In this document: piece by piece, positions 1-64,000 of the stretch
Layout of the letters: each line of letters begins with the position of its first letter
Numbering within the stretch: position 1 is the first letter of the stretch
Assembly (NCBI GenBank): GCA_030599585.1
Contig: JAUVNS010000014.1
Coordinates: 1-64,000, forward strand
Length of the DNA: 64,000 bases
Reading direction: 5' to 3'
Source of the DNA: Promethearchaeota archaeon
Lineage (GTDB): Archaea; Asgardarchaeota; Lokiarchaeia; Sigyniarchaeales; SOKP01
Notes under the pieces: generated by a model
What the model saw: only the letters and a program-made list of their open reading frames with translations
Database searches by the model: none
What the model was told of the DNA's origin: nothing
Made by a program: the position numbers and the translations under genes

Positions 1-111
1 ACAATTTTTCAAAAAACACTGATCGAGAGAAATTTTTTCCATACCTCTTCTAGCCAGAGAAATAAACGCATAAGAGGGAATCTCATTTCTAAGTTCTTCT
101 TGGTTAGTCAT
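1..111 (-). CDS. Hypothetical protein, 5' part only (runs off window start)
   Basis: ATG at 111, open frame MTNQEELRNEIPSYAFISLARRGMEKISLDQCFLKNC... to the window edge; 38 nt downstream of the kinase on the same strand. Confidence 0.6.
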   Translation of the reverse strand, partial: MTNQEELRNEIPSYAFISLARRGMEKISLDQCFLKNC

Positions 112-149
112 ATGTGAATTAAAAAGAAAAGGTAATTAACTGTTGTAAA

Positions 150-3100
150 TTATGAACCGATAGGAATTTTAACTATAAATGTAGAACCTTTCCCCTTCCC
201 TTCAGATTCAGCCCAGATCTCTCCTCCATGGAGTTTAATAATCTCTTTTGATAGAAATAGCCCTAAACCGGTACTACCTAAATCCATATCAAGATCTTTT
301 TTTAGTGGGGATTCTATAGTGCTAAATTTCTTGAAAAGATCTTTTATTTCTTCATTAGATAAACCCACCCCAGAATCACTTATTTTTACCTGAGCAAATT
401 TGCCATCAGACTGCATGTTTATTTGAATCTTACCGTTAGAAGGAGTGTATTTAATTGCATTTGATATTAGATTCGTAAATACAAGTTCAATACGGGATTC
501 ATCAATGTTCATATTGAGTTCAGGTAAGATATCAATATCTATTTCGTGATTCCGTTTATTGCTAAAATATTTCATTTCTTTGATGCAATTTATAATAATA
601 TTACTCAAGTTCGTTCGACTTTTATTTACTTTAAATGTCTTAGATTCCAATAAAGATATATCAAGTAGATCGTCAACTAATTTTTTAATTCTTTTGGTTC
701 CTATTGACGCCATTTCTAATAGTTCCAATTGTTCCGAATCGAACTTATCTTTATGTAATAAGTCTAACAATTGATACGCACCATAAACTGTAGTAATGGG
801 AGTCTTTAACTCATGTGAAGCCCTGTCAATGAATTCCTTTCTCATTTCATTTAACTCCGTTAATTTCACCTCTAATTCTTTTGTGTCTGATATATCATGA
901 CCCATTACCATAATATAAGTTTTATCACCCAATTTCACTAAAGATGAATTTATATCTACCCAAACGAGATCTCCATCCTTCTTCCTTAATTGAATATCGA
1001 TAGCGGGAATAATTTCGCCGTTAGCAATCTTTTTTAATCTCTCAAGAAGAAGAGGTAAATATTCAGTTGGGATAATAGGGAGTCTACCGTACCTCTTACC
1101 AATGAGTTCACTCCTCTCGTAGTTGAGTAATTTTTCTAAAGCAGGATTGCAATCTTCTATTTTACCTTTTTTGTTGATAAGCAAGATCGAAACCGGTGAT
1201 TTCTCAAAAAGGAATCGATATTTCTCCTCTGACTGTCGTAATTCCTCTTTAGCTTTCTTTTTTTCCGTTATATCTATATACGAAACTAGGAAAGCAGGCT
1301 TATTCTGGAACGTGATATGTTTATTGTAAATTTCTAACCATATAGTGCTCCCGTCCCTATGAATTCCACGAGCTTCATAATATTGAACATTGGTATCATC
1401 CTGATTTTCACTTTTTAAAGAGAACTCGATAATTTTTTTCTTATCCTCGTGATGAATCGTCTTAAAAAACTCTCCCTGACCCCAATTCAAAATTTCTTTG
1501 ATTGAATATCCAAGTATATGAGCAAGTGTTTTATTCACATATTTAACTCTATCTTCTTGGATTATAGAAATCCCCATTAAGGATTGTTCTGAAATTGTAC
1601 GGAATTGTTCTTCAGATTCTTTTATTCTCTCTTCAGCCTTTACCATTTCAGTAACATCGTGAATAATGCTTCTCATACCAATAATCGTAGTTCCTTTATA
1701 AATAGGAGTAACTTTTAAACTTCCATGAAAAATTGTTCCATCTTTTTTTTTTAATTGCATAATTAAAGGGTCGACAGTTTTACCCCTAAATATTAGGCTA
1801 AGGTTCCTTATAACTTCATCTCTATCTCGTTCGAGAATGAAATCAAACACATTTAATCCTTTTTTGAATTCTTCGTGAGAATATCCGAAAATTTTTGAAG
1901 CGATTGTGTTGGTATAGACTAATTTAAACTTTGAATCGATTTCAAAGATAACTTCTGGTAACGAGTTTGATAAATCTTTATATTTTTTTTCAGATTCAAT
2001 TAATTTTTGAGCAGCTTCCTTTCTTTCACTTATATCTCTTGAAATTGTAAGTATATAATTTTTCCCATCTGGATTTTTATAGGACTCAGCAGTTGTGTCC
2101 ATCCAAACATATTCACCGGTTTTTTTTCTAATTCTTACTTCAATTGATTTGTATTTCTCTTTTATTGCTTCAACGACTAATTCTCGATCTTCTGGATGGA
2201 CTAAATCTAATGAATTTTTACCAAAAAGATCCTCTGAAGAATATCCCATCAATCTTTTATGAGCTTTCTCGTTGATGTAATCTATTTTTAAGTGATTATC
2301 AACTACTGTTATTAAATCCATTGCATTTTCTGATAATAGTCTATACTTTTCTTCTGATTCCTTAATTTTTATTTGTGAATTTTTCAATTCTGTAATATCG
2401 TGTATAATACATCTTACTCCAGAGACTGAATTCTCCTTGAAGATACGACTTGCATGAATATATGCGAAAAATAACGTTCCATCTTTCCTCCTTAACCTTG
2501 TTTGTAAAGGCTTTACATATTCACCTCGGAAAATTAGTTTCGTCTGCTTCAATAGTAATTCTTTATCCTCAAGTGTTACGAAATCAAAAATAGTTATACC
2601 TTCCTTAAATTCTTGGGGTGTATATCCAAATACTTTGGAAGCTATCGAATTGGTATACGTTATAGTAAAACTCAAATCTATCTCAAAAATTACTTCCGGT
2701 AAAGAATCTGTTAGATTTCTGTATTTCTCTTCGGATTCTCTTAACTTTTTTTCTGCTTTTTTCCTATCTGTTATATCTTGGGCTATACCTTCTACTAAAA
2801 TCTCACCGTTAATTTTTTTAAGTGAATTTTGAACGCTAATCCAAGCGAAAGTTCCATCTTTTCTCTTAATCTTAATATCTTGTGGTTCTATCTTTTTTCC
2901 GGCTAAAGTTTCTTTATAATTATTTTTAAAAATCTCAAATTGCTCCGGAGCAAAAATTCCTAAATCGGTATATTTTTTACCGATCACTTCTCGTTTGGTG
3001 AATCCGAAAATCTTTTCTGTAGCAGAATTAACATTAAGAATAACCCCTTTACTATTAGTTACTGTGAGAGAATTTGGAGACGATTCATACAAAACACGAT

Positions 3101-3530
3101 ATCTTTTCTCTGACTCATTTACTTCTCGTTCTAAAATTTTACGCTGGTTGATATCCTGGGTTAAAACTTGAATATAACTTTTTTTATCAAGCTCAATTTT
3201 TGAAGCAGTAACATTAACCCAAATGAGAGTTTTATCTTTATTATGGATTTGAATATCCTCTGGACCAAAAATACCACCTGTCAGTAATTGATTAAATACC
3301 TTCTTCATTTGTATCTTGTTTGCTGCTGGAAGCATATACAAGTCTGAGAACTTAAAACCGATTAAGTCTTTTCTTTCAAATCCAAAAATATTTTCCGTAG
3401 CAGAGTTGATATCAACAATTTGACTATTTGAGTCAATTATAACAATTGAAATTGGAGTTTTATCAAAGAGCAATTTGTAATTGTCTTGCTGAGGTATTGA
3501 CTCAGTTGTTCTATAATTGGGGTGTGTCAA
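150..3530 (-). CDS. Cytoplasmic sensor histidine kinase with 7 PAS/PAC domains
   Basis: Repeated (E)SEEKYR...DIT/DIS units; HisKA ASHELKTP; HATPase NAIKY, DSGVG, GLGL; no TM segments. Confidence 0.95.
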   Translation of the reverse strand: MTHPNYRTTESIPQQDNYKLLFDKTPISIVIIDSNSQIVDINSATENIFGFERKDLIGFKFSDLYMLPAANKIQMKKVFNQLLTGGIFGPEDIQIHNKDKTLIWVNVTASKIELDKKSYIQVLTQDINQRKILEREVNESEKRYRVLYESSPNSLTVTNSKGVILNVNSATEKIFGFTKREVIGKKYTDLGIFAPEQFEIFKNNYKETLAGKKIEPQDIKIKRKDGTFAWISVQNSLKKINGEILVEGIAQDITDRKKAEKKLRESEEKYRNLTDSLPEVIFEIDLSFTITYTNSIASKVFGYTPQEFKEGITIFDFVTLEDKELLLKQTKLIFRGEYVKPLQTRLRRKDGTLFFAYIHASRIFKENSVSGVRCIIHDITELKNSQIKIKESEEKYRLLSENAMDLITVVDNHLKIDYINEKAHKRLMGYSSEDLFGKNSLDLVHPEDRELVVEAIKEKYKSIEVRIRKKTGEYVWMDTTAESYKNPDGKNYILTISRDISERKEAAQKLIESEKKYKDLSNSLPEVIFEIDSKFKLVYTNTIASKIFGYSHEEFKKGLNVFDFILERDRDEVIRNLSLIFRGKTVDPLIMQLKKKDGTIFHGSLKVTPIYKGTTIIGMRSIIHDVTEMVKAEERIKESEEQFRTISEQSLMGISIIQEDRVKYVNKTLAHILGYSIKEILNWGQGEFFKTIHHEDKKKIIEFSLKSENQDDTNVQYYEARGIHRDGSTIWLEIYNKHITFQNKPAFLVSYIDITEKKKAKEELRQSEEKYRFLFEKSPVSILLINKKGKIEDCNPALEKLLNYERSELIGKRYGRLPIIPTEYLPLLLERLKKIANGEIIPAIDIQLRKKDGDLVWVDINSSLVKLGDKTYIMVMGHDISDTKELEVKLTELNEMRKEFIDRASHELKTPITTVYGAYQLLDLLHKDKFDSEQLELLEMASIGTKRIKKLVDDLLDISLLESKTFKVNKSRTNLSNIIINCIKEMKYFSNKRNHEIDIDILPELNMNIDESRIELVFTNLISNAIKYTPSNGKIQINMQSDGKFAQVKISDSGVGLSNEEIKDLFKKFSTIESPLKKDLDMDLGSTGLGLFLSKEIIKLHGGEIWAESEGKGKGSTFIVKIPIGS

Positions 3531-3744
3531 ATTACTTAACTATTTTGCTCCTAATTTAATGTAAAATCCATTTTTTAAATTATAAACATAATAAATTAGA
3601 TACTTTTTAATATTCTCTTTATTCTCGATGTGCGTTCGGTTATCTAAGATCGAATTTTAGAGAGAGAGATAGTAATCCTTTCTTTTTTATTAAATGAAAG
3701 CTACACAGTTTATTGAGTAGCGAATTTAGATTTCGAACTTAATA

Positions 3745-5265
3745 TTAGGTATGTTCTCTGCGATACTGGGAATATTCATATAGAATTTTTAGGCATTTAG
3801 GTGGAGCATCCCAGAAGTCAAAAATAGGTAGATCATAAGACATGAATTTTTGATACCATGGAAACCTGTATGGAAACGGTCCAGAAAAATAAACAGGAAT
3901 AGAGTACTTCTTCATTAGTCTTCTAATCGGCCTTAAAATAGTTCGATCAAGCATTGATTCCATATTTTTCATATTCTCATCGATTTTCATTCCCGATCGT
4001 TCAATAGTTTCAATTACATCGTCGAAGTCAAATACGCCCCAAACAACAATGCTGTCCACTTCTCCCGACTTCATAAGCATTTTTGGAAATTTATAGAAAA
4101 TATTTAAGAAGTTAACATCAAAAGTAACATCAATAGGATTCTTAGCACTGGCAGTAAAAGGTATTAATTCCGATAGATCATCCTTTAGTTGTTTAGAAAA
4201 TTCTGGAACCTCCAATCCTAATAATTCTGATGATTTTGTCATCATTGAGCCACTTCCACCAGAATCAGTAATAATTCCTATTCTATTTCCTTTCATAAAC
4301 ACGTTGTATTTCTGAGCAAAGGATAATGTCCTCAAATAATATAGAAACTCTCTAATAGAATTAGTTGAAATTATACCCGCTTCTTTAAAAACGCCGTCAT
4401 AAATCTTTTGATCTCCCCCTAAAGAACCAGTATGGCTTTTAATAGATCTATTTGCTGCTTTAGTTCCTCCTGTGTATATAGCTACAATAGGTTTATTTGG
4501 GGTTATCTCCTTAATAATTTGTATAAATTCTTTGCCCCGCTTGATTTCCTCTATGTAAAGTCCAATAACGCCAGTGTAAGGATCGTCTTTGAAATATTCT
4601 AGGAAATCTACCATGTCGATATTTTTTTCATTTCCAACAGAAAGAGATTGACTAATATTTACGCCCATTTCTTTTGCGTGCCAAAAAGTTTGAGCGGCTA
4701 CTGTTCCAGATTGGCTTATAATAGAAATATTACCTTTTTTTGGAACAGCGTAAGGCCAAAAAGTGTTCATATAAGCATCTTCTTTTTCAGGAAACCTATA
4801 CCAAGCGTTATATATTCCCAGACAATTTGGACCAATAAACCTCATCTTATATTTTTTGGCAATCCTATCAATTTCTTGTGATAACAGCATACCATCTTTT
4901 CCAATTTCTCTAAATCCACCAGAAGTTATTAAGAGGTTTTTAATTCCCTTTTCTCCACATTCTTCCATAACTTGGGGAACTGCTCGGGTGGGTAATATAA
5001 GAAATGCAAGGTCAGGTGTAACAGGAAGCTCCATTACTGATTTATAAGCTTTAAAATCTTGAATTTTATCTAAGCGCGGATGAACGGGATAAATATCATC
5101 AACCCCACCTCCAGCTATGATATTTCGAAGCTGCATCGAACCCATCGTAGTTAGTAGGTTGTTATTTGCACCAAATATTGCGATGCTACGTGGATTAAGA
5201 AATCGATGTAAAAAGTGATCCTTGTTCAATTCTCTTTTATCGTTTTCAGTCAAGTTTGAACCCAA
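3745..5265 (-). CDS. ADP-forming acyl-CoA synthetase alpha-subunit family (CoA-binding protein)
   Basis: LNPRSIAIFGA, SGGFREIG, GPNCLG, SQSG, phospho-His SHTGSL, NPIDV. Confidence 0.9.
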   Translation of the reverse strand: MGSNLTENDKRELNKDHFLHRFLNPRSIAIFGANNNLLTTMGSMQLRNIIAGGGVDDIYPVHPRLDKIQDFKAYKSVMELPVTPDLAFLILPTRAVPQVMEECGEKGIKNLLITSGGFREIGKDGMLLSQEIDRIAKKYKMRFIGPNCLGIYNAWYRFPEKEDAYMNTFWPYAVPKKGNISIISQSGTVAAQTFWHAKEMGVNISQSLSVGNEKNIDMVDFLEYFKDDPYTGVIGLYIEEIKRGKEFIQIIKEITPNKPIVAIYTGGTKAANRSIKSHTGSLGGDQKIYDGVFKEAGIISTNSIREFLYYLRTLSFAQKYNVFMKGNRIGIITDSGGSGSMMTKSSELLGLEVPEFSKQLKDDLSELIPFTASAKNPIDVTFDVNFLNIFYKFPKMLMKSGEVDSIVVWGVFDFDDVIETIERSGMKIDENMKNMESMLDRTILRPIRRLMKKYSIPVYFSGPFPYRFPWYQKFMSYDLPIFDFWDAPPKCLKILYEYSQYRREHT

Positions 5266-5424
5266 TTGTTAGATGGATCAGTATGTAAAATCTATTATTT
5301 CATAAAATTACCCATGAAATATGAGTTTTATTTATTCTCTTTACCAACTTGTAAAAGTAAGTTTAAAAGGATGAATTTTATTATTAATAAAGTTATCAAT
5401 AAAAAGAAAATAAAGGAGATATAC

Positions 5425-6279
5425 TTGCATGAAATTGCGATATTTGGAATCTTACTATTAATTTTCTTGCGTGTAGTTGGATTAATTATCTCTATAGAAT
5501 TTCTGCGCGATCTAAAAGAATCGAAATTTAAAATTTTAATTATTGGATGGTTCATTTGGATATTAGCCGGATGTTCCGCCCTAATTTCAGGTGTTTTTGA
5601 AAGTCAGCTTTTTTCAGACATTTTTCTTCTTATTAACGGTATAACGACATCACTTGCAGCATTATTTGTTATGATGGGTTTATTTTCTTATTTCCAGGAA
5701 TTACCCGGAAAAATTCTAGGAATATTAAGCATTCTATTCATATCTTTCCCATTGATTGCTTTTCTTTTTGAATTTTATAATATCGCTTTTAATTTATCTT
5801 CCATGTTCCTTTTCTTTATTATAGTAGTTTTTAGTATTGTACCACTAAAAAGGAAAGAGACTTTTAAAAACAGTATTTCAATCAAATCATATTATTGGTT
5901 CGTAATTGTATTATTAGCTTTTTATTCACTTACCATAAGCTATGTGATATTCATTTTCCAGGGATATTCTTTTGGTTTTTATGCTGACGAATTTAGCATC
6001 CCAATGTTTGTCAATTATTTTTTAGGTAATATAAGTACAATTGCCCTCATTATTTATTCTATTCACCTAGAATATGATATCTCCAAACTTCAAAAATTTG
6101 AATTAGGTGATAAGTATTCCCACGATTTGGGAAATCTTATCCAAGTAATCTCAAGTGCGGCAATTTTAACTAATGTAGATAAAGGTTTAAGTAAAGAAAA
6201 GGTTGAAAATTTAGATTTAATTCAAAAAAAATGTGAAGAAGTCGCTAAATTAATTAAAGATATTAGAAAAAATATATAA
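5425..6279 (+). CDS. Multi-pass (about 7 TM) membrane protein ending in a HisKA/DHp domain, no ATPase domain
   Basis: Hydrophobic helices then DKYSHDLGNLIQVI...KKCEEVAKLIKDIRK; start moved to TTG 5425 behind AAGGAG. Confidence 0.75.
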   Translation: MHEIAIFGILLLIFLRVVGLIISIEFLRDLKESKFKILIIGWFIWILAGCSALISGVFESQLFSDIFLLINGITTSLAALFVMMGLFSYFQELPGKILGILSILFISFPLIAFLFEFYNIAFNLSSMFLFFIIVVFSIVPLKRKETFKNSISIKSYYWFVIVLLAFYSLTISYVIFIFQGYSFGFYADEFSIPMFVNYFLGNISTIALIIYSIHLEYDISKLQKFELGDKYSHDLGNLIQVISSAAILTNVDKGLSKEKVENLDLIQKKCEEVAKLIKDIRKNI

Positions 6280-6296
6280 ATCTAAGAGGCTAAAAA

Positions 6297-6662
6297 TTGG
6301 CTACAATTTTCCTTATTGACGACGATTCAAGTATAATTACAATCTTTGAGAAGTTTTTAACAGTTTTAGGTCACGAAATAGTAGCCAAAGCTTATAATGG
6401 TGAAGAAGCAGTAAAATTATTTCATGAATTTCGAGACATTCCTGATCTCATATTAATGGATCACCGAATGCCGATAAAGGACGGTATAACAGCAGCAAAA
6501 GAAATTTTAAAATTAAACAACACTAGTAAGATCATTTTTTTAAGCGCCGATTTTACTATAAAAGATAAAGCTTTGGCCTTAGGAGCTAAATATTTTTTAG
6601 AGAAACCATTTAAATTAGGTGAACTCTCACGAATTATTGAAAAAGTAAGTATGGATAATTAA
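6297..6662 (+). CDS. Stand-alone response regulator receiver
   Basis: IFLIDDD, DLILMDHRMP, FLSA, EKPF. Confidence 0.95.
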   Translation: MATIFLIDDDSSIITIFEKFLTVLGHEIVAKAYNGEEAVKLFHEFRDIPDLILMDHRMPIKDGITAAKEILKLNNTSKIIFLSADFTIKDKALALGAKYFLEKPFKLGELSRIIEKVSMDN

Positions 6663-6871
6663 TTTTTACTCACTAGCTCAATTTCAGCCGAATAACCGGG
6701 AATAACTCCCTCATAGCTGACAATCTGCTTTTCCTTTAATTTTTTCAAGATTAACCTAACACCTTCAAATTCCTCCTGGCACAATGTTTGGAGTTCCTTG
6801 TAATTGAGCCTTCCGCCGTTTTCTTCTAACTTAATGATAATAAATTCTTCTTCTATTGATAGTTCAGACAT
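6659..6871 (-). CDS. Small winged-helix-like protein (70 aa)
   Basis: MSELSIEEE...LNYKELQ...ILKKLKEKQIVSY helix-turn-helix-wing pattern; ATG 6871 preferred over 6895. Confidence 0.6.
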   Translation of the reverse strand: MSELSIEEEFIIIKLEENGGRLNYKELQTLCQEEFEGVRLILKKLKEKQIVSYEGVIPGYSAEIELVSKN

Positions 6872-6912
6872 AATATTAATCCAAATTCCAAGCATTTAAG
6901 TTTAAAGTTAAG

Positions 6913-7422
6913 CTAATTTTTTCCCGTCGAACCAAATCCACCTAATCCTCTTTCAGAATCAGGTAGCGTATCTGTTTCAACAACTTCAAAATCGTAAATT
7001 TTACCAAGAATTATTTGGCATATGCGATCTCCTTTCTTTAGGACCACTTCTTTATTTGAAAGATTTATAACAATAGCCATCCATTCGTTTCTATAACCAG
7101 AATCTATGGTCCCAGGAGTGTTGACAATTGAAACCCCCTCCCATAACGCTAATCCACTACGAGGGACGACCTTAAAGTAATAACCTTCTGGGATAGCTGT
7201 CGCAAAACCCAAGGGGCACCCGATTCGTTCTAAGGGTTTCAATATATAAGTGTCAGAATTAATTTCTATTAATTCTTTTTTACCTTTTTCATTAACTATT
7301 TGCTTAAAACCCATTATATGGGCATCAGCACCAGCATCTCCTTTCTTTGAAGGTTTTGGGATGATAGTTTCCTTATTAACTTTCTTGAAAGGGATAGTCA
7401 ATTTCTCTATATCCTTTTTCAT
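6913..7422 (-). CDS. dut: Trimeric dUTP diphosphatase
   Basis: AGAD, PRSGLA, GTIDSGYR, RICQ, RGLGGFGSTG motifs. Confidence 0.96.
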   Translation of the reverse strand: MKKDIEKLTIPFKKVNKETIIPKPSKKGDAGADAHIMGFKQIVNEKGKKELIEINSDTYILKPLERIGCPLGFATAIPEGYYFKVVPRSGLALWEGVSIVNTPGTIDSGYRNEWMAIVINLSNKEVVLKKGDRICQIILGKIYDFEVVETDTLPDSERGLGGFGSTGKN

Positions 7423-7548
7423 CTTAGTACAACTATTATTTCAGAATATAAAAAAGAGTTTTTATTAAAGAATAATTAAAACCATTAATCATTAACAGAA
7501 TTATCATCTGAAGATATAATTAATGAGATTTATATAAAGTGAAAGAAT

Positions 7549-8004
7549 ATGATTGTAACTGATAGATTCGACCCTCGATTAGATAAAGACGCTATTAAAG
7601 AGATTTTTGAAGACTTTATTGAAAATAAATCGTATTTCATATCAACTTGGCAAGAATTTGATAAGGAAATAAATAAAAGAGTTTTGGACCTTCAATATCG
7701 AAATTCTATGGTCGTTGCTAAGGAAGAAGGAGAAATTGTAGGTTGGGGGACCTACACCTTGATTGAAGATTATTTAGGTAATAAAAGAGCTCTTATACAC
7801 CAAGTTCTAACTAAAAAAGGAGATTCTTATAGAAAGGGAATTGAGGAGCAAATAATTCGAGAATTGAAGTTGTACGTCAAAAGGACTCTTAATTTGGATA
7901 AAGTATTTTTAATTTGTCAAGATTCAGATAGTGCTCTAAGAAACTTAGTCATGAAATTAGGCGCTAAAAAATCTAAAAATTATTGGTATGAAAATGATAT
8001 CTAA
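7549..8004 (+). CDS. GNAT-fold acetyltransferase-like protein
   Basis: VVAKEEGEIVGW strand pair, YRKGIE motif A-like segment, C-terminal KLGA. Confidence 0.7.
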   Translation: MIVTDRFDPRLDKDAIKEIFEDFIENKSYFISTWQEFDKEINKRVLDLQYRNSMVVAKEEGEIVGWGTYTLIEDYLGNKRALIHQVLTKKGDSYRKGIEEQIIRELKLYVKRTLNLDKVFLICQDSDSALRNLVMKLGAKKSKNYWYENDI

Positions 8005-8014
8005 GTGAAAATTT

Positions 8015-8761
8015 TTGACTGAAAAAGAAAACCTGATAGAAAAAGCTAAAGCTCTTGTAAAAAATGAAGAATTTGCAAAAGCAATAAAGATTTTAGAATA
8101 TCTTTATCAACAACAATCTGATGTTGATGTTAAAAATAACTTAATAGAAGCCTTGTTTGCGTATGGAGGATATCTAAATGATTACTACGTTTTAGAGTAT
8201 GATGAATCAATTAATTTTTTCAAACGGATAATAGAACTCGACTCAGAGAATTACAGGGCGCATTATAATCTAGGAATTGCGTATTTTAATTTAAATCGTT
8301 TTGAAGCGGCTTTAAACTCTTATAAAATTGCACTCTCGATTAAACCTGATCATAAACATGTCTATTACAACATAGGGCTACTCTACGAAAAAACCGAAAA
8401 TTTAGAGAATGCTATAGAAGCTTATGAGAAAGCTTTAGAAATTGATCCTAATTATATCTATGCCATGCACTCACTAAAGGCAGTTAGGTTGAATTTGGAT
8501 AATTCTGTGAAACCTAAGAGTAAAGCTCAAGAGATTAAGGATAACATTGAGAAATTGATATCTTTACTAAGTATGTCAAAGAGAGTAAGATTTGATATGA
8601 TACAAGAAATCCTTAAAGTGAATAAAGAAATGCTCCTACAGATTATCATTAATTGGGGAAAGAAAAATTACTGTGAAATCGACGGGGATTATTTAAATAT
8701 AAACAAAGTATCCCTAACTCAATTTTTTGACGATTTAAATCAAAATGGTCTAGGAATTTAA
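8015..8761 (+). CDS. TPR protein with C-terminal PCI/winged-helix-like domain
   Basis: AHYNLGIAY, VYYNIGLLY, EKALEIDPN repeats; tail SKRVRFDMIQEILKV...EIDGDYL. Confidence 0.85.
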   Translation: MTEKENLIEKAKALVKNEEFAKAIKILEYLYQQQSDVDVKNNLIEALFAYGGYLNDYYVLEYDESINFFKRIIELDSENYRAHYNLGIAYFNLNRFEAALNSYKIALSIKPDHKHVYYNIGLLYEKTENLENAIEAYEKALEIDPNYIYAMHSLKAVRLNLDNSVKPKSKAQEIKDNIEKLISLLSMSKRVRFDMIQEILKVNKEMLLQIIINWGKKNYCEIDGDYLNINKVSLTQFFDDLNQNGLGI

Positions 8762-8795
8762 CGGAATAAGATAAATCCTACAATAAAATATGTCG

Positions 8796-8903
8796 CTATT
8801 TCTTCAATAGTTTATTATTTATGACGCAACAAGCGATAAGAACTACTAAAGTTATAACACCAGCAACAATGTAACCACCAAAGGTTCCCAGAAGTTCTTC
8901 CAT
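8796..8903 (-). CDS. 35-aa single-TM microprotein (not in ORF track)
   Basis: MEELLGTFGGYIVAGVITLVVLIACCVINNKLLKK*; acidic N-terminus, hydrophobic core, basic C-terminus. Confidence 0.55.
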   Translation of the reverse strand: MEELLGTFGGYIVAGVITLVVLIACCVINNKLLKK

Positions 8904-9018
8904 AATATTGTTTGATATGATTATGTGATTTCAATATTTTTATTATATGAAAATCATATCGATTACTCTTTTTAAAATTATTTTTTAAATTTTATAGGAT
9001 TCGAATTATTGAAGAAAC

Positions 9019-9034
9019 AAAAAAAAAAAAAAAA
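9019..9034 (-). terminator. Oligo-T terminator (T16 on minus strand) after dodecin
   Basis: A16 run on the plus strand about 11 nt past the stop at 9046. Confidence 0.65.
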
Positions 9035-9045
9035 CTAAACTCTTT

Positions 9046-9252
9046 TTATCGCTCGATCTGAAAGTTAACTTGTACCCGAACTCGATAAATTAATTTATCT
9101 TGATCCTCTTTAACCTTTACATCGGATTCGATGATTTGAATATTTCTGATACCACGAAGCGATTTTTTAGCCTCGTCATAAGCTATTTTCACTGCATCAG
9201 CCCAATTTTTATCGCTTGTAGCTACTAACTGAATGCTTTTATATACTGTAAT
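9046..9252 (-). CDS. Dodecin (flavin-binding), 68 aa, ATT start (not in ORF track)
   Basis: (M)TVYKSIQLVATSDKNWADAVKIAYDEAKKSLRGIRNIQIIESDVKVKEDQDKLIYRVRVQVNFQIER; AGGTGA upstream; in-frame TGA three codons before ATT. Confidence 0.9.
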   Translation of the reverse strand: MTVYKSIQLVATSDKNWADAVKIAYDEAKKSLRGIRNIQIIESDVKVKEDQDKLIYRVRVQVNFQIER

Positions 9253-9413
9253 TTTATTTCACCTTTTTAGTTATTATTGTATTAATTTTATTGTAGAAAT
9301 TATAGTTATAGTAAGTCTAATTGTTTTTTTTTATTATTTAAATATTTCTAGAATAAATCTAAAAAAAAGAAATGAAGAGAAAAAAAAAAGAAAATTAAAT
9401 TACAAATGTTCGA

Positions 9414-10697
9414 TTAGGCATCAATATTTTCGATAATCGTAGCGACTCCTTGTCCGCCACCAACACAGGCATTAGCAACCCCATATTTCGCTTTTTTATC
9501 TTTTAATATCCGAGCTAATGTCCCAGGTAATCTTATCATGGTAGAACCTAACGGATGTCCAATTGCAGTTGATCCTCCCATGACATTGACTTTTTCCTCA
9601 GGGATATTAAAATGTTTCATACAATTTAAAGCGACTATGCAGAACGCTTCATTAATTTCCCAATAATCTATGTCATCAGCGGTTAATCCGGCGCGTTTTA
9701 GAGCCATTTCAGTTGCTGGCACTGGCCCACGACCCATAACACTAGGTTCAACGCCAGCCCAACCAATTGAAACAATTTTTGCCATAGGTTCTAATCCTCG
9801 CTTTTTTGCTTCCTCAGCTTCCACCATAATGCAAGCAGTAGCACCTGCGTTCAATGGAGACGAATTTCCAGCAGTAATCACGCCTTCTTTAGTACCCTCT
9901 CTCTTTATATACCCTTCTTTGCCTCCATTTTTTTCCAAGTAAAATGGTTTTGATAATCTTCGTAATCCAGCAACCCTTTCCAGGGTTGATTTTCTTGCAG
10001 CCATATCCTTTTCAACCATCATTTTTTCTTCGATATTACCGTCTACATGACCCTCAATGCCTATAATTTCGCCTTTAAACCAACCGGCTTCTTGATTCCC
10101 AACCGTTAAGTTATGGGCTCTTACACCAAATTTGTCCATATCTTCTTTCGTGAATGCTGGGATTTCTTCTTCGTACAATTTCTGAGCTGTCTGTAACATA
10201 TTAATAGTTGTTAGGATATCATATTGGGGTCGATACCATTCGCTCTTCTTGTTAATCATTTTTAAATTCGGATTAACATGTTTGTTTTGCATATCAACGC
10301 GCGTCATGTGTTCAACTCCTCCTGCTAAACAGATTTTACTATACCCTGTCATGATTTCCATAATCCCAACATGCATTCCGCTCCCAGCGGAGCCACATTG
10401 TCGGTCGACAAACATAGCAGGTACTGTGACAGGAAATTCTGCTAAAAATAGCGGAAGTCTACCACCATAAGTCCAATTTTCATAAACACCCATAGCAGTT
10501 CCTACGGTAAACTCATCAATATCCTTTTTCTCGATGCCTTTATCTGCTAATTTTTGATCAAAAAACTTCATCAATAATGTAGCTAATAGTTCATCACTTC
10601 TAATCTCGCCAAAAACATCTCTCTCGGGCTGTTTTGGTCTAGACCGAGAAAAAGCTGTTCGTGCGTAATCTATTAACCATACTTCTTTTAAATCCAT
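9414..10697 (-). CDS. Thiolase (acetyl-CoA C-acyltransferase)
   Basis: RQCGS, EINEAF, GHPLG, CVGGGQG catalytic motifs. Confidence 0.95.
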   Translation of the reverse strand: MDLKEVWLIDYARTAFSRSRPKQPERDVFGEIRSDELLATLLMKFFDQKLADKGIEKKDIDEFTVGTAMGVYENWTYGGRLPLFLAEFPVTVPAMFVDRQCGSAGSGMHVGIMEIMTGYSKICLAGGVEHMTRVDMQNKHVNPNLKMINKKSEWYRPQYDILTTINMLQTAQKLYEEEIPAFTKEDMDKFGVRAHNLTVGNQEAGWFKGEIIGIEGHVDGNIEEKMMVEKDMAARKSTLERVAGLRRLSKPFYLEKNGGKEGYIKREGTKEGVITAGNSSPLNAGATACIMVEAEEAKKRGLEPMAKIVSIGWAGVEPSVMGRGPVPATEMALKRAGLTADDIDYWEINEAFCIVALNCMKHFNIPEEKVNVMGGSTAIGHPLGSTMIRLPGTLARILKDKKAKYGVANACVGGGQGVATIIENIDA

Positions 10698-10907
10698 ACT
10701 TTTGTATCCCTCTTATTTTATAATATTTTAAAACGAAGTTTTATCTAAAATTTTAATATTATGTTATGAATGTTCAAAAATGTATTAAAGTTTTTGATAA
10801 GAAGTCTATGCGACTTTAAACATTCAATTACTCATTTCGATAATCTAATAAAAAATTATTAAGATTTTATTAGTATCATTTTTATTTTTGGAACATTTAG
10901 TTAAAAT

Positions 10908-11306
10908 ATGGCAGATACGATAGTAAGTATAATTGCGGGATCCGAATCAGATAAAGAAGTATTTGAAAAAGCCGAAAAGGTATTAAAAGCAAATAATATA
11001 CCTTATGAACTTCAAATTATCTCAGCTCACCGTGATCCAGAAAAACTAGACGAATATTTAAACTCCTGCCAAAGTCTTATATATATCGCTGTTGCAGGGT
11101 TATCTGCTGCCTTACCAGGCGTTATTGCGTCTAAAACAGAAAAACCTGTTATTGGGGTGCCTGTTAGTGCTAAATTGGGGGGTTTAGATGCACTATTATC
11201 TATTGTTCAAATGCCACCTCGAGTCCCTGTTGCGTGCGTAGGAATTGATCGTGGAGAAAATGCCGCGTATCTAGCAATAAGAATACTTAATTTGTTAAAG
11301 AAATAA
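10908..11306 (+). CDS. purE: AIR carboxylase / N5-CAIR mutase
   Basis: [29 protein letters not shown]. Confidence 0.93.
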
Positions 11307-11309
11307 GTA

Positions 11310-12023
11310 ATGGTGTCATTAATGAGCAAGGAACTTATAGAACTAGGTAAAAAAAACGCTGCAAATAAAGCAGTCGAGGAAAATGTAGAAGCAGGTATGA
11401 TTTTAGGTATAGGTAGTGGTTCTACCGTTGTGTACGCTGTCAAGAAGATAGCTGAGATTAACAAAGCTAAGAACATGGATTTAAAATGCATTCCCACCTC
11501 TTTTCAATCTCGCCAATTAATAGTTGAAAACGGTCTCACTCTTGTTTCCTTAGATCAGTATCCTGTGATTGATCTGGATATTGACGGAGCAGATGAAATT
11601 GACAAATCTTTAAATTTGATTAAGGGTGGTGGAGGATGTTTAGTTCAAGAAAAAATCATAGCGTCAGCTTCGAAGAAGTTAGTTATTATAGCAGATTATA
11701 CTAAAAAATCGGAATTCCTGGGAGAAAATTGGAAGAGTGGAGTACCAATTGAGATAATTCCTTTAGCACATGTTCCTATTATGAAGAAATTGGAAAAATT
11801 TGGAGGTACCCCCGTTTTAAGGATGGCTCAAGCAAAAGCAGGACCAGTGGTCAGTGATAATGGTAATTTCATTATCGATGCTGATTTTGGTATAATTAAA
11901 AATCCTTTAGATTTAAATTTAAAACTTTTGCAAATACCTGGTGTTGTAGATTCTGGCTTATTTTTAGGGATGGCTCATACGGCTTATATTGGTCAAAAAG
12001 ATGGCACAGTTAAGAAGTTCTAA
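11310..12023 (+). CDS. rpiA: Ribose-5-phosphate isomerase A
   Basis: GIGSGST, DGADE, IKGGGG, QEK, SDNGN. Confidence 0.96.
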   Translation: MVSLMSKELIELGKKNAANKAVEENVEAGMILGIGSGSTVVYAVKKIAEINKAKNMDLKCIPTSFQSRQLIVENGLTLVSLDQYPVIDLDIDGADEIDKSLNLIKGGGGCLVQEKIIASASKKLVIIADYTKKSEFLGENWKSGVPIEIIPLAHVPIMKKLEKFGGTPVLRMAQAKAGPVVSDNGNFIIDADFGIIKNPLDLNLKLLQIPGVVDSGLFLGMAHTAYIGQKDGTVKKF

Positions 12024-12085
12024 ATTTAATTTTAATAGACAATTTACTAAGTAGAGTCTTATCTATTTAGAGATTACCAACTAAA

Positions 12086-15000
12086 TTAGTTGTGAAATGT
12101 TAAAGATTTACCACAACTAGGACAAAATTTTTGTTGAGTAGTTAAACGATAACCGCAATAAGGACAATAGGAAACTAATTCTTGAGAATAATCTTTAGAT
12201 TCTGGTGATGAACCATCATCATAATCATACTGGTAATAACTCTCAGAAGGTGTTGATTGATAAGATTTTCTTTTCTTTCTAAGATACATTGAAACACCGA
12301 GTATTAATGCAATCACGATGACCACACCGATAATAATTAGAATGAACAATAAGTCTATTGGGAGCGCTGGTTGTATTAACACAACTATTAAGAAATCTTC
12401 AGATTCCCCTTCACCATCGAAAGCTGTTATTAATAAGTAAGCTAAATATCCGTCTTGAGAGGTACTATCATATTGTGATGCAGTAGAGAATTGTTTAGGT
12501 CCAGTTATAGTGGAAAATTCCATTGTGTAAGGAATTACAAAGTTTCCAGAGTGGGTATTAGAACCGGAGTCGTAAGTCATCTCAGAAAAGATGTTGATTC
12601 GGGGTCTAATAAGAACGATGTTATTATCTTCTGAGATAGATGCGAGAAATAAGTTTACGGAAACCTTCATCTCAGAACTATCTTGGTCTTCGTATGAAAC
12701 CGAATCCGTTAAATTAATTCGAAAGTCAAGACGAGATCCTTGTGATATTGAATACACATTTAAACTATCCTCGGTGTGAGTTTCGTCAAAAGTAACTGTT
12801 TGCGAATTATCTATTAGGATTGTGGAACTTTCTTCTACGAATTCAGGTGGGTTATTGTTGATTAAGGATACAAGTCTTGGAGAATACGGATTGTGATAAC
12901 CAGAACTCGGGTTGAACGGTACAATATAAAAAATCGCAAAACCAGGCACATCCGTAGAGGTAGGGGTATAGGCATAAGAATATTTAGAAGGATTAGGCAT
13001 AGGGTTTGATAAGAGGAAAGTTTTATTAATTGTTCCTTTTTCAGTGTAGTAAGTTAAAGGATAGAACGATAAATAAGCAGTTGCATCGTAAGTAGTATCA
13101 TCGAGAGTAGCATCGATATTTAGCGAATCTATACCATTTCTTTCAAGATCAGTAGTTGTTATTATGCTTGATATTTGGGGTATTAAACTATTATTATAAT
13201 ATAAGATTTTAGATGATTTTTTGTAAGTTTGTGAGCCAATTGTTATATTTACATCAATAATATAAGGTTTTGTACTTGGTCCCGGGAGAATAGTTGAGTG
13301 ATTGATCGAAAGCCCATCTGAACTTGAAATCATATTAATCGATTTAAAATAGCTGTCGTTTTGTATTGAAACATTGAGATAAGAATTCAATACCGTGGAA
13401 CTAACAAGAGCGTCTAAGTCTTGATTTTTTATGTAGAGCGAGAGGTTTATTTGAGAGGATGGTGTACTTTCAGAATCTATAATAATTTCTATAGAGACAT
13501 TTTCGTTCTCGAAGAAATAATCCATTAAGTTTCGTGTTAAGATTGAATGATCTTGTTTATACGAGGGTGATTCGTAAAGATCTGTAGTCCAATGAAGATC
13601 TCCAAATGCTACAAAGCGCCCTCCTCCAAACGGATTATGATCGTATGCGGCAGCGATGGTTTTATCCTCTGTTGAAGCGATTGCTTCAGCATTCCCCATA
13701 ACGCTTAAAGTACTTCCATATTCCCACGAAAATTTACTTACACCCTGGAAAATCAAAGAATTATTAAAATTTGTTATAGATTGAGTAGAAACCGTAGCTC
13801 CAACCCCTATCCATTCTTCGTTGGCTACATTTTCCTCATTAATAGTGATATTTAGATCGATATATGAAAACAATTCGTTAATATTCTCAATACATAAGTC
13901 TTGATATCGCGTTCCTAAAAATAGCAAATTTCCTCCATTTTCGAAATAATTTTTCAAATTATAAAATTCTAATGGGTTATAGGGTAAGATAGGATTTTGT
14001 AATACCACCAAATCATACTGAGCCAATCGTTCTTCAGTCAAAATAGAGTTATCTAAATTGCTTTCGTAATTAGGAGTCCAAAATTCTGCTAAATAATCTG
14101 TATCAATGTTCAACTGTGAGAGATCTTTCATCCACGCATACGAATCCATCTGGTAAAACGAAAGTTCAGGAAACCAATCATTCAATCCATGGTAAGAATC
14201 CATTAAAATTTTATGCTCAGGAAAACGTACGTCTATTGATATGATAATTGTGTCATACACCCTCATACCAGATGTAATGTTTAAATCGAAAGTTTGCAAG
14301 CCAGGTGTAGCATTTATGTTTATTTCTACTCTGAGCGCAACGAATTGAACCCCAGCGTTGTTAAAAATTATCTGGGATTTATCTAAAGATAAAGAAATCC
14401 CATCGACATAGGAAGTGTAGTTAACATTTAAAGTATTATTAGTGCCAGAGATAACCGTTAAATTAAACTCTTGAATATCTCCTGGAAAATTAATTAAATC
14501 GAAAGGTTTTATTGGTAACTCGTCTGGCGAAAGTTTGGCAACATCATTAATATTAGAATAAGTTGTATTTAAATAATTCAAATACTCAAGAGACGCAGAA
14601 ATATTAATTAGCCCGAATCCAGATTTCATGAATTCAGAATCATCAGGATTAGACAAATCCTGAGCCCCCTCTAATAGCGCTATCCTTGCAGTTTCAGGAG
14701 ACAACGACGGATACGCTTGTTTCATAATAGCTAAAGCACCAGCGACAATGGGGCATGACATACTCGTTCCACTAAGAGGAATATAATCCGCATCACCTGA
14801 GAAATCGAAAAATCCTCCAAGAAATCGATTCCTATCAGATATGGTAGATTTTGGAGCCTCAGCCGCGATAATATTCACTCCCGGGGCAACAACATCAAGA
14901 TATCCTAGATAAGACAAAGATGGCCCCCAACTACTAAAAAAGGCTAAATTATTATTGCTATCTGTAGCTCCTACAGAGATAACATCAATACCTGATGCTG

Positions 15001-16048
15001 GAGAGCCTCCCGAAAAGTATTCCGGTCCGGAATTACCTGCTGAAGACACAGTGATTATTCCATTTTCGGTAACTGACGCAAGCGCAAGTATCATTAGATC
15101 ACTTGCAATAGGATTGCGATCTCCAAAACTCATAGAGATTATATCTGCGTTAGCAGTGTTAACGCTCCATTCAATAGCACTAATAACGTCTCCTTCTTCT
15201 AATCCCGAAGCATCTCCTGCTTTAGCATTTATTATCGAGATTCCTGGAGCAACTCCTTTATACAATCCTCCTGAACCGCTACCGTTTCCTCCAATAATTC
15301 CAGCGACATGAGTTCCATGACCAACTAAATCGTTGTAATCTAAAACACTCTCGCCTGAAACGAAATTTCTATTTGCAGTTAAATTTAAGTCAGGATGTTC
15401 ATAAACCCCCGTATCGATAACAGCAACTCTCACACCAGTGCCGTCAAAAGCTAAGTTTTCAGCACCTATAGCAGGTATCCACCAATTGGGATATAAGTTT
15501 GAGTTCAATGCACTTGAACTAGGAAATTCATCTTGAAAATAAGGAAGAAGATAGTTCCGAGATTTATAAACCTTTTTTAAAGTGCTAAAAGATTCCAGTG
15601 TGTCTATTTTGGAAGCTAATTCACTTACTTGACATTTAAGGTAAACAGCCGGAATGATATCATAATTATCTAAAATTGTATAATCTTCAAGCGTATTATC
15701 AATGAATTCGATTCTTTCCGATTTTGAAGTTGTTTCCTCAAAAAGCATTATAGTTTTTATTTCGGAAACCCCATTCTGCCCATGCGTTGCTAATTCTTTA
15801 ATTAATAAATCACCAAAGATAACATCTTGTTTATTACTAGGAGGATTTATATCACCTATGTAAGGAATCGCGCGGTTGGAATTGAATATAGAAAATTCAG
15901 TTGTGTTCGATTCTAACTGATAAAGATAAGAAGGATTTTCATTACTTAATATACCAGTTCCAAATACGGGGCTAACTACTGAACTGATTAACAAGATACT
16001 AATCAATATAAAATTAGTTTTGGTCCAAATGTTTTTCATAGTCTTCAA
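12086..16048 (-). CDS. Membrane-anchored S8 subtilase (signal peptide, prodomain, catalytic domain, Ig-like, GldG/IFT52-like domain, TM, cytoplasmic zinc ribbon)
   Basis: VIDTG, HGTHVAG, SAGN, GTSMS; C-terminal TM followed by RKKRK and CPYCG...CPSCG. Confidence 0.92.
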   Translation of the reverse strand: MKTMKNIWTKTNFILISILLISSVVSPVFGTGILSNENPSYLYQLESNTTEFSIFNSNRAIPYIGDINPPSNKQDVIFGDLLIKELATHGQNGVSEIKTIMLFEETTSKSERIEFIDNTLEDYTILDNYDIIPAVYLKCQVSELASKIDTLESFSTLKKVYKSRNYLLPYFQDEFPSSSALNSNLYPNWWIPAIGAENLAFDGTGVRVAVIDTGVYEHPDLNLTANRNFVSGESVLDYNDLVGHGTHVAGIIGGNGSGSGGLYKGVAPGISIINAKAGDASGLEEGDVISAIEWSVNTANADIISMSFGDRNPIASDLMILALASVTENGIITVSSAGNSGPEYFSGGSPASGIDVISVGATDSNNNLAFFSSWGPSLSYLGYLDVVAPGVNIIAAEAPKSTISDRNRFLGGFFDFSGDADYIPLSGTSMSCPIVAGALAIMKQAYPSLSPETARIALLEGAQDLSNPDDSEFMKSGFGLINISASLEYLNYLNTTYSNINDVAKLSPDELPIKPFDLINFPGDIQEFNLTVISGTNNTLNVNYTSYVDGISLSLDKSQIIFNNAGVQFVALRVEININATPGLQTFDLNITSGMRVYDTIIISIDVRFPEHKILMDSYHGLNDWFPELSFYQMDSYAWMKDLSQLNIDTDYLAEFWTPNYESNLDNSILTEERLAQYDLVVLQNPILPYNPLEFYNLKNYFENGGNLLFLGTRYQDLCIENINELFSYIDLNITINEENVANEEWIGVGATVSTQSITNFNNSLIFQGVSKFSWEYGSTLSVMGNAEAIASTEDKTIAAAYDHNPFGGGRFVAFGDLHWTTDLYESPSYKQDHSILTRNLMDYFFENENVSIEIIIDSESTPSSQINLSLYIKNQDLDALVSSTVLNSYLNVSIQNDSYFKSINMISSSDGLSINHSTILPGPSTKPYIIDVNITIGSQTYKKSSKILYYNNSLIPQISSIITTTDLERNGIDSLNIDATLDDTTYDATAYLSFYPLTYYTEKGTINKTFLLSNPMPNPSKYSYAYTPTSTDVPGFAIFYIVPFNPSSGYHNPYSPRLVSLINNNPPEFVEESSTILIDNSQTVTFDETHTEDSLNVYSISQGSRLDFRINLTDSVSYEDQDSSEMKVSVNLFLASISEDNNIVLIRPRINIFSEMTYDSGSNTHSGNFVIPYTMEFSTITGPKQFSTASQYDSTSQDGYLAYLLITAFDGEGESEDFLIVVLIQPALPIDLLFILIIIGVVIVIALILGVSMYLRKKRKSYQSTPSESYYQYDYDDGSSPESKDYSQELVSYCPYCGYRLTTQQKFCPSCGKSLTFHN

Positions 16049-16186
16049 ATATTAGATTAGTTATTTATTTCTAACTTTAATAGTTAAAAAACCATAATTT
16101 TTTTTAGAAATACATTATTTTTAAATCTACAGCTAACGATCATTTACGTTTGATAAAAGAATACACTGATAAAAAATAAAACCCAA

Positions 16187-16288
16187 GGGGCTGTGGATTA
16201 GTGGATCATTCAAATCATAAGATTTGGTGCACTAAAGATCGTTCGCTTGGCATGCGAAAGGCCGGGGGTTCAATTCCCCCCAGCTCCA
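16187..16288 (+). tRNA. tRNA-Ala(GGC) with D-loop intron; CCA not encoded
   Basis: Acceptor GGGGCTG/CAGCTCC-A with G3:U70; anticodon arm TTCGC-TTGGCAT-GCGAA (GGC at 16249-16251); T-arm GGGGG-TTCAATT-CCCCC. Confidence 0.95.
16206..16235 (+). other. 30-nt tRNA intron at position 20/21 with bulge-helix-bulge junction
   Basis: GATT-AGTG-GA^T...CACT-AA^A-GATC; internal hairpin CAAATC-ATAA-GATTTG; removal gives GATTAGTGGAAGATCG. Confidence 0.88.
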
Positions 16289-16326
16289 CTTTTTTTATGT
16301 TTTAAAAGTTTTAAAGAAGAATGTTC

Positions 16327-16350
16327 ATCGTGAAATCGGGATTTCACGAT
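16327..16350. repeat. Perfect 11-bp inverted repeat, candidate operator
   Basis: ATCGTGAAATC-GG-GATTTCACGAT between the tRNA and the racemase gene. Confidence 0.6.
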
Positions 16351-16407
16351 CTATCTATTGTAAATACGATCTGAAAATTATTAATAATTATTGTATTTGG
16401 AATAAAT

Positions 16408-17103
16408 ATGCCAAGAAGAGAAATGAAAAAAATAGGTATTTTAGGTGGTATGTCATACGAGTCAACAATAAAATATTACGATTTACTCCTCCAAAAATAT
16501 TATGATAAACATTATGATTACAACTACCCAGAAATTCTAATATATAGTTTAAATTTTCAAAGAGTCATCGATTATGAATTAGGTAACGATACAGCAAGAT
16601 ACGTAGATTATTTAATGAGTGGTATTAAATCCTTACAAAATGGGGGTGCTGATTTCATAATTATGGCAGCTAATTCCCCTCACGCAGTTTACGATGATTT
16701 AATTCAAAAAACAAAGTTGCCTATACTAAGTATTGTCGAAGCAACGGCAAAAAAAGCACTTGAAATGGATCTAAATAAACTATTATTAATTGGTATTAAA
16801 TTTACAATGCAATCTTCTTTTTACCAGAGAATCTTCGAAAACTCTAATATGCAAGTAATAACTCCTGAGGATATCGAACAAGATTTAATTGATCAAATCA
16901 TTTTTGACGAATTAGTTATTGGGAAATTTAAAAACGATAGTAAGCAGAAGTTATTGGAAATTATCCATAACTATGAAGTAGACGGTGTAATTTTGGGATG
17001 TACTGAACTTCCGCTGATTTTTCACAAGAATGATACTAGCATAAAATTACTTGATACGATTGAAATACATGTTGAAGCAGCCTTAAAATACGCTATGATG
17101 TAG
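16408..17103 (+). CDS. Aspartate/glutamate racemase family protein
   Basis: IGILGGMSYEST, AANSPH, LGCTELP. Confidence 0.9.
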   Translation: MPRREMKKIGILGGMSYESTIKYYDLLLQKYYDKHYDYNYPEILIYSLNFQRVIDYELGNDTARYVDYLMSGIKSLQNGGADFIIMAANSPHAVYDDLIQKTKLPILSIVEATAKKALEMDLNKLLLIGIKFTMQSSFYQRIFENSNMQVITPEDIEQDLIDQIIFDELVIGKFKNDSKQKLLEIIHNYEVDGVILGCTELPLIFHKNDTSIKLLDTIEIHVEAALKYAMM

Positions 17104-17228
17104 AAAATTTGTTTTCTACTTGGTTTTTTAAGATATTTTTTGCGTTATTTATGACCTCTGGAAGTTTTTTTAAATCCCTAATGCTATTTTATAATTATTA
17201 CAATAATGTTTAATGGGTAATTTCTATA

Positions 17229-19496
17229 GTGCGCTTGAAGCTTACAAGTATTAAATTTAAGGACTTGACTCCAATTATTTTAGTCATGTTGTTATTATTT
17301 GTCTCAATCGCATGCGCTAATATGCTAATCCCCAGTTATGGCGTAATTCAAATAGAATTTGGTATTCCTGAGGCATTCATAGCAATTCCAGATTCTTCTT
17401 TCTTGTTAACGAGTGCTTCATTCGCTTTAATTTGGGGATACTACACCGATAGAATTGATAGAACAAAAGTAATAATAGCAGGCGCATTTTCTTGGACTTT
17501 TGGTATGATGTTGACTGGTTTTTCCACATCTTTTGTAATACTGTTAATTTCAAGGATGGTAAGTGGAATCGGAATGGGTTGTGTAATACCAGTAGGTTAT
17601 TCCATTATTTCCGACGCAATTCCGCCCGAAGAAAGATCTGGTTGGTTTGGTACGCTTGCAATATTGAGCTCAATTTCGAATGGTAGTGGTCAGGCTTTAT
17701 CTTCCTTTGTAGGACCAATTTTAGGCTGGAGATTTCCATTTTTTTTGTTATCAGGAATAAGTATCATAATAGTTTTCATTTTATTTTTTGTTAAAGTCCC
17801 TCAACGTGGAGCAAGCGAGAACGAGTTATTAGATCTCGTCGAATTAAATTTAGAATATCAATATAAAATATCAAAAGCAGATTTATCAAATATAATAAAA
17901 AAGAAGACGAACAAATATTTAATCATTCAAGGCTTTTTCGCAATAATCCCAGGAACACTTTTCGTTTATTTTATGACTTCTATGCTTTCAACTCATTATT
18001 TTCTCATATTACCTATCGAAATTAGGCTTCAAACGGCTGCGATATTTGCAGGTCTTTTAGGGGTAGGCTATTTATTGGGAAATGCAATTATGTCGTATGT
18101 AGGAGATATTTTATTTCGAAAAAACAAAAAAAATCGAACTCGATTAGCAACAGCTTGTATGGCACTCAGCATTCCATTCGTTCTTTTAATGCTATTTTCT
18201 ATACAACCTATTAGCAGTGAAGTGGTTACTAATTTAAGTTATCCTGTCCCAATTCCTCCAGGAGAGACGATATCATTTGTAGTTTTAACCATTATAGAGA
18301 TCTTTAAAGTTTCTCCAAGTTATATCTATTATTTCATATTTGGATTTATAGGAGCAGTATTAAGTACAGGCTGGGTTTCAAATAAGAATGCAGTTATGGT
18401 GGATGTTAATCTCCCCGAGCATAAAGGCACAGCTACCTCCTTTTTTAGCCTCGCAGAGCAAGTGGGAAAAGGAGTTACGCTCTTGTTGTCGTTTTCTTTG
18501 ATTTCGCTTTTTGGGAGTGTGTTTAACATGATGCTCTTTGCTGTATTTCTTTGGGTACCTTCTGCTTTACTATGGTTCCTCGCAGGTAAATCTGTCGAAG
18601 TCGATATGGAATATAAATCTACCATTCTCTTGGAAAGAAAACAAATAAATCTGTTGGATTTTATTTTTGAATTAGAAATACAGATGGACAGAGCTACCCA
18701 AAAAGTGCAAGATTCAAAGTATTACATACTAACAGATCACTCGAAGTTTAACAAGTTGCTCGATGAAGCAATTATTATATTCAATTTTTGCGAAAAAGAA
18801 GGAGAATATCGTAGTATAACTAAAATCGAGAGAAGAGCTCGAAAATTAAATGTTAAAACAGCCTCTATTAAGTCTATGGCTAATCAAATATTCAAAATTC
18901 TTAAGGTAGAGGATTTATCTGCAAAGGAAATTGATATGCTCAACGAAGATTTGCGACAGATCATTCTGAAAATATCTGAAGGAGAGCGTAGTACTTTTGG
19001 AGATTTACAAATTTTTTACGAAGACGCATATTTGAAAATAATTGAAGCTCGATTATTAAGGAATAATGATCTGATTAAAAGTAAGGGAAAAATACAAGAT
19101 GCCATAAAAATTTACGAAAGAGTCCGAAATCTATTAAATGAACGGCTTGAAATTGTAACTGAAAACACCGAAATATCAGAAGAAGATAAATTTGTAAATG
19201 AAAGAGAACGGGAACTACTAAAAAAAACATCTAATGCGTTAGTAGCAACTAATACTTTAAAAAACGATATTGAAGGCGTTTTTAAAAAATTGGAAGAGAA
19301 GGGTATTACGGAAAAGGATTTAAGAAAAATTTCAGAATTGACATATGAATACAATGTTAATCTCTATGATGTAATTGTAGATACTTTCGGTCAAGATCGA
19401 AGAACGAAGGACATTATTATGGAAATCCTTAAAGAAATTGATGCTGTCTTTAATGAATACGATAAATTAAAGGAGTTAGAGTTGAAAGTATTTTAA
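17229..19496 (+). CDS. MFS transporter fused to an approximately 290-aa soluble helical C-terminal domain
   Basis: WGYYTDRIDR motif A, about 12 TM, DVNLPEHKGT, then a charged helical tail. Confidence 0.85.
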   Translation: MRLKLTSIKFKDLTPIILVMLLLFVSIACANMLIPSYGVIQIEFGIPEAFIAIPDSSFLLTSASFALIWGYYTDRIDRTKVIIAGAFSWTFGMMLTGFSTSFVILLISRMVSGIGMGCVIPVGYSIISDAIPPEERSGWFGTLAILSSISNGSGQALSSFVGPILGWRFPFFLLSGISIIIVFILFFVKVPQRGASENELLDLVELNLEYQYKISKADLSNIIKKKTNKYLIIQGFFAIIPGTLFVYFMTSMLSTHYFLILPIEIRLQTAAIFAGLLGVGYLLGNAIMSYVGDILFRKNKKNRTRLATACMALSIPFVLLMLFSIQPISSEVVTNLSYPVPIPPGETISFVVLTIIEIFKVSPSYIYYFIFGFIGAVLSTGWVSNKNAVMVDVNLPEHKGTATSFFSLAEQVGKGVTLLLSFSLISLFGSVFNMMLFAVFLWVPSALLWFLAGKSVEVDMEYKSTILLERKQINLLDFIFELEIQMDRATQKVQDSKYYILTDHSKFNKLLDEAIIIFNFCEKEGEYRSITKIERRARKLNVKTASIKSMANQIFKILKVEDLSAKEIDMLNEDLRQIILKISEGERSTFGDLQIFYEDAYLKIIEARLLRNNDLIKSKGKIQDAIKIYERVRNLLNERLEIVTENTEISEEDKFVNERERELLKKTSNALVATNTLKNDIEGVFKKLEEKGITEKDLRKISELTYEYNVNLYDVIVDTFGQDRRTKDIIMEILKEIDAVFNEYDKLKELELKVF

Positions 19497-19518
19497 TTTA
19501 ATCAGTCTACCATTATCT

Positions 19519-19821
19519 CTAATTATTGAGAAATTCTGATTTTAAAATATCTGTGAAATGTAATTTATCGCTATTTACTAGCTCGTGCGTATCGATTCCT
19601 TTCTTATTATAAAAATCAGGACTATCATTATTTGAGAATAAATTCACAAGCAGTATGAGGCAGTTTTGGAGTTCTAAATCGTTATTTTTATCTTTGTTGA
19701 AGTTCTTCATAATTTTAATAAGGAGATTGCTGAGCCAGACTTTATTGAAATTAGGTAGGTCATCCTCCCTTTCTCTAGATTTCCTATTATAAAAATCTAA
19801 GATATTAGCTACACAATCCAT
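19519..19821 (-). CDS. Hypothetical protein (100 aa)
   Basis: ATG-started ORF filling the gap; no motif recognised. Confidence 0.6.
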   Translation of the reverse strand: MDCVANILDFYNRKSREREDDLPNFNKVWLSNLLIKIMKNFNKDKNNDLELQNCLILLVNLFSNNDSPDFYNKKGIDTHELVNSDKLHFTDILKSEFLNN

Positions 19822-19941
19822 TTTAAAATTAATCCCTTACCCGCGTGAAAATTCAAGAGTTACATTAATTTATGCTCCCGAAATTAGGTAACTCTTTGTT
19901 AATAAACCAACAGATACATGCTAATTCGCATATAAAAATAT

Positions 19942-19960
19942 TTGCGACGATTTGTCGCAA
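19942..19960. promoter_or_regulatory. Inverted repeat next to a TATA-like box
   Basis: TTGCGAC-GATTT-GTCGCAA immediately upstream (minus strand) of TTTTTATA at 19931-19938. Confidence 0.4.
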
Positions 19961-20095
19961 GAGAAAAACGAATTTCATCTAAAATTAGTTTGCTTCAAAA
20001 CATATAGGAAGGGGAATAATTACAAGAGAAGAGTAAATCGTTATTTTCTTCAAATGATTAACATAATTATTATAATGAGTAATATTGGTATCGAA

Positions 20096-20650
20096 TTATG
20101 AACTAACTTCAACATTTTCTATAAAAGTATCAATAGCTTGTTCAAGATCAATCAAGTCCTCAACATCTTTTATGTCACTACTAGCAATTCGGTTTAGAAA
20201 TTCCTTTAAGAGTTTTTCCTTTTCTTTATCTTGGGGAAAAATCAAAGACGACTTATAGTGCTCGTAATCCAAGATATTAGTAAAAACTAAAAAGAGTTTT
20301 TCGATGTGACTATATTCAATCAGGCTATGAAGTTTATCTCTCGTAATGAGGGTTTGTGTTTGATCCTTATAGAATCCACTGAGGTCGTTATAATAATTAG
20401 TAATGCGAGCAACATTGTCCAACTGCGTCTGAAGAGCAGCTTGACTTATTGGAGAATCATCTGAGTACATGATTTCAAAATAAGCATTAACAAAATCTTT
20501 CAATTTTTGAAGTTTCTGTTGGAAAACTCTTGTTTTGACTATCCGAGTAAACATGGGACTTTCCTTATCCTTGTAAAACCTTAATTCAAATTTAACTATC
20601 GCCAAAATATCGAGAAATAATTCCTTTATATCAATATTGTCTCTTTCCAT
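20096..20650 (-). CDS. Hypothetical helical protein (184 aa)
   Basis: Clean ORF, amphipathic helices, no motif recognised. Confidence 0.7.
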   Translation of the reverse strand: MERDNIDIKELFLDILAIVKFELRFYKDKESPMFTRIVKTRVFQQKLQKLKDFVNAYFEIMYSDDSPISQAALQTQLDNVARITNYYNDLSGFYKDQTQTLITRDKLHSLIEYSHIEKLFLVFTNILDYEHYKSSLIFPQDKEKEKLLKEFLNRIASSDIKDVEDLIDLEQAIDTFIENVEVSS

Positions 20651-20822
20651 CTTACTGTAAGTACCTTTGTGGATATTAATTTATATTTTGTTCTATTAAC
20701 TAGTATACTTCTGAGAATATAAAAATATACTATATATTGAATTCTAATGATTTAATAAATTTATTTCTTAAGATTACTTTTTCTAATAGATTCCAATAGA
20801 GCTTTTTCTTGATTTATGTTTC

Positions 20823-21812
20823 TTAATAAGTTAATGGAAAACTACGCTGGTCTACTACTTGATCGGTTGGAAGGAAGCTTTTTTGGCTTGCTTTTCTTTT
20901 TGTAAGCTTCCTGAAGATTATCGCTTTTACATGAATCCTTAAAATTCTGATTGGAGAAAATACCATAAATTTCAAATCGTTGATAGGATTCTTTCTTAAT
21001 TCAAGAAATTTTGAATAAAAACGTTCAGCTTTTACTTTTTGCTTTGGAATTTCAAAAGAAATAAACCGCTCAACAATTTTGTCCAGTGACTCTGAATCCT
21101 CATAACAATAGTAGTTTGAAGCTTTTAAAGACCATTTTATTGCCTCTAACTGATATTTTATTGAGTTCAGTTCTTTTCTAGGCGCTATCAATAGGGCAAA
21201 AAACGAAATGAAAAGATTCATAACCGTACTTCTAAAAATCTCGCGGATTGTAATTTTAATTTTAGGTCTAATAGTATTTCTAAGATCTTCTCCAAACAAA
21301 AGAGTGCTGTTTTGAATAACATTCCCTAAAACAATATTTCGTGGAGCAAATAACGCTGAGAAAAAACGGTTAACTCGAAAAATTTTGTAAAATATCGCTT
21401 GTTCCCAAAATTTTTGTTTTGTTAAAAAATGACTCACGAACATTCCTGTTGATTGTTGAATTACTCCAAGAACTTCACGAAATAGTTTTGAAGTTGGTTC
21501 CTTAAATCCATGTTTTATTTCTAATGCAAGAAAATATCTCTCTATCTCCTTTATATGCCTATTTGAAACCCGATTTTTAAAAATAAAGAGAAGATCACAA
21601 TCCGATACAACTGTGTTTTCACTATCTACTTGTTGACTACCGAATAAAAGGAGGGATACAATTTTATTAATTCCTATTTCCTTATTAATTAAAATTACAA
21701 TATCTTTAATGTAATTTCTTGATTGTTCGTTCAAGCCTTTTAAGCTACTAGATATATAGTGCTTAATTTTATCGTTTGTTTCGCGTGTTTTACTAGAATC
21801 GTAATCTTCCAT
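20823..21812 (-). CDS. Pol-beta-superfamily nucleotidyltransferase domain protein
   Basis: LLLFGS...SDCDLLFIF (GS plus DxD), helical C-terminal half. Confidence 0.75.
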   Translation of the reverse strand: MEDYDSSKTRETNDKIKHYISSSLKGLNEQSRNYIKDIVILINKEIGINKIVSLLLFGSQQVDSENTVVSDCDLLFIFKNRVSNRHIKEIERYFLALEIKHGFKEPTSKLFREVLGVIQQSTGMFVSHFLTKQKFWEQAIFYKIFRVNRFFSALFAPRNIVLGNVIQNSTLLFGEDLRNTIRPKIKITIREIFRSTVMNLFISFFALLIAPRKELNSIKYQLEAIKWSLKASNYYCYEDSESLDKIVERFISFEIPKQKVKAERFYSKFLELRKNPINDLKFMVFSPIRILRIHVKAIIFRKLTKRKASQKSFLPTDQVVDQRSFPLTY

Positions 21813-21879
21813 CTTTACTTGAGAAAATATTTCTTATAATAAAATTATAAAATGAAAATTTAAAATTGATTAAAATACT

Positions 21880-23889
21880 TTATATTCGATTACCGAGACT
21901 ATAACCTCGAGCTATAGCCTCTAAAACCGTCTGTGGCTTTTTAGCATCACCGAGTTTTTCGACAGGAATTTTTAAAGCTTTTATCTCTTTAAAAAGAGAA
22001 TCATTCGGTTTAACACCTGTGGCATAATAAACATAATCGACATCGTTAATTTGCTGTTCGGTGTCGCTAGCATCAATGTAAGATACGTAATCCTTGCCAA
22101 TTTCAGTTACTTTAACACTGGTAAGTTTTTTCACTCCAAGGTAATCACACTTATCTAATAGAACCCATTTAGTAGTCTTACCTAGTGCAGTTCCTAATTT
22201 TGGTAATTGTTCTAAAACAGTTACTTTATTCCTTCCTTCGTGCATCATTTTCAATGCTACTTCTGTCTCTAGTGCCTTATATCGTGTGAGAAAATTAAAC
22301 GAATTAACATCTAATGATCCATATTTTGCGATGTAAATTGCTAATTCTATGCCTGTAGCACCACCGCCTATAATAACATTATTCTTCCCTAATGGAGCAT
22401 CACCGCTAAAAACGTTATTTGCCCAAAATACGTTCTCTCTTTCAATTCCCGTAATCGGAGGTTTAATTGGAGTTGAACCGGTTGCTACTAATACTATATC
22501 CGGATTAATTTCTTTAATTCTGTCACTTGTTATTTCTTGTTGCAGATGTACATGAATATTATATTTCTGAATCCAGTAAGTATAGTTTTCAATCATCCTC
22601 TTAAATTCGTTCCTTCCTGGTGGTATCCAAATTATATTTAATAACCCACCTATTTTATCATCCTTTTCATATAAATGCACTTCATGACCTCTCATAGCCG
22701 CAACACGCGCAGCTTCTAATCCTGCTGGCCCAGCTCCAATTATCATAACTTTTTTCTTGGTCTCAAGTGGTTTTAACTCAGTCTTAGCTTCTTTTCCGGC
22801 TCTAGCATTTCTTAAACATATTACAGATTGCATACCAAAAATAGCATCAAAACATCCTTGATTACAACCAATACAATGCATAATATCCCTTAATTCACCT
22901 TTCTTTGCCTTTTCAGGTAGATAGGGATCCGCGATTAAGGTTCGACCCATGCATATAGCGTCTGCTTTTCTAGCCATTAAAATTTGCTCAGCCAATTCAG
23001 GTGTGTTTATTCTATTGGAAGAAAATACGGGTATAGAAACACTATTCTTAATATTTTCAGCTAAATAGGAATAGCAACCCTCTGGAACATCCATTGTTGT
23101 TTGAGGTGTTTTTGTTTCGTGCCAGCCTCCAGTTACATTGAGATAATCTAGATACACAGATAATCTTTCAGCAATTACAGCTTTTTCTTTATAAGTGTTA
23201 CTTTGAGGGACAAAATCATCTCCAGAAATCCTATAACCAAGAGGTATATCTTCTAATTTAGATTTCATTAACTCCAAAGTTTCTAAAGGGAATCTGAGTC
23301 GATCTTCTAAATCACCGCCATATTTGTCGGTTCTCTTGTTTGTTTTTGGAGAGAGAAATTGAGTCATCAAATAGCCTGCATTTGCACAAATTTCAACGGC
23401 GTCGAAACCAGCTTTTTTAGCGCGTAATCCTGCGTCAACAAATGCTTGCTGTTCTGTTTTAATATCTTCAAGAGTCATTTCTCTTGGAGTACTTTTACTA
23501 AATTTACTATATACAGCCGACGGGGCAATTTGTGTTTTACCAATTACAAAAGGCATAGTGTAGGCACCACCATGATACAATTGAGCGCATACTTTTACAT
23601 CATCCCTTGCATTATGGACTGCTTGCGTTAATTCGGTTAAGACTGGTAAATAATCATCACTGTCAATAGAGATCATCATTGGAATCCCTTTTGCATAAAG
23701 GTCTACATAACACCCTCCTATAATAAGCATTCCCGCACCACCTTTAGCTCTCTCAACATAAAAATCAATTAACTGTTGACTGACATATCCATCACTAGCC
23801 ATATTGAGATTAATCGCCGGCATAACTATTCGATTTGAAATAGTCATATTCCCAATTTTCAGAGGTTCAAACAATTTGAAAAATTTCAT
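21880..23889 (-). CDS. FMN/FAD/4Fe-4S NADH:flavin oxidoreductase, 2,4-dienoyl-CoA reductase (FadH)-like
   Basis: ERAKGGAG, NKRTDKYGG, CIGCNQGC...C, GAGPAG, TGGWHE. Confidence 0.9.
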   Translation of the reverse strand: MKFFKLFEPLKIGNMTISNRIVMPAINLNMASDGYVSQQLIDFYVERAKGGAGMLIIGGCYVDLYAKGIPMMISIDSDDYLPVLTELTQAVHNARDDVKVCAQLYHGGAYTMPFVIGKTQIAPSAVYSKFSKSTPREMTLEDIKTEQQAFVDAGLRAKKAGFDAVEICANAGYLMTQFLSPKTNKRTDKYGGDLEDRLRFPLETLELMKSKLEDIPLGYRISGDDFVPQSNTYKEKAVIAERLSVYLDYLNVTGGWHETKTPQTTMDVPEGCYSYLAENIKNSVSIPVFSSNRINTPELAEQILMARKADAICMGRTLIADPYLPEKAKKGELRDIMHCIGCNQGCFDAIFGMQSVICLRNARAGKEAKTELKPLETKKKVMIIGAGPAGLEAARVAAMRGHEVHLYEKDDKIGGLLNIIWIPPGRNEFKRMIENYTYWIQKYNIHVHLQQEITSDRIKEINPDIVLVATGSTPIKPPITGIERENVFWANNVFSGDAPLGKNNVIIGGGATGIELAIYIAKYGSLDVNSFNFLTRYKALETEVALKMMHEGRNKVTVLEQLPKLGTALGKTTKWVLLDKCDYLGVKKLTSVKVTEIGKDYVSYIDASDTEQQINDVDYVYYATGVKPNDSLFKEIKALKIPVEKLGDAKKPQTVLEAIARGYSLGNRI

Positions 23890-24000
23890 ATTAGTCCTTT
23901 TTCACTGAATTTAAAGTTGTATAATTTAATAAATAAAAAATATCCTTACCATAATAAATTTTAACTTTTGGAGTATTCCAAAAAGAATTTAGAGCAAAAA

Positions 24001-24801
24001 TTAACGAAAATAAGAATCAGAACTTTGTTTATCTTGAGGACCTTTCATAAATTGATTTGCTTGCTTTTTATAAGAATCGATAACTTGTTCCATTTCTTCG
24101 ATCTGTCTGTTTAATTCATCGAAGTTCATTTCAATATCAAAATATTCCATTAATAACACCACCAATGCCTTAGATGCCCGAGGGTCTAATGTCATCATAG
24201 GTAATGGTAATGTTTCTGCGAGTAAACATACTCCCGGAGCAAATCCTTTTTGTCCTGCCCAAGCTGGTAAGATTCCATTTGCACCAGCAATCACCCCACC
24301 CTCCATTAATGTAGTGTCTTCAAATTTTAAGAAAGTCTCATTTATTTTGTCGTCTGTTCCACAAATATGTATTAATGGTTTATCTCTTACTCTATCAATT
24401 ACCATTGCACCAGCACTGATGTACATTTTAATCTTACTATTTGTAATTTTATCCATCGCCTCGCAGAATTTCTGAGAAAAGTCAAATACTCCTTGTGAAG
24501 TCTGAGGTTGATAATTTGCAGTTAAAATAAAGAGATCATGTTTATTTTTCTGTTTTCTTGACTTATAATAGACTTTTGCAGATGGAATCTCCAATTTTCC
24601 CTTTTCAACAGTGGATTTAGGGGGAAAATCGAAATATTCAATGTTCAAGAATTCTTTAGCTTCAATCGAATCTTGAATTGAAGTTATCGCTAGTTTTGCA
24701 ACCAAAGCAATCCCTGGCCAACCAATTAAAACAATCGGATCGTTTAAATCATCTGGATTTAACTCAAATTTTTGATTTATGTTTATATTCATTTTATTCA
24801 A
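24001..24801 (-). CDS. PAC2-family proteasome assembly chaperone
   Basis: GWPGIALVAKL, IAGANGIL, CLLAET, DPRAS. Confidence 0.88.
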   Translation of the reverse strand: MNKMNININQKFELNPDDLNDPIVLIGWPGIALVAKLAITSIQDSIEAKEFLNIEYFDFPPKSTVEKGKLEIPSAKVYYKSRKQKNKHDLFILTANYQPQTSQGVFDFSQKFCEAMDKITNSKIKMYISAGAMVIDRVRDKPLIHICGTDDKINETFLKFEDTTLMEGGVIAGANGILPAWAGQKGFAPGVCLLAETLPLPMMTLDPRASKALVVLLMEYFDIEMNFDELNRQIEEMEQVIDSYKKQANQFMKGPQDKQSSDSYFR

Positions 24802-24813
24802 CCTTTCCTTAAG

Positions 24814-25803
24814 CTATATATCAAAATTTAATTTTTCTCGGCAGTGGGGGCAGAATTCGATTCTGCCTTCAGAAATGTATTTTCCACAGAAGGGACAATA
24901 CATACCCGAATTAAGATCTTTAAAAACCTTAGTATTAGAAGCTCCAAAACTTTGGGATGATTGATAAGATCGTGATAGATATTGAGGTTGTTGTTCTTTA
25001 TTAGTTTTTAAAAAACCATACAGAGAAGTTAAGAAGCAAATAAATAATGGAGTAAGCAAAATTTCAGGTAAATTATAGAACAGATCATACAGTATGATTG
25101 AGCCGTAATTTCTCGTGGATGGATTGTACCATGAACCGTCATATATTTGGTAGAATAAAGGATTAGCAAACAATTGGAAAATAATATCGCAAATAAAAAC
25201 AACTAAATTACTAAGTATAAAAATGCCAATTAACTTCCCAAACGCTCCTCTTGCTACTTCTCGAGCTTCTTTTAAGGGTTGAATTCCTTCCTCTGAATGA
25301 TATGTAAATACGTAAAAAATATAAAACCCATAAATGATAATACTTGGAATAAAAAGAAGAAATGACCCTATCGCTATTCCTACACCTAATAAAAGAACAA
25401 CAAGCAATAATCTCCCATTAAGGGCTTTTTTTAATTCAGTTACAAAGTTCGAAGGGTTACCAGATAATTTTTTGAACATATAATTACTTACTAAACACAG
25501 AGCAAACACATTGAAGATAGATGATGTTAAATTATTCAGAAACTCAGAACTGAGAATTAAAGATATATATTCAAACATAACACTAAGATCGGCGTTATCG
25601 AGGGTTGAGGGATCTTTCTGTATAATAACTTCAATTGCAGGTGATATGAGGTTTAATTGCCAGTTCAAATCAATGACTAACAAATTTTTAATTATTAAAG
25701 ATATTATAAAAATTAAAGCTAATGGTATGATCAAAGTCTTGTAGCTTTTGCGGAATAAATAAAATCCTTCAGAGATGATTTCTTTAAACCGTTTATCCGA
25801 CAT
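24814..25803 (-). CDS. Multi-TM membrane protein with C-terminal zinc ribbon
   Basis: About 6 hydrophobic segments; CPFCG...CPHC tail. Confidence 0.8.
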   Translation of the reverse strand: MSDKRFKEIISEGFYLFRKSYKTLIIPLALIFIISLIIKNLLVIDLNWQLNLISPAIEVIIQKDPSTLDNADLSVMFEYISLILSSEFLNNLTSSIFNVFALCLVSNYMFKKLSGNPSNFVTELKKALNGRLLLVVLLLGVGIAIGSFLLFIPSIIIYGFYIFYVFTYHSEEGIQPLKEAREVARGAFGKLIGIFILSNLVVFICDIIFQLFANPLFYQIYDGSWYNPSTRNYGSIILYDLFYNLPEILLTPLFICFLTSLYGFLKTNKEQQPQYLSRSYQSSQSFGASNTKVFKDLNSGMYCPFCGKYISEGRIEFCPHCREKLNFDI

Positions 25804-25930
25804 AATTTTAATATCCTCTTAATTATTTATAATATGTTAAAAAAAATATAATTTAAAGGTTTATTCTTTATTCTACTAGTAGTTATACAAAAAATTAACA
25901 TAAGAAATAAAATTTCTTATAATACTTGTT

Positions 25931-27838
25931 ATGTACGCACAACAACCACCAACACGCCATATTCCCGGAATAATATCCTATATGAATTATTTTTCATCTA
26001 AGAAATCAGCTTATGTTCTCCTTTTTAGCGTACCTGCTATTCTTGCTGTTTTATCGTTTATACTAAATTCACTTTATACAAATATTTGGAACTTTTTTTA
26101 CCTTTCAAATGTTTTACTAACATTTTACTTCACCTCTGGTGGTGGTATCATAATATCGATACTTTTCTACTCAAAACGCGCTCCACTACTTGCTAAGCCC
26201 CCGAAGGGATGGTCTTTTCAAATGAATGCTTTTTTTACTGGAATAATGGGTTTGTCACTTTTAATTGGGGAAACTATTACAATATTCCTTAGAAATATCA
26301 CATTTCAAGAAGTTTTTCTCATATTGGGTACTATAATTTCCTACATCTTCGCATATGTTGTATATTTTTCGTTTACTACCGTTGGTAAATATGGAAATTT
26401 CATTTTAGCATTTGTACAGCCGGTAATTGCAATAACGCTCTATAGTATTTTTGCATCTCAACTTAAATTTCTTTTTTTTATCAGAGCAATCCTTTTTTTT
26501 ACAATTTGTGCTTTTATATTTGCGATCCCATACGCAAGAAGTATGGCTCGAGTAAGTAATATATACAGACAAGCAACTGGTATAGGAGGATATCCTTTTA
26601 TTAGAGCTTTCGTACTCTCGATGTTAACGGAGGGTAATGATGATTTAATTGAAGGAATTTTTGATAAAATAGGTGTCAGCTCCAATGTTTTAATACAATA
26701 CTTGGCAATCAGAAGTAAAACTACACAAAGAGTTAAAGGTTTATTTGTCGTACCGCACGTTCATTTTGGACCTTTTAAAACTTGTGGATCCTCAGATTTA
26801 CCCGCCCATATCTACGAGACATTTAATAATATTCAAGGCACGACGGTTTATCACACTACAAATGATCATTCACAAAATTTAACTTCTCAAAAAGAACTAG
26901 AAAAAGTCTTGAATAAAATTAAGAGCGATGTGAAGTTTATCGAAGAAGATAATAAAGTAGAATGGATAGGAGAAGTTAAAGCCACCACAAGAAGCATGTC
27001 GAATTCTGCAAAGTTAATAGGGATAGATATAAATAATATTGCTATAATGTTCTTAACCAGACATCCCTTACCTTCTGATGATATTCACGCTGAAATTGGC
27101 AATGAAATTAGAAAATTTGCAAAAGCCAAAGGTTATCGTGAGGCTATCATAATAGATTCGCATAATTCTATCATAAAGGATGAAGTCTTAATAAGAAACA
27201 AATCGATAGAAGCTAAAGATCTTATATCAGTTTCAGAAAAATTTCTCGTTTCCAATAAAGCTAAAGGAAAGGACGAAAAAATTATTGTACAATATGGCGT
27301 TGCAAAAGATCCAATGACGGAATACACAGAAAGAGATGGTATTGGTACGGGTGGAATAGTTGTTCACTTATTTAAAGACATTGAATCAAGTCAAAAAACG
27401 GTGTTTATTCACTTCGATGCAAATAATGCGTATGTTGATATTCGTTCGTTCGTTTTAAACATGCTACAAAATAGAGGAATCGAAAGAGGGGAGATTACGA
27501 CTTCAGATTCACACACTGTAGCAAGACAATTTTCTGCTCGTGGATATTCTCCTTTAGGAGATAAGATCACTTTAGAAAAGATTCTAGAGAAAATTGATGA
27601 TTTGATAATTAAAGCAGAAAGCAATTTAGAAGATGTGGAATTTTATTATCACGATTCGATCGTCAAAAATGTAAAGATATGGAACGATCCTCGCTATTTT
27701 GATGTGATTATGAATACATTATTCAAATGTATTAAGGTTTCTCACGGGCTATTCACATACAGTCTGATAATCCCTGCTTTATTTTCAACAATTTTACTTC
27801 TATTTTTCTATAACATCCAATTCTCAGCTATTTTTTAG
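25931..27838 (+). CDS. DUF2070 family membrane protein
   Basis: N-terminal TM bundle; PHVHFGPF, GSSDLP, DSHN, DANN, TSDSH; C-terminal TM. Confidence 0.88.
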   Translation: MYAQQPPTRHIPGIISYMNYFSSKKSAYVLLFSVPAILAVLSFILNSLYTNIWNFFYLSNVLLTFYFTSGGGIIISILFYSKRAPLLAKPPKGWSFQMNAFFTGIMGLSLLIGETITIFLRNITFQEVFLILGTIISYIFAYVVYFSFTTVGKYGNFILAFVQPVIAITLYSIFASQLKFLFFIRAILFFTICAFIFAIPYARSMARVSNIYRQATGIGGYPFIRAFVLSMLTEGNDDLIEGIFDKIGVSSNVLIQYLAIRSKTTQRVKGLFVVPHVHFGPFKTCGSSDLPAHIYETFNNIQGTTVYHTTNDHSQNLTSQKELEKVLNKIKSDVKFIEEDNKVEWIGEVKATTRSMSNSAKLIGIDINNIAIMFLTRHPLPSDDIHAEIGNEIRKFAKAKGYREAIIIDSHNSIIKDEVLIRNKSIEAKDLISVSEKFLVSNKAKGKDEKIIVQYGVAKDPMTEYTERDGIGTGGIVVHLFKDIESSQKTVFIHFDANNAYVDIRSFVLNMLQNRGIERGEITTSDSHTVARQFSARGYSPLGDKITLEKILEKIDDLIIKAESNLEDVEFYYHDSIVKNVKIWNDPRYFDVIMNTLFKCIKVSHGLFTYSLIIPALFSTILLLFFYNIQFSAIF

Positions 27839-27950
27839 AACCAGGAAGCTTATCTTTGTAGCATATGATCTATATATTACAGAGATATATCTATATGATT
27901 TGACCTTTTTTCTTTAAAAATATTCTTTTCTTTTCGTAATTGCATTAGAA

Positions 27951-28487
27951 ATGTTGAGCTCAGAAATTTCAAAATTGATGAAGGTGACATTTATAGGGTC
28001 GCCAGCGGTTGGAAAGACAACTATGCTACGGTTACTCTCAAAGGATACGATTGGTAAATTTTATTTCCCTACCCATGGCTTTGATTTGAAAACGATCAAA
28101 TTAGACGACTATAATATTCGCGTTTGGGATTTTGGCGGTCAAAGTTCGTACCTAAAAACTTATTCAAGAGATTACCTTTTAGGTTCAGATGTTCTTTTTG
28201 TTGTTACTGATTCTACGCCCCGAAATGTTTTAAACTCGCGAGAATTGATTAAATTCGCAACGCATTTTATCGATAAAGAGTGTCCAATAATTGCTATAGC
28301 AAATAAACAAGATTTAACAAAGAATGATGGAAGAATGAGCCCAGATCGCGTAGAACAACTACTCCACATAAAAACATATGGGCTTACGGCGATAAATCCA
28401 AACGAGAGAGTTAAATTATTAGATATTATGAGAAAAGAATTAAACCAAGTAGTATTAAGAAGGAGGTCAAAAGAAGATGAACTTTAA
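27951..28487 (+). CDS. Small Ras-superfamily (Arf/Rab-like) GTPase
   Basis: G1 GSPAVGKTT, G2 PTHG, G3 WDFGGQ, G4 NKQD, G5 TAI. Confidence 0.93.
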   Translation: MLSSEISKLMKVTFIGSPAVGKTTMLRLLSKDTIGKFYFPTHGFDLKTIKLDDYNIRVWDFGGQSSYLKTYSRDYLLGSDVLFVVTDSTPRNVLNSRELIKFATHFIDKECPIIAIANKQDLTKNDGRMSPDRVEQLLHIKTYGLTAINPNERVKLLDIMRKELNQVVLRRRSKEDEL

Positions 28488-29031
28488 TGAAGATGAACTT
28501 TTTGGAGCAGCCCTAATAGGTTTTGACATGATTGATGGACCTTTTTTACGTTGGAAGAAGGAATATGGCCCCAAAACAAATTTGATGAAGCTAGATGATT
28601 TTGCCATGAACTTCTATCTCGCATTTAGAGGTGGTAATGCCGGGAAGAAACCAAGAGCTATTTTATACGATAAATTCTACATCGTTGCCTTTCCTCAAGA
28701 TCTTGAGTTATGTTGTTTATTCATGAAACCCCAGGGAATAGATAGGAATATTAATCAGTTGAACAAAATTGCTTCAAGAATAACTCATGAGATGGAATCT
28801 ATTGAACAAGAAGATGATACACCTATTAATTCTGATGAAGACACAATCGAAGAAATGAAAAGGCTTATCGTAAATCTATTGAGTGGTATAGAAATGTCTA
28901 CGCCTGAGTTAAGAAAATATTTCAAATTAAGCAATTCTCAAATTTGGAAAGTAATGTCCAATTTAGAAAGCTCTTCAAAAGTAAAGCGTGCAAGAAAACA
29001 AGGAAGAACTGTTTTATGGACCGCAAACTAG
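28477..29031 (+). CDS. Longin/uDENN-like domain plus acidic linker plus winged-HTH protein
   Basis: ALIGFDMIDGP N-terminus; EQEDDTPINSDED linker; MSTPELRKYFKLSNSQIWKVMSNLE...VKR...VLW; overlaps the GTPase gene by 11 nt. Confidence 0.65.
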   Translation: MNFNEDELFGAALIGFDMIDGPFLRWKKEYGPKTNLMKLDDFAMNFYLAFRGGNAGKKPRAILYDKFYIVAFPQDLELCCLFMKPQGIDRNINQLNKIASRITHEMESIEQEDDTPINSDEDTIEEMKRLIVNLLSGIEMSTPELRKYFKLSNSQIWKVMSNLESSSKVKRARKQGRTVLWTAN

Positions 29032-29067
29032 TTTTTTTTCTAATTTTTTATATTTTTAATGAATTAA

Positions 29068-29874
29068 TTACCTAATATGATCCCATTCTTTTTCTTTAGT
29101 AAACATCCTAGAAAACATTATATAACAAATATCAGGCAATTCCTTGTCAATGTTTTGTAAGGTGATATATCGTAGAATATGATTAATTAGGAAAATTCCC
29201 AGAAATTCCATGTGATAACTACCTACTTTTTTAGAGAGTGATTCACCTGTATAAGAGATATTTAGTTTCTCTTGAGTATCGTACGTTAATTCAATAGAAA
29301 TTCCTGGAAATACTTCCTTTGTAATTTGCCATTTATCAGCTGTTTTCCACACTGTAGCACCTAGAAAAACTGCTAAGTCATTTACATCACTATCTTTCAA
29401 TAATCTAAATGGCTCAGTTCTTTGAATTAAAACCTTTTGCATTAATTCGGATTTTTTATCATAAGAATGTTCAAAGGGTTCTCTATTTTGAATCATTCTC
29501 TCCATAAAATTAAAAATTATATCAACGTAAGTAATGCTATCTTCACCAGGGATTAAATGTACTCTTTCACCTGAAAAAAAGCATTTAAATTCTGCGGTAA
29601 CCCCATCTCCAAATTCATCTCCGAAATATGTAAAAACTAGATGTATGTTAACCTCTGGAAACATTTCTAACGTAATCGTCCAATCTTCGTTAAAACCTAT
29701 ATTTTCGATTTTACCCCCAATATCCTCGAAAATTATCTTCTTAAGCATATTCATGTTAATATCAACGAAAAGTTTATGCTTTGCTTTGCTAACATCTTCT
29801 AATTCCTTAACATGGGGGCCTGTTACACCAGTTGCATCGATTTGACCGACAGTCCAATATTTAGTTCCAGTTAT
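29068..29874 (-). CDS. DUF3786-like duplicated-domain protein; probable ATA start
   Basis: Two similar halves (LEMFPEVNIHL / KEVFPGISIEL), DEF...PGED; frame open 40 codons above ATG 29754 to ATA behind AGGTGG. Confidence 0.65.
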   Translation of the reverse strand: MTGTKYWTVGQIDATGVTGPHVKELEDVSKAKHKLFVDINMNMLKKIIFEDIGGKIENIGFNEDWTITLEMFPEVNIHLVFTYFGDEFGDGVTAEFKCFFSGERVHLIPGEDSITYVDIIFNFMERMIQNREPFEHSYDKKSELMQKVLIQRTEPFRLLKDSDVNDLAVFLGATVWKTADKWQITKEVFPGISIELTYDTQEKLNISYTGESLSKKVGSYHMEFLGIFLINHILRYITLQNIDKELPDICYIMFSRMFTKEKEWDHIR

Positions 29875-29916
29875 TTTAACTCCACCTTAGAAAAAGTTGT
29901 TCTAGTATTATAGAAG

Positions 29917-31236
29917 TTATTTTTTTTTGAATTTTGCGATAAAAAATCCTTTTGTTCGGTGGGTTGCTGGAAACAATCTTCCTGTTCCAGGAATATGCTG
30001 GTGGTCTATTTTATAGCTAGGAGAAAACCATTTTGGAAGTTCCATAGGCTTAAAATGGTTTAAAACTTTTAATACTTGCAGCTCCCCTTCCTCGGGGTAA
30101 AGACTACAAGTAGAATAAACGAGAATACCAGAGGGTTTTAACAAATTAATAGCGTTTTTAAGTAATTTCTCTTGGAGCACAAGATTTTGATGAAGGAATC
30201 CTTCATTCTGTCGCCATTTAAGTTCGGGATTTGTCGAAAATGTCCCGCTTCCAGTACAAGGTGCATCTAATAAAATCTTATCGAAGAAATTAGTAAATCT
30301 AACCGGTAATTTAATACCATCTGAATTCATCACATTGGTGTTTAATACATTTAATTTTTTTAAAAGTTGTCTCGTTCCTTTTAACCGCTGTTTGCTAAAG
30401 TCGTTGGCTATTATTTTCGCTTTATTTTGAGATAATTGAGCTATAATGCTAGTTTTGATTCCAGGAGCAGCACACATATCACATATCAACTCGTCTGCTT
30501 GAGGTTCTAAAAGGTGGGTTACAGCAAAAGAAGCCTTATCCTGTATAACAAGTTTGCCTTCTTTATACAATCTGCTCAAAAGGATTTTCTTTTTATTTTT
30601 TAATTCTGTATAAAAAACTTTTGAGAAATGTGTGTCTCGTTTCGCATTAATTCCTTGTTCTTCTAAATCCTCTAAAATATTATTTAAAGAATCTAGTTGA
30701 TTTTTTTCGTATGCTAAATCATTAAGTCGAAAAAATAGTGTTTGATTGCCCTCCTTACTATCCATTTGCTTAACATTAGCCCTAATTGTTTCTAAATCCA
30801 TTACAGTAGCAAGTTTTTTAATTGTAAAAGTTGGAATTGCGATTTCTAAACTTAACTTTTCTATTTCGTTTTTTCCTTTTAAAGCCTGCTTCCACGAAAA
30901 GAAATCAAGCTTCTTTATAAGAGTCGATTCATCTGAGCCGAAATTGAGTTCGTTACCTACTTTTATAGCGTTTTCTTTCTCCCATACGATTCGATAAATA
31001 GCAATAAGATATTTAGCATTACTACGATTATTAGAACCATGTGGGTCATTAGTAAATTTAAGGTCTCGCTTTAAAATGAAATTGATTTTGTTCCAATATC
31101 GGAGTATTTCGTAATAATAATGAACTAACTCAGCATTACTACGATTTTTAATGGAAAGGGCGCCAGTTTTTCGCTCAATAAATCTAATCAATAATTTAAT
31201 TAATTTATCTATAACTTCTTGATTGATACTAAACAC
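29917..31236 (-). CDS. RsmB/NOP2-family RNA cytosine-C5 methyltransferase
   Basis: QDKAS, DMCAAPGIKT, DAPCTGSG, YSTCS. Confidence 0.95.
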   Translation of the reverse strand: MFSINQEVIDKLIKLLIRFIERKTGALSIKNRSNAELVHYYYEILRYWNKINFILKRDLKFTNDPHGSNNRSNAKYLIAIYRIVWEKENAIKVGNELNFGSDESTLIKKLDFFSWKQALKGKNEIEKLSLEIAIPTFTIKKLATVMDLETIRANVKQMDSKEGNQTLFFRLNDLAYEKNQLDSLNNILEDLEEQGINAKRDTHFSKVFYTELKNKKKILLSRLYKEGKLVIQDKASFAVTHLLEPQADELICDMCAAPGIKTSIIAQLSQNKAKIIANDFSKQRLKGTRQLLKKLNVLNTNVMNSDGIKLPVRFTNFFDKILLDAPCTGSGTFSTNPELKWRQNEGFLHQNLVLQEKLLKNAINLLKPSGILVYSTCSLYPEEGELQVLKVLNHFKPMELPKWFSPSYKIDHQHIPGTGRLFPATHRTKGFFIAKFKKK

Positions 31237-31286
31237 TCCCCAATAATTTGATTATTTTTTGAGCTCTAAACCCATGATATTATTGA

Positions 31287-32417
31287 TTATAGATAGTCAA
31301 ATAGAGATGCTGTTGAATTAGTAATGTCTGTAATGTCTTTAAGTTCTTGTTTTGAGAAAATTGCTTGATAATAAGTTGGCTTATGCAAATTCGTTATATA
31401 AAATTTTTTAATTTTCTTGAATTTTTCTTTTTTTAGGTGGGTATGTTCAAGAATTTTATCTATGGTTTCTGAAGGATTATTGACTAAATCATCGTATCTA
31501 ACTATTAGTGTTGCATCCGCAAGTTTTTTATTCTTTTTCAGGATATCAGAAACAAAGCTATAAATAGATGCCCAATACAGAGCCCATGCTTTTGTGTCAC
31601 TACTATTCCTTAACCAGAGCTTACTCAAAGTTTCAATCATCTCGTGGTCCCCTACATTTATGAATTTCCTATTACGACCAAATTCATAATGGCCAATGAG
31701 TCGAGTAAAATGTTCTAAATGAGGATCTTCTACCCCCATTTTTTCAAATAATTTATTTTGCTTAATAAGGGACGCTATATGATCAATAGGGTTACGAATT
31801 ATTAATAGAAATTTAGATTTGGGAAAGATTTTTAGTAAATATTCCATTCTTGTGACATTATAATTGTTCTTTGTAAGATACCTAGATTTTTTTTGATTTA
31901 AAAGCATTTTCGAGATATGGTTACGATAAAATTTTTCGAAACTACTATTTGAAACATTATGATCTAGAACATTTGAAATGGTTTTTTTATGGACACCTTT
32001 AAAAAATTGACTCCAAATCACTTCTTCCAAAGCTTCAGGGCTTTCACGATTAACCATAATTCCGTCGTTATGAATCCTTTCAACCGGATCAAGAAATATT
32101 TTAGTTTTTCGTGCAAATTTAGTCCAAATGTAGGGAAGGTAAGACATAGGTATGTGTATGTAGCGATGAGTAGCAACATCAAGGTGTTTACTTAACATCT
32201 CAAGAATTATTGTTGTTCCCGCCCGCGCGAGACCCGTTATGTATATCGGGCTCTCATCGTTGTAATTCGAAATTCTTCTTAAGAGAATTAAAGTTTCAAT
32301 TTTATCCAAGAATAACACTACGGGATTGATTCTATTTAAAAATTTAGCTATGTAATAAGCAGTTAAAGGATAGGAAGACTCACTTTTCTTATCACGATTA
32401 AAATATTTGAGATCCAT
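31287..32417 (-). CDS. Sulfotransferase family protein
   Basis: 5'PSB YITGLARAGTT; 3'PB IIRNPIDHIAS; VRYDDLV. Confidence 0.88.
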   Translation of the reverse strand: MDLKYFNRDKKSESSYPLTAYYIAKFLNRINPVVLFLDKIETLILLRRISNYNDESPIYITGLARAGTTIILEMLSKHLDVATHRYIHIPMSYLPYIWTKFARKTKIFLDPVERIHNDGIMVNRESPEALEEVIWSQFFKGVHKKTISNVLDHNVSNSSFEKFYRNHISKMLLNQKKSRYLTKNNYNVTRMEYLLKIFPKSKFLLIIRNPIDHIASLIKQNKLFEKMGVEDPHLEHFTRLIGHYEFGRNRKFINVGDHEMIETLSKLWLRNSSDTKAWALYWASIYSFVSDILKKNKKLADATLIVRYDDLVNNPSETIDKILEHTHLKKEKFKKIKKFYITNLHKPTYYQAIFSKQELKDITDITNSTASLFDYL

Positions 32418-32451
32418 GGCTTGTATCTTAATTCCCTGAAATTTTTAGCTA

Positions 32452-33690
32452 CTAATGAATAATTTTTTCTATCAATTCTGCTAACTCTTTTTCAGTTATG
32501 TATTTCTTCTTTGTTATTGCGTTATAGGTTGTATCTAATATTTCTTTAATATATTTTTCATAATTTTTAAAACCTAATTGTTCACATTTCATTCTTATAG
32601 CATCGCCATGAAGCGTGGTCGGGCCAAATATTATTTTTTCGGTCTGTCCTACAATCTCTGGTTTATATGGAGTAAAACACATCCAAAACTTTTCTTTTTC
32701 TAACGCTCCCATGACGTGGAGCTCGCTTTCGTGTAAAAATGTGTTTTTCCCTACAACGGGCTTATTATAAGGTAAAGGAACTCCAGAGACTTTTTCTATG
32801 TGTTTGCTCAAGTTGTAGAGTTTAGAAAGATCAATCCCTGTATCTATACCATAGAGCATTTCTAAAGAAATTATTACTTCTTCTAAAGAGGTGTTTCCCG
32901 CTCTATCCCCTAGCTTATTAACTACTAGATCCATGTATTGCGCGCCTTGTTCCACGGCAGCGATTGTAGATGCTGTTCCTAACCCAAAATCGTCGTGGAC
33001 ATGAATTCCAAGAGGAATTTCTTTTACAATAGGTTTCAACTGCTGAAACATGTAGGAGATGGCAGGAATATTACAAGCTCCGACGGTATCATATAACATT
33101 ATCATTTTTGCGCCATTTTTAACTCCTTTTTCTATTGCTTTTTTTAAAATTGAGAATTCTGAACGAGTAGCGTCAACACAATCTAATATAGCTTCACCTC
33201 CAAACCTTTTAATCCTTTTCAACACGGAAGGAATCAAGCTAATCATGACTTCGGGTGTAATTTTGTTATCTCCTGTGAAAAGTTGAAGTTGCCATTTCGT
33301 CAAAACTATGCCAAAACCAATATAATCTAACTTCGCTTCTAAAGATTTATGAATTTCATTAGTCCACCGTGAAGGGTTTGTGCTCAAATGAGAATATGTT
33401 TTTATTTTCATTCCTAATTCCTTGATTTGATTAGCTAAGTCCCATTGATCTTGGACTTGGCCAATGTAGCCACAATCTATGTGCTCAACGCCTAAATCTT
33501 CTAACATCTCGACAATTTTAATTTTTTCGTCTAACGTGTAATAAACACCAGGAGTCTCTTCTCCTTCTCTAATTGTCGAATCCCGAACAAAAACTTGTTT
33601 TGGAAAGTTAAAATGCTTAATTAATTCAGAATCGTAATTTAAAGGCGAAATCCACCACTTCTCATTGAACCATTTAGTTTTTTCTTTCAT
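32452..33690 (-). CDS. DRE-TIM acyl-CoA condensing enzyme (homocitrate/isopropylmalate synthase family), no regulatory domain
   Basis: DSTIREGEETPG, HVHDDFG, GDRAGN, HESELH. Confidence 0.88.
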   Translation of the reverse strand: MKEKTKWFNEKWWISPLNYDSELIKHFNFPKQVFVRDSTIREGEETPGVYYTLDEKIKIVEMLEDLGVEHIDCGYIGQVQDQWDLANQIKELGMKIKTYSHLSTNPSRWTNEIHKSLEAKLDYIGFGIVLTKWQLQLFTGDNKITPEVMISLIPSVLKRIKRFGGEAILDCVDATRSEFSILKKAIEKGVKNGAKMIMLYDTVGACNIPAISYMFQQLKPIVKEIPLGIHVHDDFGLGTASTIAAVEQGAQYMDLVVNKLGDRAGNTSLEEVIISLEMLYGIDTGIDLSKLYNLSKHIEKVSGVPLPYNKPVVGKNTFLHESELHVMGALEKEKFWMCFTPYKPEIVGQTEKIIFGPTTLHGDAIRMKCEQLGFKNYEKYIKEILDTTYNAITKKKYITEKELAELIEKIIH

Positions 33691-33704
33691 TATACTTACC
33701 TAGA

Positions 33705-34916
33705 TTATTTAATTACTTCTTTCGCTAATTCTTCAAGCTCTTTTTCCGAAATATAATCTTGAAATTGTATTTTTTCTTGTATTTTTTCTATTAAAACATC
33801 TAGATCGTTTTTACTTGGGTTTAAGCCCATTTTATTTAACTTTGCCTTTATAGCTCTATCTTGTAAGGTTGTTGCACCAAATATTAATTTTCGAGATTGT
33901 CCAACAACCCACGGTTGATACAATTCCCAAGTAGTCCAATTGCCAATTAATATTTGTTCTACATGTAGATCTGACTCGTGTATAAAACAATTCTTCCCTA
34001 CTATTGCTTTATGGGCTTGCAATGGAGTTTTACTGTATTTCTCAATAAGTTGAGATATTTCCATAATTTTATCTAGTTTCAAATTTAAGTCCATTCCATA
34101 GAGAATTTCGAGACCCATTATTACTTCTTCTGTAGCAGCATTACCCGCTCTATCGCCAAGCCCATTAAAAACAACATCTACTATTTCGGCTCCGCCTTCT
34201 ACTCCTGCAAGCGTGGTAGCAACGGCTAAACCTAAATCGTTATGTGTGTGGACTTCAATAGGTATATCTCCAACGATTTTTTTAGTAAATTTAACAACAT
34301 CTTTGAAGGCTAAAGGAGTAGCACATCCATTTCCGTCGTATACGACGATCCTATCAGCTCCTGCATCTAAAGCCAAGGTTACAAATTTTTCCCAGTACTT
34401 TGGAATGACGCGACCAGAGCCGAATGCAACATAAGCACCTTGCGATTTGGCATATTCTATTCCTTCTGTAATTCTATTAAATACATCATTTTTATTCTTT
34501 AAGACAGGACTGGGGACAAGCAAAAAGTTTACATGATCTGCTTCCGCTGCCAAAATATCGTCAACTTCTTTCTTAACATCCTCAACGTACAACCTTGCGT
34601 GCGAAGACAATTTCATTTTGATGCCTTCTTTCTTTAGAGCTTTAAATGTATCAGCATGTTCTTTGATGCCGGCTGCGTAACCAACCTCAATTTCGGGAAT
34701 GCCCATTTCTTCTAGAAGCTTTGCTATCTCAATTTTCTGCTCTATTGTAAAATAAGACCCGGGTGTTTCTTCTCCTTCTCTTAACGTATCATCTTTAATT
34801 ATAACTTTTTCCGGTAGATTTATTTGATTTTGAACCGTATCGGCATAGTTCCACTCAAAATTCCACCACCTTTGTTGTTTATCCATCCTCATATATGCCC
34901 ATGCGTTAACCCACAT
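33705..34916 (-). CDS. DRE-TIM acyl-CoA condensing enzyme, tandem paralogue
   Basis: DDTLREGEETPG, HTHNDLG, GDRAGN, HESDLH. Confidence 0.88.
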   Translation of the reverse strand: MWVNAWAYMRMDKQQRWWNFEWNYADTVQNQINLPEKVIIKDDTLREGEETPGSYFTIEQKIEIAKLLEEMGIPEIEVGYAAGIKEHADTFKALKKEGIKMKLSSHARLYVEDVKKEVDDILAAEADHVNFLLVPSPVLKNKNDVFNRITEGIEYAKSQGAYVAFGSGRVIPKYWEKFVTLALDAGADRIVVYDGNGCATPLAFKDVVKFTKKIVGDIPIEVHTHNDLGLAVATTLAGVEGGAEIVDVVFNGLGDRAGNAATEEVIMGLEILYGMDLNLKLDKIMEISQLIEKYSKTPLQAHKAIVGKNCFIHESDLHVEQILIGNWTTWELYQPWVVGQSRKLIFGATTLQDRAIKAKLNKMGLNPSKNDLDVLIEKIQEKIQFQDYISEKELEELAKEVIK

Positions 34917-35004
34917 AAATACTAACTCATATAGAATTCAATCCCTATTAATTAAAGGTTTAAATAAAACTTTGATATAATCACTATTAAAGATATATTT
35001 TAAC

Positions 35005-36291
35005 TTGGTGATTCTAATAATGAAAAATTATTCAACAAAGATATTAATTCTACTGACTTTCTTTTCGTCAGCTTTATTCAGTATAATAACTCCTATGGCA
35101 AAAGAGCTTACGATTGCTTTAAGTTTAGGCAGCGAAGAGCAAATTGCAGTTATCAATTCAATGTTCTTGGTGGTAGCAGCGTTTAGTTCGCTAATTTGGG
35201 CTGTTTTAGCTGACAAATTTCAACGTAAAAATTTGTTAATCGTTGCCACTATTGAGTGGTCAATTTTTACTTTATTAACTATTTTTGCCACAGATTTCTA
35301 TTCGCTATTATTATTTCAGCTATTGACAGCAATTGGTTTTGGAGCTGCGTTACCTTTAATATTTTCTTTAATTGTAGATTTAGTAGCTTCTGAAAATCGA
35401 GGAAGAAAATTCGGTGTTTTAAGCGCCGTTTATGTTTTAGGAAATGGGCTAGGGCAGATGTTATCGGGATTCTTAATCGATTTCTACGCGTGGCAGGTAC
35501 CTATTTTTATTATTTCGATAAGCGGATTTTTTTGTACGGGTCTATTATTTCTCCTTATAGAACCGGAAAGGGGTACAATGGATAAGTTAAATAGAGCATC
35601 AGGAGAGATTGATATTGATTTAAGTTATAAGATAAAATTAAAAGATCTACAAAAAATCTGGAAAATTAAATCAACGATTGGCTTGTTAATTTTAAATTTT
35701 GTGATGTTCATTTCTATAGGTGCTATATCTTCATTTTTCATCTCGATGCTTAAAAACGACTTTATGCTTCCTTCTAGTTTAGCTACGATCTTTTTAATAT
35801 TGGTTTTTAGCAGTCAGGTTATTAGTGGTCCCTTATTTGGCAAACTGGGCGATAAAAAACGCCAAACCGATAAAAATGGGAGGATTAAGGTTGTTTTAAT
35901 CTGTCTTATTGGCGGTTCCAGCCTATACATTATCGCATACTCGTTAACCTTTATTTCCACTGGCATTATTGTAGCGTTTATTTTTATTGCTATTATATAT
36001 GTCGGTGCATTCCTTTTTGGAGGAATCGATCCGCTTACGCAAGCGACTCTTGGAGAGATAAATCCTCCTCAAATTAGATCTACAATTTACTCTCTTAATT
36101 ATCTTGCTTACACCTTTGGCAGAAGTATAAGTTTATTAATCCTTGGTCAGCTGTTCTTACATTTTAATAATCAATACAGCCCAGGATATCTTATCTTATC
36201 CATAATGGCGTTGAGTTGTTCATTGCTTTTAATACCAATTTTGAAATATTTACCGAAAGATATCCAAAAAATCAACGCTGGAGAAATTTAA
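35005..36291 (+). CDS. MFS transporter (ATG 35020 a likely start)
   Basis: WAVLADKFQRK motif A, GKLGDK, about 12 TM. Confidence 0.92.
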   Translation: MVILIMKNYSTKILILLTFFSSALFSIITPMAKELTIALSLGSEEQIAVINSMFLVVAAFSSLIWAVLADKFQRKNLLIVATIEWSIFTLLTIFATDFYSLLLFQLLTAIGFGAALPLIFSLIVDLVASENRGRKFGVLSAVYVLGNGLGQMLSGFLIDFYAWQVPIFIISISGFFCTGLLFLLIEPERGTMDKLNRASGEIDIDLSYKIKLKDLQKIWKIKSTIGLLILNFVMFISIGAISSFFISMLKNDFMLPSSLATIFLILVFSSQVISGPLFGKLGDKKRQTDKNGRIKVVLICLIGGSSLYIIAYSLTFISTGIIVAFIFIAIIYVGAFLFGGIDPLTQATLGEINPPQIRSTIYSLNYLAYTFGRSISLLILGQLFLHFNNQYSPGYLILSIMALSCSLLLIPILKYLPKDIQKINAGEI

Positions 36292-36414
36292 CCTAAATAC
36301 TAACCACTTTTTTTTTCTCTTATTAATAACACCTTCTCATTAAGCGTATTATTAGAGAGCTTTTAAAGATATGAATTATTAAGTTTATATTATAAAATTA
36401 CCAACAAAAACTAA

Positions 36415-37185
36415 GTGATTAAAATGTGGTTAGTATTTCTGCTGTGGATTGTTGTTATATTCGTTTCGACAACGTTAATTAGTCAGTATATTAAAATGCA
36501 AAATCGAGAGGATGTTGCTATAGCATTATTCGTTTTGTTTATTACGATGTCGCAAATACTTGCAGCAAAAATCGGGGATTTCACTGTTTTTAATTATCAA
36601 ATAACTGCTCCAGTAGCCGTACTAATATTCCCCTTTACTTTTCAGATTACTGATATGGTAAATGAAAATTTTGGTCAGAAAGCAACTCATAGAATGATTT
36701 TTATCGCTTTCCTAACTCAAATATTCATGGCTATCTTTATATGGTTTAGCATCGAAGTTCCTGCTGCACCATTTTGGGGTTTTGATTGGGCAAGCGACCC
36801 TGTTGAAGCCCAACAATTTTGGCTAAATTTCTTCGGTTCCACAATTAGGATTACGATTGCTTCTTGGATATCTTTCATAATAACTGAAAATTTAGATGCC
36901 ATTTTATTCGCGAAACTTAAAAAATGGACGAAAGGCAAAAATCTCTGGATAAGAAATGTGTTTAGCGATATACCAACTTTAGCTTTAGATAGCGTACTCT
37001 TCATTAGTATTGCTTTTGGAGGCGAATTTCCTCTTGATGTTATATTGATAATGATTTGGGGACAGCTGCTTACTAAATGGTTCTTTGGGGTCATTGATAC
37101 ACCTTTTATGTACCTTTCGCGCGGGATAATTAATGGAAAAATAAATTTATTAGGAAACCTCTTTTCTAAGAAAGAAGATCGCTAA
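36415..37185 (+). CDS. Queuosine-precursor (preQ0/preQ1) transporter, YhhQ/VUT family
   Basis: LAAK, FPFTFQITDMVNENFG, RITIAS, LWIRN..S, DS..F, DTPF. Confidence 0.9.
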   Translation: MIKMWLVFLLWIVVIFVSTTLISQYIKMQNREDVAIALFVLFITMSQILAAKIGDFTVFNYQITAPVAVLIFPFTFQITDMVNENFGQKATHRMIFIAFLTQIFMAIFIWFSIEVPAAPFWGFDWASDPVEAQQFWLNFFGSTIRITIASWISFIITENLDAILFAKLKKWTKGKNLWIRNVFSDIPTLALDSVLFISIAFGGEFPLDVILIMIWGQLLTKWFFGVIDTPFMYLSRGIINGKINLLGNLFSKKEDR

Positions 37186-37251
37186 TTATCTACATTCTTT
37201 TTTAATTTTGTTATTATTAAAAGAATTATGGACAATCTCGAGTAAAGCGTA

Positions 37252-37953
37252 ATGAAAATTAAAGAAAATCTTTGTACTGGTTGCGGACAATGCGAAGTAG
37301 TTTGTCCAGTTCAAGCGATTCAAATAATTGACAATATTGCGATATTGGACAATAAAAAGTGTGTAGAATGTAATGTCTGTTATAGAAATGCTCAATGTCC
37401 CGTCAATGCCATTAGACCAACGCGTTTAAAATGGCCCAGACTCATTAGGAATCCATTTAGCGACGTTATAAGTACTCATAAATTGACTGGTGTAGCTGGT
37501 AGAGGGACTGAAGAAATGAAAACAAACGACATAACTAATAGGTTTGAGTTTGGTGAGATCGGAGTTTCAATTGAACTAGGGCGACCTGGTGTAGGAACTA
37601 AACTTGCTAATGTTGAATTGTTTACCCTAAAACTATCAAAAATTGGAGTTATATACGAAAAAGCTAGCCCCCTTTCAGCGTTAATTATCGATAATGTTGG
37701 TCACATTAAAGAAGATGTAAAAAACGAGTATGTCTTGTCAGCAATTATAGAATTTAAGATACCAAATGAAAAATTACCAGAAGTATTGAGAATAATTAAA
37801 GATATTGAGAATGTTATCGATACAACTTTTACTGTAGGAATTATTTCTAGAGTAAACGATAACGGAAAGATACCCGTTGTTAAGAATTTAGAAGATAATG
37901 GTTTTTTTGTTAGATCTAATGCTAAAATCAATATAGGATTAGGTCATATCTGA
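37252..37953 (+). CDS. 2x[4Fe-4S] ferredoxin-domain protein with uncharacterised C-terminal domain
   Basis: CTGCGQCEVVCP, CVECNVCYRNAQCP; GRGTEEMKTND; ELGRPG. Confidence 0.85.
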   Translation: MKIKENLCTGCGQCEVVCPVQAIQIIDNIAILDNKKCVECNVCYRNAQCPVNAIRPTRLKWPRLIRNPFSDVISTHKLTGVAGRGTEEMKTNDITNRFEFGEIGVSIELGRPGVGTKLANVELFTLKLSKIGVIYEKASPLSALIIDNVGHIKEDVKNEYVLSAIIEFKIPNEKLPEVLRIIKDIENVIDTTFTVGIISRVNDNGKIPVVKNLEDNGFFVRSNAKINIGLGHI

Positions 37954-37971
37954 TAAAGAAAAATTAATATT

Positions 37972-38559
37972 ATGACTCACTCATTGCATAGAATAGGAAG
38001 GGAATCTGAATTAAAGGAAGATTTTGTAATCTTAGCTATGGTTGCAAAAGGATACAATGATACTAATCCAGAAGCGCGTAAAAATTTAATAAAAATTGGA
38101 GAGATATTAGAACAACATAATCCTACAAACATGATTATTAAACCAGCGTGGAAAGTTTCGACAGTAATTCAAGGAGCGTTTGAGAATAAGGAAGATGTAA
38201 AAGATGTCCTCAAGATTCTTAAAACAGAAGATTTAGGAGTTTCAATTGTGGTTAGTGGTTTGATCTCAGAAATTACACCAGTTTTGAAAGACATAGACCT
38301 AAAACCTCACACAATTCATTTATCTTTAGGGATTTTTGGAAAAAAGGAGAAATTACCTTCAAAAGAAATCTTAGAAGTTACAACGATGTGCGGTCATCAC
38401 TGTATATCGCCCCAATCTGTTGAAAATTATGTAAATTTGATTAAAAAAGGAAAGATTTCCGTAGAAAAAGCAGCGGAAAAACTAGCAAAGCCATGTGTAT
38501 GTGGTATTTTCAATCCAAAACGAGCAACAAAGATATTAAAAAAGTTAACTGGAAAATGA
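37972..38559 (+). CDS. Uncharacterised Cys/His-motif protein, likely partner of the upstream Fe-S protein
   Basis: MTHSLHR, TMCGHHC, CVCGIFNP; 18-nt gap. Confidence 0.8.
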   Translation: MTHSLHRIGRESELKEDFVILAMVAKGYNDTNPEARKNLIKIGEILEQHNPTNMIIKPAWKVSTVIQGAFENKEDVKDVLKILKTEDLGVSIVVSGLISEITPVLKDIDLKPHTIHLSLGIFGKKEKLPSKEILEVTTMCGHHCISPQSVENYVNLIKKGKISVEKAAEKLAKPCVCGIFNPKRATKILKKLTGK

Positions 38560-38560
38560 C

Positions 38561-39766
38561 TCAAATTTGGATTAACTCATAATCAGTAGAGCCAATTTTA
38601 TTTTGAAGAGCCGCTTCAAATTGCCTAACGGGATTTAACATCCCGAGCATCGCCTTAAATTTCTCAACACCTTGTTCTAATGGTTTTGTCCACTCGCCAT
38701 CTTGTTTTAAAATTGGAAGCCCAGGAGCCTTAGTTTCTGCATCAAAACAGGCTTTATCTATAGCCACTGGATCTGAAGAACCAAAAATACCTAAGTCAGG
38801 AACCACTGCCATTCCGGGATTAGGTACGCAATCACACATGAGAGGAATATCCAACGCAAAATTAATATAACGGATGTTTTCAGCACCGAAAGAATTGACA
38901 ACTGCTGCAGCACAGTCAATGAATCTATCGGTAAATTCATTAATCTCATTCATTTTGGGTTTTTTAATTGCTCTTTTAATTGGACATTTTAATAAACACA
39001 GAAAACAACCGTAACAAAGTTCAGCATCTATTAAAGCTTTCTCATTTTCGATTTTAATTGCTTCTACTGGACAAGCGCTTATACATTCTTGTTTACATTG
39101 AGATGTGTCGCATTTCCTCTCATTTATTTTTAACATACCATCCGCGTGGGCTAAATGTTTATTGTGTTTTGTTACGCATCCAATTCCAAGTTGTTTTAGT
39201 GCACCACCAAATCCTGCCTGGGGATGTCCTTTAAAATGAGAAATAACTAAAAGTTTATCGTAATTATACAAATCTTTAGCTACAGAAACGCTTTTTAGCG
39301 TTATTCCATTAAATTCTATAATTCTTCTTTCAATTCCTTGATCCCCATCAATAAATTTGAGTGGAGCCCCAACTATGGTCTCATCATACCCATGTAATTT
39401 CGCAATCGCTTGGTGTTCAAAAGTATTTTTTCTATGACCTACACAAATCGAGTAATCATCGTGAATTTCGATCTCTTGAAGATGGTTTCCACCCCCTTGA
39501 GTTTCAACTAAAGTCGGAATTGCACCTAGAGATTTAACGGCTTTGACTACTTCATGCACGAAATCGTGCCGTAAATAATGGGTGTTCATGGCTTCCCCTA
39601 CGTGAACTTTGATCGCAACTTTATCTCCCGATTTAATATTATCTAAAATTTTATCCAAAATAAGTCGAGTTTTTACTAATTTGTTTGTTACCATATTCTT
39701 TGAAGTATTAGTCATAGATGCCATTTCATTGGGATGTGCCCAATATACTATCGTACTGTCCGTCAT
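38561..39766 (-). CDS. DUF362 family Fe-S protein with inserted ferredoxin
   Basis: VAIKVHVGE, SHFKGH..AGFGGALKQLGIG, CYGCFLC...CP, CDC, SSDPVAID. Confidence 0.9.
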   Translation of the reverse strand: MTDSTIVYWAHPNEMASMTNTSKNMVTNKLVKTRLILDKILDNIKSGDKVAIKVHVGEAMNTHYLRHDFVHEVVKAVKSLGAIPTLVETQGGGNHLQEIEIHDDYSICVGHRKNTFEHQAIAKLHGYDETIVGAPLKFIDGDQGIERRIIEFNGITLKSVSVAKDLYNYDKLLVISHFKGHPQAGFGGALKQLGIGCVTKHNKHLAHADGMLKINERKCDTSQCKQECISACPVEAIKIENEKALIDAELCYGCFLCLLKCPIKRAIKKPKMNEINEFTDRFIDCAAAVVNSFGAENIRYINFALDIPLMCDCVPNPGMAVVPDLGIFGSSDPVAIDKACFDAETKAPGLPILKQDGEWTKPLEQGVEKFKAMLGMLNPVRQFEAALQNKIGSTDYELIQI

Positions 39767-39867
39767 GATAAATCCTTTTCAATTGTTTGCTTAATAAAGT
39801 TCTTATTATTTTTATATTAAAGGAACAACTTAATCTATTAAAAATAATATCTTTGTTTTTTATAATC

Positions 39868-41595
39868 ATGAATGAAAATAAACGCTCAAAAAATTATGGG
39901 AATATCTCTATTGGTTTTCTACTACTTTTAACAGTTTTTATTGCATTATTGGCATGGATAACCTATGGTACATTCGAGGGTATAATTGGTGCTCTTGCAT
40001 TTACAATTGTTGGTTTGTTAAACATATTTCCATGGTTTATACCATTCGTAGGAATCCCATTAGGAATCTTAGACGCTCTTGGGATTTTTGGTTTTGGAAT
40101 GTATAATATAACTTTAAATCTTGCTCATTTGAGTTCTAGCTGGATGCCAATTGTATGGTTTTGGTTAGTAGGGATCCTTGGGAGTATTATAGATATAATA
40201 TTAATGTATTTCGTAATTTCAGGGTTAAAAAAATTAAAACATCGAAAAAAAGAACCTCGGTCGAATTATGCTCTTGTAAATTGCAACATTATCAATGGCT
40301 CGATTAATAATGCTGTAATCAAAAAGGGAGTAGTGCTCATCAAGAATATCGTAGGAGAGGGAGAAATTTCTGGTTTAATCAGCGCTGTAGGAAGTGAAGG
40401 AAAATTAGACATTCCAGACGATTACAAAATAATTGATTTAAAAGGTAAATACTTACTTCCTGGGCTAATTAACGCTCATTGTCACTTAATTGGAAGCGGT
40501 AAACCGATGAAAATAATGAATTTAGGCGATAAAACGCTCGAAAGGTTAGCAAAATTAATGGGAACTGCTTTGGGCAAAAAATTTCTCAGTAATATGATGA
40601 AAAGTAACGCATTTAATGCACTAAATGCTGGAGTGACAACTATGAGAACGATGGGTGACCCTTTCTACTTAGATTTAAAACTTAGAAACGAAATTAACAA
40701 AGGAAAGTTTTTAGGACCAAGGTTAGTTTGTGCTGGTATGGGCATCTGTATAACTGGGGGTCATGGGGGATTAATGGCGCATATAACCGATTCACCTACT
40801 GAGGTTAAAAAAGCGATTCGTAAAAACTTGAGATCAGAAGTAGATTTCATAAAAATTCTCTCAACAGGGGGCGTTATGGATTCGAGAAAGGTTGGAGAAG
40901 CTGGTAGGCCTCAGATGACCTTAGAAGAAATTGAGACTGCCTGTTTTGAAGCTCATCGCGGTGGTATCTTAGTTGCAACTCATTGTGAATCTACGCAGGG
41001 AATTGAAGAAGCACTATTAGGCGGAGTTGATAGCATAGAGCATGGCGCAGAGATTACAGACGATTTAGTGCCATTATTTAAGAATAATCCCAAAACACTT
41101 CGCGGGTTCACAACCCTAACTTCTACGATATCAGCAGGTATGGGGATGGCAGTGCTCTCTAAAGAAGAAACAAAAATTACTGGTGTGAAAAAAGAAAATG
41201 CAGTATTGGTTGAAAAAGGGATGATCAATGGACTTCAAAAGGCATATAAAGAGGGTATAAAATTAACAGTAGGTACAGATGCTTCAGTTCCTTACGCAAC
41301 ACATTATAATGTATGGAAGGAATTAAAGTATTTTATGAAATATACGGACATGACAGCTCAAGAAGCTATTCATTACGCTACTAAAGGTAATGCAGACAAT
41401 ATTGGAATAGGTGATGTTACCGGAAGTATTGAGGTTGGAAAATTTGCCGATATCCAAGTCGTCCAAGTCAATCCCTTAAAAAATATTGATTCATTAGGAA
41501 CTATCTCGATGGTTTTTATCAAAGGACATCAAATTAAGAATCCAAAAGTAAAAAAAGTGAAGAACTTAACTGATTTCGAACCAATTGAGGTATAA
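39868..41595 (+). CDS. Metal-dependent amidohydrolase (prolidase-like subgroup) with N-terminal TM domain
   Basis: PGLINAHCH, GVTT.R, TGGHG, IKILSTGG, SIEHG, GTDA; ATG 39868 preferred over 39787. Confidence 0.88.
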   Translation: MNENKRSKNYGNISIGFLLLLTVFIALLAWITYGTFEGIIGALAFTIVGLLNIFPWFIPFVGIPLGILDALGIFGFGMYNITLNLAHLSSSWMPIVWFWLVGILGSIIDIILMYFVISGLKKLKHRKKEPRSNYALVNCNIINGSINNAVIKKGVVLIKNIVGEGEISGLISAVGSEGKLDIPDDYKIIDLKGKYLLPGLINAHCHLIGSGKPMKIMNLGDKTLERLAKLMGTALGKKFLSNMMKSNAFNALNAGVTTMRTMGDPFYLDLKLRNEINKGKFLGPRLVCAGMGICITGGHGGLMAHITDSPTEVKKAIRKNLRSEVDFIKILSTGGVMDSRKVGEAGRPQMTLEEIETACFEAHRGGILVATHCESTQGIEEALLGGVDSIEHGAEITDDLVPLFKNNPKTLRGFTTLTSTISAGMGMAVLSKEETKITGVKKENAVLVEKGMINGLQKAYKEGIKLTVGTDASVPYATHYNVWKELKYFMKYTDMTAQEAIHYATKGNADNIGIGDVTGSIEVGKFADIQVVQVNPLKNIDSLGTISMVFIKGHQIKNPKVKKVKNLTDFEPIEV

Positions 41596-41611
41596 AATGT
41601 ATTTATTTTTA

Positions 41612-42499
41612 TTAAGAAGTTAATGTAATTTCATCTCCAGTAAAACCCCACGATTTTAGAATTTCTCCTGCTTCGTTCATCATTGTTTCGATTAATTCAT
41701 TAATGGAAAATGATTCTTTTTGATGCGCTATAGCTGCTGATAATACATTAGTGCTTTTTAACTCTCGATGGTATAATTTTCTATGATAATCTTCAGAAAG
41801 CACATTCATCTTCAACCATTTTTCTTTCACGTCTTTGGAAGCAGGACTTTCTTGAGTTGTAAGAATAGCTGATCCTAAACATACGCCTTCAGCACCCATG
41901 CCTAAAGCCCCCAAAAATCCTCTTGCGTCACCAATTCCGCCTGCGGCAATTATGGGGGTTTTCAATAATCGTTTCGCCAGAGTAATATTCATTAAAGTCG
42001 TATGCTGAAAAGGATTTTTAAATCCAGAAGCTTCCATTCCAATTAATGTAATAGCATTAGCCCCTGCTCTTCCTGCCGAAATTGCATGTCTTAGTAAAGC
42101 ACATTTATGAAACCAGAAACACCCTGCTTCTTTTATTCTTTTTCCAAGATGCGTTGCTTGATACGCTGAGGTAGTAAAAACTTTTATTCCTTCGTCAATA
42201 GCAATTTCCAGATACTTTAAGTAATCTTCTTTGGAAACATGACTAAGAGGATCAAATGTTCTTACTCCGGGTGGTAAGACAGTCAAATTAACGCCAAAAG
42301 GCTTATCCGTCAATTCTCTCATTTTTATAAGCTCTGATTTAAAATTGCTGATTTTATAATTTAAACCAGTAATAATCCCTAATCCTCCAGCGTTTGAAAA
42401 AGAAGCTGCAAATTCGGTTCGTCCTAAACCTGCAAATGCCGCCATAATTAAAGGGTATTTAGTACCCATCATTTTATTTATAGATGTGCTCCAAATCAA
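41612..42499 (-). CDS. Nitronate monooxygenase / FabK-like flavoprotein
   Basis: SNAGGLG, TDKPFGVN, IAAGGIGDARG, GAEGV. Confidence 0.88.
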   Translation of the reverse strand: MIWSTSINKMMGTKYPLIMAAFAGLGRTEFAASFSNAGGLGIITGLNYKISNFKSELIKMRELTDKPFGVNLTVLPPGVRTFDPLSHVSKEDYLKYLEIAIDEGIKVFTTSAYQATHLGKRIKEAGCFWFHKCALLRHAISAGRAGANAITLIGMEASGFKNPFQHTTLMNITLAKRLLKTPIIAAGGIGDARGFLGALGMGAEGVCLGSAILTTQESPASKDVKEKWLKMNVLSEDYHRKLYHRELKSTNVLSAAIAHQKESFSINELIETMMNEAGEILKSWGFTGDEITLTS

Positions 42500-42505
42500 T
42501 CCAAA

Positions 42506-43375
42506 TCACTCTTTAATTCCTAATATCGTAGAAGCATTTTGTCCCATAATCCTCTTTTTAAATCCTTCTGAAATGGGTAAATTTTTTGCAGCGGGTACTA
42601 TTTTATTCCAATGAACTAAGGGATGATCAGATCCAAAAAGGATCTTATGTTCAATATTATATTTTACATAAGCATCCCAAGGAAAATATTGATAAAGATC
42701 AGGATTGGCAGAAATATCTGCATACACATTTGGATGCCTCAATAATACAGAATATGTGTCCCAGAACCAAGGAACTCCCATGTGCCCAATTATAATAGTT
42801 AAATCTTCGTTTCGCATTGCCATTTCATCTATGAGCAGAGGATGACCGTATTTTGCTATAGCTCCTCCAGTGCTTACTTGATGTCCACCGTGCGTCCATA
42901 ATGGTAAATTATTATCAACCATTTTCCGCCATAGCGGATCGTATTTTTTATCTGAGATATCAAATTTCTGAGCTGGTGGGACAAGTTTAATGCCCTTTAA
43001 ATTCAAGGAAGAGATTGCATATTCTAGTTGTTCCATAGCGTCCGAAGCAGGGGGATCAATGCCTGCAAATCCAATTAGCCTATTAGGGTGTAATTTAACA
43101 AGATTTGCTACATCGTCGTTCGTAACAAGAGTTATGCCATACGCAGTCTTGATATTAAAACTTACAATAACAGATTTATCAATACCGAATTTATCCATTA
43201 AAACGATGTAATTATCAATTGAGATATTTTCTTTCAAGTATTTAAAAGCTCTGTACATGTATTTTTCTTTTTGAGCGTCCAACCCATACATAGCTTTACA
43301 GATTTTTTTCGGATCATCCCAACTAACTTCCTTACATAGAGGATGTACATGCATATCTATAATCAATCTTTTCAC
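42506..43375 (-). CDS. Amidohydrolase_2 family protein
   Basis: IDMHVH, GIKL.P, H.G, GHMG.PW, NVYADIS, LFGSDHP. Confidence 0.9.
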   Translation of the reverse strand: MKRLIIDMHVHPLCKEVSWDDPKKICKAMYGLDAQKEKYMYRAFKYLKENISIDNYIVLMDKFGIDKSVIVSFNIKTAYGITLVTNDDVANLVKLHPNRLIGFAGIDPPASDAMEQLEYAISSLNLKGIKLVPPAQKFDISDKKYDPLWRKMVDNNLPLWTHGGHQVSTGGAIAKYGHPLLIDEMAMRNEDLTIIIGHMGVPWFWDTYSVLLRHPNVYADISANPDLYQYFPWDAYVKYNIEHKILFGSDHPLVHWNKIVPAAKNLPISEGFKKRIMGQNASTILGIKE

Positions 43376-43500
43376 TCCACTCGATTAATCTCAAACTATT
43401 AGGTTAATTAAATTAAAATTTTTACATAAAGAAATAATCTATAGTTTTTTAAACTTTGATATAATATTTTTTTTATATTATTTGTAAGTTTGGGATTTTT

Positions 43501-43938
43501 ATGAACGATCTTGAAGCTCAAAAATTAGAAATTATGCGAGCATTAGCTACTTATCGAAATGGGAAGAATTACGACGTTTATATGATTCATTTTAAATGTG
43601 ACAATGTGTTTAGATTTACGGGTAATAAACCAACCTTTTATAAGGTGTTGGATTTACTTGTAAAGGAAGATTTAGTCCGAATTATCCCTTATGATGTTGA
43701 AACATGTCAGAGGGATGTTTATGAGTTGACAGAAAAAGCTAAAACAAAATATGGAATAGACGTATCTGATCGATCGTATCATATCCCACGGGAAAGAGAG
43801 CCAGAAAAATATGTTAATTCTGCTGGACAAATAGTAGGAACAAAAAAAGCTATGACTAAGGGAGAACTTTACGCAGTATTAGTAGGAATTTGCATAGTTA
43901 CCATGATGGCAATACCTGTGTTGATATTTCTCGCATGA
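43501..43938 (+). CDS. PadR-like winged-HTH protein with C-terminal TM helix
   Basis: KPTFYKVLDLLVKEDLV...RDVYELTEKA; tail LYAVLVGICIVTMMAIPVLIFLA. Confidence 0.7.
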   Translation: MNDLEAQKLEIMRALATYRNGKNYDVYMIHFKCDNVFRFTGNKPTFYKVLDLLVKEDLVRIIPYDVETCQRDVYELTEKAKTKYGIDVSDRSYHIPREREPEKYVNSAGQIVGTKKAMTKGELYAVLVGICIVTMMAIPVLIFLA

Positions 43939-44161
43939 TAGATAATTTTTACTAAATTCAAATTATAAGAGCTCATATGCTTCATTTTTAAGTGTTTAAC
44001 CTTCGATTGTTCTGAAATATATATAAGTTTCGCTCATTCAATTGTTATTTGAACGGTACCATTCAATTGAAGATTGATGTATGAGAAAAAAAAATGAAAT
44101 ATGAACACCGACTATCATAGTAATAACCTTTAATTTTAGTTGAATTGATAAGTTAGAAAAT

Positions 44162-45493
44162 TTATAAAAAATTATCCATCGTTCTCTGATTTTTAACGAA
44201 ATTAATAAGTTTACTACTTTGTTTCCAGTATTTGTAGCTTACCATGAACCCCTCTGCCATTTTTTTTGTTGAATCGTTAAAATTGTCAAGGATTAGAGGA
44301 TTTCCTTTCGCCATAGCATCTTTAATAGACTCTCTGATAACCCATACACCTAAGGGTACGATATAACCACCTTGTACTTCGCGAAAGATTAGAACTCTAG
44401 CTTGTCTACCAATTTTATATAAATACTCGCAAACCTCTTTTCGAGCCGCATAATAAGCACCAGTGATATTGCTCGCGTAATTCTTTCTGCCTTTGTAGAA
44501 CTCAAAATCGGTCATTATCTGAGGTTTTAAGCTACGATTATCTCCATCAAGAGAGATGTTCCATAAAGTATTAGGAGCCCATACCTCGTTCATCTCGTAA
44601 GTAAACTTGCCGGGAAAAAGTAGTATTTTAAAGTGATTATCTAGGTAAGTACTTTCAAATATACGATAATCGTTAATCTCAGGAAATTTTTTTATTTCTT
44701 TAATCAATGCTTTAGAGATAATATCATCGACTGCAGTTATACTCCATCGTGTGGGAACAATTCTACGCTTTGTTTTTTTACCCAATAACCCAGCTGAAAA
44801 AACTCTCTTAATTGTTGATTCTGGAACATGTCCTTTAAAGTAGAGATATTCTGACACCGCTTCAGTTGCATTTAAATCTGTATCGGAAACGACATAATCT
44901 ACTTTTGGGTGGATTTTAGTATTTTCTGTAATTCTTATCTTCTCAGTCGTTCCGGTAGGTCCCATAGGCAACGAGTGATTATCCATCATCATTCTAAGAC
45001 TCATTTTCTCCAACTTTGTTTCAGTATCTACAGGACGGGCTGCCATCGATAACTCCTGTGAGGTCTCCAGTAATCTTTGAATTTTTAAAGAAGGTGTGTT
45101 TTTACGACTCTTTTTTCCAATATTAACGTCGATTTTAAAATTATTACGCACTAAACTACTTCTATATTTGACGATTTCAAGTAAACTTTTGCCAAACCAC
45201 AATTCGGGAGCATCTAAAATGTGATAATCTGAAATGTTTAAGTCTATTTCGAATTCTTGAAAGGGAACTAGCGGACCGAGATATACTTTTGGATAATTAA
45301 AATGTCCAACGAAAAATCCAGGAGGGCTTGGTCCAGACAGTTCAACATTCCGAAGAGTTTTATCAAGCTCAAACGGAACTAAAGATTTCATAACAGACTT
45401 TTTTAATAAGATTGGGCATGTTTTTTTACCACATAGCAAACGTGAACCTTTACATCGCAAGCAGATATTTTTTTCTGTGGGAGGTCGAACCAA
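44162..45493 (-). CDS. nreA: Nre family archaeal DNA-repair protein
   Basis: CLRCKG..LLCG..CP, RIVPTRWSITAVD, GAYYAAR, PLGVW; C-terminal PIP box QRTMDNFL. Confidence 0.92.
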   Translation of the reverse strand: MVRPPTEKNICLRCKGSRLLCGKKTCPILLKKSVMKSLVPFELDKTLRNVELSGPSPPGFFVGHFNYPKVYLGPLVPFQEFEIDLNISDYHILDAPELWFGKSLLEIVKYRSSLVRNNFKIDVNIGKKSRKNTPSLKIQRLLETSQELSMAARPVDTETKLEKMSLRMMMDNHSLPMGPTGTTEKIRITENTKIHPKVDYVVSDTDLNATEAVSEYLYFKGHVPESTIKRVFSAGLLGKKTKRRIVPTRWSITAVDDIISKALIKEIKKFPEINDYRIFESTYLDNHFKILLFPGKFTYEMNEVWAPNTLWNISLDGDNRSLKPQIMTDFEFYKGRKNYASNITGAYYAARKEVCEYLYKIGRQARVLIFREVQGGYIVPLGVWVIRESIKDAMAKGNPLILDNFNDSTKKMAEGFMVSYKYWKQSSKLINFVKNQRTMDNFL

Positions 45494-45714
45494 TCTCGTG
45501 TCTCTTTAAAAATTATTATCTTTATTAGAAAATATCCTATTTATTATTAAAAAGGTAGACGAGTATAAATTTTTAATATTTATAAAAGAATTAGTATAAA
45601 TTTTTTATTGAGTGTACGTGTTGTTGATGTTCCATTTAAGATTTTTGGATGATTACTCAGTAAATATTCGAAGCGATAAAGCATAATTGGACGATGTATG
45701 CTGAGCATCAATTT

Positions 45715-45774
45715 ATATAGAATGCAATCTAATAAGAATAATATAGAATGCTGTCTAATTAGAGTTAGGTTTTG
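45715..45774 (+). repeat. 19-bp direct repeats (17/19, period 26) followed by a GTTRRRY core; attI-like site or tandem operator
   Basis: ATATAGAATGCAATCTAAT (45715-45733), ATATAGAATGCTGTCTAAT (45741-45759), GTTAGGT (45764-45770). Confidence 0.55.
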
Positions 45775-45796
45775 CAAAACTATTGGAGGAATACTT

Positions 45797-46768
45797 ATGA
45801 AAGCGATTGTATGGACAAAATACGGAGCTCCGGATGTTCTTCAGCTCCAAGAGATAGAAAAACCTACTCCCAAGGACAACGAAGTACTGATAAAAGTATT
45901 AGCGGCAACTGTAACCGCTGGGGATTGTGAAGTTCGAAGTTCCAAATTCCCTCTCTGGTTATGGATCATCATGCGATTATATATTGGTCTCAGAAAACCA
46001 AAAAGAATAACTATACTAGGGCAGGAGCTAGCCGGTAAAATTGAATCAGTAGGTAAAGATGTAACACTATTTAAGAAAGGTGACCAAATTTTTGCATCAC
46101 CATTTTTTGGTTCTTATGCTGAGTATATGTGTTTGCCTGAAGACGGGGTGTTGGCAATAAAACCGGCTAATATGACCTATGAGGAAGCCGCCACCGTTCC
46201 TACCGGGGGGTTTACTTCATTGCATTTTCTTAGAAAAGGAAATATCCAGAGCGGACAAAGGGTTTTGATTAACGGTGCAGGTGGAAGCATAGGTACTATT
46301 GGTGTACAGCTTGCCAAGTACTTTGGGGGTGAAGTGACTGCCGTGGATAGCACGATGAAATTGGACATGTTGCGCTCCATTGGTGCAGACAAGGTCATAG
46401 ATTACACTCAAGAAGATTTCACCAAAAACGGTGAGACCTATGATGTTATTTTTGACATAGTAGGTAAGAGTTCGTTTTCAGGTAGTATAAAATCACTAAA
46501 GAAAAAAGGATTTTATCTTATAGCTAACCCTACGCTGTCAAAGATGGTTCGAGGGAAATGGACTTCAATGATTAGCAGCAAGAAAGTAATAACTAAGATG
46601 GCAAAAGATAATATTGAAGATCTAAACTTTTTTAGAGAGCTTATTGAGGCGGGGAACCTAAAAACAGTCATAGATAGACGCTATCCGTTGGAACAAATTA
46701 TCGAGGCTCACAGCTATGTTGACACAGGGCAGAAAACGGGAAATGTAGTAATAACTTTTGGACTATAA
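45797..46768 (+). CDS. Zinc-free MDR-family NAD(P)-dependent oxidoreductase, copy 1
   Basis: [10 protein letters not shown] behind GGAGG; NGAGGSIG; GNVVIT. Confidence 0.93.
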
Positions 46769-46836
46769 TAACAAAATCTAACATTTTGGGACAATTTTTA
46801 AAAATTTGTATCAATCAAAAAAGGAAGGATAAATAA

Positions 46837-47814
46837 ATGAAAGCGATTGTATACACAAAATACGGATCACCGGATGTTCTTCAGCTCAAAGAGGTAGAAA
46901 AACCTACTCCGAAGGATAATGAAGTACTGGTAAAAATTCATGTAGCATCCTTAAATGCAGCTGACTTAGATTACATGAGAGGTAACGCCTTAATCCGCTT
47001 CGGAGGGCTTCGAAAGCCAAAATACAAGATACTCGGATCGGATGTAGCTGGACGGATTGAAGCAGTTGGCAAAAACGTAAAGCAATTTCAGCCGGGTGAT
47101 GAGATATTTGGGGACTCATTCGGTTGTGGTTTTGGCGCTTTTGCTGAGTGGGTATGTGTTCCTGAAAATAAATTAGCGCTGAAACCGGCCAGTATGACTT
47201 TCGAGGAAGTAGCGACATTACCCCAAGCAGGGTTACTCGCCCTGCAGGGTCTTCGCGATAAAAGACAGATTCAGCCGGGGCAAAAAGTTTTGATTAATGG
47301 TGCGGGTGGTGGTACGGGTTCTTTTGCTGTGCAGATTGCCAAATCATTCGGGGCTGAAGTGACTGGCGTGGACAGCAAGGCGAAATTGGATATGATGCGC
47401 TCAATAGGTGCTGACCATGTCATTGATTACACTCAAGAAGATTTCACTAAAAGTGGGCTGCGTTATGATCTGATTCTTGATGTTGTGGTATCTCGTTCGA
47501 TTTCTGATTATAAGCATGTTTTAAGTCCCAAGGGAATTCTTCGCATGGTCGGAGGTTCCATGGCTCGAGTTTTCAAAGCTGTGTTACTAGGACCGTTGAT
47601 TTCAAGGAGTAAGAAAATGAGTATTGTGGTGTGGAAATCAATGAAAAAAGAAGATTTGGTTTTTATGAAAGAGCTTTTTGAAGCCGGCAAAGTAGTACCT
47701 GTTATCGATAGGCGTTACCCGTTAAGTAAGGTTGCTGAAGCTCTCCGGTATCTTGAAGAAGGACACGTCCAAGGAAAAGTAGTCATAACTGTGGAAAATA
47801 ATAACATAGCCTAA
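46837..47814 (+). CDS. Zinc-free MDR-family oxidoreductase, copy 2
   Basis: MKAIVYTKYG; NGAGGGTG; GKVVIT; stop codon lies inside GCCTAAC. Confidence 0.93.
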   Translation: MKAIVYTKYGSPDVLQLKEVEKPTPKDNEVLVKIHVASLNAADLDYMRGNALIRFGGLRKPKYKILGSDVAGRIEAVGKNVKQFQPGDEIFGDSFGCGFGAFAEWVCVPENKLALKPASMTFEEVATLPQAGLLALQGLRDKRQIQPGQKVLINGAGGGTGSFAVQIAKSFGAEVTGVDSKAKLDMMRSIGADHVIDYTQEDFTKSGLRYDLILDVVVSRSISDYKHVLSPKGILRMVGGSMARVFKAVLLGPLISRSKKMSIVVWKSMKKEDLVFMKELFEAGKVVPVIDRRYPLSKVAEALRYLEEGHVQGKVVITVENNNIA

Positions 47815-47948
47815 CAAAGTAACTTTCCAGGACAATTTAAATAATAAAAAGAAATGGAAGAAAAAATGAAGACCATCGCATTAAGTTCTGAAGAGCAATA
47901 TAATGAATAATATTATTACCAAAAATAATTAATTATCATAGAAGTATT

Positions 47949-48833
47949 ATGGATGAAATTGACTTTATTATTCTTAAAAAACTAATAGAAAATTGTCGCG
48001 TGACATATAGAGAATTAGCGGAAATAATCGATATGTCCATAACAACAATTCATAAACGAATGAAAAGTCTTGTAGACGGTGGGATTATCAATGCTTTTAC
48101 TGCACGACCAAGCATAATAGCATTAAAAAGTCTGGTAGTTGTGATATTTGGCACTTCTAAAGCAAAATCATTGGAAGCTGTTAGTCAAGAGTTAGGGCAA
48201 CATGAGAGCATTATGGGTATTGGCATAGCGGGAGGAAAATTTCTCAGTATAGCTGCTTATTTAAGGAATATATCAGAACTTCAAGAATTTAGTAGTTATG
48301 TCTCAAATACGGGTCAGATCAGTGAGCCAATAATAGGAATAGTTAATGTACCTTACATGACAACACCAGAACCACTAACAACTATTGATTATAAAATTCT
48401 AAAGAGTTTGAATAGAGATGCAAGGAAAACGATAATAGATATTGCTGAAGATGTAGGAGTCTCTGCTAAAACTATTAGAAAACGATTAGGTCGAATGATT
48501 GAGAATAATCTAGCTGAATTTAGCATTGAATGGACACCTTTGTATAAAAATTGTTTTATAACAATTTTTCATCTATTTTTAAACGAAGGAACTAATATTA
48601 ATTCTACAATTCAGCATCTTAACGAGAAATACTCTCAGAATATTTCTTATTGCACTAGCTATAGTAATATTCCACACTTTATTTCAATGGACACATGGGG
48701 AAAAAATCCTCAAGACTTCCAGAAAATTCATGAAGAGCTGCAAACCGAAGGATTCAAAGATATCATTCCATATATAGTTCACTCAGTAAAGTATTTTGAT
48801 TGTTGGGTAGATCAATTACTTAGAACTAAATGA
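47949..48833 (+). CDS. Lrp/AsnC-type regulator with duplicated HTH-RAM units
   Basis: MDEIDFIILKKL..NCRVTYRELA and TTIDYKILKSLNRDARKT..DIA. Confidence 0.9.
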   Translation: MDEIDFIILKKLIENCRVTYRELAEIIDMSITTIHKRMKSLVDGGIINAFTARPSIIALKSLVVVIFGTSKAKSLEAVSQELGQHESIMGIGIAGGKFLSIAAYLRNISELQEFSSYVSNTGQISEPIIGIVNVPYMTTPEPLTTIDYKILKSLNRDARKTIIDIAEDVGVSAKTIRKRLGRMIENNLAEFSIEWTPLYKNCFITIFHLFLNEGTNINSTIQHLNEKYSQNISYCTSYSNIPHFISMDTWGKNPQDFQKIHEELQTEGFKDIIPYIVHSVKYFDCWVDQLLRTK

Positions 48834-49110
48834 AAGAATAGTTTTTTATATTCCAAAATTTAACCTAAATCACTAAAATTTTGATACTTTTAGTTCCCAA
48901 ATTTTACCTTAGAATAGAAAAATTTAGAGTTTTTTGAGATTTTAGATTGTTTTTAATCTTAAGATTTTATGATAAAATACCTTTTCCTTCAATTTAATGA
49001 CTATAAGCTTCCATAGTTAATTTTTTTAATTATTTAGTAAACATGGTTTTATTAGAGTTTTAATCGGTATTAAATTTAATAATAAAAAATATTTAAAAAG
49101 GTGATAAAAA

Positions 49111-50046
49111 GTGAAAGCAATGGTATATACAAAATACGGGGGTCCGGAGGTTTTTCATCTCAAGGAGGTAGAAAAACCTACTCCCAAGGAAAATGAAATA
49201 CTGGTAAAAGTATATGCGACAACAGTAAATGCAGCGGTGAAGAATAGTCGAAGAGGTATACACCCAGATTCCAAATTTTTTACTCTCGCGTTGCGATTAA
49301 TGATGGGTCTCAGAAAGCCAAGAAAACCTATACTAGGGTATGAGCTAGCCGGGGAAATTGAAGCAGTAGGCAAAGATGTAAAACTATTTAAGAAAGGGGA
49401 CCAAGTTTTTGGTAGTACCACCGGGTTGAAGAATGGTGCTTATGCTGAGTACGTATGTCTGCCAGAAGAATGGAAGCAAGGGATGGTGGCAATAAAACCG
49501 GTCAATATGACCTTTGAGGAGGCCGCTGCTGTTAGTACTGGAGCAACTACAGCGTTGTGCTTTCTTAGAAAAGGAAATATCCAGAGCGGACAAAAAGTTC
49601 TTATCTATGGAGCTTCTGGAAGTAATGGTACTTTTGCGGTACAGCTTGCCAAGTACTTTGGGGCAGAAGTTACCGGAGTATGCAGTACCACAAATTTAGA
49701 ATTAGTTAAATCTTTGGGAGCCGATAATGTAATTGACTACACCAAAGAGGATTTTGCAGAAAGAGGAGAGCTTTATGATCTCATTTTTGATGCCGTTGGA
49801 AAAAGCTCAGCTTCACATTGTAAGAAGGCATTAGCTCCGAACGGGAAATTCGTAACAGTTAAAAAAGGATACTTTAAGGAAACGAATGAGCTTTTAATTT
49901 TTCTAAGAGAGCTTATTGAGGAGGGAAAGCTAAAATCGGCCATAGATAGGAGCTATCCCTTGGAACAAATGGTCGAAGCTCATACCTACGTTGATAAAGG
50001 GCACAAAAAGGGAAATGTAGTAATTACAATAGAGGGCGTGGTATAA
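49111..50046 (+). CDS. Zinc-free MDR-family oxidoreductase, copy 3
   Basis: GTG start behind AGGTGA; YGASGSNG; [10 protein letters not shown]. Confidence 0.93.
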
Positions 50047-50048
50047 GT

Positions 50049-50408
50049 ATGGACGATGTGAAGGTAATACTTTCATTCATATGGGTAGCTTTAATGTTAT
50101 GTTTTTTGTTAGGTGATGTGATGCGAATATTTGCTGGAGATTTTGAACCAGGAAAATTAGAAGGTAAACCAATGTCTCAGAAAGTGTACTTGGGATTATC
50201 AATAATGATGGTGATTCCGATTCTTATGGTTGTCCTGACCCTGACATTGGATTATCCTATTAATAGCTGGGTAAACATCATCGTAGCCATTATCTTTTTT
50301 GGTTTTAATCTCATTGGAATGAGGGGTATGAAGATTTATGATAAATTTTTGATCATTGTAAGTCTTGGGTTTAATGTACTGACTGTTTGGTATGCATTTA
50401 CTTGGTGA
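50049..50408 (+). CDS. Small 4-TM membrane protein, DUF6326-like
   Basis: LS..W..LML..L.GDV, IPILMVVL, N.WVNI; 2-nt gap from MDR copy 3. Confidence 0.7.
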   Translation: MDDVKVILSFIWVALMLCFLLGDVMRIFAGDFEPGKLEGKPMSQKVYLGLSIMMVIPILMVVLTLTLDYPINSWVNIIVAIIFFGFNLIGMRGMKIYDKFLIIVSLGFNVLTVWYAFTW

Positions 50409-50527
50409 AAAAAATGGAAAAAAAAAGGTTATGATATCAACGACATCGCTCGAGTGCTAATGGTGCTCTGAAATTGTATGATAGGTAAATTCTATCATTT
50501 TTTTTACTATGAAAAAGGTGAATAAAA

Positions 50528-51028
50528 ATAAAACTATGGATAATATATAAGAACGGAATAGGATTCTCGAAGATTATTGCTGAAATGCTCCAGGATCTCT
50601 TGGAAGATTACCTTGATGTAGATGTAGGAAGGGTAAAAAAGATTGATCCTGCTTATTTGGTTGAAGAAAGGGTAGATTTTTTGATAATTGGAGATATTAT
50701 CAGTAAAGAAATCTCGAACTTGGAAATTCAAAATTGGTTGCTTAAATATGGGGAAATTACAAATATCAATAATTTCATTGTTAAAGCTATGTCAGGTTTT
50801 TATATTGCTCCTTCCGATATTAAAATCGAACCCCTCTGGGTTGAATCTCTTCAAGAGAATATAAACGCTGAAACGATTTATCCACCAATACTTCGTTTAA
50901 AGCTAAATAAAGCAGGTTTAGCATTAGAAAATAGAGCTCTTGATATAGTTAAAGAATATTCAAACGATTTTCTTGAATTTCTTATTAATAACAAAAAAAG
51001 AATAATAAAGAAGTTTATTGATGTATGA
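50528..51028 (+). CDS. Degenerate flavodoxin-fold protein; probable ATA start
   Basis: Frame extends 19 codons above ATG 50585 as IKLWIIYKNGIGFSKIIAE (beta1, loop, alpha1); AGGTGA with in-frame TGA upstream. Confidence 0.65.
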   Translation: MKLWIIYKNGIGFSKIIAEMLQDLLEDYLDVDVGRVKKIDPAYLVEERVDFLIIGDIISKEISNLEIQNWLLKYGEITNINNFIVKAMSGFYIAPSDIKIEPLWVESLQENINAETIYPPILRLKLNKAGLALENRALDIVKEYSNDFLEFLINNKKRIIKKFIDV

Positions 51029-51100
51029 TGGGCATAACCAAGAAATTTTTAATATTTTATATTAAATAAGCACCATTCTATGAAAAGGCGATGATTAATA

Positions 51101-51472
51101 ATGAGTGATTATAATAAATATTCGATTGATCTTGAGGTAAAATTTAAGCCCTTAGAGATTATTGACATCTCAACTTTAGTAGCAAGCTGTTCAAAAAAAT
51201 GGCAAAACTTATCTCTATGTAATGTTAACGATTCTGTTTTAAGACTTGCCGTCATCGAGGGAGAATTTCATTGGCACAAACACGAAAAGGAAGACGAGTT
51301 CTTTTTCGTTATAGAAGGAGAGCTTTTAATTGATTTAGAGGATAAAACAGTAAGGTTAAAGCCCAATCAAGGTTTTACAGTACCAAAGGGATTAACCCAC
51401 CGTACAAGAGCTCCAACCCGCACATCGGTTTTATTGATAGAAAAAAAAACTATCATACCAACTGGAGATTAA
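51101..51472 (+). CDS. Cupin domain protein
   Basis: GEFHWHKHEKEDEFFFV; VPKGLTHR. Confidence 0.92.
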   Translation: MSDYNKYSIDLEVKFKPLEIIDISTLVASCSKKWQNLSLCNVNDSVLRLAVIEGEFHWHKHEKEDEFFFVIEGELLIDLEDKTVRLKPNQGFTVPKGLTHRTRAPTRTSVLLIEKKTIIPTGD

Positions 51473-51700
51473 TTTTTTTCATAATTTCTATACAAGTTTA
51501 CAAAAAGGATTAAATAGGAAAGATTGAAGAAATCGAGGGTTTTTCTTACTAATTTTATATTTTATAATTTTAATACTGAATTTACTTAATCCTTAATCGT
51601 TGAGCGCTTAATCCTCTTAAGAATATTCATCGAGACATATAAATTTTCTAATTTTTATCTACTGATAATAATCCTTAGTTCCAAATAGAGGTAAAATAAT

Positions 51701-52054
51701 ATGACTGAAAGTTTAGATAAAGAAAAACCTAAGGAAATAGAAAAAGAAGAAAGCAAACCCTCGAAATTAATAGCCTACCCCCAGATATGTGCTGTTGAAA
51801 ACGATGATAGTACTGGATTTGATATAGAAGTTTTTTTACCAGGGGTTGATAAAGACACAGTTAAGCTGAAAATGGATAGTGAATACATCCAAGTTTCAGG
51901 TGAAACAGATACAGTAAAATACACAGGTTTTTATAGTTTATGTTGTCCTGTTGAACCAAAAAAAGCTAAAACGACATACAAAGAAGGGTTGCTTAAAATC
52001 CATGTTCCTTATAGGGAAATAGAAATGCATACTATAGATATTAAAATAGATTAA
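51701..52054 (+). CDS. Hsp20/alpha-crystallin family protein
   Basis: LPGVDKD, AKTTYKEGLLKIHVP, IDIKID tail. Confidence 0.88.
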   Translation: MTESLDKEKPKEIEKEESKPSKLIAYPQICAVENDDSTGFDIEVFLPGVDKDTVKLKMDSEYIQVSGETDTVKYTGFYSLCCPVEPKKAKTTYKEGLLKIHVPYREIEMHTIDIKID

Positions 52055-52104
52055 TTTTTTTTTTTATTTTTTTAAAGTTTAACTCAATTGAGAAGGTGAT
52101 ACCT

Positions 52105-52269
52105 ATATCTCGCAAGTTGGAAGAATGTATAGAAAATATTGAGAAAAAGAAGGTTATGCCTCATAAAACTAGTAATCTCCTGAAAGATATCGAGTACGAT
52201 TCTAGAGTCTTAAAAGAAGAAATATGTGAGAATTTAGATGTAGAAAATGATAAAGAGGTAAATGATTAG
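52105..52269 (+). CDS. Possible small acidic protein (54 aa from ATA; 57 aa from GTG 52096)
   Basis: AGGTGA then ISRKLEECIENIEKKKVMPHKTSNLLKDIEYDSRVLKEEICENLDVENDKEVND*. Confidence 0.4.
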   Translation: MSRKLEECIENIEKKKVMPHKTSNLLKDIEYDSRVLKEEICENLDVENDKEVND

Positions 52270-52312
52270 CATCATTGTATCATTTCTAATCAAAATTATT
52301 TTTAATTTTTTT

Positions 52313-52900
52313 TTAGGTTAAAATTTTAAGTTTCTCAAGACGGATAGAATCCGGTAATGGATTGCCAGTAAGTTTTAATGTCTCTAAGTTTTTAAAGTTA
52401 GCTAAGTTATCTATTTTTCGGATTTGATTATTTGATAAATTTAAGTGCTTGAGGTTAGGTAATCTCTCTAACCCTTCAATATTTGTAATCTGATTATTGC
52501 TCAAATCTAAACGTTGCAGGTTTTCTAAATGTTCCAGATTTTCAACTTTTCGAATTTTGTTATTATTTAGTAATAGCTCCTTCAAATTTTTTTGATGATC
52601 TAAGTGTTCAATTCTAGAAATTTGATTACCACCTAAGTCCAATTCTTCTAACTTATTAAGGGCATCTAATCCATTAATTTCTTGTAGCAAATTAGATTCT
52701 AAATGGAGTTTTCTTAAATTCACAAGAGAGTTCAATCTTTCCATCACAGCAATATTGTTCCCCTCTAAAAAAAGGCCCTTCAGATTGGAGTATTTACGTA
52801 ATTTTTTTATTTCGCTAAAGGTATTAATATCCATGTTATTTAAATAGAGATTATTGTTATTAACAAAAACTTTTTTCTTTTTTATCGTGATATATTCCAT
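52313..52900 (-). CDS. Leucine-rich repeat protein (SDS22-like 22-aa repeats)
   Basis: LxxLxLxxNxIxxIxxL repeated about 7 times. Confidence 0.92.
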   Translation of the reverse strand: MEYITIKKKKVFVNNNNLYLNNMDINTFSEIKKLRKYSNLKGLFLEGNNIAVMERLNSLVNLRKLHLESNLLQEINGLDALNKLEELDLGGNQISRIEHLDHQKNLKELLLNNNKIRKVENLEHLENLQRLDLSNNQITNIEGLERLPNLKHLNLSNNQIRKIDNLANFKNLETLKLTGNPLPDSIRLEKLKILT

Positions 52901-53027
52901 GGAATGTAGCTAGAAACACCTACTTATTAGTAAATCGAATAAAAATTATAACTAAAACGAATTATCAGTTTATAATTGAAAAGTGACATATAAAAAGTTA
53001 GATGACTCCTTCTCTAAAATGGAGTAA

Positions 53028-53618
53028 TCAAATTTTTCTGCATAATAATTCGCCTTTTCCAATAGGAACTATTAAAGCATCGACGCGTTTATCTGATAGG
53101 GCTTTGTCAATCATGGGTTTTAAGACATCATAATGATTAATTGCATTATCAGCTACTAATATGCCTCCTTTTACCATATTTGGAATAATTAAATCGTAAC
53201 ACTCATCATAAACTTCTTTTTCAGCGTCTAAAAAGCAAAAAGATATGTTTTTTTCTTCTTTTAAAAAATCCCGAGCATCCCCTTCTACTAGTTCAACAAA
53301 ATTTGCCATTTTACTCTCTCGAAATGTCTCTTTTGCAAGTTTTATCTTTTCTTCTAAAATTTCAAAAGTTTTTATTTTGATACCTCTCTCTATACATGCG
53401 AGCGCTATCCACATAGTAGAATAGCCTCCACTAGTACCAATTTCTAAAAATTCTCCATTAGGAGCACCAGCAGCTAAGATTGATAGGAATTTACCCGTTT
53501 CCGGAGGAATTTGACGAAGTCTTTTCATTCGAGGTGTTCTATCTACCCTATCTTTCGCGTCGATATTTTCTAAATATTTCATTCGATTTTTTACTGGTTC
53601 TGGGATGTTATGTAGCAT
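53028..53618 (-). CDS. Class I SAM-dependent O-methyltransferase
   Basis: [27 protein letters not shown]. Confidence 0.92.
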
Positions 53619-53800
53619 TTGATTTCAACTTCCTATTGTATTAACAATAGTATATTTAAGAAAAAATATAATGATTATCAATGCATCATAAGTTACTTCA
53701 AATGGGTTAATATTAGACAGAGCAGACCATTTTTTTCATTGAAAAATTCTTTTTAAACGAAGAAACTTATTCTAGCTTATATAAAAACAAAATTTTCAAG

Positions 53801-54997
53801 TTGAGTAAATTGAGCTTTAAAATAAAAAACAATGTATATTGGGTAGGGAAAATAGATTGGGAACTCAGAAAATTCCATGGAGATGAATATTCTACTCATC
53901 GTGGTTCCACCTACAATTCTTACCTAATTAGAGAAGAGAAAAATGTCCTGATTGACACGGTATGGATGCCTTTTTCAAAAGAATTTGTTAAAAATCTCTC
54001 AAAAGAAATTGACTTAGAAAAAATTGACTATATTATAGCTAATCATGCAGAAATAGATCATAGCGGTTCACTTCCTGAGCTTATGGAGCGCATACCAAAC
54101 ACTCCAATTTACTGTACAGCAAATGGTGTTAAGTCGTTAAAAGGCCACTATCATAAAGATTGGAATTTTAAAGTAGTAAAAACGGGGGATACATTAGATT
54201 TAGGAAACGGTAAGCAGTTGATCTTTGTAGAAATGAGAATGCTTCATTGGCCTGATAGTATGGCGTGTTATCTAACTGGAGACAATATCTTGTTTAGTAA
54301 CGATGCGTTTGGCCAACACTACGCCTCGGAATATATGTATAACGATCTCGTTGATCAAGATGAGCTATTTATGGAATGTATCAAATACTACGCTAACATT
54401 TTAACGCCTTTTAGTGCTCTCGTGGATAAAAAAATCAAAGAAGTTTTAGCTCTAAACATTCCAATAGATATTATTGCAACAAGTCATGGAGTTATCTGGA
54501 GAGACAATCCAACTCAAATTGTAGAAAAATATTTATCTTGGGCTAACGATTACCAAGAAAACCAAATTACAATATTGTACGATACAATGTGGGATGGAAC
54601 AAAAAGAATGGCGGAAGCAATTACAAAAGGAATTCGTGAAATTGATACGAATGTTAATGTTAAATTGTATCATATCGCAAAAACCGATAAAAACGATTTA
54701 ATTACAGAAATCTTTAAATCTAGGATTATTCTTGTAGGATCACCTACTATTGGTGGAGGAATTCTATCTGGTGTTGCCGAAATTTTGGAGATGATTAAAG
54801 GAATGCGGTTTAAAAACAAAAAAGCGGCGTCATTCGGTTGCTATGGATGGAGTGGAGAATCAATAAAGGTTATAAAGGAACATTTAGAAAAGAGCGGTTT
54901 TTCTGTAATTAATGACGGTGTTCGCGCTTTGTGGAACCCTGACGATGAAAGTTTGGAAAAATGCGTAGCATTCGGCAGAGAAATAGCCAATAGTTAA
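53801..54997 (+). CDS. fprA: Flavodiiron protein (FprA / A-type flavoprotein, O2/NO reductase)
   Basis: [21 protein letters not shown]; flavodoxin [16 protein letters not shown]. Confidence 0.93.
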
Positions 54998-55143
54998 AAA
55001 ATTTTTTTTAAATTCATTTCTACTTTTTTAATTGGATTAAGCTTTTAATATCCTTTGATCGTTCAATAGACCCGTACATGCTATATTTGTGATATACATA
55101 AATACAAATTCTAATATTATATCTTTACTTAAGGTGATCGATT

Positions 55144-55506
55144 ATCTCTAAAATTCTGGTTGTTGACGACGACCGTACTATGCTAAAGCTCTATAAGTTA
55201 TTATTAGCAGGAATGGGGGATTATTCAGTTGAATTCTTTATCAATGGCAAAGATGTCGTTGAAAATTATAGAAAGCATTCAGAAAAACCTAAAGTAATTA
55301 TTATGGACTATCGAATGCCTGTTATGAATGGACTTGATGCAATGAACGAGATATTGGAGATTGACAGAAACACTAAAATAATTTTTGCAAGTGCTGATAC
55401 TTCCATGAAAGAGCTTTCTATTTCAAAGGGGGCTACAGCTTTTCTTAGTAAGCCTTTTAAAATTGAAGAACTAATAGATTTAATCAATAAAACAATAAAA
55501 GAGTAA
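55144..55506 (+). CDS. Stand-alone receiver; true start ATC 55144 or ATT 55141
   Basis: The essential KILVVDDD lies upstream of ATG 55180; MDYRMP, FASA, KPF. Confidence 0.9.
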   Translation: MSKILVVDDDRTMLKLYKLLLAGMGDYSVEFFINGKDVVENYRKHSEKPKVIIMDYRMPVMNGLDAMNEILEIDRNTKIIFASADTSMKELSISKGATAFLSKPFKIEELIDLINKTIKE

Positions 55507-55515
55507 TTAACAAAG

Positions 55516-57426
55516 GTGTATGAAATATTGGAAAACACTCGTGATAATATTCTAAAGTTAAGAGAGTTAAAAAAAAGATACAAGTTATTTTATGAATATG
55601 CCCCACTCCCTTATCAATCTTTGGATGAAAATGCTAACATTATAGATATTAATCAAGCGTGGCTTGATTTTTTTGGATATGATAAAGAAGAAGTGATCGG
55701 GAAGTGTTTTGGCGAATTTTTAGTTCTTAAAAGTAGAGAGATGCTAAATTCAAGATTTTCGCATTTTAAAGAAGTAGGAGTAATTCAGGATGTAGAATAC
55801 GAAATTGTAAAAAAGGATGGCATTCATAGAAATATTTGGTTAGATGGAAGAATAGAATATGATAAAAACGGGAATTTTACACAAGCACATTGTTTTTTCA
55901 AGGATATTACCGATCGTAAGCGCATTGAAAATCAGCTTAGGAGTAGTAAAACTTTTCTTTCTAATGTATTTACAAGTATTCAAGACGGGATTAGCATTCT
56001 TGACAAAGACTTGAACATCATCCAAGTCAATCCAATAATGGAGCTTTGGTATTCGCATTCGATGCCAATGCTTGGTAAAAAATGTTACGAAGTATATCAC
56101 GAGAGAAATAAACCTTGTGAAATTTGCCCTTCCCTTCAAGCTCTTAGATCAGGTCAACCAGCTTACGAAATTGTTCCTAAAACAGGACCTAAGCAAAAAA
56201 TTACTGGCTGGTTGGATCTCTATTCATTCCCTCTACTTGACGAAGAAGGAGGGCAGATTATTGGAGTAATTGAATACGTGAGAGATATATCTGAACGTAT
56301 GAAGGCAGAACAAAGATTAAGAGATTCTGAGGTAAAATATAAATATCTCTTTGAAAACGCTCAAGTAGGATTATATTGGTCCAGAATTAGCGATGGAAAA
56401 TTTATAGAATGTAATGAGATTTTTGCTAAATTGCTTGGATATGGAACACGAGAAGAATTATTAGAAGATTATATTGCTACTGAACATTACGTTTATCCAA
56501 CCAAGCGCAACGAGATGCTAGATGCGATCCGGAAAAACAAAGAAATTAGAGATAGTGAAATTCTAGTCACTAAAAGAGACGGTACTCCTATTTGGTTAAG
56601 TATTTCTGCTCGAATGTTTGAAAAAGAAAATAGAATTGAAGGTGCTGTCATTGATATCACCAGACGAAAGAAGACTGAACAAGAATTAAAAGAATCTGAA
56701 CTACTGTATAAAAAAGCATATGACAAAGCAGACTTCTATAAAGATTTATTAGCACATGATGTGAGCAACATTTTTAATAACATAAATGCCTCGATTCAAC
56801 TAATAGAATTATGGAAAGAAGATTCTGAAGTATTAAACAATGATGGAGATATGATTGATATCATTAAACAACAATTAGAAAAAGGTGCTTCTTTAGTTTC
56901 AAATGTGCGTAAGCACTCAGAAATAGAGGAAGGAGAGAATCTAGTAAAATCGGTTGATGTGATAGATGTAATCAATGAATCAATTAAAGATGTTCTTTCT
57001 CGATTTCATTATAGAGAAATAGAGATAAATGTTAAAAAGACTAATGAAATTCCTAATGTTAAGGGAGGGGATTTACTGATTGACGCCATTGAAAATATAT
57101 TAATAAACGGTGCTCTCCATAACGAAAGCGATACGATAAGAATGTGGGTTAATGTGTCCGAAGTTTATAAAGACGCCGAAAAATTCGTAAAGCTCGAATT
57201 TAAAGATAACGGCATTGGGATTATTGATGAGAGAAAAAAAGCAATCTTTGAAAGAAATTATAATAAAGATAAGAGTACGGGTGGAATGGGTATAGGGTTA
57301 TCGCTCGTTAAGACAATAATTAATAGTTATGATGGTCAAGTTAAGGTCGATAATAGAGTATTGGGAGATCACACAAAAGGGAGCATTTTTGTTGTCTTGT
57401 TAAAGCAATGGCAACTAATGGATTAA
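55516..57426 (+). CDS. Cytoplasmic 3xPAS histidine kinase
   Basis: LAHDVSN, NGALH, DNGIG, GMGIGL. Confidence 0.93.
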   Translation: MYEILENTRDNILKLRELKKRYKLFYEYAPLPYQSLDENANIIDINQAWLDFFGYDKEEVIGKCFGEFLVLKSREMLNSRFSHFKEVGVIQDVEYEIVKKDGIHRNIWLDGRIEYDKNGNFTQAHCFFKDITDRKRIENQLRSSKTFLSNVFTSIQDGISILDKDLNIIQVNPIMELWYSHSMPMLGKKCYEVYHERNKPCEICPSLQALRSGQPAYEIVPKTGPKQKITGWLDLYSFPLLDEEGGQIIGVIEYVRDISERMKAEQRLRDSEVKYKYLFENAQVGLYWSRISDGKFIECNEIFAKLLGYGTREELLEDYIATEHYVYPTKRNEMLDAIRKNKEIRDSEILVTKRDGTPIWLSISARMFEKENRIEGAVIDITRRKKTEQELKESELLYKKAYDKADFYKDLLAHDVSNIFNNINASIQLIELWKEDSEVLNNDGDMIDIIKQQLEKGASLVSNVRKHSEIEEGENLVKSVDVIDVINESIKDVLSRFHYREIEINVKKTNEIPNVKGGDLLIDAIENILINGALHNESDTIRMWVNVSEVYKDAEKFVKLEFKDNGIGIIDERKKAIFERNYNKDKSTGGMGIGLSLVKTIINSYDGQVKVDNRVLGDHTKGSIFVVLLKQWQLMD

Positions 57427-57533
57427 ACCTTATTGGTTTCAAATAGCTTTTTTAATTACATTTAAGCCAAAATAGAAAGAAGCAAAATTCCTTTACTGGT
57501 AAAGTTTTATTGAATAGAATATTTTCTTTATGT

Positions 57534-58175
57534 ATGTCTCAAGATATCGTACAAATTAAGCTTAGCATAGAAATACCTGAAGATAAATGGCTAGCAACTT
57601 TCAACAAAAAATATCCAGAATTGAATTTTCATATTCTATCAAACTTTCCAATCGGAGAAAACTCAGGGATCACTTCGTTCCAAATAAGGGGTTCCTCCAT
57701 AAAGCGTTTTATTTCCGATTTTAAAGAAAAATCAGCTGAACAAACTGCTCAAATTTTGTACGAAGATGAAGATCTTGTAATATTGAACGTAAAGGAAGGC
57801 GACCCATGGATATTAAATACTTTAGTGAAAACTGAGCTATTGATATCTTATCCTGTGCTAGTAAAAGGTGGTAAAATTAGAATAGAAGCTATCACAGACC
57901 GTTCAAAAGTAGATAGATTTTTAACACAGCTAAAAAAGAAAGACATAAAAGCGAAAATCGAGCGCATAGGGTATTATTATAAATCGACTCTCCTCACTCA
58001 AAGACAAAATGAAATATTAAATTTTGCATATCAAAAAGGATATTTTAACATTCCAAGAAGTGTTTCATTAAGCGAATTCGCTAAAGATTTAAGCATTTCA
58101 AAATCGGCTCTTTCTGAAACATTGAGGAGGATTTTTAAGAAATTAGCTAATAATCACATTAATTCTAGCAATTAA
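57534..58175 (+). CDS. Bacterio-opsin-activator-type HTH (HTH_10) regulator
   Basis: LTQRQNEIL..AY.KGYF..PR..SLSE.A..L.ISKS..SE.LRR; ATG 57534 preferred. Confidence 0.9.
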   Translation: MSQDIVQIKLSIEIPEDKWLATFNKKYPELNFHILSNFPIGENSGITSFQIRGSSIKRFISDFKEKSAEQTAQILYEDEDLVILNVKEGDPWILNTLVKTELLISYPVLVKGGKIRIEAITDRSKVDRFLTQLKKKDIKAKIERIGYYYKSTLLTQRQNEILNFAYQKGYFNIPRSVSLSEFAKDLSISKSALSETLRRIFKKLANNHINSSN

Positions 58176-59278
58176 ATCTGCGATAAGAGTTCTATTAAAG
58201 CCCGAGGAATCTCTTTATAGTTGTTTACAGCAAAAAATTTACCTTGTCCAACTCGAGCTATTTCTCGACAGGTATCGATCCCTCTTTCAGCATCGTTCTC
58301 AGCGGGTATTCCGATGACGTGCAGCTTAGGGTATTTCTTAGCTAAATCAAAAGGGTTTTTCCCTCTATTATAGTTTCCATCGGTGATTAAAATCCCCGAT
58401 TTATGTCTTGTTTTTTCCTTAATCTTATTTAATTCTTTTAATCCTTTTTCTAAACCAATATGAATATTAGTAAAGCCAACTGCCTCCGAATCAAGAATTT
58501 CATCTATGATTTTTATAACCGGCTTCTTCTTATCTATTTTTTTAAGAACCATAGCTGTGGAATTGAAAAGAACTATTCCATAACTTTCTTTTTCCATATT
58601 ATAAGCCAAAACGGATGTAGTTAGAGCTGCGTTAAGTAGAAGCTTCCCATACATACTCCCACTAGTGTCTAAAATCATTACAATTTTTCTCTTTTGCTTT
58701 TTTCTTTGTATTCCAAAGATATCTTTGTAAGTTAGGCTATTTTTATATATATTTAATGGGTTATGTTGAATTGTTTCATCTAAGTCAAACTCTGGAGTCC
58801 CTATCTGATAAGAAGGAGTTATTTTTTTAAAATTTCCTCTAATTCCTTTACTAGTTATTTTTAACGAGGTTTTTACTATACTTTGTCTTGCTAGTCGTCT
58901 AAAAACATGCTTGTATTTTTCTGAAATCGGTCGTCTAATAAAAAAGTAAACTTCCGCCATTGAAATTTCAGAATTTTTTGCTTTTTCTGAAAAGAATTGT
59001 ACACCTTCATCACAATCTAAAGCGTCAGTTGCGGCGTATACATTAGATTTAAGTAAACCTAGGATGGCTTCAAGATTTTTATGGGTTATTGATAAGTAAG
59101 TTAATTCCTTAATTTGTTTATAATCTAATGTATTTGCTAAATGATGATAATAATCTGGTTTTTTCTTTTGTTTTCTGATTATTTCATACCTAAGAATTTT
59201 TTCATCTGGGATTCTTTCTGTATGTCTTATGTGGAGCCTCTTATTCTCAATCTTCTCAATCTCTTCGAAATCATCGAT
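58172..59278 (-). CDS. VWA (CoxE-like) partner of MoxR ATPase; about 368 aa with probable ATC/ATA start
   Basis: MIDAS DTSGS, T, TDG; frame open 106 codons above ATG 58960 up to a TAATC overlap with the MoxR stop. Confidence 0.85.
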   Translation of the reverse strand: MDDFEEIEKIENKRLHIRHTERIPDEKILRYEIIRKQKKKPDYYHHLANTLDYKQIKELTYLSITHKNLEAILGLLKSNVYAATDALDCDEGVQFFSEKAKNSEISMAEVYFFIRRPISEKYKHVFRRLARQSIVKTSLKITSKGIRGNFKKITPSYQIGTPEFDLDETIQHNPLNIYKNSLTYKDIFGIQRKKQKRKIVMILDTSGSMYGKLLLNAALTTSVLAYNMEKESYGIVLFNSTAMVLKKIDKKKPVIKIIDEILDSEAVGFTNIHIGLEKGLKELNKIKEKTRHKSGILITDGNYNRGKNPFDLAKKYPKLHVIGIPAENDAERGIDTCREIARVGQGKFFAVNNYKEIPRALIELLSQI

Positions 59279-60171
59279 TATTGAAAATCTGATTTATTTA
59301 GAGCCGATAATACGATGTCAGCTATTATCTCTTCTTTTGAGCTAGTAACGCCATCTTCGAGTTCGACCTTATTATATAAAGCCATTATTGCAGTATTAAC
59401 CCAATTCTTTGAACTATTTATTTCTTCAGTTTTAGAAATTAGTTGTGCTAGATCAATTGCTCCTCTTATTGAACTTCCTCTCTGTATTGATCGGTTATTT
59501 CTTGAATGATGTATTATTTGTTGAGAGAGTTGTGCAATTTTTTCTCCATCTAGATTATCTAGATTAGCCTCTTGTTTAATGATAAGAACTTCTTCTTCAG
59601 AGGGTTGAAAATCCAACTTTATCCAGATAAATCTATCTTTTAAAGCTTCTCCAATGACAGTTACACCCACATGGGCGGCTGGGTTTTGAGTAGCGATCGT
59701 AAAGAATTTGCTATGAGCCTTAATTGTTTTCAATTTAGGAATTTCTAAAATACCCTCATCTAGTGCCGTTAAAAGTGAATTTTGCGTGCTTTCAGGCATC
59801 CTATTGATTTCATTTATAAAAAGACAGCCTCCTTTTAGCATAGATGAGGCCAGCGGACCGTAGATATATGAATCTTCTTGATAACCTTTTGATATCACTA
59901 AGGGGGGATCAAAATAACCGACTAAATTATGAGGTAGAGTCTCTTCAGAACAGTCTATTCGAGCAAAATCAGTATCGTAAAATGAAGAAATTGCTTTTGC
60001 TATCCTCGTTTTACCTGTTCCTACTTGGCCCTCAATGATTAAATTTTTATCTACTGACCTTGCTAGAATAATTTTTTTTAATTCCTCAGTTCTCCCAATG
60101 ATTTTATATTTACTTTGTATCTCTTTCACAATCTGAGATGCATTTAACATGTTTTTAATAATATTAAGCAA
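59278..60171 (-). CDS. MoxR-family AAA+ ATPase
   Basis: GQVGTGKT, INEINR, ATQNP, ALKDRF, SIRGA. Confidence 0.92.
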   Translation of the reverse strand: MLNIIKNMLNASQIVKEIQSKYKIIGRTEELKKIILARSVDKNLIIEGQVGTGKTRIAKAISSFYDTDFARIDCSEETLPHNLVGYFDPPLVISKGYQEDSYIYGPLASSMLKGGCLFINEINRMPESTQNSLLTALDEGILEIPKLKTIKAHSKFFTIATQNPAAHVGVTVIGEALKDRFIWIKLDFQPSEEEVLIIKQEANLDNLDGEKIAQLSQQIIHHSRNNRSIQRGSSIRGAIDLAQLISKTEEINSSKNWVNTAIMALYNKVELEDGVTSSKEEIIADIVLSALNKSDFQ

Positions 60172-60236
60172 GTAATAGAGTTTATTAAAGATTAGAAGAA
60201 TTTGTTAATAACGAAGGATTTCAATTTACCTTAATA

Positions 60237-62270
60237 ATGGCGTTAAAAGTTATCTTCAAAAAGAATAAAAAGAATAGCATTTTCCTTGGATTTATCGCCG
60301 CAATTTCGATTCTACTTATTCCAATAATGTTAGATGCTTTAGCACCCTTCAATAACGAAGATTCCTCTGTAGTCTCTGTATCTGCTAATGGAGATAATTT
60401 TAATATCTTAGATTTTTGGGTAAATGAAATTGAAAGAGTAAATAATACTCAGTTAAATATTGTTTATGGTGATAATCACACCATAGAACACACCATCTCA
60501 TTTTCAAATAAAAATTATGAATTGAAAGCTCGAGATATTTATTTTAATTCGCCTAATTGGGTTGGAGCACAACCACAAAATCTTACATTATATGGTGTAT
60601 TACTTTATCCAGAAATTATCAAGAGTAGTAATCCGGGAGCTTTAATTATGCATGGATTAAATGGAGAAATAGATGAAGCGTTTGATCTAGCTATACCATA
60701 TTTAGAGAAAGGTTTTGTAGTCTTATGCCATGCTCATCCAGGTCACGGTAAATCAGAGGGAACAGAACCAGAACCTGGAAATTTATATTATGAGGGAGCA
60801 TATAACGAATCAGCTCATTTTTACTTAACATTATGTGGGGCGATTCAAGGATTAAGAGTTCTTGAAACGCTTACATTTGTTAATAATTCTCAAATAATGG
60901 TTGCAGGTAAATCATATGGAGGATTAAATGCTATGTGGTTAGCAGGTATTTTAGGAGAGAGGATTGCTGGAGTTACAGCGTATATAGCTATAGGAGATAT
61001 CGCTAAGAATTTAATCCATCCCGATAAATTATTTTTCTGGATATTAGGGAAAAATGTCAGGGAAATTCCTGATTCTTATGTAACGAACCAACTCTTACGA
61101 TTTGATCCAATTCATTATTTAAATTCCTCTAAACTACCCCCAATACTGTGGCAAATAGGAACTAATGACGATTTTTTCCATTATAGCTCAATAAAAGGAA
61201 CTTTTGACTCAGTTCAACACAATAATAAATTTATGCAGATTTTCCCTAACGATCATCATGGTTTTCCTGGATTTGAGGGGTCGTCTAAATTTTTTATTGA
61301 TTATGTTTTAAACAATGGTTCCATTCCACCTCAAATTAACATTACTAGTATATCTAAGACCCAAGATCTTCGTGGGGATAATCTGCATATCGCTCTACGA
61401 GTAAACTCAACTGAGGAAATCGATTCAATACAGATGGTATATAAATTTACTGATGTTCTTGGTTCTACATGGGAATATATTAACCTTGATAGTATTGATG
61501 GGGTGAATTGGGAAGGAGAACTAAGTCCGACAATCTTCAATTCTAATCTTGATTATTATATTATCGTCAATTTAAAAAATATGACTAATGTTTGGTTTTC
61601 GTCTAATATATACTCAGCGGGAGAAATAAGAAGTAACCTAGCACTTCCTTTCATTATTATTATTTCTGTTATTATACTAATTCCCCTTGCATTATCAATA
61701 AGGAAAAAGTTTCTTGAAATACCAGTAATGGAATTAGATGAAAAAAGTAAGTTGAAACGTCATTTTTTAAATGAAATTATTATAATATTAGTATTAGACG
61801 CTGTTTATTATCTTTCACTCATCTTGCCATGGATAGTTTACGAGAGTGGGGGTGTAATTTTTAACCACATATATATATTTAATAATTTATATACCTGGAA
61901 GATATATTTTGGCGAGTTTGCTTCTTCTTTAACCACTATCTTCTTTATCGCAAGTATTGTTAACTCACAACTAAACTTCATCAGCTTAAGATTATCAGCA
62001 ATATTAAAACTACTATATCCAACAATTATGCTAGGCTTCATCAGCGCTACGCCATTTCTTTCTGGTGTCTTAGATCCTACCAGTTTGACTTCTAACTTCG
62101 GATTAATTTTCCCCGGAATTGGACCAATGCTTATGATTATTTGTTCAATATTATTGTTTTTAATAGGTCGAAGAGAAAGAAAAACTAAGATTTCTTTAGG
62201 TTTAGTTAGGAAAAATAATTTGAGGTCTTTTTTCTTTAAAACCTATTCTAGAGTTTTTAAGAAGGTTTAA
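60237..62270 (+). CDS. Membrane-anchored alpha/beta hydrolase
   Basis: N-terminal signal/TM, MHGLNG, GHGKS, GKSYGG nucleophile elbow, NDDFF, DHHG; several C-terminal TMs. Confidence 0.85.
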   Translation: MALKVIFKKNKKNSIFLGFIAAISILLIPIMLDALAPFNNEDSSVVSVSANGDNFNILDFWVNEIERVNNTQLNIVYGDNHTIEHTISFSNKNYELKARDIYFNSPNWVGAQPQNLTLYGVLLYPEIIKSSNPGALIMHGLNGEIDEAFDLAIPYLEKGFVVLCHAHPGHGKSEGTEPEPGNLYYEGAYNESAHFYLTLCGAIQGLRVLETLTFVNNSQIMVAGKSYGGLNAMWLAGILGERIAGVTAYIAIGDIAKNLIHPDKLFFWILGKNVREIPDSYVTNQLLRFDPIHYLNSSKLPPILWQIGTNDDFFHYSSIKGTFDSVQHNNKFMQIFPNDHHGFPGFEGSSKFFIDYVLNNGSIPPQINITSISKTQDLRGDNLHIALRVNSTEEIDSIQMVYKFTDVLGSTWEYINLDSIDGVNWEGELSPTIFNSNLDYYIIVNLKNMTNVWFSSNIYSAGEIRSNLALPFIIIISVIILIPLALSIRKKFLEIPVMELDEKSKLKRHFLNEIIIILVLDAVYYLSLILPWIVYESGGVIFNHIYIFNNLYTWKIYFGEFASSLTTIFFIASIVNSQLNFISLRLSAILKLLYPTIMLGFISATPFLSGVLDPTSLTSNFGLIFPGIGPMLMIICSILLFLIGRRERKTKISLGLVRKNNLRSFFFKTYSRVFKKV

Positions 62271-62329
62271 ATAACAAAAAAAGATACATAGAAAAAAATA
62301 AATGTCAAATAACATTTGTTGCATTACCA

Positions 62330-62785
62330 ATGAAATCTCTACTAGTTTTGTTTTCATATCATCACAAAAATACTGAGAAAATCGCTAAGGTCTTCGCAAA
62401 AGTTCTTGATGCACAGATAAAATCGCCACAGCAAGTAATTCCTGAAGAGCTTCAAGATTATAGTCTAATTGGCTTTGGATCAGGGATCTATGATGATAAA
62501 CACCATAAACTTCTGCTTGACCTTGCCGATAAACTACCACAAGTCAACAACAGGAAAGCATTTATTTTTTCAACAAGTGCAATGCAAGAAAAAGCCAAAG
62601 TCGCTAAAGATCACTCGCAGCTTAGGGAAAAACTGCAATCGAAAGGTTACACGATTGTTGATGAATTTAGTTGTAAAGGTTTTAACACCAATAGTTTCCT
62701 GAAATATTTTGGGGGAATGAATAAGGGTAGACCTAATGCTGAAGATCTCAAACATGCAGAACAATTTGCTCAGAACCTGAAGTAG
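62330..62785 (+). CDS. Flavodoxin family protein
   Basis: SYHHKNTEKIA, GFGSGIY, FIFST, GRPN. Confidence 0.9.
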   Translation: MKSLLVLFSYHHKNTEKIAKVFAKVLDAQIKSPQQVIPEELQDYSLIGFGSGIYDDKHHKLLLDLADKLPQVNNRKAFIFSTSAMQEKAKVAKDHSQLREKLQSKGYTIVDEFSCKGFNTNSFLKYFGGMNKGRPNAEDLKHAEQFAQNLK

Positions 62786-62886
62786 AACTTAATTTAGCGT
62801 TTTAGTATATGAATTATATAAAAGCCTAAGACTTTTATTGAAAAAAATAAACATATGTCACTATCTAATGGAACTTAGGTAAGAAT

Positions 62887-63999
62887 TTAAGGATGCAAAT
62901 AAACCGACACTTTTTCTCCTTTTTTCAATCCTTCCCTATTTTCAGAAATTTCTACAATCCCATCAGATTGAGTTAATGAGCTTATAATTCCTGAGCCTTT
63001 TAATTTAACTGGGAGAGCAAGAAGCTGATTTTCTCTCTTTTCTAGTCTAACTCTTAAGTAATGTTTATATCCCATTCGCGAGACTGGTACATCTTTACTA
63101 ATTGTGGCTATGATTTCTACCCTTGGATCTGTGGTAAGACATCCTAACATCTTCTTGATGGTGGTTCCAACAATTAATAAAAAACAAATATACGCTGCTA
63201 CAGGAGTACCTGGTAGACAGAAAACTAACGATTGATCTTTTAAGCCAATTAATACCGGTGAACCGGGTCGCATCGCAATTCCATGAACCAACACCTTACC
63301 GTTTTCATGTATTGTTTCGGGTAAGAAATCTTTAGTTCCCACTGATGTACCACCTGTAAATATAATAATTTGAGAGTCGATAGAAGATTTAATTAAATTA
63401 TTTCTAATTTCATCTTTATTGTCCTTAATGTTTAATTCTCTTACTACGCTTCCTCCATATGTTTCTACGAGGCTTGATACCATCGGACTATTTGAATTAT
63501 AGATTTTATTTATTGGAAGGGGACTTCCTACTTCAACTAATTCGTCTCCTACAGCAAAAACGCTCACTTTTGGTTTTTTTTTTACTTTGATATGTTTAAT
63601 CCCTAATGAAGACAAAAGAGCGATATGAGAAGCTTTAATGGTAATACCTGCTCTTAAAATATCTGTTCCTAGAGGAATATCTTCGCCTTTTTTAGAAACA
63701 TTTTTTCCCGGAACTATTGAAGTATAAATAGAAACAATCTCGCCATCAATATCAGTATCTTCTATTTTTATAACTGAATCAGCGCCTTGTGGTATTACCG
63801 CTCCAGTGGATATTCTAATAGCCTCTCCAGACTTAAGAACAAGATCAGTTTCTTCTCCAATCTCAACTGTACCAATTTTTTTTATTACTTTTGGATTGCT
63901 AGGAGATGCTCCAAATGTATCTTCCGCTTTAACCGCGTATCCATCCATTGCAGACCTATCAAAGGGGGGAATATCGAGTTCACTGATAATACCAGTCGC
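62887..63999 (-). CDS. moeA: Molybdopterin molybdotransferase, 5' end outside window
   Basis: PPFDRSAMDGYAV, ISTGA, GDEL, GGTSVG..DF, MRPG.P, LPG.P. Confidence 0.93.
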   Translation of the reverse strand, partial: ATGIISELDIPPFDRSAMDGYAVKAEDTFGASPSNPKVIKKIGTVEIGEETDLVLKSGEAIRISTGAVIPQGADSVIKIEDTDIDGEIVSIYTSIVPGKNVSKKGEDIPLGTDILRAGITIKASHIALLSSLGIKHIKVKKKPKVSVFAVGDELVEVGSPLPINKIYNSNSPMVSSLVETYGGSVVRELNIKDNKDEIRNNLIKSSIDSQIIIFTGGTSVGTKDFLPETIHENGKVLVHGIAMRPGSPVLIGLKDQSLVFCLPGTPVAAYICFLLIVGTTIKKMLGCLTTDPRVEIIATISKDVPVSRMGYKHYLRVRLEKRENQLLALPVKLKGSGIISSLTQSDGIVEISENREGLKKGEKVSVYLHP

Positions 64000-64000
64000 T

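Follow-up and report, generated by a model that had tools for sequence, protein, structure and literature searches.

Probable AUH start codons behind strong Shine-Dalgarno sequences in a lokiarchaeal genome

Five genes in a stretch of DNA from a Promethearchaeota archaeon lack an ATG, GTG or TTG within reach of the expected start, which raises the question of whether translation in this lineage can begin at ATT, ATA or ATC (ATH; AUH in mRNA). The window, that is, the whole 64,000-nucleotide stretch analysed (contig JAUVNS010000014.1), had been read from its letters alone, and this sequence-only reading assigned ATH starts to a dodecin gene, genes called DUF3786-like and flavodoxin-like, a receiver gene and a VWA gene. 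The codons and coordinates at all five sites match that reading when the sequence is read directly. The observation is only partly confirmed because the VWA frame has a better explanation than an ATH start. The other four genes probably have AUH starts behind strong Shine-Dalgarno (SD) sequences as part of a genome-wide habit, with the VWA frame a separate case entered by -1 slippage, and this combined reading is held with good confidence. Translation from the near-cognate codons, like the identity of the first residue, is taken as most likely from sequence comparison. A literature search found no paper describing start-codon usage of this kind in Asgard archaea.

Start sites of four genes in the window

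The four genes and their SD sequences are as follows, with the evidence for each in brackets.

9046 to 9252, minus strand: dodecin gene, probable start ATT 9252-9250, 68 codons plus TAA (Pfam and orthologue columns)
9259 to 9264, minus strand: SD AGGTGA, 6 nt upstream of ATT 9252 (read directly)
29068 to 29874, minus strand: conserved 268-aa protein of no confirmed family, probable start ATA 29874-29872 (orthologue start columns)
29882 to 29887, minus strand: SD AGGTGG, 7 nt upstream of ATA 29874, overlapping the in-frame TAA 29887-29889 (sequence)
50516 to 50521, plus strand: SD AGGTGA, 6 nt upstream of ATA 50528 (sequence)
50528 to 51028, plus strand: 166-aa alpha/beta protein, probable start ATA 50528 (13-homologue start column)
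55132 to 55139, plus strand: SD AGGTGATC, 8 nt (sequence)
55144 to 55506, plus strand: single-domain response-regulator receiver, probable start ATC 55144 (Pfam, orthologues and SD spacing)

Each start site follows AGGTG(A/G) at a distance of 6-7 nt, and a stop closes the reading frame 2-4 codons before it, in agreement with the earlier estimate of about 6-8 nt and a stop just upstream. No canonical start is within reach at any site, Pfam domains begin upstream of the first ATG, GTG or TTG, and orthologues can have ATG, GTG or TTG in the alignment column of the flagged near-cognate codons.

The dodecin start reads TGA AAT AAA ATT(9252) ACA GTA TAT on the minus strand, and the aligned gap of 4 between AGGTGA and ATT 9252 is the genome's optimum. 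The Pfam Dodecin profile aligns over positions 1-64 of 64 to residues 3-67 of the ATT-started protein, and a start at GTG 9192, the first canonical codon, costs 20 residues. Among 14 genus orthologues the start column holds ATT (7), ATA (2) or ATG (5), with an AAGGTGA-like SD before all of them. Dodecin most likely starts at ATT 9252.

For the 268-aa protein (minus strand, TAA GGT GGA GTT AAA ATA(29874)), the family's start column contains ATA in five cases, ACG in one and ATT in one. Two more orthologues from the genus have ATG there, another five that are less closely related have ATG or TTG, and the N-terminal motif KYWTVGQI is conserved. ATA 29874 is the most likely start. Public gene calls for this family are bimodal, at 228-231 aa in ATA-type close relatives versus 268-272 aa in more distant relatives, where the length implies that the call begins in the aligned start column or close to it. 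The calls for ATA-type relatives are about 40 residues short, which bears out the expectation that ATH starts truncate annotations. The name DUF3786-like is unconfirmed (Pfam E=0.066).

The alpha/beta protein (plus strand, TGA ATA AAA ATA(50528) AAA CTA TGG) most likely starts at ATA 50528, 6 nt after AGGTGA, and not at ATA 50522. The start column of its 13 homologues includes ATG (6), GTG, TTG, ATT, ATA (2) and CTG, the last in the genome's own paralogue with TAA immediately 5' of the CTG, and the N-terminus (M)KLWIIYK is conserved among homologues. Searches of Pfam and PDB gave no match to either, and a low-confidence structure model (pLDDT 45) places residues 2-7 in strand beta-1; the name flavodoxin-like is likewise unconfirmed.

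For the receiver (plus strand, TGA TCG ATT(55141) ATC(55144) TCT AAA ATT CTG GTT GTT GAC GAC GAC), two adjacent codons had been offered as the start, and of these ATC 55144 is most likely. It begins 6 nt after GGTGA, the optimal SD spacing, and is kept in 5/5 orthologues, two of which have ACT in the column of ATT 55141, the codon that was rejected. The Response_reg profile (positions 1-110) aligns to residues 5-115, from KILVVDDD onward. Three orthologues have ATG four codons downstream, where the present genome has CTG 55156, and the receiver could therefore start at that CTG, which would still be non-canonical.

Near-cognate initiation across the genome

The genome scan covered 4.85 Mb and examined the leader codons of 3,913 long ORFs for a 5-mer SD at the aligned spacing. 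SD sequences of at least 5 nt at optimal spacing are enriched 2.5-6.5-fold before in-frame ATT (45/1493), ATA (28/1204), ATC (12/417), ACG (8/132) and CTG (4/98), relative to a background of 0.93%. In-frame ATH codons carry a 5-mer SD in 2.3-3.0% of cases versus 0.9% of other codons (Fisher p=1.5e-13) and make up 85 of the 97 SD-backed near-cognate matches; per codon, ACG (6.5-fold) and CTG (4.4-fold) are enriched above ATH. AAG and AGG, tested in the same way in the 3,913 leaders, show no SD enrichment. The enrichment is 2.6-3.3-fold in frame versus 0.3-1.0-fold in the two other frames.

The resulting excess, about 56 ATH and about 10 ACG or CTG genes, is a lower bound, and most likely at least about 65 of the 3,913 long ORFs start at ATT, ATA, ATC, ACG or CTG behind a strong SD, a share of about 12-20% of strongly SD-led genes. 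The ATH excess is about the same with a 4-mer SD as with a 5-mer SD (59 vs 56), so near-cognate starts nearly always carry an SD of at least 5 nt. A 5-mer SD precedes 11% of canonical starts, and an SD of 6 nt or more is found in 57% of near-cognate starts with at least a 5-nt SD, compared with 32% of canonical starts with a 5-mer SD. One review calls SD sequences rare in Lokiarchaea (PMC12993045), whereas short-leader starts in the present genome have a 4-mer SD in 27% of cases and a 5-mer SD in 11%. TTG starts are frequent, as had been suggested, at about 20% of SD-backed canonical starts. Applied to two other Asgard genomes in samples of 800 kb, as a comparison for lineage specificity, the same SD test was underpowered and showed about 2-fold enrichment (p=0.09-0.13); one 820-kb subsample of the present genome also reaches only about 2-fold.

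In a Pfam test of 20 sampled candidates, at least 13 have a match in which profile position 1-3 already lies 5' of the first canonical codon, including Ras, Rpp14/Pop5, uS4, uS8, three RagA-like GTPases, PIN, PheRS-beta, 3HCDH, Pyr_redox and GFO. The near-cognate set includes housekeeping genes (uS4, uS8, PheRS-beta), several small GTPases and aIF1, and gene callers would therefore cut such genes short. The recurrence of ATH initiation is supported by the four window genes, the orthologue columns, the frame-specific SD association and the Pfam N-terminal coverage, and the proposed check of aligning orthologue N-termini and tallying their start codons, run on the families of the window genes, finds ATH mixed with ATG, GTG and TTG in the same column.

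Standard gene callers yield models in which the true starts are the first downstream ATG, GTG or TTG, the upstream extensions being untranslated or the genes pseudogenes or sequencing errors. This reading is already contradicted by the comparative data and appears hardly credible: it would strip dodecin of strand beta-1, the receiver of its acidic pocket, several GTPases of their P-loops, and uS4 and uS8 of their N-terminal domains. The extensions are conserved as protein across independent assemblies and can be aligned with orthologues that start at ATG. In aIF1, no ATG, GTG or TTG start precedes the zinc knuckle. The aIF1 gene begins TGA AAA AAG AGT ATT, followed by the Cys knuckle, and the ATT is invariant in 17/17 genus genomes, with ATA, TTG, GTG or ATG in this column in other genera.

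Initiation machinery and possible causes

In the proposed mechanism, an SD duplex of 5-8 nt would position the AUH codon that follows it by 6-7 nt in the P site, where the ordinary initiator Met-tRNA (anticodon CAU) would most likely pair despite a single mismatch: CUG would mismatch at its first position, ACG at its second and AUH at its third. Near-cognate codons would then initiate weakly, keeping expression low and responsive to the activity of aIF1. Since the aIF1 gene most likely has an ATT start of its own, a feedback loop analogous to that of bacterial infC may operate on it.

The sequence-only reading attributed the starts to relaxed initiation by aIF1 and aIF2. An intrinsically relaxed machinery of the lineage is plausible, but inspection of aIF1 revealed no obvious lesion in loop 1, which keeps its basic and aromatic character (RRKWGK vs KRRFGK in M. 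jannaschii), and the proposal therefore has no molecular correlate. The near-constant strong SD fits equally well with weak starts specific to certain genes and rescued by the SD. Fidelity would then be ordinary, with aIF1 and aIF2 no more permissive than in other archaea, and the weak starts would be selected translational throttles usable only with an unusually strong SD, as in infC, pcnB and S. aureus cvfC1 and ccpN. The SD lengths, the conserved loop 1 and the long conservation of some ATH codons (as in aIF1) agree with this, and S. aureus AUU and AUA starts likewise need an extended SD, giving about 10% of AUG output (PMC13009471). However, the gene count and share are far above the handful known in any bacterium, ACG and CTG are also used, and the free exchange of ATG, ATT and ATA in dodecin between close species looks like tolerance more than tight selection. 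Selected throttling is thus a tentative explanation, with a somewhat less than even prospect of being right.

A special decoding agent, either a modified C34 on the initiator tRNA or initiation with Ile-tRNA, would read AUH cognately, without a mismatch. In mitochondria, f5C34 lets tRNA-Met read AUA and AUU, and the dominance of ATH would fit such a third-position wobble expansion. A C34 modification would not, however, explain the stronger enrichment of ACG and CTG, and the sole initiator-type tRNA gene found by pattern search is canonical (A1, GGG/CCC anticodon stem, anticodon CAT), in a search whose tRNA detection is incomplete (21-27 found). This explanation is very improbable.

Bacterial AUH starts (E. 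coli infC and pcnB; S. aureus infC, cvfC1, ccpN and citZ) are similar in their strong or extended SD, proper spacing and conservation among relatives. The gene for the bacterial start-codon fidelity factor itself begins at AUU or AUA (PMC4705826, PMC13009471), as the aIF1 gene of the present genome most likely begins at ATT. Bacteria have two to four such genes per genome and IF3 as proofreader, in contrast to most likely at least about 65 here, with ACG and CUG too and with aIF1 (an eIF1 homologue) as the factor. The reviews consulted list only AUG, GUG and UUG as archaeal starts, with AUU discriminated against, and in vitro the aIF1 of Saccharolobus solfataricus rejects AUU. The described archaeal system shares aIF1, aIF1A, aIF2, Met-tRNAi and SD-assisted local positioning (PMC6237735, PMC4705826); the probable near-cognate starts of the present genome would go beyond it. 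Eukaryotes can also use CUG, ACG, AUU, AUA and AUC but not AAG and AGG, and eIF1 autoregulation through a poor start context offers a parallel, drawn from sequence, of a fidelity factor gene with a weak initiation signal. Unlike in eukaryotes, positioning here is by SD with no scanning or Kozak context, and GUG and UUG are normal starts.

The VWA frame

The features at this junction are as follows.

59278 to 60171, minus strand: MoxR/CbbQ/GvpN-type AAA+ ATPase gene, 297 aa, zero frame for the proposed slippage (Pfam AAA_5 2e-19, AAA_3 3e-19)
59281 to 59289, minus strand: proposed -1 slip site GA T_TTT_C, T-run 59284-59287 (conserved junctions)
58172 to 59293, minus strand: VWA frame, 373 open codons, -1 relative to the ATPase, no ATG, GTG or TTG for 111 codons (VWA domain, orthologues)

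The junction reads TAA ATC AGA TTT TCA ATA(59281) ATC(59278) GAT on the minus strand, with the slip site one codon before the ATPase stop TAA 59278-59280. The ATPase matches midasin, CbbQ and NorQ sequences in PDB. The VWA domain occupies residues 200-359 of its frame (Pfam), in which the first ATG, GTG or TTG is at 58960, 106 codons after 59278. Ribosomes most likely reach the frame by a programmed -1 slip, not by starting at ATC 59278 (in a TAATC overlap) or ATA 59281 as had been proposed. A slip on GA_U_UUU_C, where the ATPase gene ends, would give a short ATPase and an ATPase-VWA fusion.

Without a frameshift, the VWA frame would be coupled to ATPase termination by re-initiation at ATA 59281 (ATAA) or ATC 59278 (TAATC). 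This overlap geometry mimics ATGA and TAATG coupling, and every family-level relative (about 74) keeps at least one of the two codons. There is no SD at proper spacing, however, and across the order and phylum the stop-overlapping codon is ATA, TTA, CTA or GTA because a TAA or TAG stop forces it to be; the codon after it is not near-cognate in most families. What is conserved instead is the GATTTT run in all of the roughly 74 family junctions recovered, a T-rich run (at least three Ts, mostly four or more) just before the stop in 18/20 sampled Asgard families, the -1 relation in 18/20, and a junction block of about 25 nt that is invariant even at synonymous sites. Re-initiation is therefore considered unlikely, and slippage is preferred. 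Some sampled Asgard families have the canonical heptamers T_TTT_TTC or T_TTT_TTA, orthologues throughout the phylum have a VWA frame that becomes open shortly before the slip site, and one Asgard genus has in-frame ATPase-VWA fusions of 717-732 aa.

In the known fs-chlD genes, a -1 programmed ribosomal frameshift (PRF) joins a ChlI-like AAA+ part to a VWA-containing ChlD part (PMC3711429, PMC9227772). The ATPase here is instead MoxR/CbbQ/GvpN-like (AAA_5/AAA_3), and a ChlI/ChlD identity was rejected (TIGR02031, 24.5 bits vs a cut-off of 499.55). The slip site also differs in usually being a T_TTT tetramer, and support for a stimulatory structure is weak in the present family (consensus RNA structure, -4.8 kcal/mol). 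Both systems have an AAA+ ORF followed by a start-less -1 VWA ORF, with an A/T-rich slip site close to the stop, and in both some lineages carry the two parts as a single fused ORF.

Probable start sites of four genes in the window

The genome analyzed is a 4.85-Mb assembly in 52 contigs with 32% G+C, and the window makes up the first 64 kb of its contig C1. A window protein has its close relatives in MAGs with the names Promethearchaeota or Promethearchaeia, one of them labelled 'Loki_b32', which marks the organism as a Loki-type Asgard archaeon. Each site is read on its own coding strand, and the codons and coordinates obtained by direct reading agree at all five sites with those of the sequence-only reading, which had proposed recurrent ATH (ATT, ATA or ATC) initiation codons in the following genes.

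ATT 9252, minus strand, dodecin
ATA 29874, minus strand, 268-aa protein
ATA 50528, plus strand, alpha/beta protein
ATT 55141 or ATC 55144, plus strand, receiver
59278 or 59281, minus strand, VWA protein

In the first four genes, an in-frame stop is located 2-4 codons 5' of the ATH codon and a Shine-Dalgarno (SD) site (AGGTGA, AGGTGG or AGGTGATC) is located 6-7 nt ahead of it. These SD sites are complementary to the 3' end of the 16S rRNA and are spaced as for canonical starts (ATG, GTG or TTG). The aligned gap is 4-5 in every case, which equals the genome optimum of 4-5. No in-frame canonical codon occurs between the upstream stop and the conserved N-terminal residues in any of the four genes, and the nearest one downstream is 12-40 codons past the ATH codon. 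Pfam profiles of dodecin and the receiver show that the residues skipped by a downstream start are needed. Residues 3-67 of the ATT-started dodecin match positions 1-64 of the 64-position Dodecin profile (PF07311) with 58.9 bits relative to a gathering threshold of 22.5, and the Response_reg match in the receiver begins at KILVVDDD. The original observation is largely right, and its interpretation as ATH starts appears right in substance for these four genes.

Two of the family names originally assigned are not confirmed. The 268-aa protein, named 'DUF3786-like', scores 13.2 bits with PF12654 (gathering threshold 27, E=0.066), and the alpha/beta protein, named 'flavodoxin-like', has no Pfam, NCBIfam or PDB sequence match. 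An AlphaFold model of the latter (pLDDT 45) is too poor for a fold search and displays only an alternating beta-alpha pattern.

Orthologues were sought in up to 30 relatives and their DNA was compared at the aligned start. Consistent with the proposed starts, canonical codons share a column with ATH codons for dodecin, the alpha/beta protein, the 268-aa protein and the initiation factor aIF1. Among 14 genus orthologues of dodecin, the column holds ATT (7), ATA (2) or ATG (5), with an AAGGTGA-like site before each. For the 268-aa protein it holds ATA in five genes (including the one in the window), ACG, ATT and, in two more genus orthologues, ATG; five more distant orthologues begin at ATG or TTG. 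For the alpha/beta protein it holds the ATA at 50528, a second ATA, ATT, GTG, TTG and six ATG codons, and a paralogue in the same genome has CTG in this column with TAA immediately 5'.

Contig C45, 22137-22604, minus strand, alpha/beta paralogue (65% identical) with a CTG start behind GGTGA and right after an in-frame TAA

The position of this CTG after TAA places the start of the alpha/beta gene at 50528 rather than 50522. Both ATA 50522 and, in the receiver, ATT 55141 are ruled out as starts by SD spacing and orthologue columns, and the ATT 55141 column is ACT in two receiver orthologues. The receiver ATC 55144 is conserved in all five orthologues, is the only codon observed in its start column and stands at optimal SD spacing. 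The receiver could conceivably start instead at CTG 55156, where three orthologues have ATG, and the start would be non-canonical in either case. Because the orthologue assemblies are independent, sequencing error and pseudogenes are excluded as explanations for the four genes, and the comparative evidence also rules out the reading in which translation begins at a downstream canonical codon.

The sequence-only reading had predicted that such starts would systematically truncate annotations, and public calls for homologues of the 268-aa protein in a 5.8-billion-protein collection support this with two length classes. In the class of the closest relatives (74-91% identity), the calls are 228-231 aa long and span 84-85% of the query; the other class consists of more distant relatives (61-72% identity), with calls of 268-272 aa. 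Judged by length, the 268-272-aa calls would fit a start in the aligned start column or close to it.

Three more open reading frames (ORFs) in the window have long leaders before their first canonical start and contain no SD-backed near-cognate codon (ATH, ACG or CTG).

53717-54997, plus strand, ORF with a 28-codon leader
57456-58175, plus strand, ORF with an 18-codon leader
62261-62785, plus strand, ORF with a 23-codon leader

Near-cognate codons across the genome

The association between SD sites and near-cognate codons was evaluated in 3,913 non-overlapping stop-to-stop ORFs of at least 100 codons, using every in-frame codon at least 4 codons 5' of the first canonical start. An SD site is defined as a 5-mer of AGGAGGTGATC at an aligned gap of 3-6, which is the spacing of confident ATG starts. 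Relative to a background SD frequency of 0.93% for in-frame leader codons in these ORFs, all five near-cognate codons are enriched.

SD sites before in-frame leader codons (codon, codons with SD of total, enrichment)
ATT, 45/1493, 3.2-fold
ATA, 28/1204, 2.5-fold
ATC, 12/417, 3.1-fold
ACG, 8/132, 6.5-fold
CTG, 4/98, 4.4-fold

No enrichment is seen in the same leader set before in-frame AAG (0.8-fold) or AGG (none), and the ATH enrichment disappears (0.3-1.0-fold) when the triplet is moved by 1 or 2 bases. The excess over background corresponds to approximately 56 ATH and 10 ACG or CTG genes, and is a lower bound that leaves out short genes such as dodecin, starts within 3 codons of a canonical codon and genes with weak SD sites. 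This excess is unchanged when a 4-mer SD is used, and therefore near-cognate starts nearly always carry an SD of at least 5 nucleotides, a length found at only 11% of canonical starts. Set against the 263 canonical starts that have a short leader and a 5-mer SD, near-cognate starts account for about one in 5-6 strongly SD-led genes. The coding potential of leaders based on codon usage (0.23±0.13 versus 0.08±0.11 per codon over 20 codons) is left out of these estimates, because its discrimination is too weak to count SD-independent cases.

Applied to lineage specificity, the same test on underpowered 800-kb samples yields 1.9-fold enrichment (p=0.13) for a genome of the same order and 2.1-fold (p=0.09) for a genome from another Asgard family; subsamples of 750-820 kb from the genome analyzed yield 3.4-fold and 1.9-fold. 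TTG starts are frequent, as originally noted, and form about 20% of SD-backed canonical starts in the whole genome (ATG 337, TTG 91, GTG 38). Two other Asgard genomes, sampled over 800 kb each, have a TTG share of roughly 10-13%.

Pfam searches were run on 20 near-cognate candidates from the whole genome. In at least 13 of the 20, those named below, profile position 1-3 falls 5' of the first canonical codon.

Near-cognate candidates from the whole genome (product, Pfam or start-codon observation)
Ras-family GTPase, first canonical codon 80 codons in
Rpp14/Pop5, profile starts before the first canonical codon
uS4, ATC start (Pfam)
uS8, ATA start (Pfam)
Three Gtr1/RagA-like GTPases, ATT, ATA and CTG starts (Pfam)
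PIN nuclease, ACG start (Pfam)
PheRS-beta, profile starts before the first canonical codon
3-hydroxyacyl-CoA dehydrogenase, profile starts before the first canonical codon
Pyridine-nucleotide oxidoreductase, profile starts before the first canonical codon
GFO/IDH/MocA oxidoreductase, profile starts before the first canonical codon

The four small GTPases (one Ras-family and three Gtr1/RagA-like) are located at C4:12115 (ATA), C24:282243 (ATT), C40:299597 (ATA) and C50:74450 (CTG), given as contig and position. Small GTPases are a class counted among the Asgard 'eukaryotic signature proteins', and strand beta-1 or a portion of the P-loop is probably missing from the public models of these four. 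If the near-cognate starts are real, a few percent of the genes in public proteomes of Loki-type Asgard archaea would carry systematic N-terminal errors, among them those of ribosomal proteins, aIF1 and small GTPases used as eukaryotic signature proteins, and gene callers would need wider start-codon sets for these archaea.

aIF1, the initiator tRNA and start-codon selection

Reviews give AUG, GUG and UUG as archaeal start codons and describe the rejection of AUU by aIF1 in vitro (PMC4705826, PMC6237735). A literature search on non-canonical starts in archaea, Asgard lineages included, found no description of the usage reported here; the nearest cases on record come from bacteria (PMC13009471). 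The sequence-only reading had attributed the ATH starts to relaxed selection by aIF1 and aIF2. Two initiation genes located outside the window, on contig C3, bear on this explanation.

C3, 26012-26362, plus strand, aIF1 gene, ATT 26021 start
C3, around 50032, minus strand, initiator tRNA gene with A1, a GGG/CCC anticodon stem, anticodon CAT and encoded CCA

The aIF1 frame reads TGA AAA AAG AGT ATT AAA GAC, followed by a Cys-x2-Cys zinc knuckle, and has no ATG, GTG or TTG 5' of the knuckle. Translation most likely starts at ATT 26021. This ATT does not vary among 17 genus genomes, and the column holds ATA (two genera), TTG, GTG or ATG in other genera. Basic loop 1 of the factor is conservative, with RRKWGK compared to KRRFGK in M. 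jannaschii and RARYGK in Pyrococcus. The initiator tRNA gene, located by pattern search, contains an intron of approximately 48 nt after position 37, because of which a simple anticodon-stem pattern misses it. Both of these parts of the initiation machinery look ordinary in their sequences.

As in infC-type autoregulation, the gene that encodes the fidelity factor, here aIF1, itself has a non-canonical start that is conserved. This likeness invites, rather than proves, an infC-like feedback, and if the ATT start is real it offers a concrete and testable feedback hypothesis. A broader proposal, put forward as a doubtful one, is that Loki-type Asgard archaea deliberately lower initiation stringency and use eukaryote-like near-cognates (AUU, AUA, AUC, ACG and CUG, not AAG or AGG) in a few percent of their genes, those of ribosomal proteins and small GTPases among them. 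The factor aIF1 would set stringency homeostatically, with its own AUU start raising synthesis when fidelity falls. If this holds, eIF1 autoregulation and the regulated non-AUG initiation of eukaryotes would have a forerunner in archaea. Should the starts themselves be real, the archaea most closely related to eukaryotes would select start codons with a stringency unlike the AUG/GUG/UUG scheme described for Pyrococcus, Saccharolobus and Haloferax, which has a bearing on how eIF1 autoregulation and the stringency of eukaryotes evolved.

ARAGORN and Rfam tRNA searches of the whole genome detect 21-27 tRNAs and no tRNA-Met, and with so few detected, many tRNA genes are therefore probably interrupted. 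The ARAGORN output also contains one tRNA-Pyl (cta) and one tRNA-SeC (tca), which may be false calls.

The VWA reading frame

The fifth site was also originally read as an ATH start, at 59278 or 59281, and this reading is probably wrong. The VWA frame overlaps the stop of the upstream AAA+ ATPase gene.

58172-59293, minus strand, VWA frame
59278-60171, minus strand, MoxR/CbbQ/GvpN-like AAA+ ATPase (best families AAA_5, AAA_3 and GvpN-like)

No canonical start occurs in 111 open codons of this frame, which is -1 relative to the ATPase. Of 201 sampled Asgard genomes, 121 contain the gene pair, and their VWA frames are open for approximately 360-390 codons. In 18 of 20 sampled Asgard families, the VWA frame is -1 and overlaps the ATPase stop, and in most sampled families its first canonical codon is 11-65 codons later or absent. 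At least one of ATA and ATC is kept at the junction in all family relatives, as an ATH start would have it. Throughout the order, the TAA or TAG stop of the ATPase dictates the codon that overlaps it, which is ATA, TTA, CTA or GTA, and the codon that follows is not near-cognate in most genera.

A T-run (T_TTT_N, sometimes T_TTT_TTC or T_TTT_TTA) occurs 0-2 codons before the ATPase stop and is widespread in the phylum; 2 of the 18 families with a -1 frame have only TTT. All of the approximately 74 family junctions recovered conserve a GATTTT run, and the block GATTTT(C/T)A(A/G)TA(A/G)TCGATGA is almost invariant in these relatives, synonymous sites included. Relative to 51 family relatives, the genome analyzed lacks 6 nt (consensus TCTGAG/TCTGCG) right after the invariant TCGATGATTTC block of the junction (59195-59300, minus strand). 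A hairpin is present just 3' of the T-run in many sampled families and is clear in several (z -2 to -3.6); the consensus RNA structure of the family containing this genome is weak (RNAalifold -4.8 kcal/mol, little covariation).

The phylum-level genome search reveals in-frame ATPase-VWA fusions as single ORFs of 717-732 aa in one Asgard genus, which are 46-48% identical to the window proteins in the ATPase part and 33-35% in the VWA part. A search of the 5.8-billion-protein collection for longer forms yielded no fused VWA homologue, which is weak evidence. VWA paralogues of approximately 840 aa in the genome analyzed were considered as ATPase fusions and are not.

Stop-dictated junction codons, the conserved -1 frame and T-run, and the in-frame fusions fit a VWA frame that would be entered from the ATPase gene by -1 programmed frameshifting rather than at an ATH codon. 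Frameshifting of this type has been shown for frameshifted chelatase genes (PMC3711429, PMC9227772). A -1 VWA ORF without its own start, a conserved slippery sequence and single-ORF fusions are features of fs-chlD that are found here, but the proteins are not the Mg/Co-chelatase subunits ChlI and ChlD (TIGR02031, 24.5 bits versus a cut-off of 499.55). By this analogy the junction appears to work like fs-chlD without being a member of that group. The VWA case most likely belongs to a recoding phenomenon separate from the ATH starts, and would be a further recoded AAA+/VWA gene outside the chelatases.

Follow-up and report, generated by a model that had tools for sequence, protein, structure and literature searches.

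The window analyzed here, a stretch of 64,000 nucleotides from contig JAUVNS010000014.1 of a Promethearchaeota archaeon (assembly GCA_030599585.1), is AT-rich (G+C about 32%) and contains two overlapping genes on the same strand, one encoding a small GTPase and the other a protein hereafter referred to as the partner (Table 1). The overlap of 11 nt, pointed out in an earlier note made from the sequence alone, was confirmed from the ORF coordinates, and a Shine-Dalgarno-like GGAGG is located 10 nt upstream of the partner ATG. A gene for a DUF2070 membrane protein ends upstream at position 27838, leaving a spacer of 112 nt before the GTPase gene, while the gene downstream of the partner lies on the opposite strand in convergent orientation. 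Judging by its sequence, the T-rich tract behind the partner stop codon is the likely archaeal terminator of the two-gene unit; the Rfam search gave no match, bacterial-type terminators were not detected, and sigma-70-like promoter matches were no commoner than expected by chance.

Table 1. Features of the two-gene locus and of its upstream region (positions in the window).
Feature	Position	Strand	Basis
Conserved promoter element: inverted-repeat box and right-hand block	27863-27893	+	Upstream alignment of loci
TATA-like box	27913-27922	+	About 30 nt before the GTPase start; read from sequence
Arf-family small GTPase gene, 178 aa	27951-28487	+	ORF; G1 27996-28019, G3 28128-28142, G4 28302-28313
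Shine-Dalgarno-like GGAGG of the partner gene	28462-28466	+	Within the 3' end of the GTPase gene
Partner gene, 184 aa	28477-29031	+	ORF
Longin domain, aa 1-112	28477-28812	+	AF2 element order, structural matches
F-D-x3-G-P loop of the longin domain	28522-28542	+	Invariant F16, D17, G21, P22
F-R-G-G-N loop of the longin domain	28624-28638	+	Invariant R51, G52, G53, N54
Acidic low-confidence linker, aa 113-120	28813-28836	+	Acidic run from near aa 106
Basic winged helix-turn-helix, aa 121-184, and stop codon	28837-29031	+	Fold, profile matches, charge
T-rich tract 3' of the partner stop	29032-29057	+	Read from sequence

The GTPase was found to be intact, as had been read from the sequence, with GSPAVGKT as G1, PTHGF in switch I, WDFGGQ as G3, NKQD as G4 and TAI as G5, the first four being of the Arf type. 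Its best-scoring family was Pfam Arf (70.6 bits at a cut-off of 22.3, E = 1.5e-19), and a match to Pfam SRPRB stayed under the cut-off of that family; both the G1-G5 motifs and the profile score above the curated cut-off place the protein in the Arf family, with Arl3, Arl2 and Arf1 as the nearest solved relatives (E from 6e-16 to 1e-11). Within the Asgard GTPases, the ArfR and ArfL clades have been defined by phylogeny (10.1101/2024.02.28.582541). Alignment of 17 orthologues with 67-88% identity revealed 68 invariant columns, including the first five residues, the catalytic Q64 and the D-S-T-P-R-N-V segment that follows strand 4.

The AF2 model of the partner, built on an alignment of 19 relatives (pLDDT 79.5), comprised a strand (8-17), the FDMIDGP stretch (16-22), a second strand (21-29), a helix (39-51), three strands and a helix (92-112); DSSP analysis of two AF2 models accordingly gave the order strand-strand-helix-strand-strand-strand-helix for residues 8-112. 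This is the element order of a longin domain, and the domain is assigned to longins and not to roadblocks because the N-terminal helix is absent. The Foldseek search with the whole partner model returned weak mixed matches only, and the N-terminal domain had to be split off (pLDDT 76.7 and pTM 0.70 when modelled by itself). Its structural matches were almost only GTPase platforms of the longin, roadblock and profilin folds: the top one was a Lokiarchaeal longin (VIA Z 10.1, rmsd 3.5, 109 residues), with TRAPP longins (9.9), MglB (9.8) and a GATOR1 chain (9.3, 14% identity) close by, and Mon1-Ccz1, the uDENN domain of DENND1A and a chain of the FLCN-FNIP2 complex at Z 7-8. The fold search proposed in the earlier note thus recovered the longin superfamily and agreed with its description of the N-terminus as longin/uDENN-like; since GAP, GEF and scaffold longins and roadblocks are tied at Z 9-10, the fold gives the superfamily and cannot decide the activity.

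Residues F16, D17, G21, P22, Y47, F50, R51, G52, G53, N54 and P59 were invariant in 81 partner orthologues, and R60 was kept in 79 of them. The F16, D17, G21 and P22 quartet was also invariant across 19 diverse members of the family, while R51 and R60 varied in its distant members. According to a 2025 survey (PMC12290439), a GP motif situated in the loop that leads into strand 2 occurs in C9orf72 (W33-D34...G38-P39), SMCR8, FLCN and NPRL2, is absent from FNIP2, NPRL3 and the non-GAP longins (adaptins, TRAPP subunits, DENND proteins), and is reported as specific to GAP longins. In the partner, G21-P22 opens strand 2, which begins at residue 21 in the AF2 model, and the spacing of F16-D17...G21-P22 equals that given for C9orf72 in the survey (PMC12290439). 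The FDxxxGP sequence, which had been proposed as a signature of longin GTPase platforms, is therefore both invariant and spaced like the GP motif of GAP longins, and the domain combines the two structural features of this group, namely a longin fold without the N-terminal helix and an aromatic-D/H pair four residues before G-P. At the level of sequence profiles, the partner does not belong to the GP-longin class: its N-terminal domain matched no Pfam family at E up to 1 and none in NCBIfam, scanning of 19 family members at E up to 10 gave no Pfam family for this domain among the 25 commonest, the search of the whole own genome with Pfam NPR2 (PF06218) gave no match at the partner locus, and the profile of the domain run against all PDB sequences retrieved only a spurious MarR match (E = 0.21).

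The longin domain is followed by an acidic linker (pLDDT below 50 at residues 112-118, mean net charge -6.7 in 81 orthologues) and by a basic winged helix, which occupies residues 121-183 in the AF2 model, ends with VLWTAN and has a mean net charge of +4.6 in the same orthologues; this corresponds to the succession of an acidic linker and a basic wHTH with VLW near its end that had been described previously. The fold resembles those of ArsR/MarR-type regulators (VIA Z 9-10.8), as well as the Z-alpha, SelB, RPA2, ESCRT-II, cullin and APC2 domains. When 19 family members were scanned singly, seven of them matched HTH_11 (best E = 7e-8) and others HTH_5 (1e-7), DeoR (1e-7), GntR, MarR or TrmB; the partner from the window itself matched no Pfam family over its length and showed only weak C-terminal NCBIfam matches of the ArsR/SdpR type (E = 0.03-0.4). 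The C-terminal domain is accordingly a winged helix related in both fold and profile to DNA-binding families of the ArsR/DeoR/HTH_11 type, which agrees with its original reading as a wHTH. All 81 orthologues have N153, R171, R177 and W181, 80 of them also have K158, and the recognition helix and the wing keep conserved basic and polar residues. Given these sequence features and the predicted fold, binding of nucleic acid by the winged helix appears somewhat more probable than its absence.

Close homologues of the partner (about 500) came without exception from Asgard sources; in a library comprising 1.8 billion proteins, clustering at 50% identity reduced them to just 28 groups. A GTPase gene stood immediately 5' of the partner gene in all 80 loci inspected, each from a different genome; the frames overlapped by 1, 4, 11 or 14 nt in 78 of the 80, and a purine run of the GGAGG/GAGG type preceded the partner start in nearly all of them. 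The supposition that Asgard genomes pair GTPases with longin genes is thus borne out by synteny for this pair. Among 301 sampled genomes of the phylum, the full-length partner was present in 63 of 68 genomes of the window's family and in six of seven of a sister family, as well as in two further families of the class and two families elsewhere, and longin-only relatives of about 130 aa occurred in five further families; searches in genomes of several large families did not detect the partner (0/76 and 0/28 in two of them). The GTPase gene also remains a neighbour in the distant cases with a full-length partner, and in one of the families with longin-only relatives. The own genome contains no paralogue of the partner, and longer, fused versions were looked for and not detected, which is weak evidence. 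The partner gene is also present in a closed single-contig genome of 4.4 Mb from the same order. In strain MK-D1, GTPase genes generally lie outside operons with longin or roadblock genes (PMC10933270), and the pair in the window is therefore an exception.

The interaction of the two proteins was modelled with two partner copies, under the assumption of a homodimer, one GTPase, GTP and Mg. The complex was predicted with an ipSAE of 0.74 (0.74, 0.75 and 0.68 in separate runs; 0.00 for the best of three controls), the runs had at least 86% of contacts in common, and the pLDDT of the partner was 84. Among solved complexes, 58 of 80 attain this ipSAE mark, against 2 of 110 mismatched pairs. Our prediction departed from that calibration in using its own alignments and in the presence of GTP and Mg, and its passing score may be due to resemblance to longin-GTPase complexes of known structure. 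The first partner copy contacts the GTPase in the model through residues 16-23 (the F-D-x3-G-P loop), 44, 47-48, 51-55 (R-G-G-N-A) and 76, and the second one through helix 1 of its winged helix (122-138), including R129, which is conserved in 81 of 81 orthologues. On the GTPase side, the modelled interface comprises residues 17-19 and 23 of the P-loop, switch I (36-45), residues 64-67 of switch II with Q64, and residues 87-95. G21 is placed beside the catalytic Q64 and R51 beside switch I; the interface residues coincide with invariant residues of both proteins, and the recognition helix and wing stay free of it. Complex prediction, named earlier as a way to check the proposed coupling, thus positioned the F-D-x3-G-P loop on the nucleotide pocket. 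The model supports binding between the GTPase and the partner, and we consider the formation of a specific complex highly probable.

In the alignment of the 130 nt upstream of the GTPase start from 81 loci, a conserved element could be aligned in 71. Its consensus is aTAaTAtnTnGATATTATccAGATTcATATt, and the commonest distance from the start of its core to the GTPase ATG is 71 nt; the window contains a diverged version. The left part is an inverted repeat, TAATAY-N4-RTATTA, with 7-nt arms whose centres are 11 bp apart. The element is followed by a T-rich spacer and a TATA-like box near -30, and boxes of the CTTAATAA type occupy the equivalent place in orthologous loci. If the putative box acts as its sequence suggests, its position near -30 implies a very short leader and hence a nearly leaderless transcript. 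Scanning of the own genome with a position-weight matrix and with a 28-mer revealed no second copy of the element. Five other genomes were searched with the 20-nt core: four had their sole match at 0-1 mismatch in the operon's own promoter, the fifth gave none at up to 3 mismatches, and those 3-mismatch matches that were looked at lay in coding sequence or outside promoters.

Across 29 genomes of the window's family, which are related and not independent, the inverted repeat of the element recurs some 82 nt ahead of ftsZ1; it is perfect in 13 of these and has at most one mismatch in 21, at a background rate of 0.008-0.027 per 70 nt. Its distance to the start is the same for ftsZ1 and for the GTPase operon, and the right block of the element is specific to the latter. 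The bare repeat was not enriched genome-wide (16 sites versus 10-13 simulated, and 23 versus 28 in the control), its 16 sites in the own genome made up no clear regulon, and the sepF promoter of this genome had no convincing copy. The regions before ftsZ1 in two families in which searches did not detect the partner lack the exact repeat and contain related half-sites (GTAATAC or GTATTAC, then CATATC); in one of these families, the half-sites precede a cdrS-like ribbon-helix-helix gene that itself precedes ftsZ1. Since half-sites exist in families where the partner was not found, another factor probably binds the inverted-repeat box, which, as far as its sequence distribution indicates, is probably older and more widespread than the partner protein. 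The cdrS-like gene is one candidate for encoding this factor. The box probably speaks for co-expression of the operon with cell-division genes and not for autoregulation.

Several known systems resemble this pair in part. The eukaryotic NPRL2/NPRL3, FLCN-FNIP and C9orf72-SMCR8 have an N-terminal longin, like the partner, and are GAP subunits with an aromatic-D/H-x3-G-P loop before strand 2, whose site of action is the nucleotide pocket of Arf or Rag GTPases. The earlier note knew of no characterised example of such a module fused to a nucleic-acid-binding wHTH; the combination of longin and winged helix as such has a precedent, as NPRL2 and NPRL3 consist of an N-terminal longin followed by winged helix-turn-helix repeats (PMC3747258) and thus share the domain order of the partner. 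Unlike these subunits, the partner is a protein of only 184 aa with a single winged helix, lacks a DENN or TINI part, shows no sequence-profile match to them and has no second longin subunit in the operon, which instead encodes the GTPase. NPRL2-like longin asCOGs have already been catalogued for Asgard archaea (10.1101/2020.10.19.343400), and structurally similar Asgard longins with the GP motif have been described, for which an ArfR or Rag partner was asked about as a question (PMC12290439). They represent the same longin class, with a predicted structure like that of GAP longins, but the searchable text of the two papers names no partner GTPase and contains no such winged-helix fusion or operon. 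In the bacterial MglA-MglB system, too, an operon encodes a small GTPase and a partner of the roadblock/longin fold, a roadblock GAP placed over the switches; MglB, however, shows the topology of a roadblock, including an N-terminal helix, and possesses neither the GP motif nor a winged helix, and the GTPase considered here is, in contrast to the MglA-MglB system, Arf-like with the catalytic Gln and NKQD. In SR-beta and the SRX domain of SR-alpha, an Arf-related GTPase is bound by a longin-like domain, as in our model, but SRX has no GP motif or winged helix and the locus in the window has no SRP-receptor context. Regulators of the ArsR/DeoR/BirA type resemble the C-terminal domain in fold, in having a recognition helix and a wing that are basic and, to a weak or moderate degree, in sequence profile; they carry a small-molecule or metal sensor site, whereas the partner has a GTPase-docking longin joined to a putative DNA binder. 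In the literature searched, we found no description of a fixed operon with an Arf-like GTPase, a single basic winged helix and a promoter link. The longin class is thus already known, and the fixed operon with an Arf-like GTPase together with the basic winged helix is a new form of it.

The gene pair with its conservation, the folds, the motif and the promoter element are well established, the complex is a model, and GAP activity, DNA binding and the link to cell division are deduced from them. Taken together, these data are best explained, with a probability of roughly 0.5, by a cognate pair of a GTPase and its GP-longin regulator, the latter likely being a GAP with a winged helix that likely serves as nucleic-acid output or anchor, and the pair being probably co-expressed with division genes. 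In such a two-gene module of Lokiarchaeia-type Asgard archaea, the overlapping frames would yield the GTPase and the partner in fixed proportion, and the GP-motif longin would dock with its F-D-x3-G-P and F-R-G-G-N loops on the P-loop and on both switches. As the loops are docked on these very regions, the partner most likely reads or sets the nucleotide state. GAP would be its likeliest activity, although we put the chances of the partner being a GAP slightly below even; R51, invariant in orthologues and variable in distant members of the family, is a candidate arginine finger. Helix 1 of the winged helix of the second copy may also touch the GTPase, as the model predicts, and the basic winged helix would most likely bind nucleic acid as an output or an anchor. 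Through a promoter with a box common to ftsZ1, the operon would probably be co-expressed with cell-division genes. A further-reading extension, which is presented tentatively and remains rather doubtful, assumes GTPase-gated DNA binding: a partner dimer would sit on its own promoter, on division-gene promoters or on the chromosome, being switched via the GP-motif longin, and the NPRL2/NPRL3 layout would have its archaeal precursor in this module, in which the winged helix had retained DNA binding.

Asgard genomes contain dozens of small GTPases and of longin or roadblock proteins. The matching of regulators to GTPases has been mostly obscure in this group, because the genes are seldom in operons (PMC10933270), and the locus offers a fixed, translationally coupled pair, directly expressible and assayable, for the question of the GP-longin partner as posed in the 2025 survey (PMC12290439). 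Its NPRL2/NPRL3-type layout suggests how the GAP subunits of GATOR1 may have arisen, and the basic winged helix together with the ftsZ1-type promoter box points to a possible GTPase switch tied to DNA and cell division, in archaea that are the closest relatives of eukaryotes within their domain. If true, GTPase-gated DNA binding would connect a GTPase switch of the eukaryotic type with DNA in the course of the cell-division programme.

Winged helices are not necessarily DNA binders: those of NPRL2/3, ESCRT-II and cullins bind proteins. The GTPase-longin complex might accordingly form with the winged helix serving solely as a protein-contact or dimerisation module, so that the pair would be a miniature GATOR1-like GAP devoid of any link to DNA. 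This corresponds to the layout of NPRL2/3 (PMC3747258), to the matches with ESCRT-II, cullin and APC2 domains at similar Z, and to the modelled contact of helix 122-138, with its invariant R129, to the P-loop and the invariant 87-95 segment of the GTPase; on the other hand, relatives of the partner match DNA-binding HTH families at about 1e-7, the modelled interface does not include the recognition helix and wing with their invariant basic and polar residues, and in two families with longin-only relatives, one of them with an adjacent GTPase gene, a separate wHTH-zinc-ribbon gene is located divergently next door. Considering these facts, we regard the purely protein-binding winged helix as somewhat unlikely. 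The longin might also be an exchange platform or a plain effector or scaffold, in the manner of TRAPP, Mon1-Ccz1 or Ragulator, and not a GAP. Exchange factors and scaffolds indeed make up most of the longin and roadblock platforms, the GATOR1 chain scores no higher than chains of TRAPP, MglB and LAMTOR (Z 9-10), and the candidate arginine finger varies in distant relatives. The GP motif, however, is found in GAP longins and not in those of TRAPP, adaptins or DENND proteins, according to PMC12290439, and in the model, with GTP present, G21 lies by the catalytic Q64 and R51 by switch I, which makes an exchange or scaffold function unlikely in our view.

Still less probable is a self-contained switch, as envisaged in the earlier note, in which the partner would bind the dyad or the element upstream of its own operon under control of the GTP state; binding of the partner to its own promoter element is itself quite improbable. 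An element of about 30 nt kept at a fixed distance, a 20-nt right block specific to the operon promoter in the genomes tested, and 7-nt arms at a spacing suitable for a dimeric winged helix would all be in line with such a switch. Wing residue 175 also covaries with the right block, being Q or E in 14 of 14 loci with a variant block and K or R in 40 of 40 with the consensus one, but the association represents a single clade and one event and is at most a lead. Against the switch speak the sharing of the inverted repeat with ftsZ1, the half-sites before ftsZ1 in families where the partner was not found, and the location of the element upstream of the TATA box rather than over it. That the GTPase and the partner are mere neighbours without a functional link is hardly conceivable: the only point in its favour is that operons of GTPase and longin genes are generally rare in MK-D1 (PMC10933270), and it conflicts with the complete synteny, the overlapping frames, the preservation of the pair in distant families and a complex model far above its controls. 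As to the dyad itself, AGATATATCT is indeed present at 27883-27892, inside the right block of the conserved element, but it is not conserved as a dyad, since this block reads AGATTCATAT in most orthologous loci and is not palindromic there; the dyad was therefore rejected as a functional unit. The window contains two copies of AGATATATCT, versus 0.19 expected.

The inverted repeat TAATAY-N4-RTATTA, which forms half of the conserved promoter element upstream of the GTPase operon, was also found in front of ftsZ1, where it lies approximately 82 nt before the start of the gene in the ftsZ1 promoters of the family (contig C3 of the same genome and related loci L153-L182). Downstream of the repeat these promoters possess a conserved ATTAATTCTAATTTTT block, followed by a TATA-like box. 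The repeat preceding ftsZ1 has the look of a cell-division promoter box. A small gene is located directly upstream of ftsZ1 in another Asgard family, f9 (L183-L207), and the C-terminal end of its product is a ribbon-helix-helix sequence of the YPNRSE-AIR-AIRDLL type. This gene order resembles the cdrS-ftsZ2 arrangement of haloarchaea.

Within the same genome, a perfect copy of the repeat occurs 150 nt upstream of a second small GP-motif longin (contig C8), which carries W-D-x3-G-P close to its N-terminus. On contig C9, an element similar to the promoter box of the operon overlaps the first start codon of a locus that may represent another pair of a small protein and a GTPase, in this case a Rab-like one.

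Coordinates of the features discussed
Feature	Location	Strand
ftsZ1	C3:49380-50492	
Promoter region with the inverted repeat upstream of ftsZ1	C3, about 49295-49330	
228-aa gene converging on the operon	window 29068-29754	-
Second small GP-motif longin, 125 aa	C8:200242-200619	-
117-aa ORF, then 174-aa Rab-like small GTPase gene	C9:163476-164480	
L144 GTPase/longin/wHTH-zinc-ribbon locus	G012:C30, about 3346-3828 and 2950-3345; 3891-4232	-; +

As residues 1-5 of the operon GTPase (M-L-S-S-E; window 27951-27965) are invariant among 17 orthologues of 67-88% identity, conservation suggests a functional N-terminus, e.g., one that forms a short amphipathic helix or undergoes modification. The convergent gene, which keeps its position in 74 of the 80 loci, displayed no clear family affiliation, its only match being DUF3786 (E 0.1). 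The locus nearest to the window, L002 (DATKTW010000082.1), has neighbours identical in kind and a partner protein of 91% identity; its record is assigned to a 'Candidatus Nanopelagicaceae bacterium' MAG, and the contig is probably a mis-binned Asgard one.

In the distant family represented by L144, the orthologous GTPase reads D-x-x-G-H, the catalytic Gln being replaced by His, and its partner is longin-only. A wHTH-zinc-ribbon gene adjoins this pair in divergent orientation, and the same kind of neighbour is present in L145.

Follow-up and report, generated by a model that had tools for sequence, protein, structure and literature searches.

The locus described here raises the question of why, in the chromosome of an archaeon, two adjacent genes for medium-chain dehydrogenases/reductases (MDR, a term which does not here mean multidrug resistance) should be framed by motifs resembling those of integron cassettes, with no integrase beside them. 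A preliminary description, made from the 64,000-nucleotide stretch that we call the window, took them for cassette-borne genes fixed in the chromosome with decayed attC sites. The host is represented by a MAG of 4.85 Mb and 32.6% GC, which belongs to the Promethearchaeia (Asgard). The chromosome is archaeal, as marked by nreA (44162–45493, minus strand), which was identified from its archaeal Nre_N and Nre_C domains using Pfam and from synteny in relatives. nreA is the conserved left neighbour of the locus, and relatives differ in the genes that they have to its right, among them flavodoxin-like genes in G013 and G011. In G005 the promoter and a relic of the cassette start are present and the MDR gene is absent. 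A search of relatives for an empty site after nreA found no clean one, the content there being variable.

The following genes to the right of nreA lie on the plus strand. MDR1 (45797–46768; 323 amino acids; assigned using Pfam/NCBIfam, the tree and the gene tails) is a quinone-oxidoreductase-like protein of clade I, and MDR2 (46837–47814; 325 amino acids; Pfam, identity and tree) is its clade II paralogue, which is only 50% identical to MDR1 and approximately 70% identical to homologues from Chloroflexota. Next to MDR2 is a gene for a regulator of 294 amino acids (47949–48833; Pfam/NCBIfam, paralogues and genus survey), in which Pfam identifies two HTH_AsnC domains, of the AsnC/Lrp type. It is followed by MDR3 (clade I) with an overlapping gene for a DUF6326 membrane protein (49111–50408; Pfam and tree), which belong to the same gene-family island and carry no cassette signature. 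MDR1, MDR2 and MDR3 each consist of an ADH_N (GroES-like) domain and a Rossmann ADH_zinc_N/_2 domain, with Pfam E-values of 1e-12 to 1e-26. They share the ADH_N plus ADH_zinc_N_2 architecture with the PIG3-like quinone oxidoreductases (TIGR02824, named “NAD(P)-dependent alcohol dehydrogenase” by NCBI), which are their best NCBIfam match; however, they score only 160–178 bits, well below the curated cut-off of 296.8 bits. The MDR family has grown to eight paralogues.

Upstream of MDR1 are two direct repeats of 19 nucleotides, ATATAGAATGCAATCTAAT (45715–45733) and ATATAGAATGCTGTCTAAT (45741–45759), which are 26 bp apart and identical at 17 of 19 positions. The second ends in GTCTAAT (45753–45759), and is followed by TAGA and then by GTTAGGT (45764–45770). 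This arrangement is present as the preliminary description gave it, where it was read as an attI site with GTCTAAT as its L box. We note that an archaeal TATA box and a 14-bp palindrome, of ideal form TAGAATGCATTCTA, together make up each repeat. Unit 1 starts with the TATA box TTTATATA (45712–45719, plus strand), identified from its sequence and from its context in paralogues, and contains the dyad TAGAATGCAATCTA (45718–45731), 13 of whose 14 positions agree with the ideal palindrome; unit 2, on the same strand, contains a second TATA-like sequence, ATATA, and the dyad TAGAATGCTGTCTA (45744–45757), both units being further characterized in a survey of the genus. The same TATA box in its context CATCAATTTATAT sits 32–33 nucleotides before the ATG of leaderless MDR paralogues, with the palindrome abutting it, a geometry that suits a putative promoter in which the TATA box would precede the transcription start by about 25–30 nucleotides and a regulator would bind a dyad overlapping the region of initiation. 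The 19-nucleotide pattern has four perfect matches in the genome, all upstream of MDR genes, compared to none in shuffled sequences. Across the genus there are 11 copies of the element, in 6 of 42 genomes, and every one is directly upstream of the start codon of an MDR gene beginning MKAIV. In five of them the ATG is 8–10 nucleotides after TCTAAT, which is the distance expected for a leaderless promoter. Between species the element is 89–97% identical, as against 72–86% for the genes that follow it.

Archaeal repressor operators, such as those for Lrp/AsnC, TrmB and MDR1-type regulators, overlap or follow the TATA box. The element at this locus resembles them in having a dyad-symmetric site of 13–15 bp directly downstream of the TATA box and an Lrp/AsnC-type gene nearby. 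It differs from them in that the adjacent regulator is a protein in which two HTH domains are unusually fused, and which is not consistently found in the genomes that have the operator, and in that the operator is predicted from sequence. Close orthologues of this double-AsnC protein are absent from three of the six operator-carrying genomes (G002, G018 and G034), and because of this poor co-occurrence it is no more than a candidate for the protein that binds the operator. We read the repeats as the duplicated promoter/operator of a putative regulator.

Since the repeats behave in this way, carrying a TATA box and a 14-bp dyad and recurring at nine other MDR genes, the attI interpretation is probably wrong. 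In its full form it would make the repeats and GTCTAAT-TAGA-GTTAGGT the relic attI of an extinct Asgard chromosomal integron, with the repeats as integrase-binding sites that include an archaeal Pc promoter and with MDR1 and MDR2 as the start of the array. The repeats do lie directly 5′ of the cassette crossover point, and a near-core sequence, [A/G]TCTAAT, closes each of them; moreover, the window sequence, as RYYYAAT-N4-GTTRRRY, fits the spacing in the definition of attI as two inverted boxes separated by 4–5 bp (PMC12614218), with crossover at G|TT. Integrons are enriched in Asgard archaea (PMC9668308), and one genome of the genus, G053, carries both an intI above cut-off and an attC. In attI1 of class 1 integrons (R100 In2), an inverted L/R pair with crossover at G|TT is likewise preceded by two direct repeats; however, the attI1 repeats are core-like 7-mers beside intI1 and oriented as R, whereas those at the locus are 19-mers with a TATA box and a palindrome, beside nreA, which recur at other promoters and whose core-like words are oriented as L. 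None of the 11 copies of the element is beside an intI, their neighbours being nreA, a PAS histidine kinase and others, and at the nine other MDR genes the supposed L box lies within the promoter element, with no R box, cassette leader or integrase, including those at leaderless-promoter distance from their start codons. A consensus that is a perfect palindrome fused to a TATA box suits the operator of a transcription factor, and the element is under constraint today in genomes that have no intI. We therefore regard a relic attI as unlikely. A variant, in which the duplicated 26-bp units and GTCTAAT-N4-GTTAGGT would be the remains of an archaeal attI with its own TATA-type cassette promoter, co-opted after loss of the integrase as a regulated promoter and copied with the MDR cassettes, has a similarly small chance of being correct; if an archaeal attI were nevertheless the right reading, it would represent a native Asgard integron platform.

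The evidence for cassettes comes from the genes themselves and from their homologues. The leader of MDR1 (45764–45799, plus strand), delimited by alignment and boundary analysis, begins with G|TTAGGTTTTGC, which is the exact 5′ boundary of a family of MDR cassettes found on 17 unrelated contigs outside the genus. Homology among these 17 copies begins at the G of GTTAGGT, the information content being 0.20 bit per column before that point and 1.42 after it: they have GTTAGGTTTTGC in common and are preceded by unrelated DNA. Contig L058 starts exactly at this boundary, and in L131 the boundary G is the final base of an attC. The heptamer GTTRRRY is on its own at chance level in the window, where it occurs 120 times against 122.8 expected, while the 12-mer GTTAGGTTTTGC occurs once in the whole genome. 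At MDR1 the crossover G is directly followed by TTRRRY, and homology to other copies starts there. The leader consists of G|TTAGGTTTTGCAAAACT (45764–45781) joined to ATTGGAGGAATACTTATG (45782–45799), and contains a Shine-Dalgarno sequence, GGAGG, at 45786–45790. Alignment with the canonical leader of 83 nucleotides shows approximately 55 nucleotides to be missing, the two ends that remain carrying GTTAGGTTTTGCAAA and GGAGGAATACTTATG. Other parts of the leader are retained behind the same TCTAATTAGA junction at C45:3840 and in the G005 relic. Ahead of MDR2, alignment with the tandem cassettes of L187 tentatively identifies GTATCAATCAAAAAAGGAAGGATAAATAA (46805–46836, plus strand), which resembles the canonical ..GCATCAAAGTAATTTTGGAGGAATACTC, as what is probably left of the 3′ portion of the following cassette's leader. 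The 83-nucleotide leader was also considered as a structured RNA, which was unsupported (RNAalifold energy −1.56 kcal/mol, with no compensatory pair), and a search of the locus and six cassette contigs against Rfam found no relevant family.

The 3′ ends of the genes show a matching pattern. The leader start GTTAGGTTTTG (45764–45774) is the reverse complement of CAAAATCTAAC (46772–46782) at 10 of 11 positions, and the stop codon TAA of MDR2 (47812–47814), at the end of the tail VITVENNNIA*, falls within GCCTAAC (47809–47815). Removal of one T from the TTTT run at 46756–46759 changes the end of MDR1 from VVITFGL* to VVITLDYNNKI*, which terminates inside ATCTAAC. A shared word, GGACAATTT, follows both cores at 46789–46797 and 47830–47838. 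All four of these observations had been made in the preliminary description, and all are confirmed. The frameshift that truncates the ancestral ...LDYNNKI* tail of MDR1 is real and old: its orthologue in G002 has the same TTTT run and ends in ITFGS*. Tails of other MDR paralogues read ITLDHI* or VITVEHNNKI* with AACAAAATCTAAC, and both clades of the family share a tail, AACAAAACCTAAC, that is reverse-complementary to the start of the leader. In both genes, then, the reading frame, restored in MDR1, ends in or next to RYYYAAC, and complete attC sites stand behind the same tail in L131, L187, L059 and L056. The xxCTAAC stops at 46776–46782 and 47809–47815 thus appear to be the R″ cores of the cassettes, and GGACAATTT and AAAGCG... 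are best interpreted as remnants of the left arm of attC, which are all that survives of the attC sites in the window. As a common terminator or repeat GGACAATTT can be rejected, since it occurs 85 times in the genome against approximately 62 expected; only the two copies at the locus come after a CTAAC stop.

The relic 3′ end of cassette 1 (46772–46800, plus strand), delimited from its sequence and folds, thus comprises the R″ core ATCTAAC, the stem CAAAATCTAAC and ...GGACAATTT, with neither an R′ partner nor a hairpin. The putative decayed attC of cassette 2 (47809–47886, plus strand) begins with GCCTAAC, continues with AAAGTAACTTTCCA and GGACAATTTAAAT and ends in what may be a degenerate R′, ATTAAGT (47880–47886); it folds no better than shuffled sequences and is kept in the orthologue in G004. 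The relics flanking MDR2, namely the possible R′ and the 3′ remnant of the leader, are short and AT-rich, with scores of only 12/16 and similar. Part of an arm is also retained in a relative within the genus, G018 (C288), in which ATCTAAC is followed by AAAGCGTTGCACCCGACC, 18 GC-rich nucleotides that match the attC arm of L131 at 15 of 18 positions. The spacing is also similar: the upstream attC of L131 has R″-N13-GGACAATTTAAAG, and the window has R″-N14-GGACAATTTAAAT.

Intact counterparts are found on several contigs, L131, L187 and L059 being among the 17 that share the 5′ boundary. L131 is an array of four attC sites (hairpins at 922–1018, 2052–2121, 2938–3058 and 3397–3486), whose MDR cassette has an attC on both sides. 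L187 contains two consecutive MDR cassettes, separated by an attC of 75 nucleotides (−22.8 kcal/mol) and the 83-nucleotide leader. L059 has one attC of 76/131 nucleotides beside an intI fragment, in a host genome rich in IntI matches, and L056 has an attC of 98 nucleotides. Immediately upstream of GTTAGGT, only L131 has an attC: the corresponding DNA in L053, L023 and L059 does not fold as attC, its folds being no better than shuffles. A tblastn search of 72,556 plasmids with MDR2 found no enterobacterial integron and only matches of below 60% identity, from Bacillales, haloarchaea, cyanobacteria and others. Ghaly et al. mention a class 1 cassette for an NADPH-oxidoreductase on enterobacterial plasmids (PMC9668308), which in view of this search probably encodes a different enzyme.

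These comparisons bear on a second alternative, that no integron was ever involved in this lineage, and that the genes form an MDR operon, ancient or acquired by ordinary horizontal transfer, whose regulatory leader is conserved and in which GTTAGGT and CTAAC are merely core-like coding or regulatory words. The chance frequency of GTTRRRY would fit this, as would the lack of an attC in approximately 120 of 126 homologues and the common occurrence of attC-less tandem MDR operons in Chloroflexota and other Promethearchaeota. A point against the cassette reading itself is that in the Chloroflexota operons (L023 and L024) every gene has the NNKT* tail, with spacers of about 20 nucleotides, so that the tail may have belonged to the coding sequence for a long time without being a live R″ in every case. 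The 83-nucleotide leader is in addition more conserved than the proteins, and therefore probably has a function of its own. Against it stand a break in homology that, in 17 independent contexts, coincides exactly with the G|TT at which recombination takes place, and a leader start and tail end that are inverted repeats of 10–12 nucleotides forming the base of an attC stem. GC-rich remnants of attC arms persist in a genus genome of 32% GC, and L187 is the intact tandem-cassette counterpart of the locus. We consider this alternative decidedly unlikely.

The genome contains no intI, the best match to TIGR02249 in a profile search being 48 bits compared to a cut-off of 265; its only two Xer-like recombinases are on C31 and C32. 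Among the 42 genomes of the genus, intI exceeds the cut-off only in G053. A strict genome-wide search for attC (RYYYAAC, 40–150 nucleotides, GTTRRRY and DNA folding) gave 906 pairs, close to the number expected by chance, of which none were clustered and none were at the locus. The strict version missed the non-canonical attC of G053, and the search was therefore relaxed; the relaxed scan recovered that attC and found nothing between 45 and 48 kb of the window. The detector is a heuristic, not IntegronFinder, and recovered the attC sites used as positive controls (R100 aadA1, G053:C116 and G054:C35). A CALIN is defined as at least two attC sites (R″-L″...L′-R′ imperfect hairpins of approximately 55–150 nucleotides) within 4 kb, and a complete integron as an array with an adjoining integrase, a tyrosine recombinase bearing the IntI-specific domain, and an attI beside it. 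No R″..R′ pair was found between 42 and 52 kb of the window, and this genome has no integrase adjoining an array. Intergenic folds at the locus have z-scores of −1.1 to +0.4 relative to shuffles. Having lost its attC hairpins, the locus would not qualify as a CALIN. The absence of both intI and a complete attC hairpin, pointed out in the preliminary description, is thus borne out for the genome and, using this detector, for the locus. A cryptic CALIN, with odd, AT-rich attC sites that evade detection and cassettes that an integrase supplied in trans could still excise, is very improbable: in archaeal MAGs, integrons most often take the form of CALINs (PMC9668308), archaeal attC sites are diverse and the G053 site has non-canonical cores, but the relaxed scan that recovered it found none here, the folds are no better than shuffles, neither R″ has a plus-strand GTTRRRY within 900 nucleotides after it, and the MDR1–MDR2 spacer of 68 nucleotides is too short for an attC and a leader.

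We therefore return to cassette-borne genes that have become fixed, the core of the earlier proposal, which is supported by the attC-flanked homologues and by the missing intI and hairpins. Its author had named as refuting evidence homologues never associated with attC or intI, together with repeats that prove to be an operator: the homologues do show that association, in favour of cassettes, and the repeats do act like an operator, to the detriment of the attI. On balance 45764–47886 is likely to be an immobilised remnant of integron cassettes for quinone-oxidoreductase-like medium-chain dehydrogenases, under an archaeal promoter. As the genome has neither an attC hairpin nor an intI, descent from cassettes is deduced by comparison rather than from a functional site.

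The history that we envisage starts in an ancestor of the genus, in which an MDR cassette would have entered ...GTCTAATTAGAG|TTAGGT at its G|TT through the action of an integron integrase. This cassette would have consisted of TTAGGTTTTGC, the 83-nucleotide leader, an ORF ending in ..NNK[TI]*, the R″ core xxCTAAC and an attC hairpin, and its target may have been an attI or an attI-like genomic (“attG”) site adjoining an archaeal promoter. The integrase would later have been lost and the attC hairpins deleted, leaving the 5′ boundary and both leader ends ahead of MDR1, an R″ core at each of the two stops, and approximately 20 nucleotides of the attC left arm per gene. The anatomy and conservation of the locus suggest that these are today ordinary chromosomal genes, transcribed from a duplicated archaeal core promoter. 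In each 26-bp unit the TATA box would be followed immediately by the dyad, a position that would suit a putative dimeric winged-helix regulator blocking recruitment of TBP/TFB-RNA polymerase. The promoter-plus-gene unit would then have spread to other MDR paralogues of the genus, several of which would have lost the leader and become leaderless.

Among the closest known systems are the archaeal cassettes and CALINs of Ghaly et al. (2022, Sci Adv, PMC9668308), with which the locus shares an integron-enriched Asgard host group, the anatomy of a G|TTRRRY start, a stop in R″ and an attC with no adjoining integrase, and a cassette type present in both bacteria and archaea. In contrast to those CALINs, the cassette here is fused to an archaeal TATA/operator promoter and belongs to a family of eight paralogues. 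A search through the text and supplements of this paper revealed no quinone-oxidoreductase or zinc-dehydrogenase cassette. Cassettes can also integrate outside attI, at secondary sites or at genomic sites termed attG (Loot et al., 2024, as cited in PMC12614218), and off-target activity of IntI is known (PMC10127599). The locus resembles such insertions in that one cassette adjoins non-integron DNA at G|TT, beside a host promoter, and is then effectively fixed; however, the insertions described are bacterial and experimentally shown, whereas ours is archaeal and deduced from its junction, with a target that is indistinguishable from a degenerate attI.

Integrons were reported in Archaea only in 2022, mainly as attC clusters in fragmentary MAGs, and the case for transfer between domains has been based on recombination assays and shared attC types. 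The locus is a further example of integron cassettes in Archaea, and adds a traceable case, in which one cassette family is recognizable by its distinctive 83-nucleotide leader and tail. This family is still mobile in some contigs, where flanking attC sites are intact and an MDR pair occurs in tandem; it is also found in chromosomes of Chloroflexota and other bacteria, with attC decayed or absent; and in the Asgard genus it has apparently become fixed, come under the control of an archaeal promoter and grown into a gene family. The locus would thus show what becomes of a cassette once it is domesticated in an archaeon. The leader, tail and attC arm provide sequence markers for further relics of this kind, which searches based on attC and intI would miss.

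The genome under study (G000; 4.85 Mb in 52 contigs, 32.6% GC) has relatives labeled Promethearchaeia or Promethearchaeota, that is, Asgard archaea, and the window forms the beginning of its contig C1. The locus comprises nreA (44162–45493, minus strand), MDR1 (45797–46768), MDR2 (46837–47814), a gene for a 294-aa protein with two AsnC-type HTH domains (47949–48833), MDR3 (49111–50046) and, after it, a DUF6326 gene. The MDR proteins are medium-chain dehydrogenases/reductases (ADH_N and ADH_zinc_N_2 domains), not multidrug-resistance proteins; their best NCBIfam match is the PIG3 quinone-oxidoreductase family, with a score under the family cut-off. There are eight MDR and five double-AsnC regulator paralogues in the genome, most of them on contig C45, where positions 18001–36000 hold a second one-strand island with four MDR paralogues, three double-AsnC regulators, two DUF4386 membrane proteins, a GNAT, an ABC-2 transporter pair and a PAS histidine kinase. 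MDR and DUF4386 genes are also adjacent at a Chloroflexota locus (L056). Directly 3′ of the double-AsnC paralogues on C45 (after 28094 and 24668) there is a conserved stretch of about 80 nt (containing ttcccaaatttcaactaaatggaaaatattgtggtacttttcgttccacaatat), a diverged copy of which is present in the window within 48834–49110. The MDR paralogue at C20:258951–259826 is interrupted by an in-frame stop following 114 codons; the sequence beyond it can still be aligned, and the gene is likely a pseudogene.

The preliminary description proposed that the MDR genes are integron cassettes fixed in the chromosome, and all five of its observations were found in the window as described: two 19-bp repeats (45715–45733 and 45741–45759) followed by GTCTAAT-N4-GTTAGGT; reverse complementarity between 45764–45774 and 46772–46782; the MDR2 stop inside GCCTAAC; a one-T frameshift that ends MDR1 early; and a word shared after both core sites. 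The core motif GTTRRRY carries no meaning by itself, since the window contains 120 matches against 122.8 expected. The reported absence of intI and of complete attC hairpins was borne out. The best match in the genome to the integron integrase model TIGR02249 scores 48 bits (cut-off 265), and the only two Xer-like recombinases are on contigs other than that of the window. A detector written for this analysis, which pairs core sites 40–150 nt apart and then folds the DNA, recovered the aadA1 attC of R100 In2 as a control (60 nt, −18.3 kcal/mol) and, when relaxed, also the attCs of G053:C116 and G054:C35; it identified no site at 42–52 kb of the window and, genome-wide, no cluster of sites. On the plus strand no GTTRRRY occurs within more than 900 nt after either RYYYAAC, and the intergenic regions at the locus fold no better than shuffles (z-scores −1.1 to +0.4).

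G053, a member of the same genus, carries on a 2.6-kb contig (C116:1–2603, 36.6% GC) an intI above the TIGR02249 cut-off (276 bits, in two pieces about 290 nt apart) and a 124-nt attC hairpin with the non-canonical cores TTCTAAC...GTTAGCC. The contig could be native or bin contamination; because of it, integron activity in this Promethearchaeia lineage is plausible.

MDR homologues do occupy intact cassettes. Application of the attC detector to 80 loci encoding MDR2 relatives flagged L059, from a bacterial MAG, in which the MDR stop lies inside ACCTAAC and is followed by a 76/131-nt hairpin with a GTTAGGT end. A small-ORF cassette and an intI fragment are close by, and the host genome has many IntI matches. 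A Gabija-like pair (OLD-family TOPRIM ATPase and UvrD helicase) and a BrnT/BrnA toxin–antitoxin pair flank the MDR cassette (50–2606 and 4583–5118); such neighbors are typically carried by chromosomal integrons or defense islands. L131 is unmistakably a cassette array, with four attC hairpins behind successive co-oriented ORFs and an MDR cassette with attC on both sides. L187 has two MDR cassettes in tandem, separated by a 75-nt attC and an 83-nt leader, and is the intact counterpart of the MDR1–MDR2 pair.

The leader, of about 83 nt, is conserved in Dehalococcoidia, deltaproteobacteria and Neomarinimicrobiota, and partially in one actinobacterial copy. The L059 cassette begins with catcGTTAGGTTTTGCAgc and its leader finishes with GGAATACTTATGAAAGCGATTGT; the same words are present at 45764–45810 in the window, where MDR1 retains both leader ends with about 55 nt deleted between them (alignment A1). 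In the paralogue at C45:3840, and in a G005 relic that lacks the gene, other parts of the leader survive behind an identical junction of TCTAATTAGA with GTTA. A metagenome scan with GTTRGGTTTTKCAAACTT returned 80 loci, in 13 of which the motif precedes an MDR start codon by 31–83 nt, in most cases by 83 nt. Upstream of the junction G the DNA is unrelated in 17/17 copies outside the genus, with an information content of 0.20 bit per column compared with 1.42 downstream, a measure free of bias from the search pattern. Aligned copies include L192:5149–5237, L168:13744–13832 (minus strand), L191:90–178 and 13 others (alignment A3). The leader is present across many bacterial phyla and is better conserved than the downstream proteins (45–70% mutual identity); it has no Rfam family match and no covarying RNA structure, and probably acts at the DNA level, as a regulatory element or promoter travelling with the cassette. 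Over their first 99 nt (45797–45895 and 46837–46935) MDR1 and MDR2 are 90% identical, compared with just 50% for the whole proteins, and L059 shares the stretch with about 93% identity. Gene conversion or an unusual nucleotide-level constraint could be responsible; recombination here would explain G016, in which MDR1 is lost and the promoter is fused to MDR2.

At the other end of the gene, the family tail AACAAAACCTAAC (..NNKT, stop and a further C) is reverse-complementary to the start of the leader. Once a cassette is circular, tail and leader start would pair as the base of the attC stem, which explains the complementarity seen around MDR1. Upstream of its MDR cassette, L131 has an attC of the form R″-N13-GGACAATTTAAAG, where R″ is a core site; the window reads R″-N14-GGACAATTTAAAT after MDR2 and R″-N6-GGACAATTT after MDR1. 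The match to this arm explains the word shared after both cores; GGACAATTT is not a common genomic word. In G018:C288, which has a perfect operator and a leaderless start, AAAGCGTTGCACCCGACC is retained after ATCTAAC and agrees with the GC-rich L131 attC arm at 15/18 positions, L056 and L059 also being similar. The final 30 nt or so of the 68-nt spacer between MDR1 and MDR2 are similar to the leader's 3′ part (alignment A5), weakly suggesting a leader remnant, and ATTAAGT (47880–47886), 78 nt past the MDR2 R″, could conceivably be a degenerate R′. The attC-flanked homologues, leader, tail and arm remnants offer independent comparative support for fixed cassettes with decayed attC sites.

The repeats upstream of MDR1 belong to an element, ATA[TG][AG]GAATG-N3-TCTAAT, with four perfect matches in the genome and 0 in shuffles: two in the window, one ahead of C45:33768 and one ahead of C45:3840, each a short distance upstream of an MDR gene. 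In 42 genomes of the genus the perfect form occurs 11 times, in six genomes (three matches for a reversed control pattern), and an MKAIV...TKYG start follows all 11. A canonical TTTATATA opens the element. Five copies have the ATG 8–10 nt past TCTAAT, at a distance of about 32 nt from the TATA box, as in leaderless archaeal mRNAs. A perfect 14-bp palindrome, TAGAATGCATTCTA, forms its core in G004:C2 and G018:C288, and the window copies have one and two mismatches to it. Between species the element is 89–97% identical and the flanking genes 72–86%. On the basis of this placement, geometry, palindrome and conservation, we take each 26-bp unit to be a TATA box with a putative operator, present twice in the window. 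Close orthologues of the adjacent double-AsnC regulator are absent from three operator-bearing genomes. In G034:C18 (about 1501–1600) the element precedes a truncated MKAIVYQSM... stub and then a DUF6326 gene; G005:C87 (2999–3140) has a double element and a cassette start with no MDR gene behind.

The repeats are probably a duplicated promoter/operator, and the earlier suggestion that they form an attI is probably wrong. Cassette insertion at an attI-like genomic site beside a promoter, described as a known bacterial route where PMC12614218 cites Loot et al. (2024), is as compatible with the data as insertion at an attI. A true attI is unlikely: GTCTAAT-TAGA-GTTAGGT formally fits the definition of two inverted boxes 4–5 bp apart (PMC12614218), but whereas the two direct repeats in attI1 of R100 are core-like 7-mers adjoining intI1, those in the window contain a TATA box and a palindrome, adjoin nreA, recur at leaderless promoters that have no R box, and are conserved in genomes lacking intI. 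The two doubts raised in the preliminary description, that homologues might never associate with attC and that the repeats might be an operator, therefore part company: the former is answered in favor of cassettes, and the latter counts against attI.

A FastTree analysis of 126 MDR proteins gave two well-supported clades, one containing MDR1 and MDR3, the other MDR2; archaeal sequences are intermixed with bacterial ones on short branches, and leader, tail and attC are found in both clades. The archaeal promoter element sits on several MDR paralogue lineages, in this genus only, and tandem MDR genes with spacers of about 20 nt and no attC are common in Chloroflexota. We therefore conclude that the family has been fixed many times, and that the tail may now be kept as coding sequence. 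The locus is a further example of an already known phenomenon, and documents a single cassette family in both mobile and domesticated states, in both prokaryotic domains.
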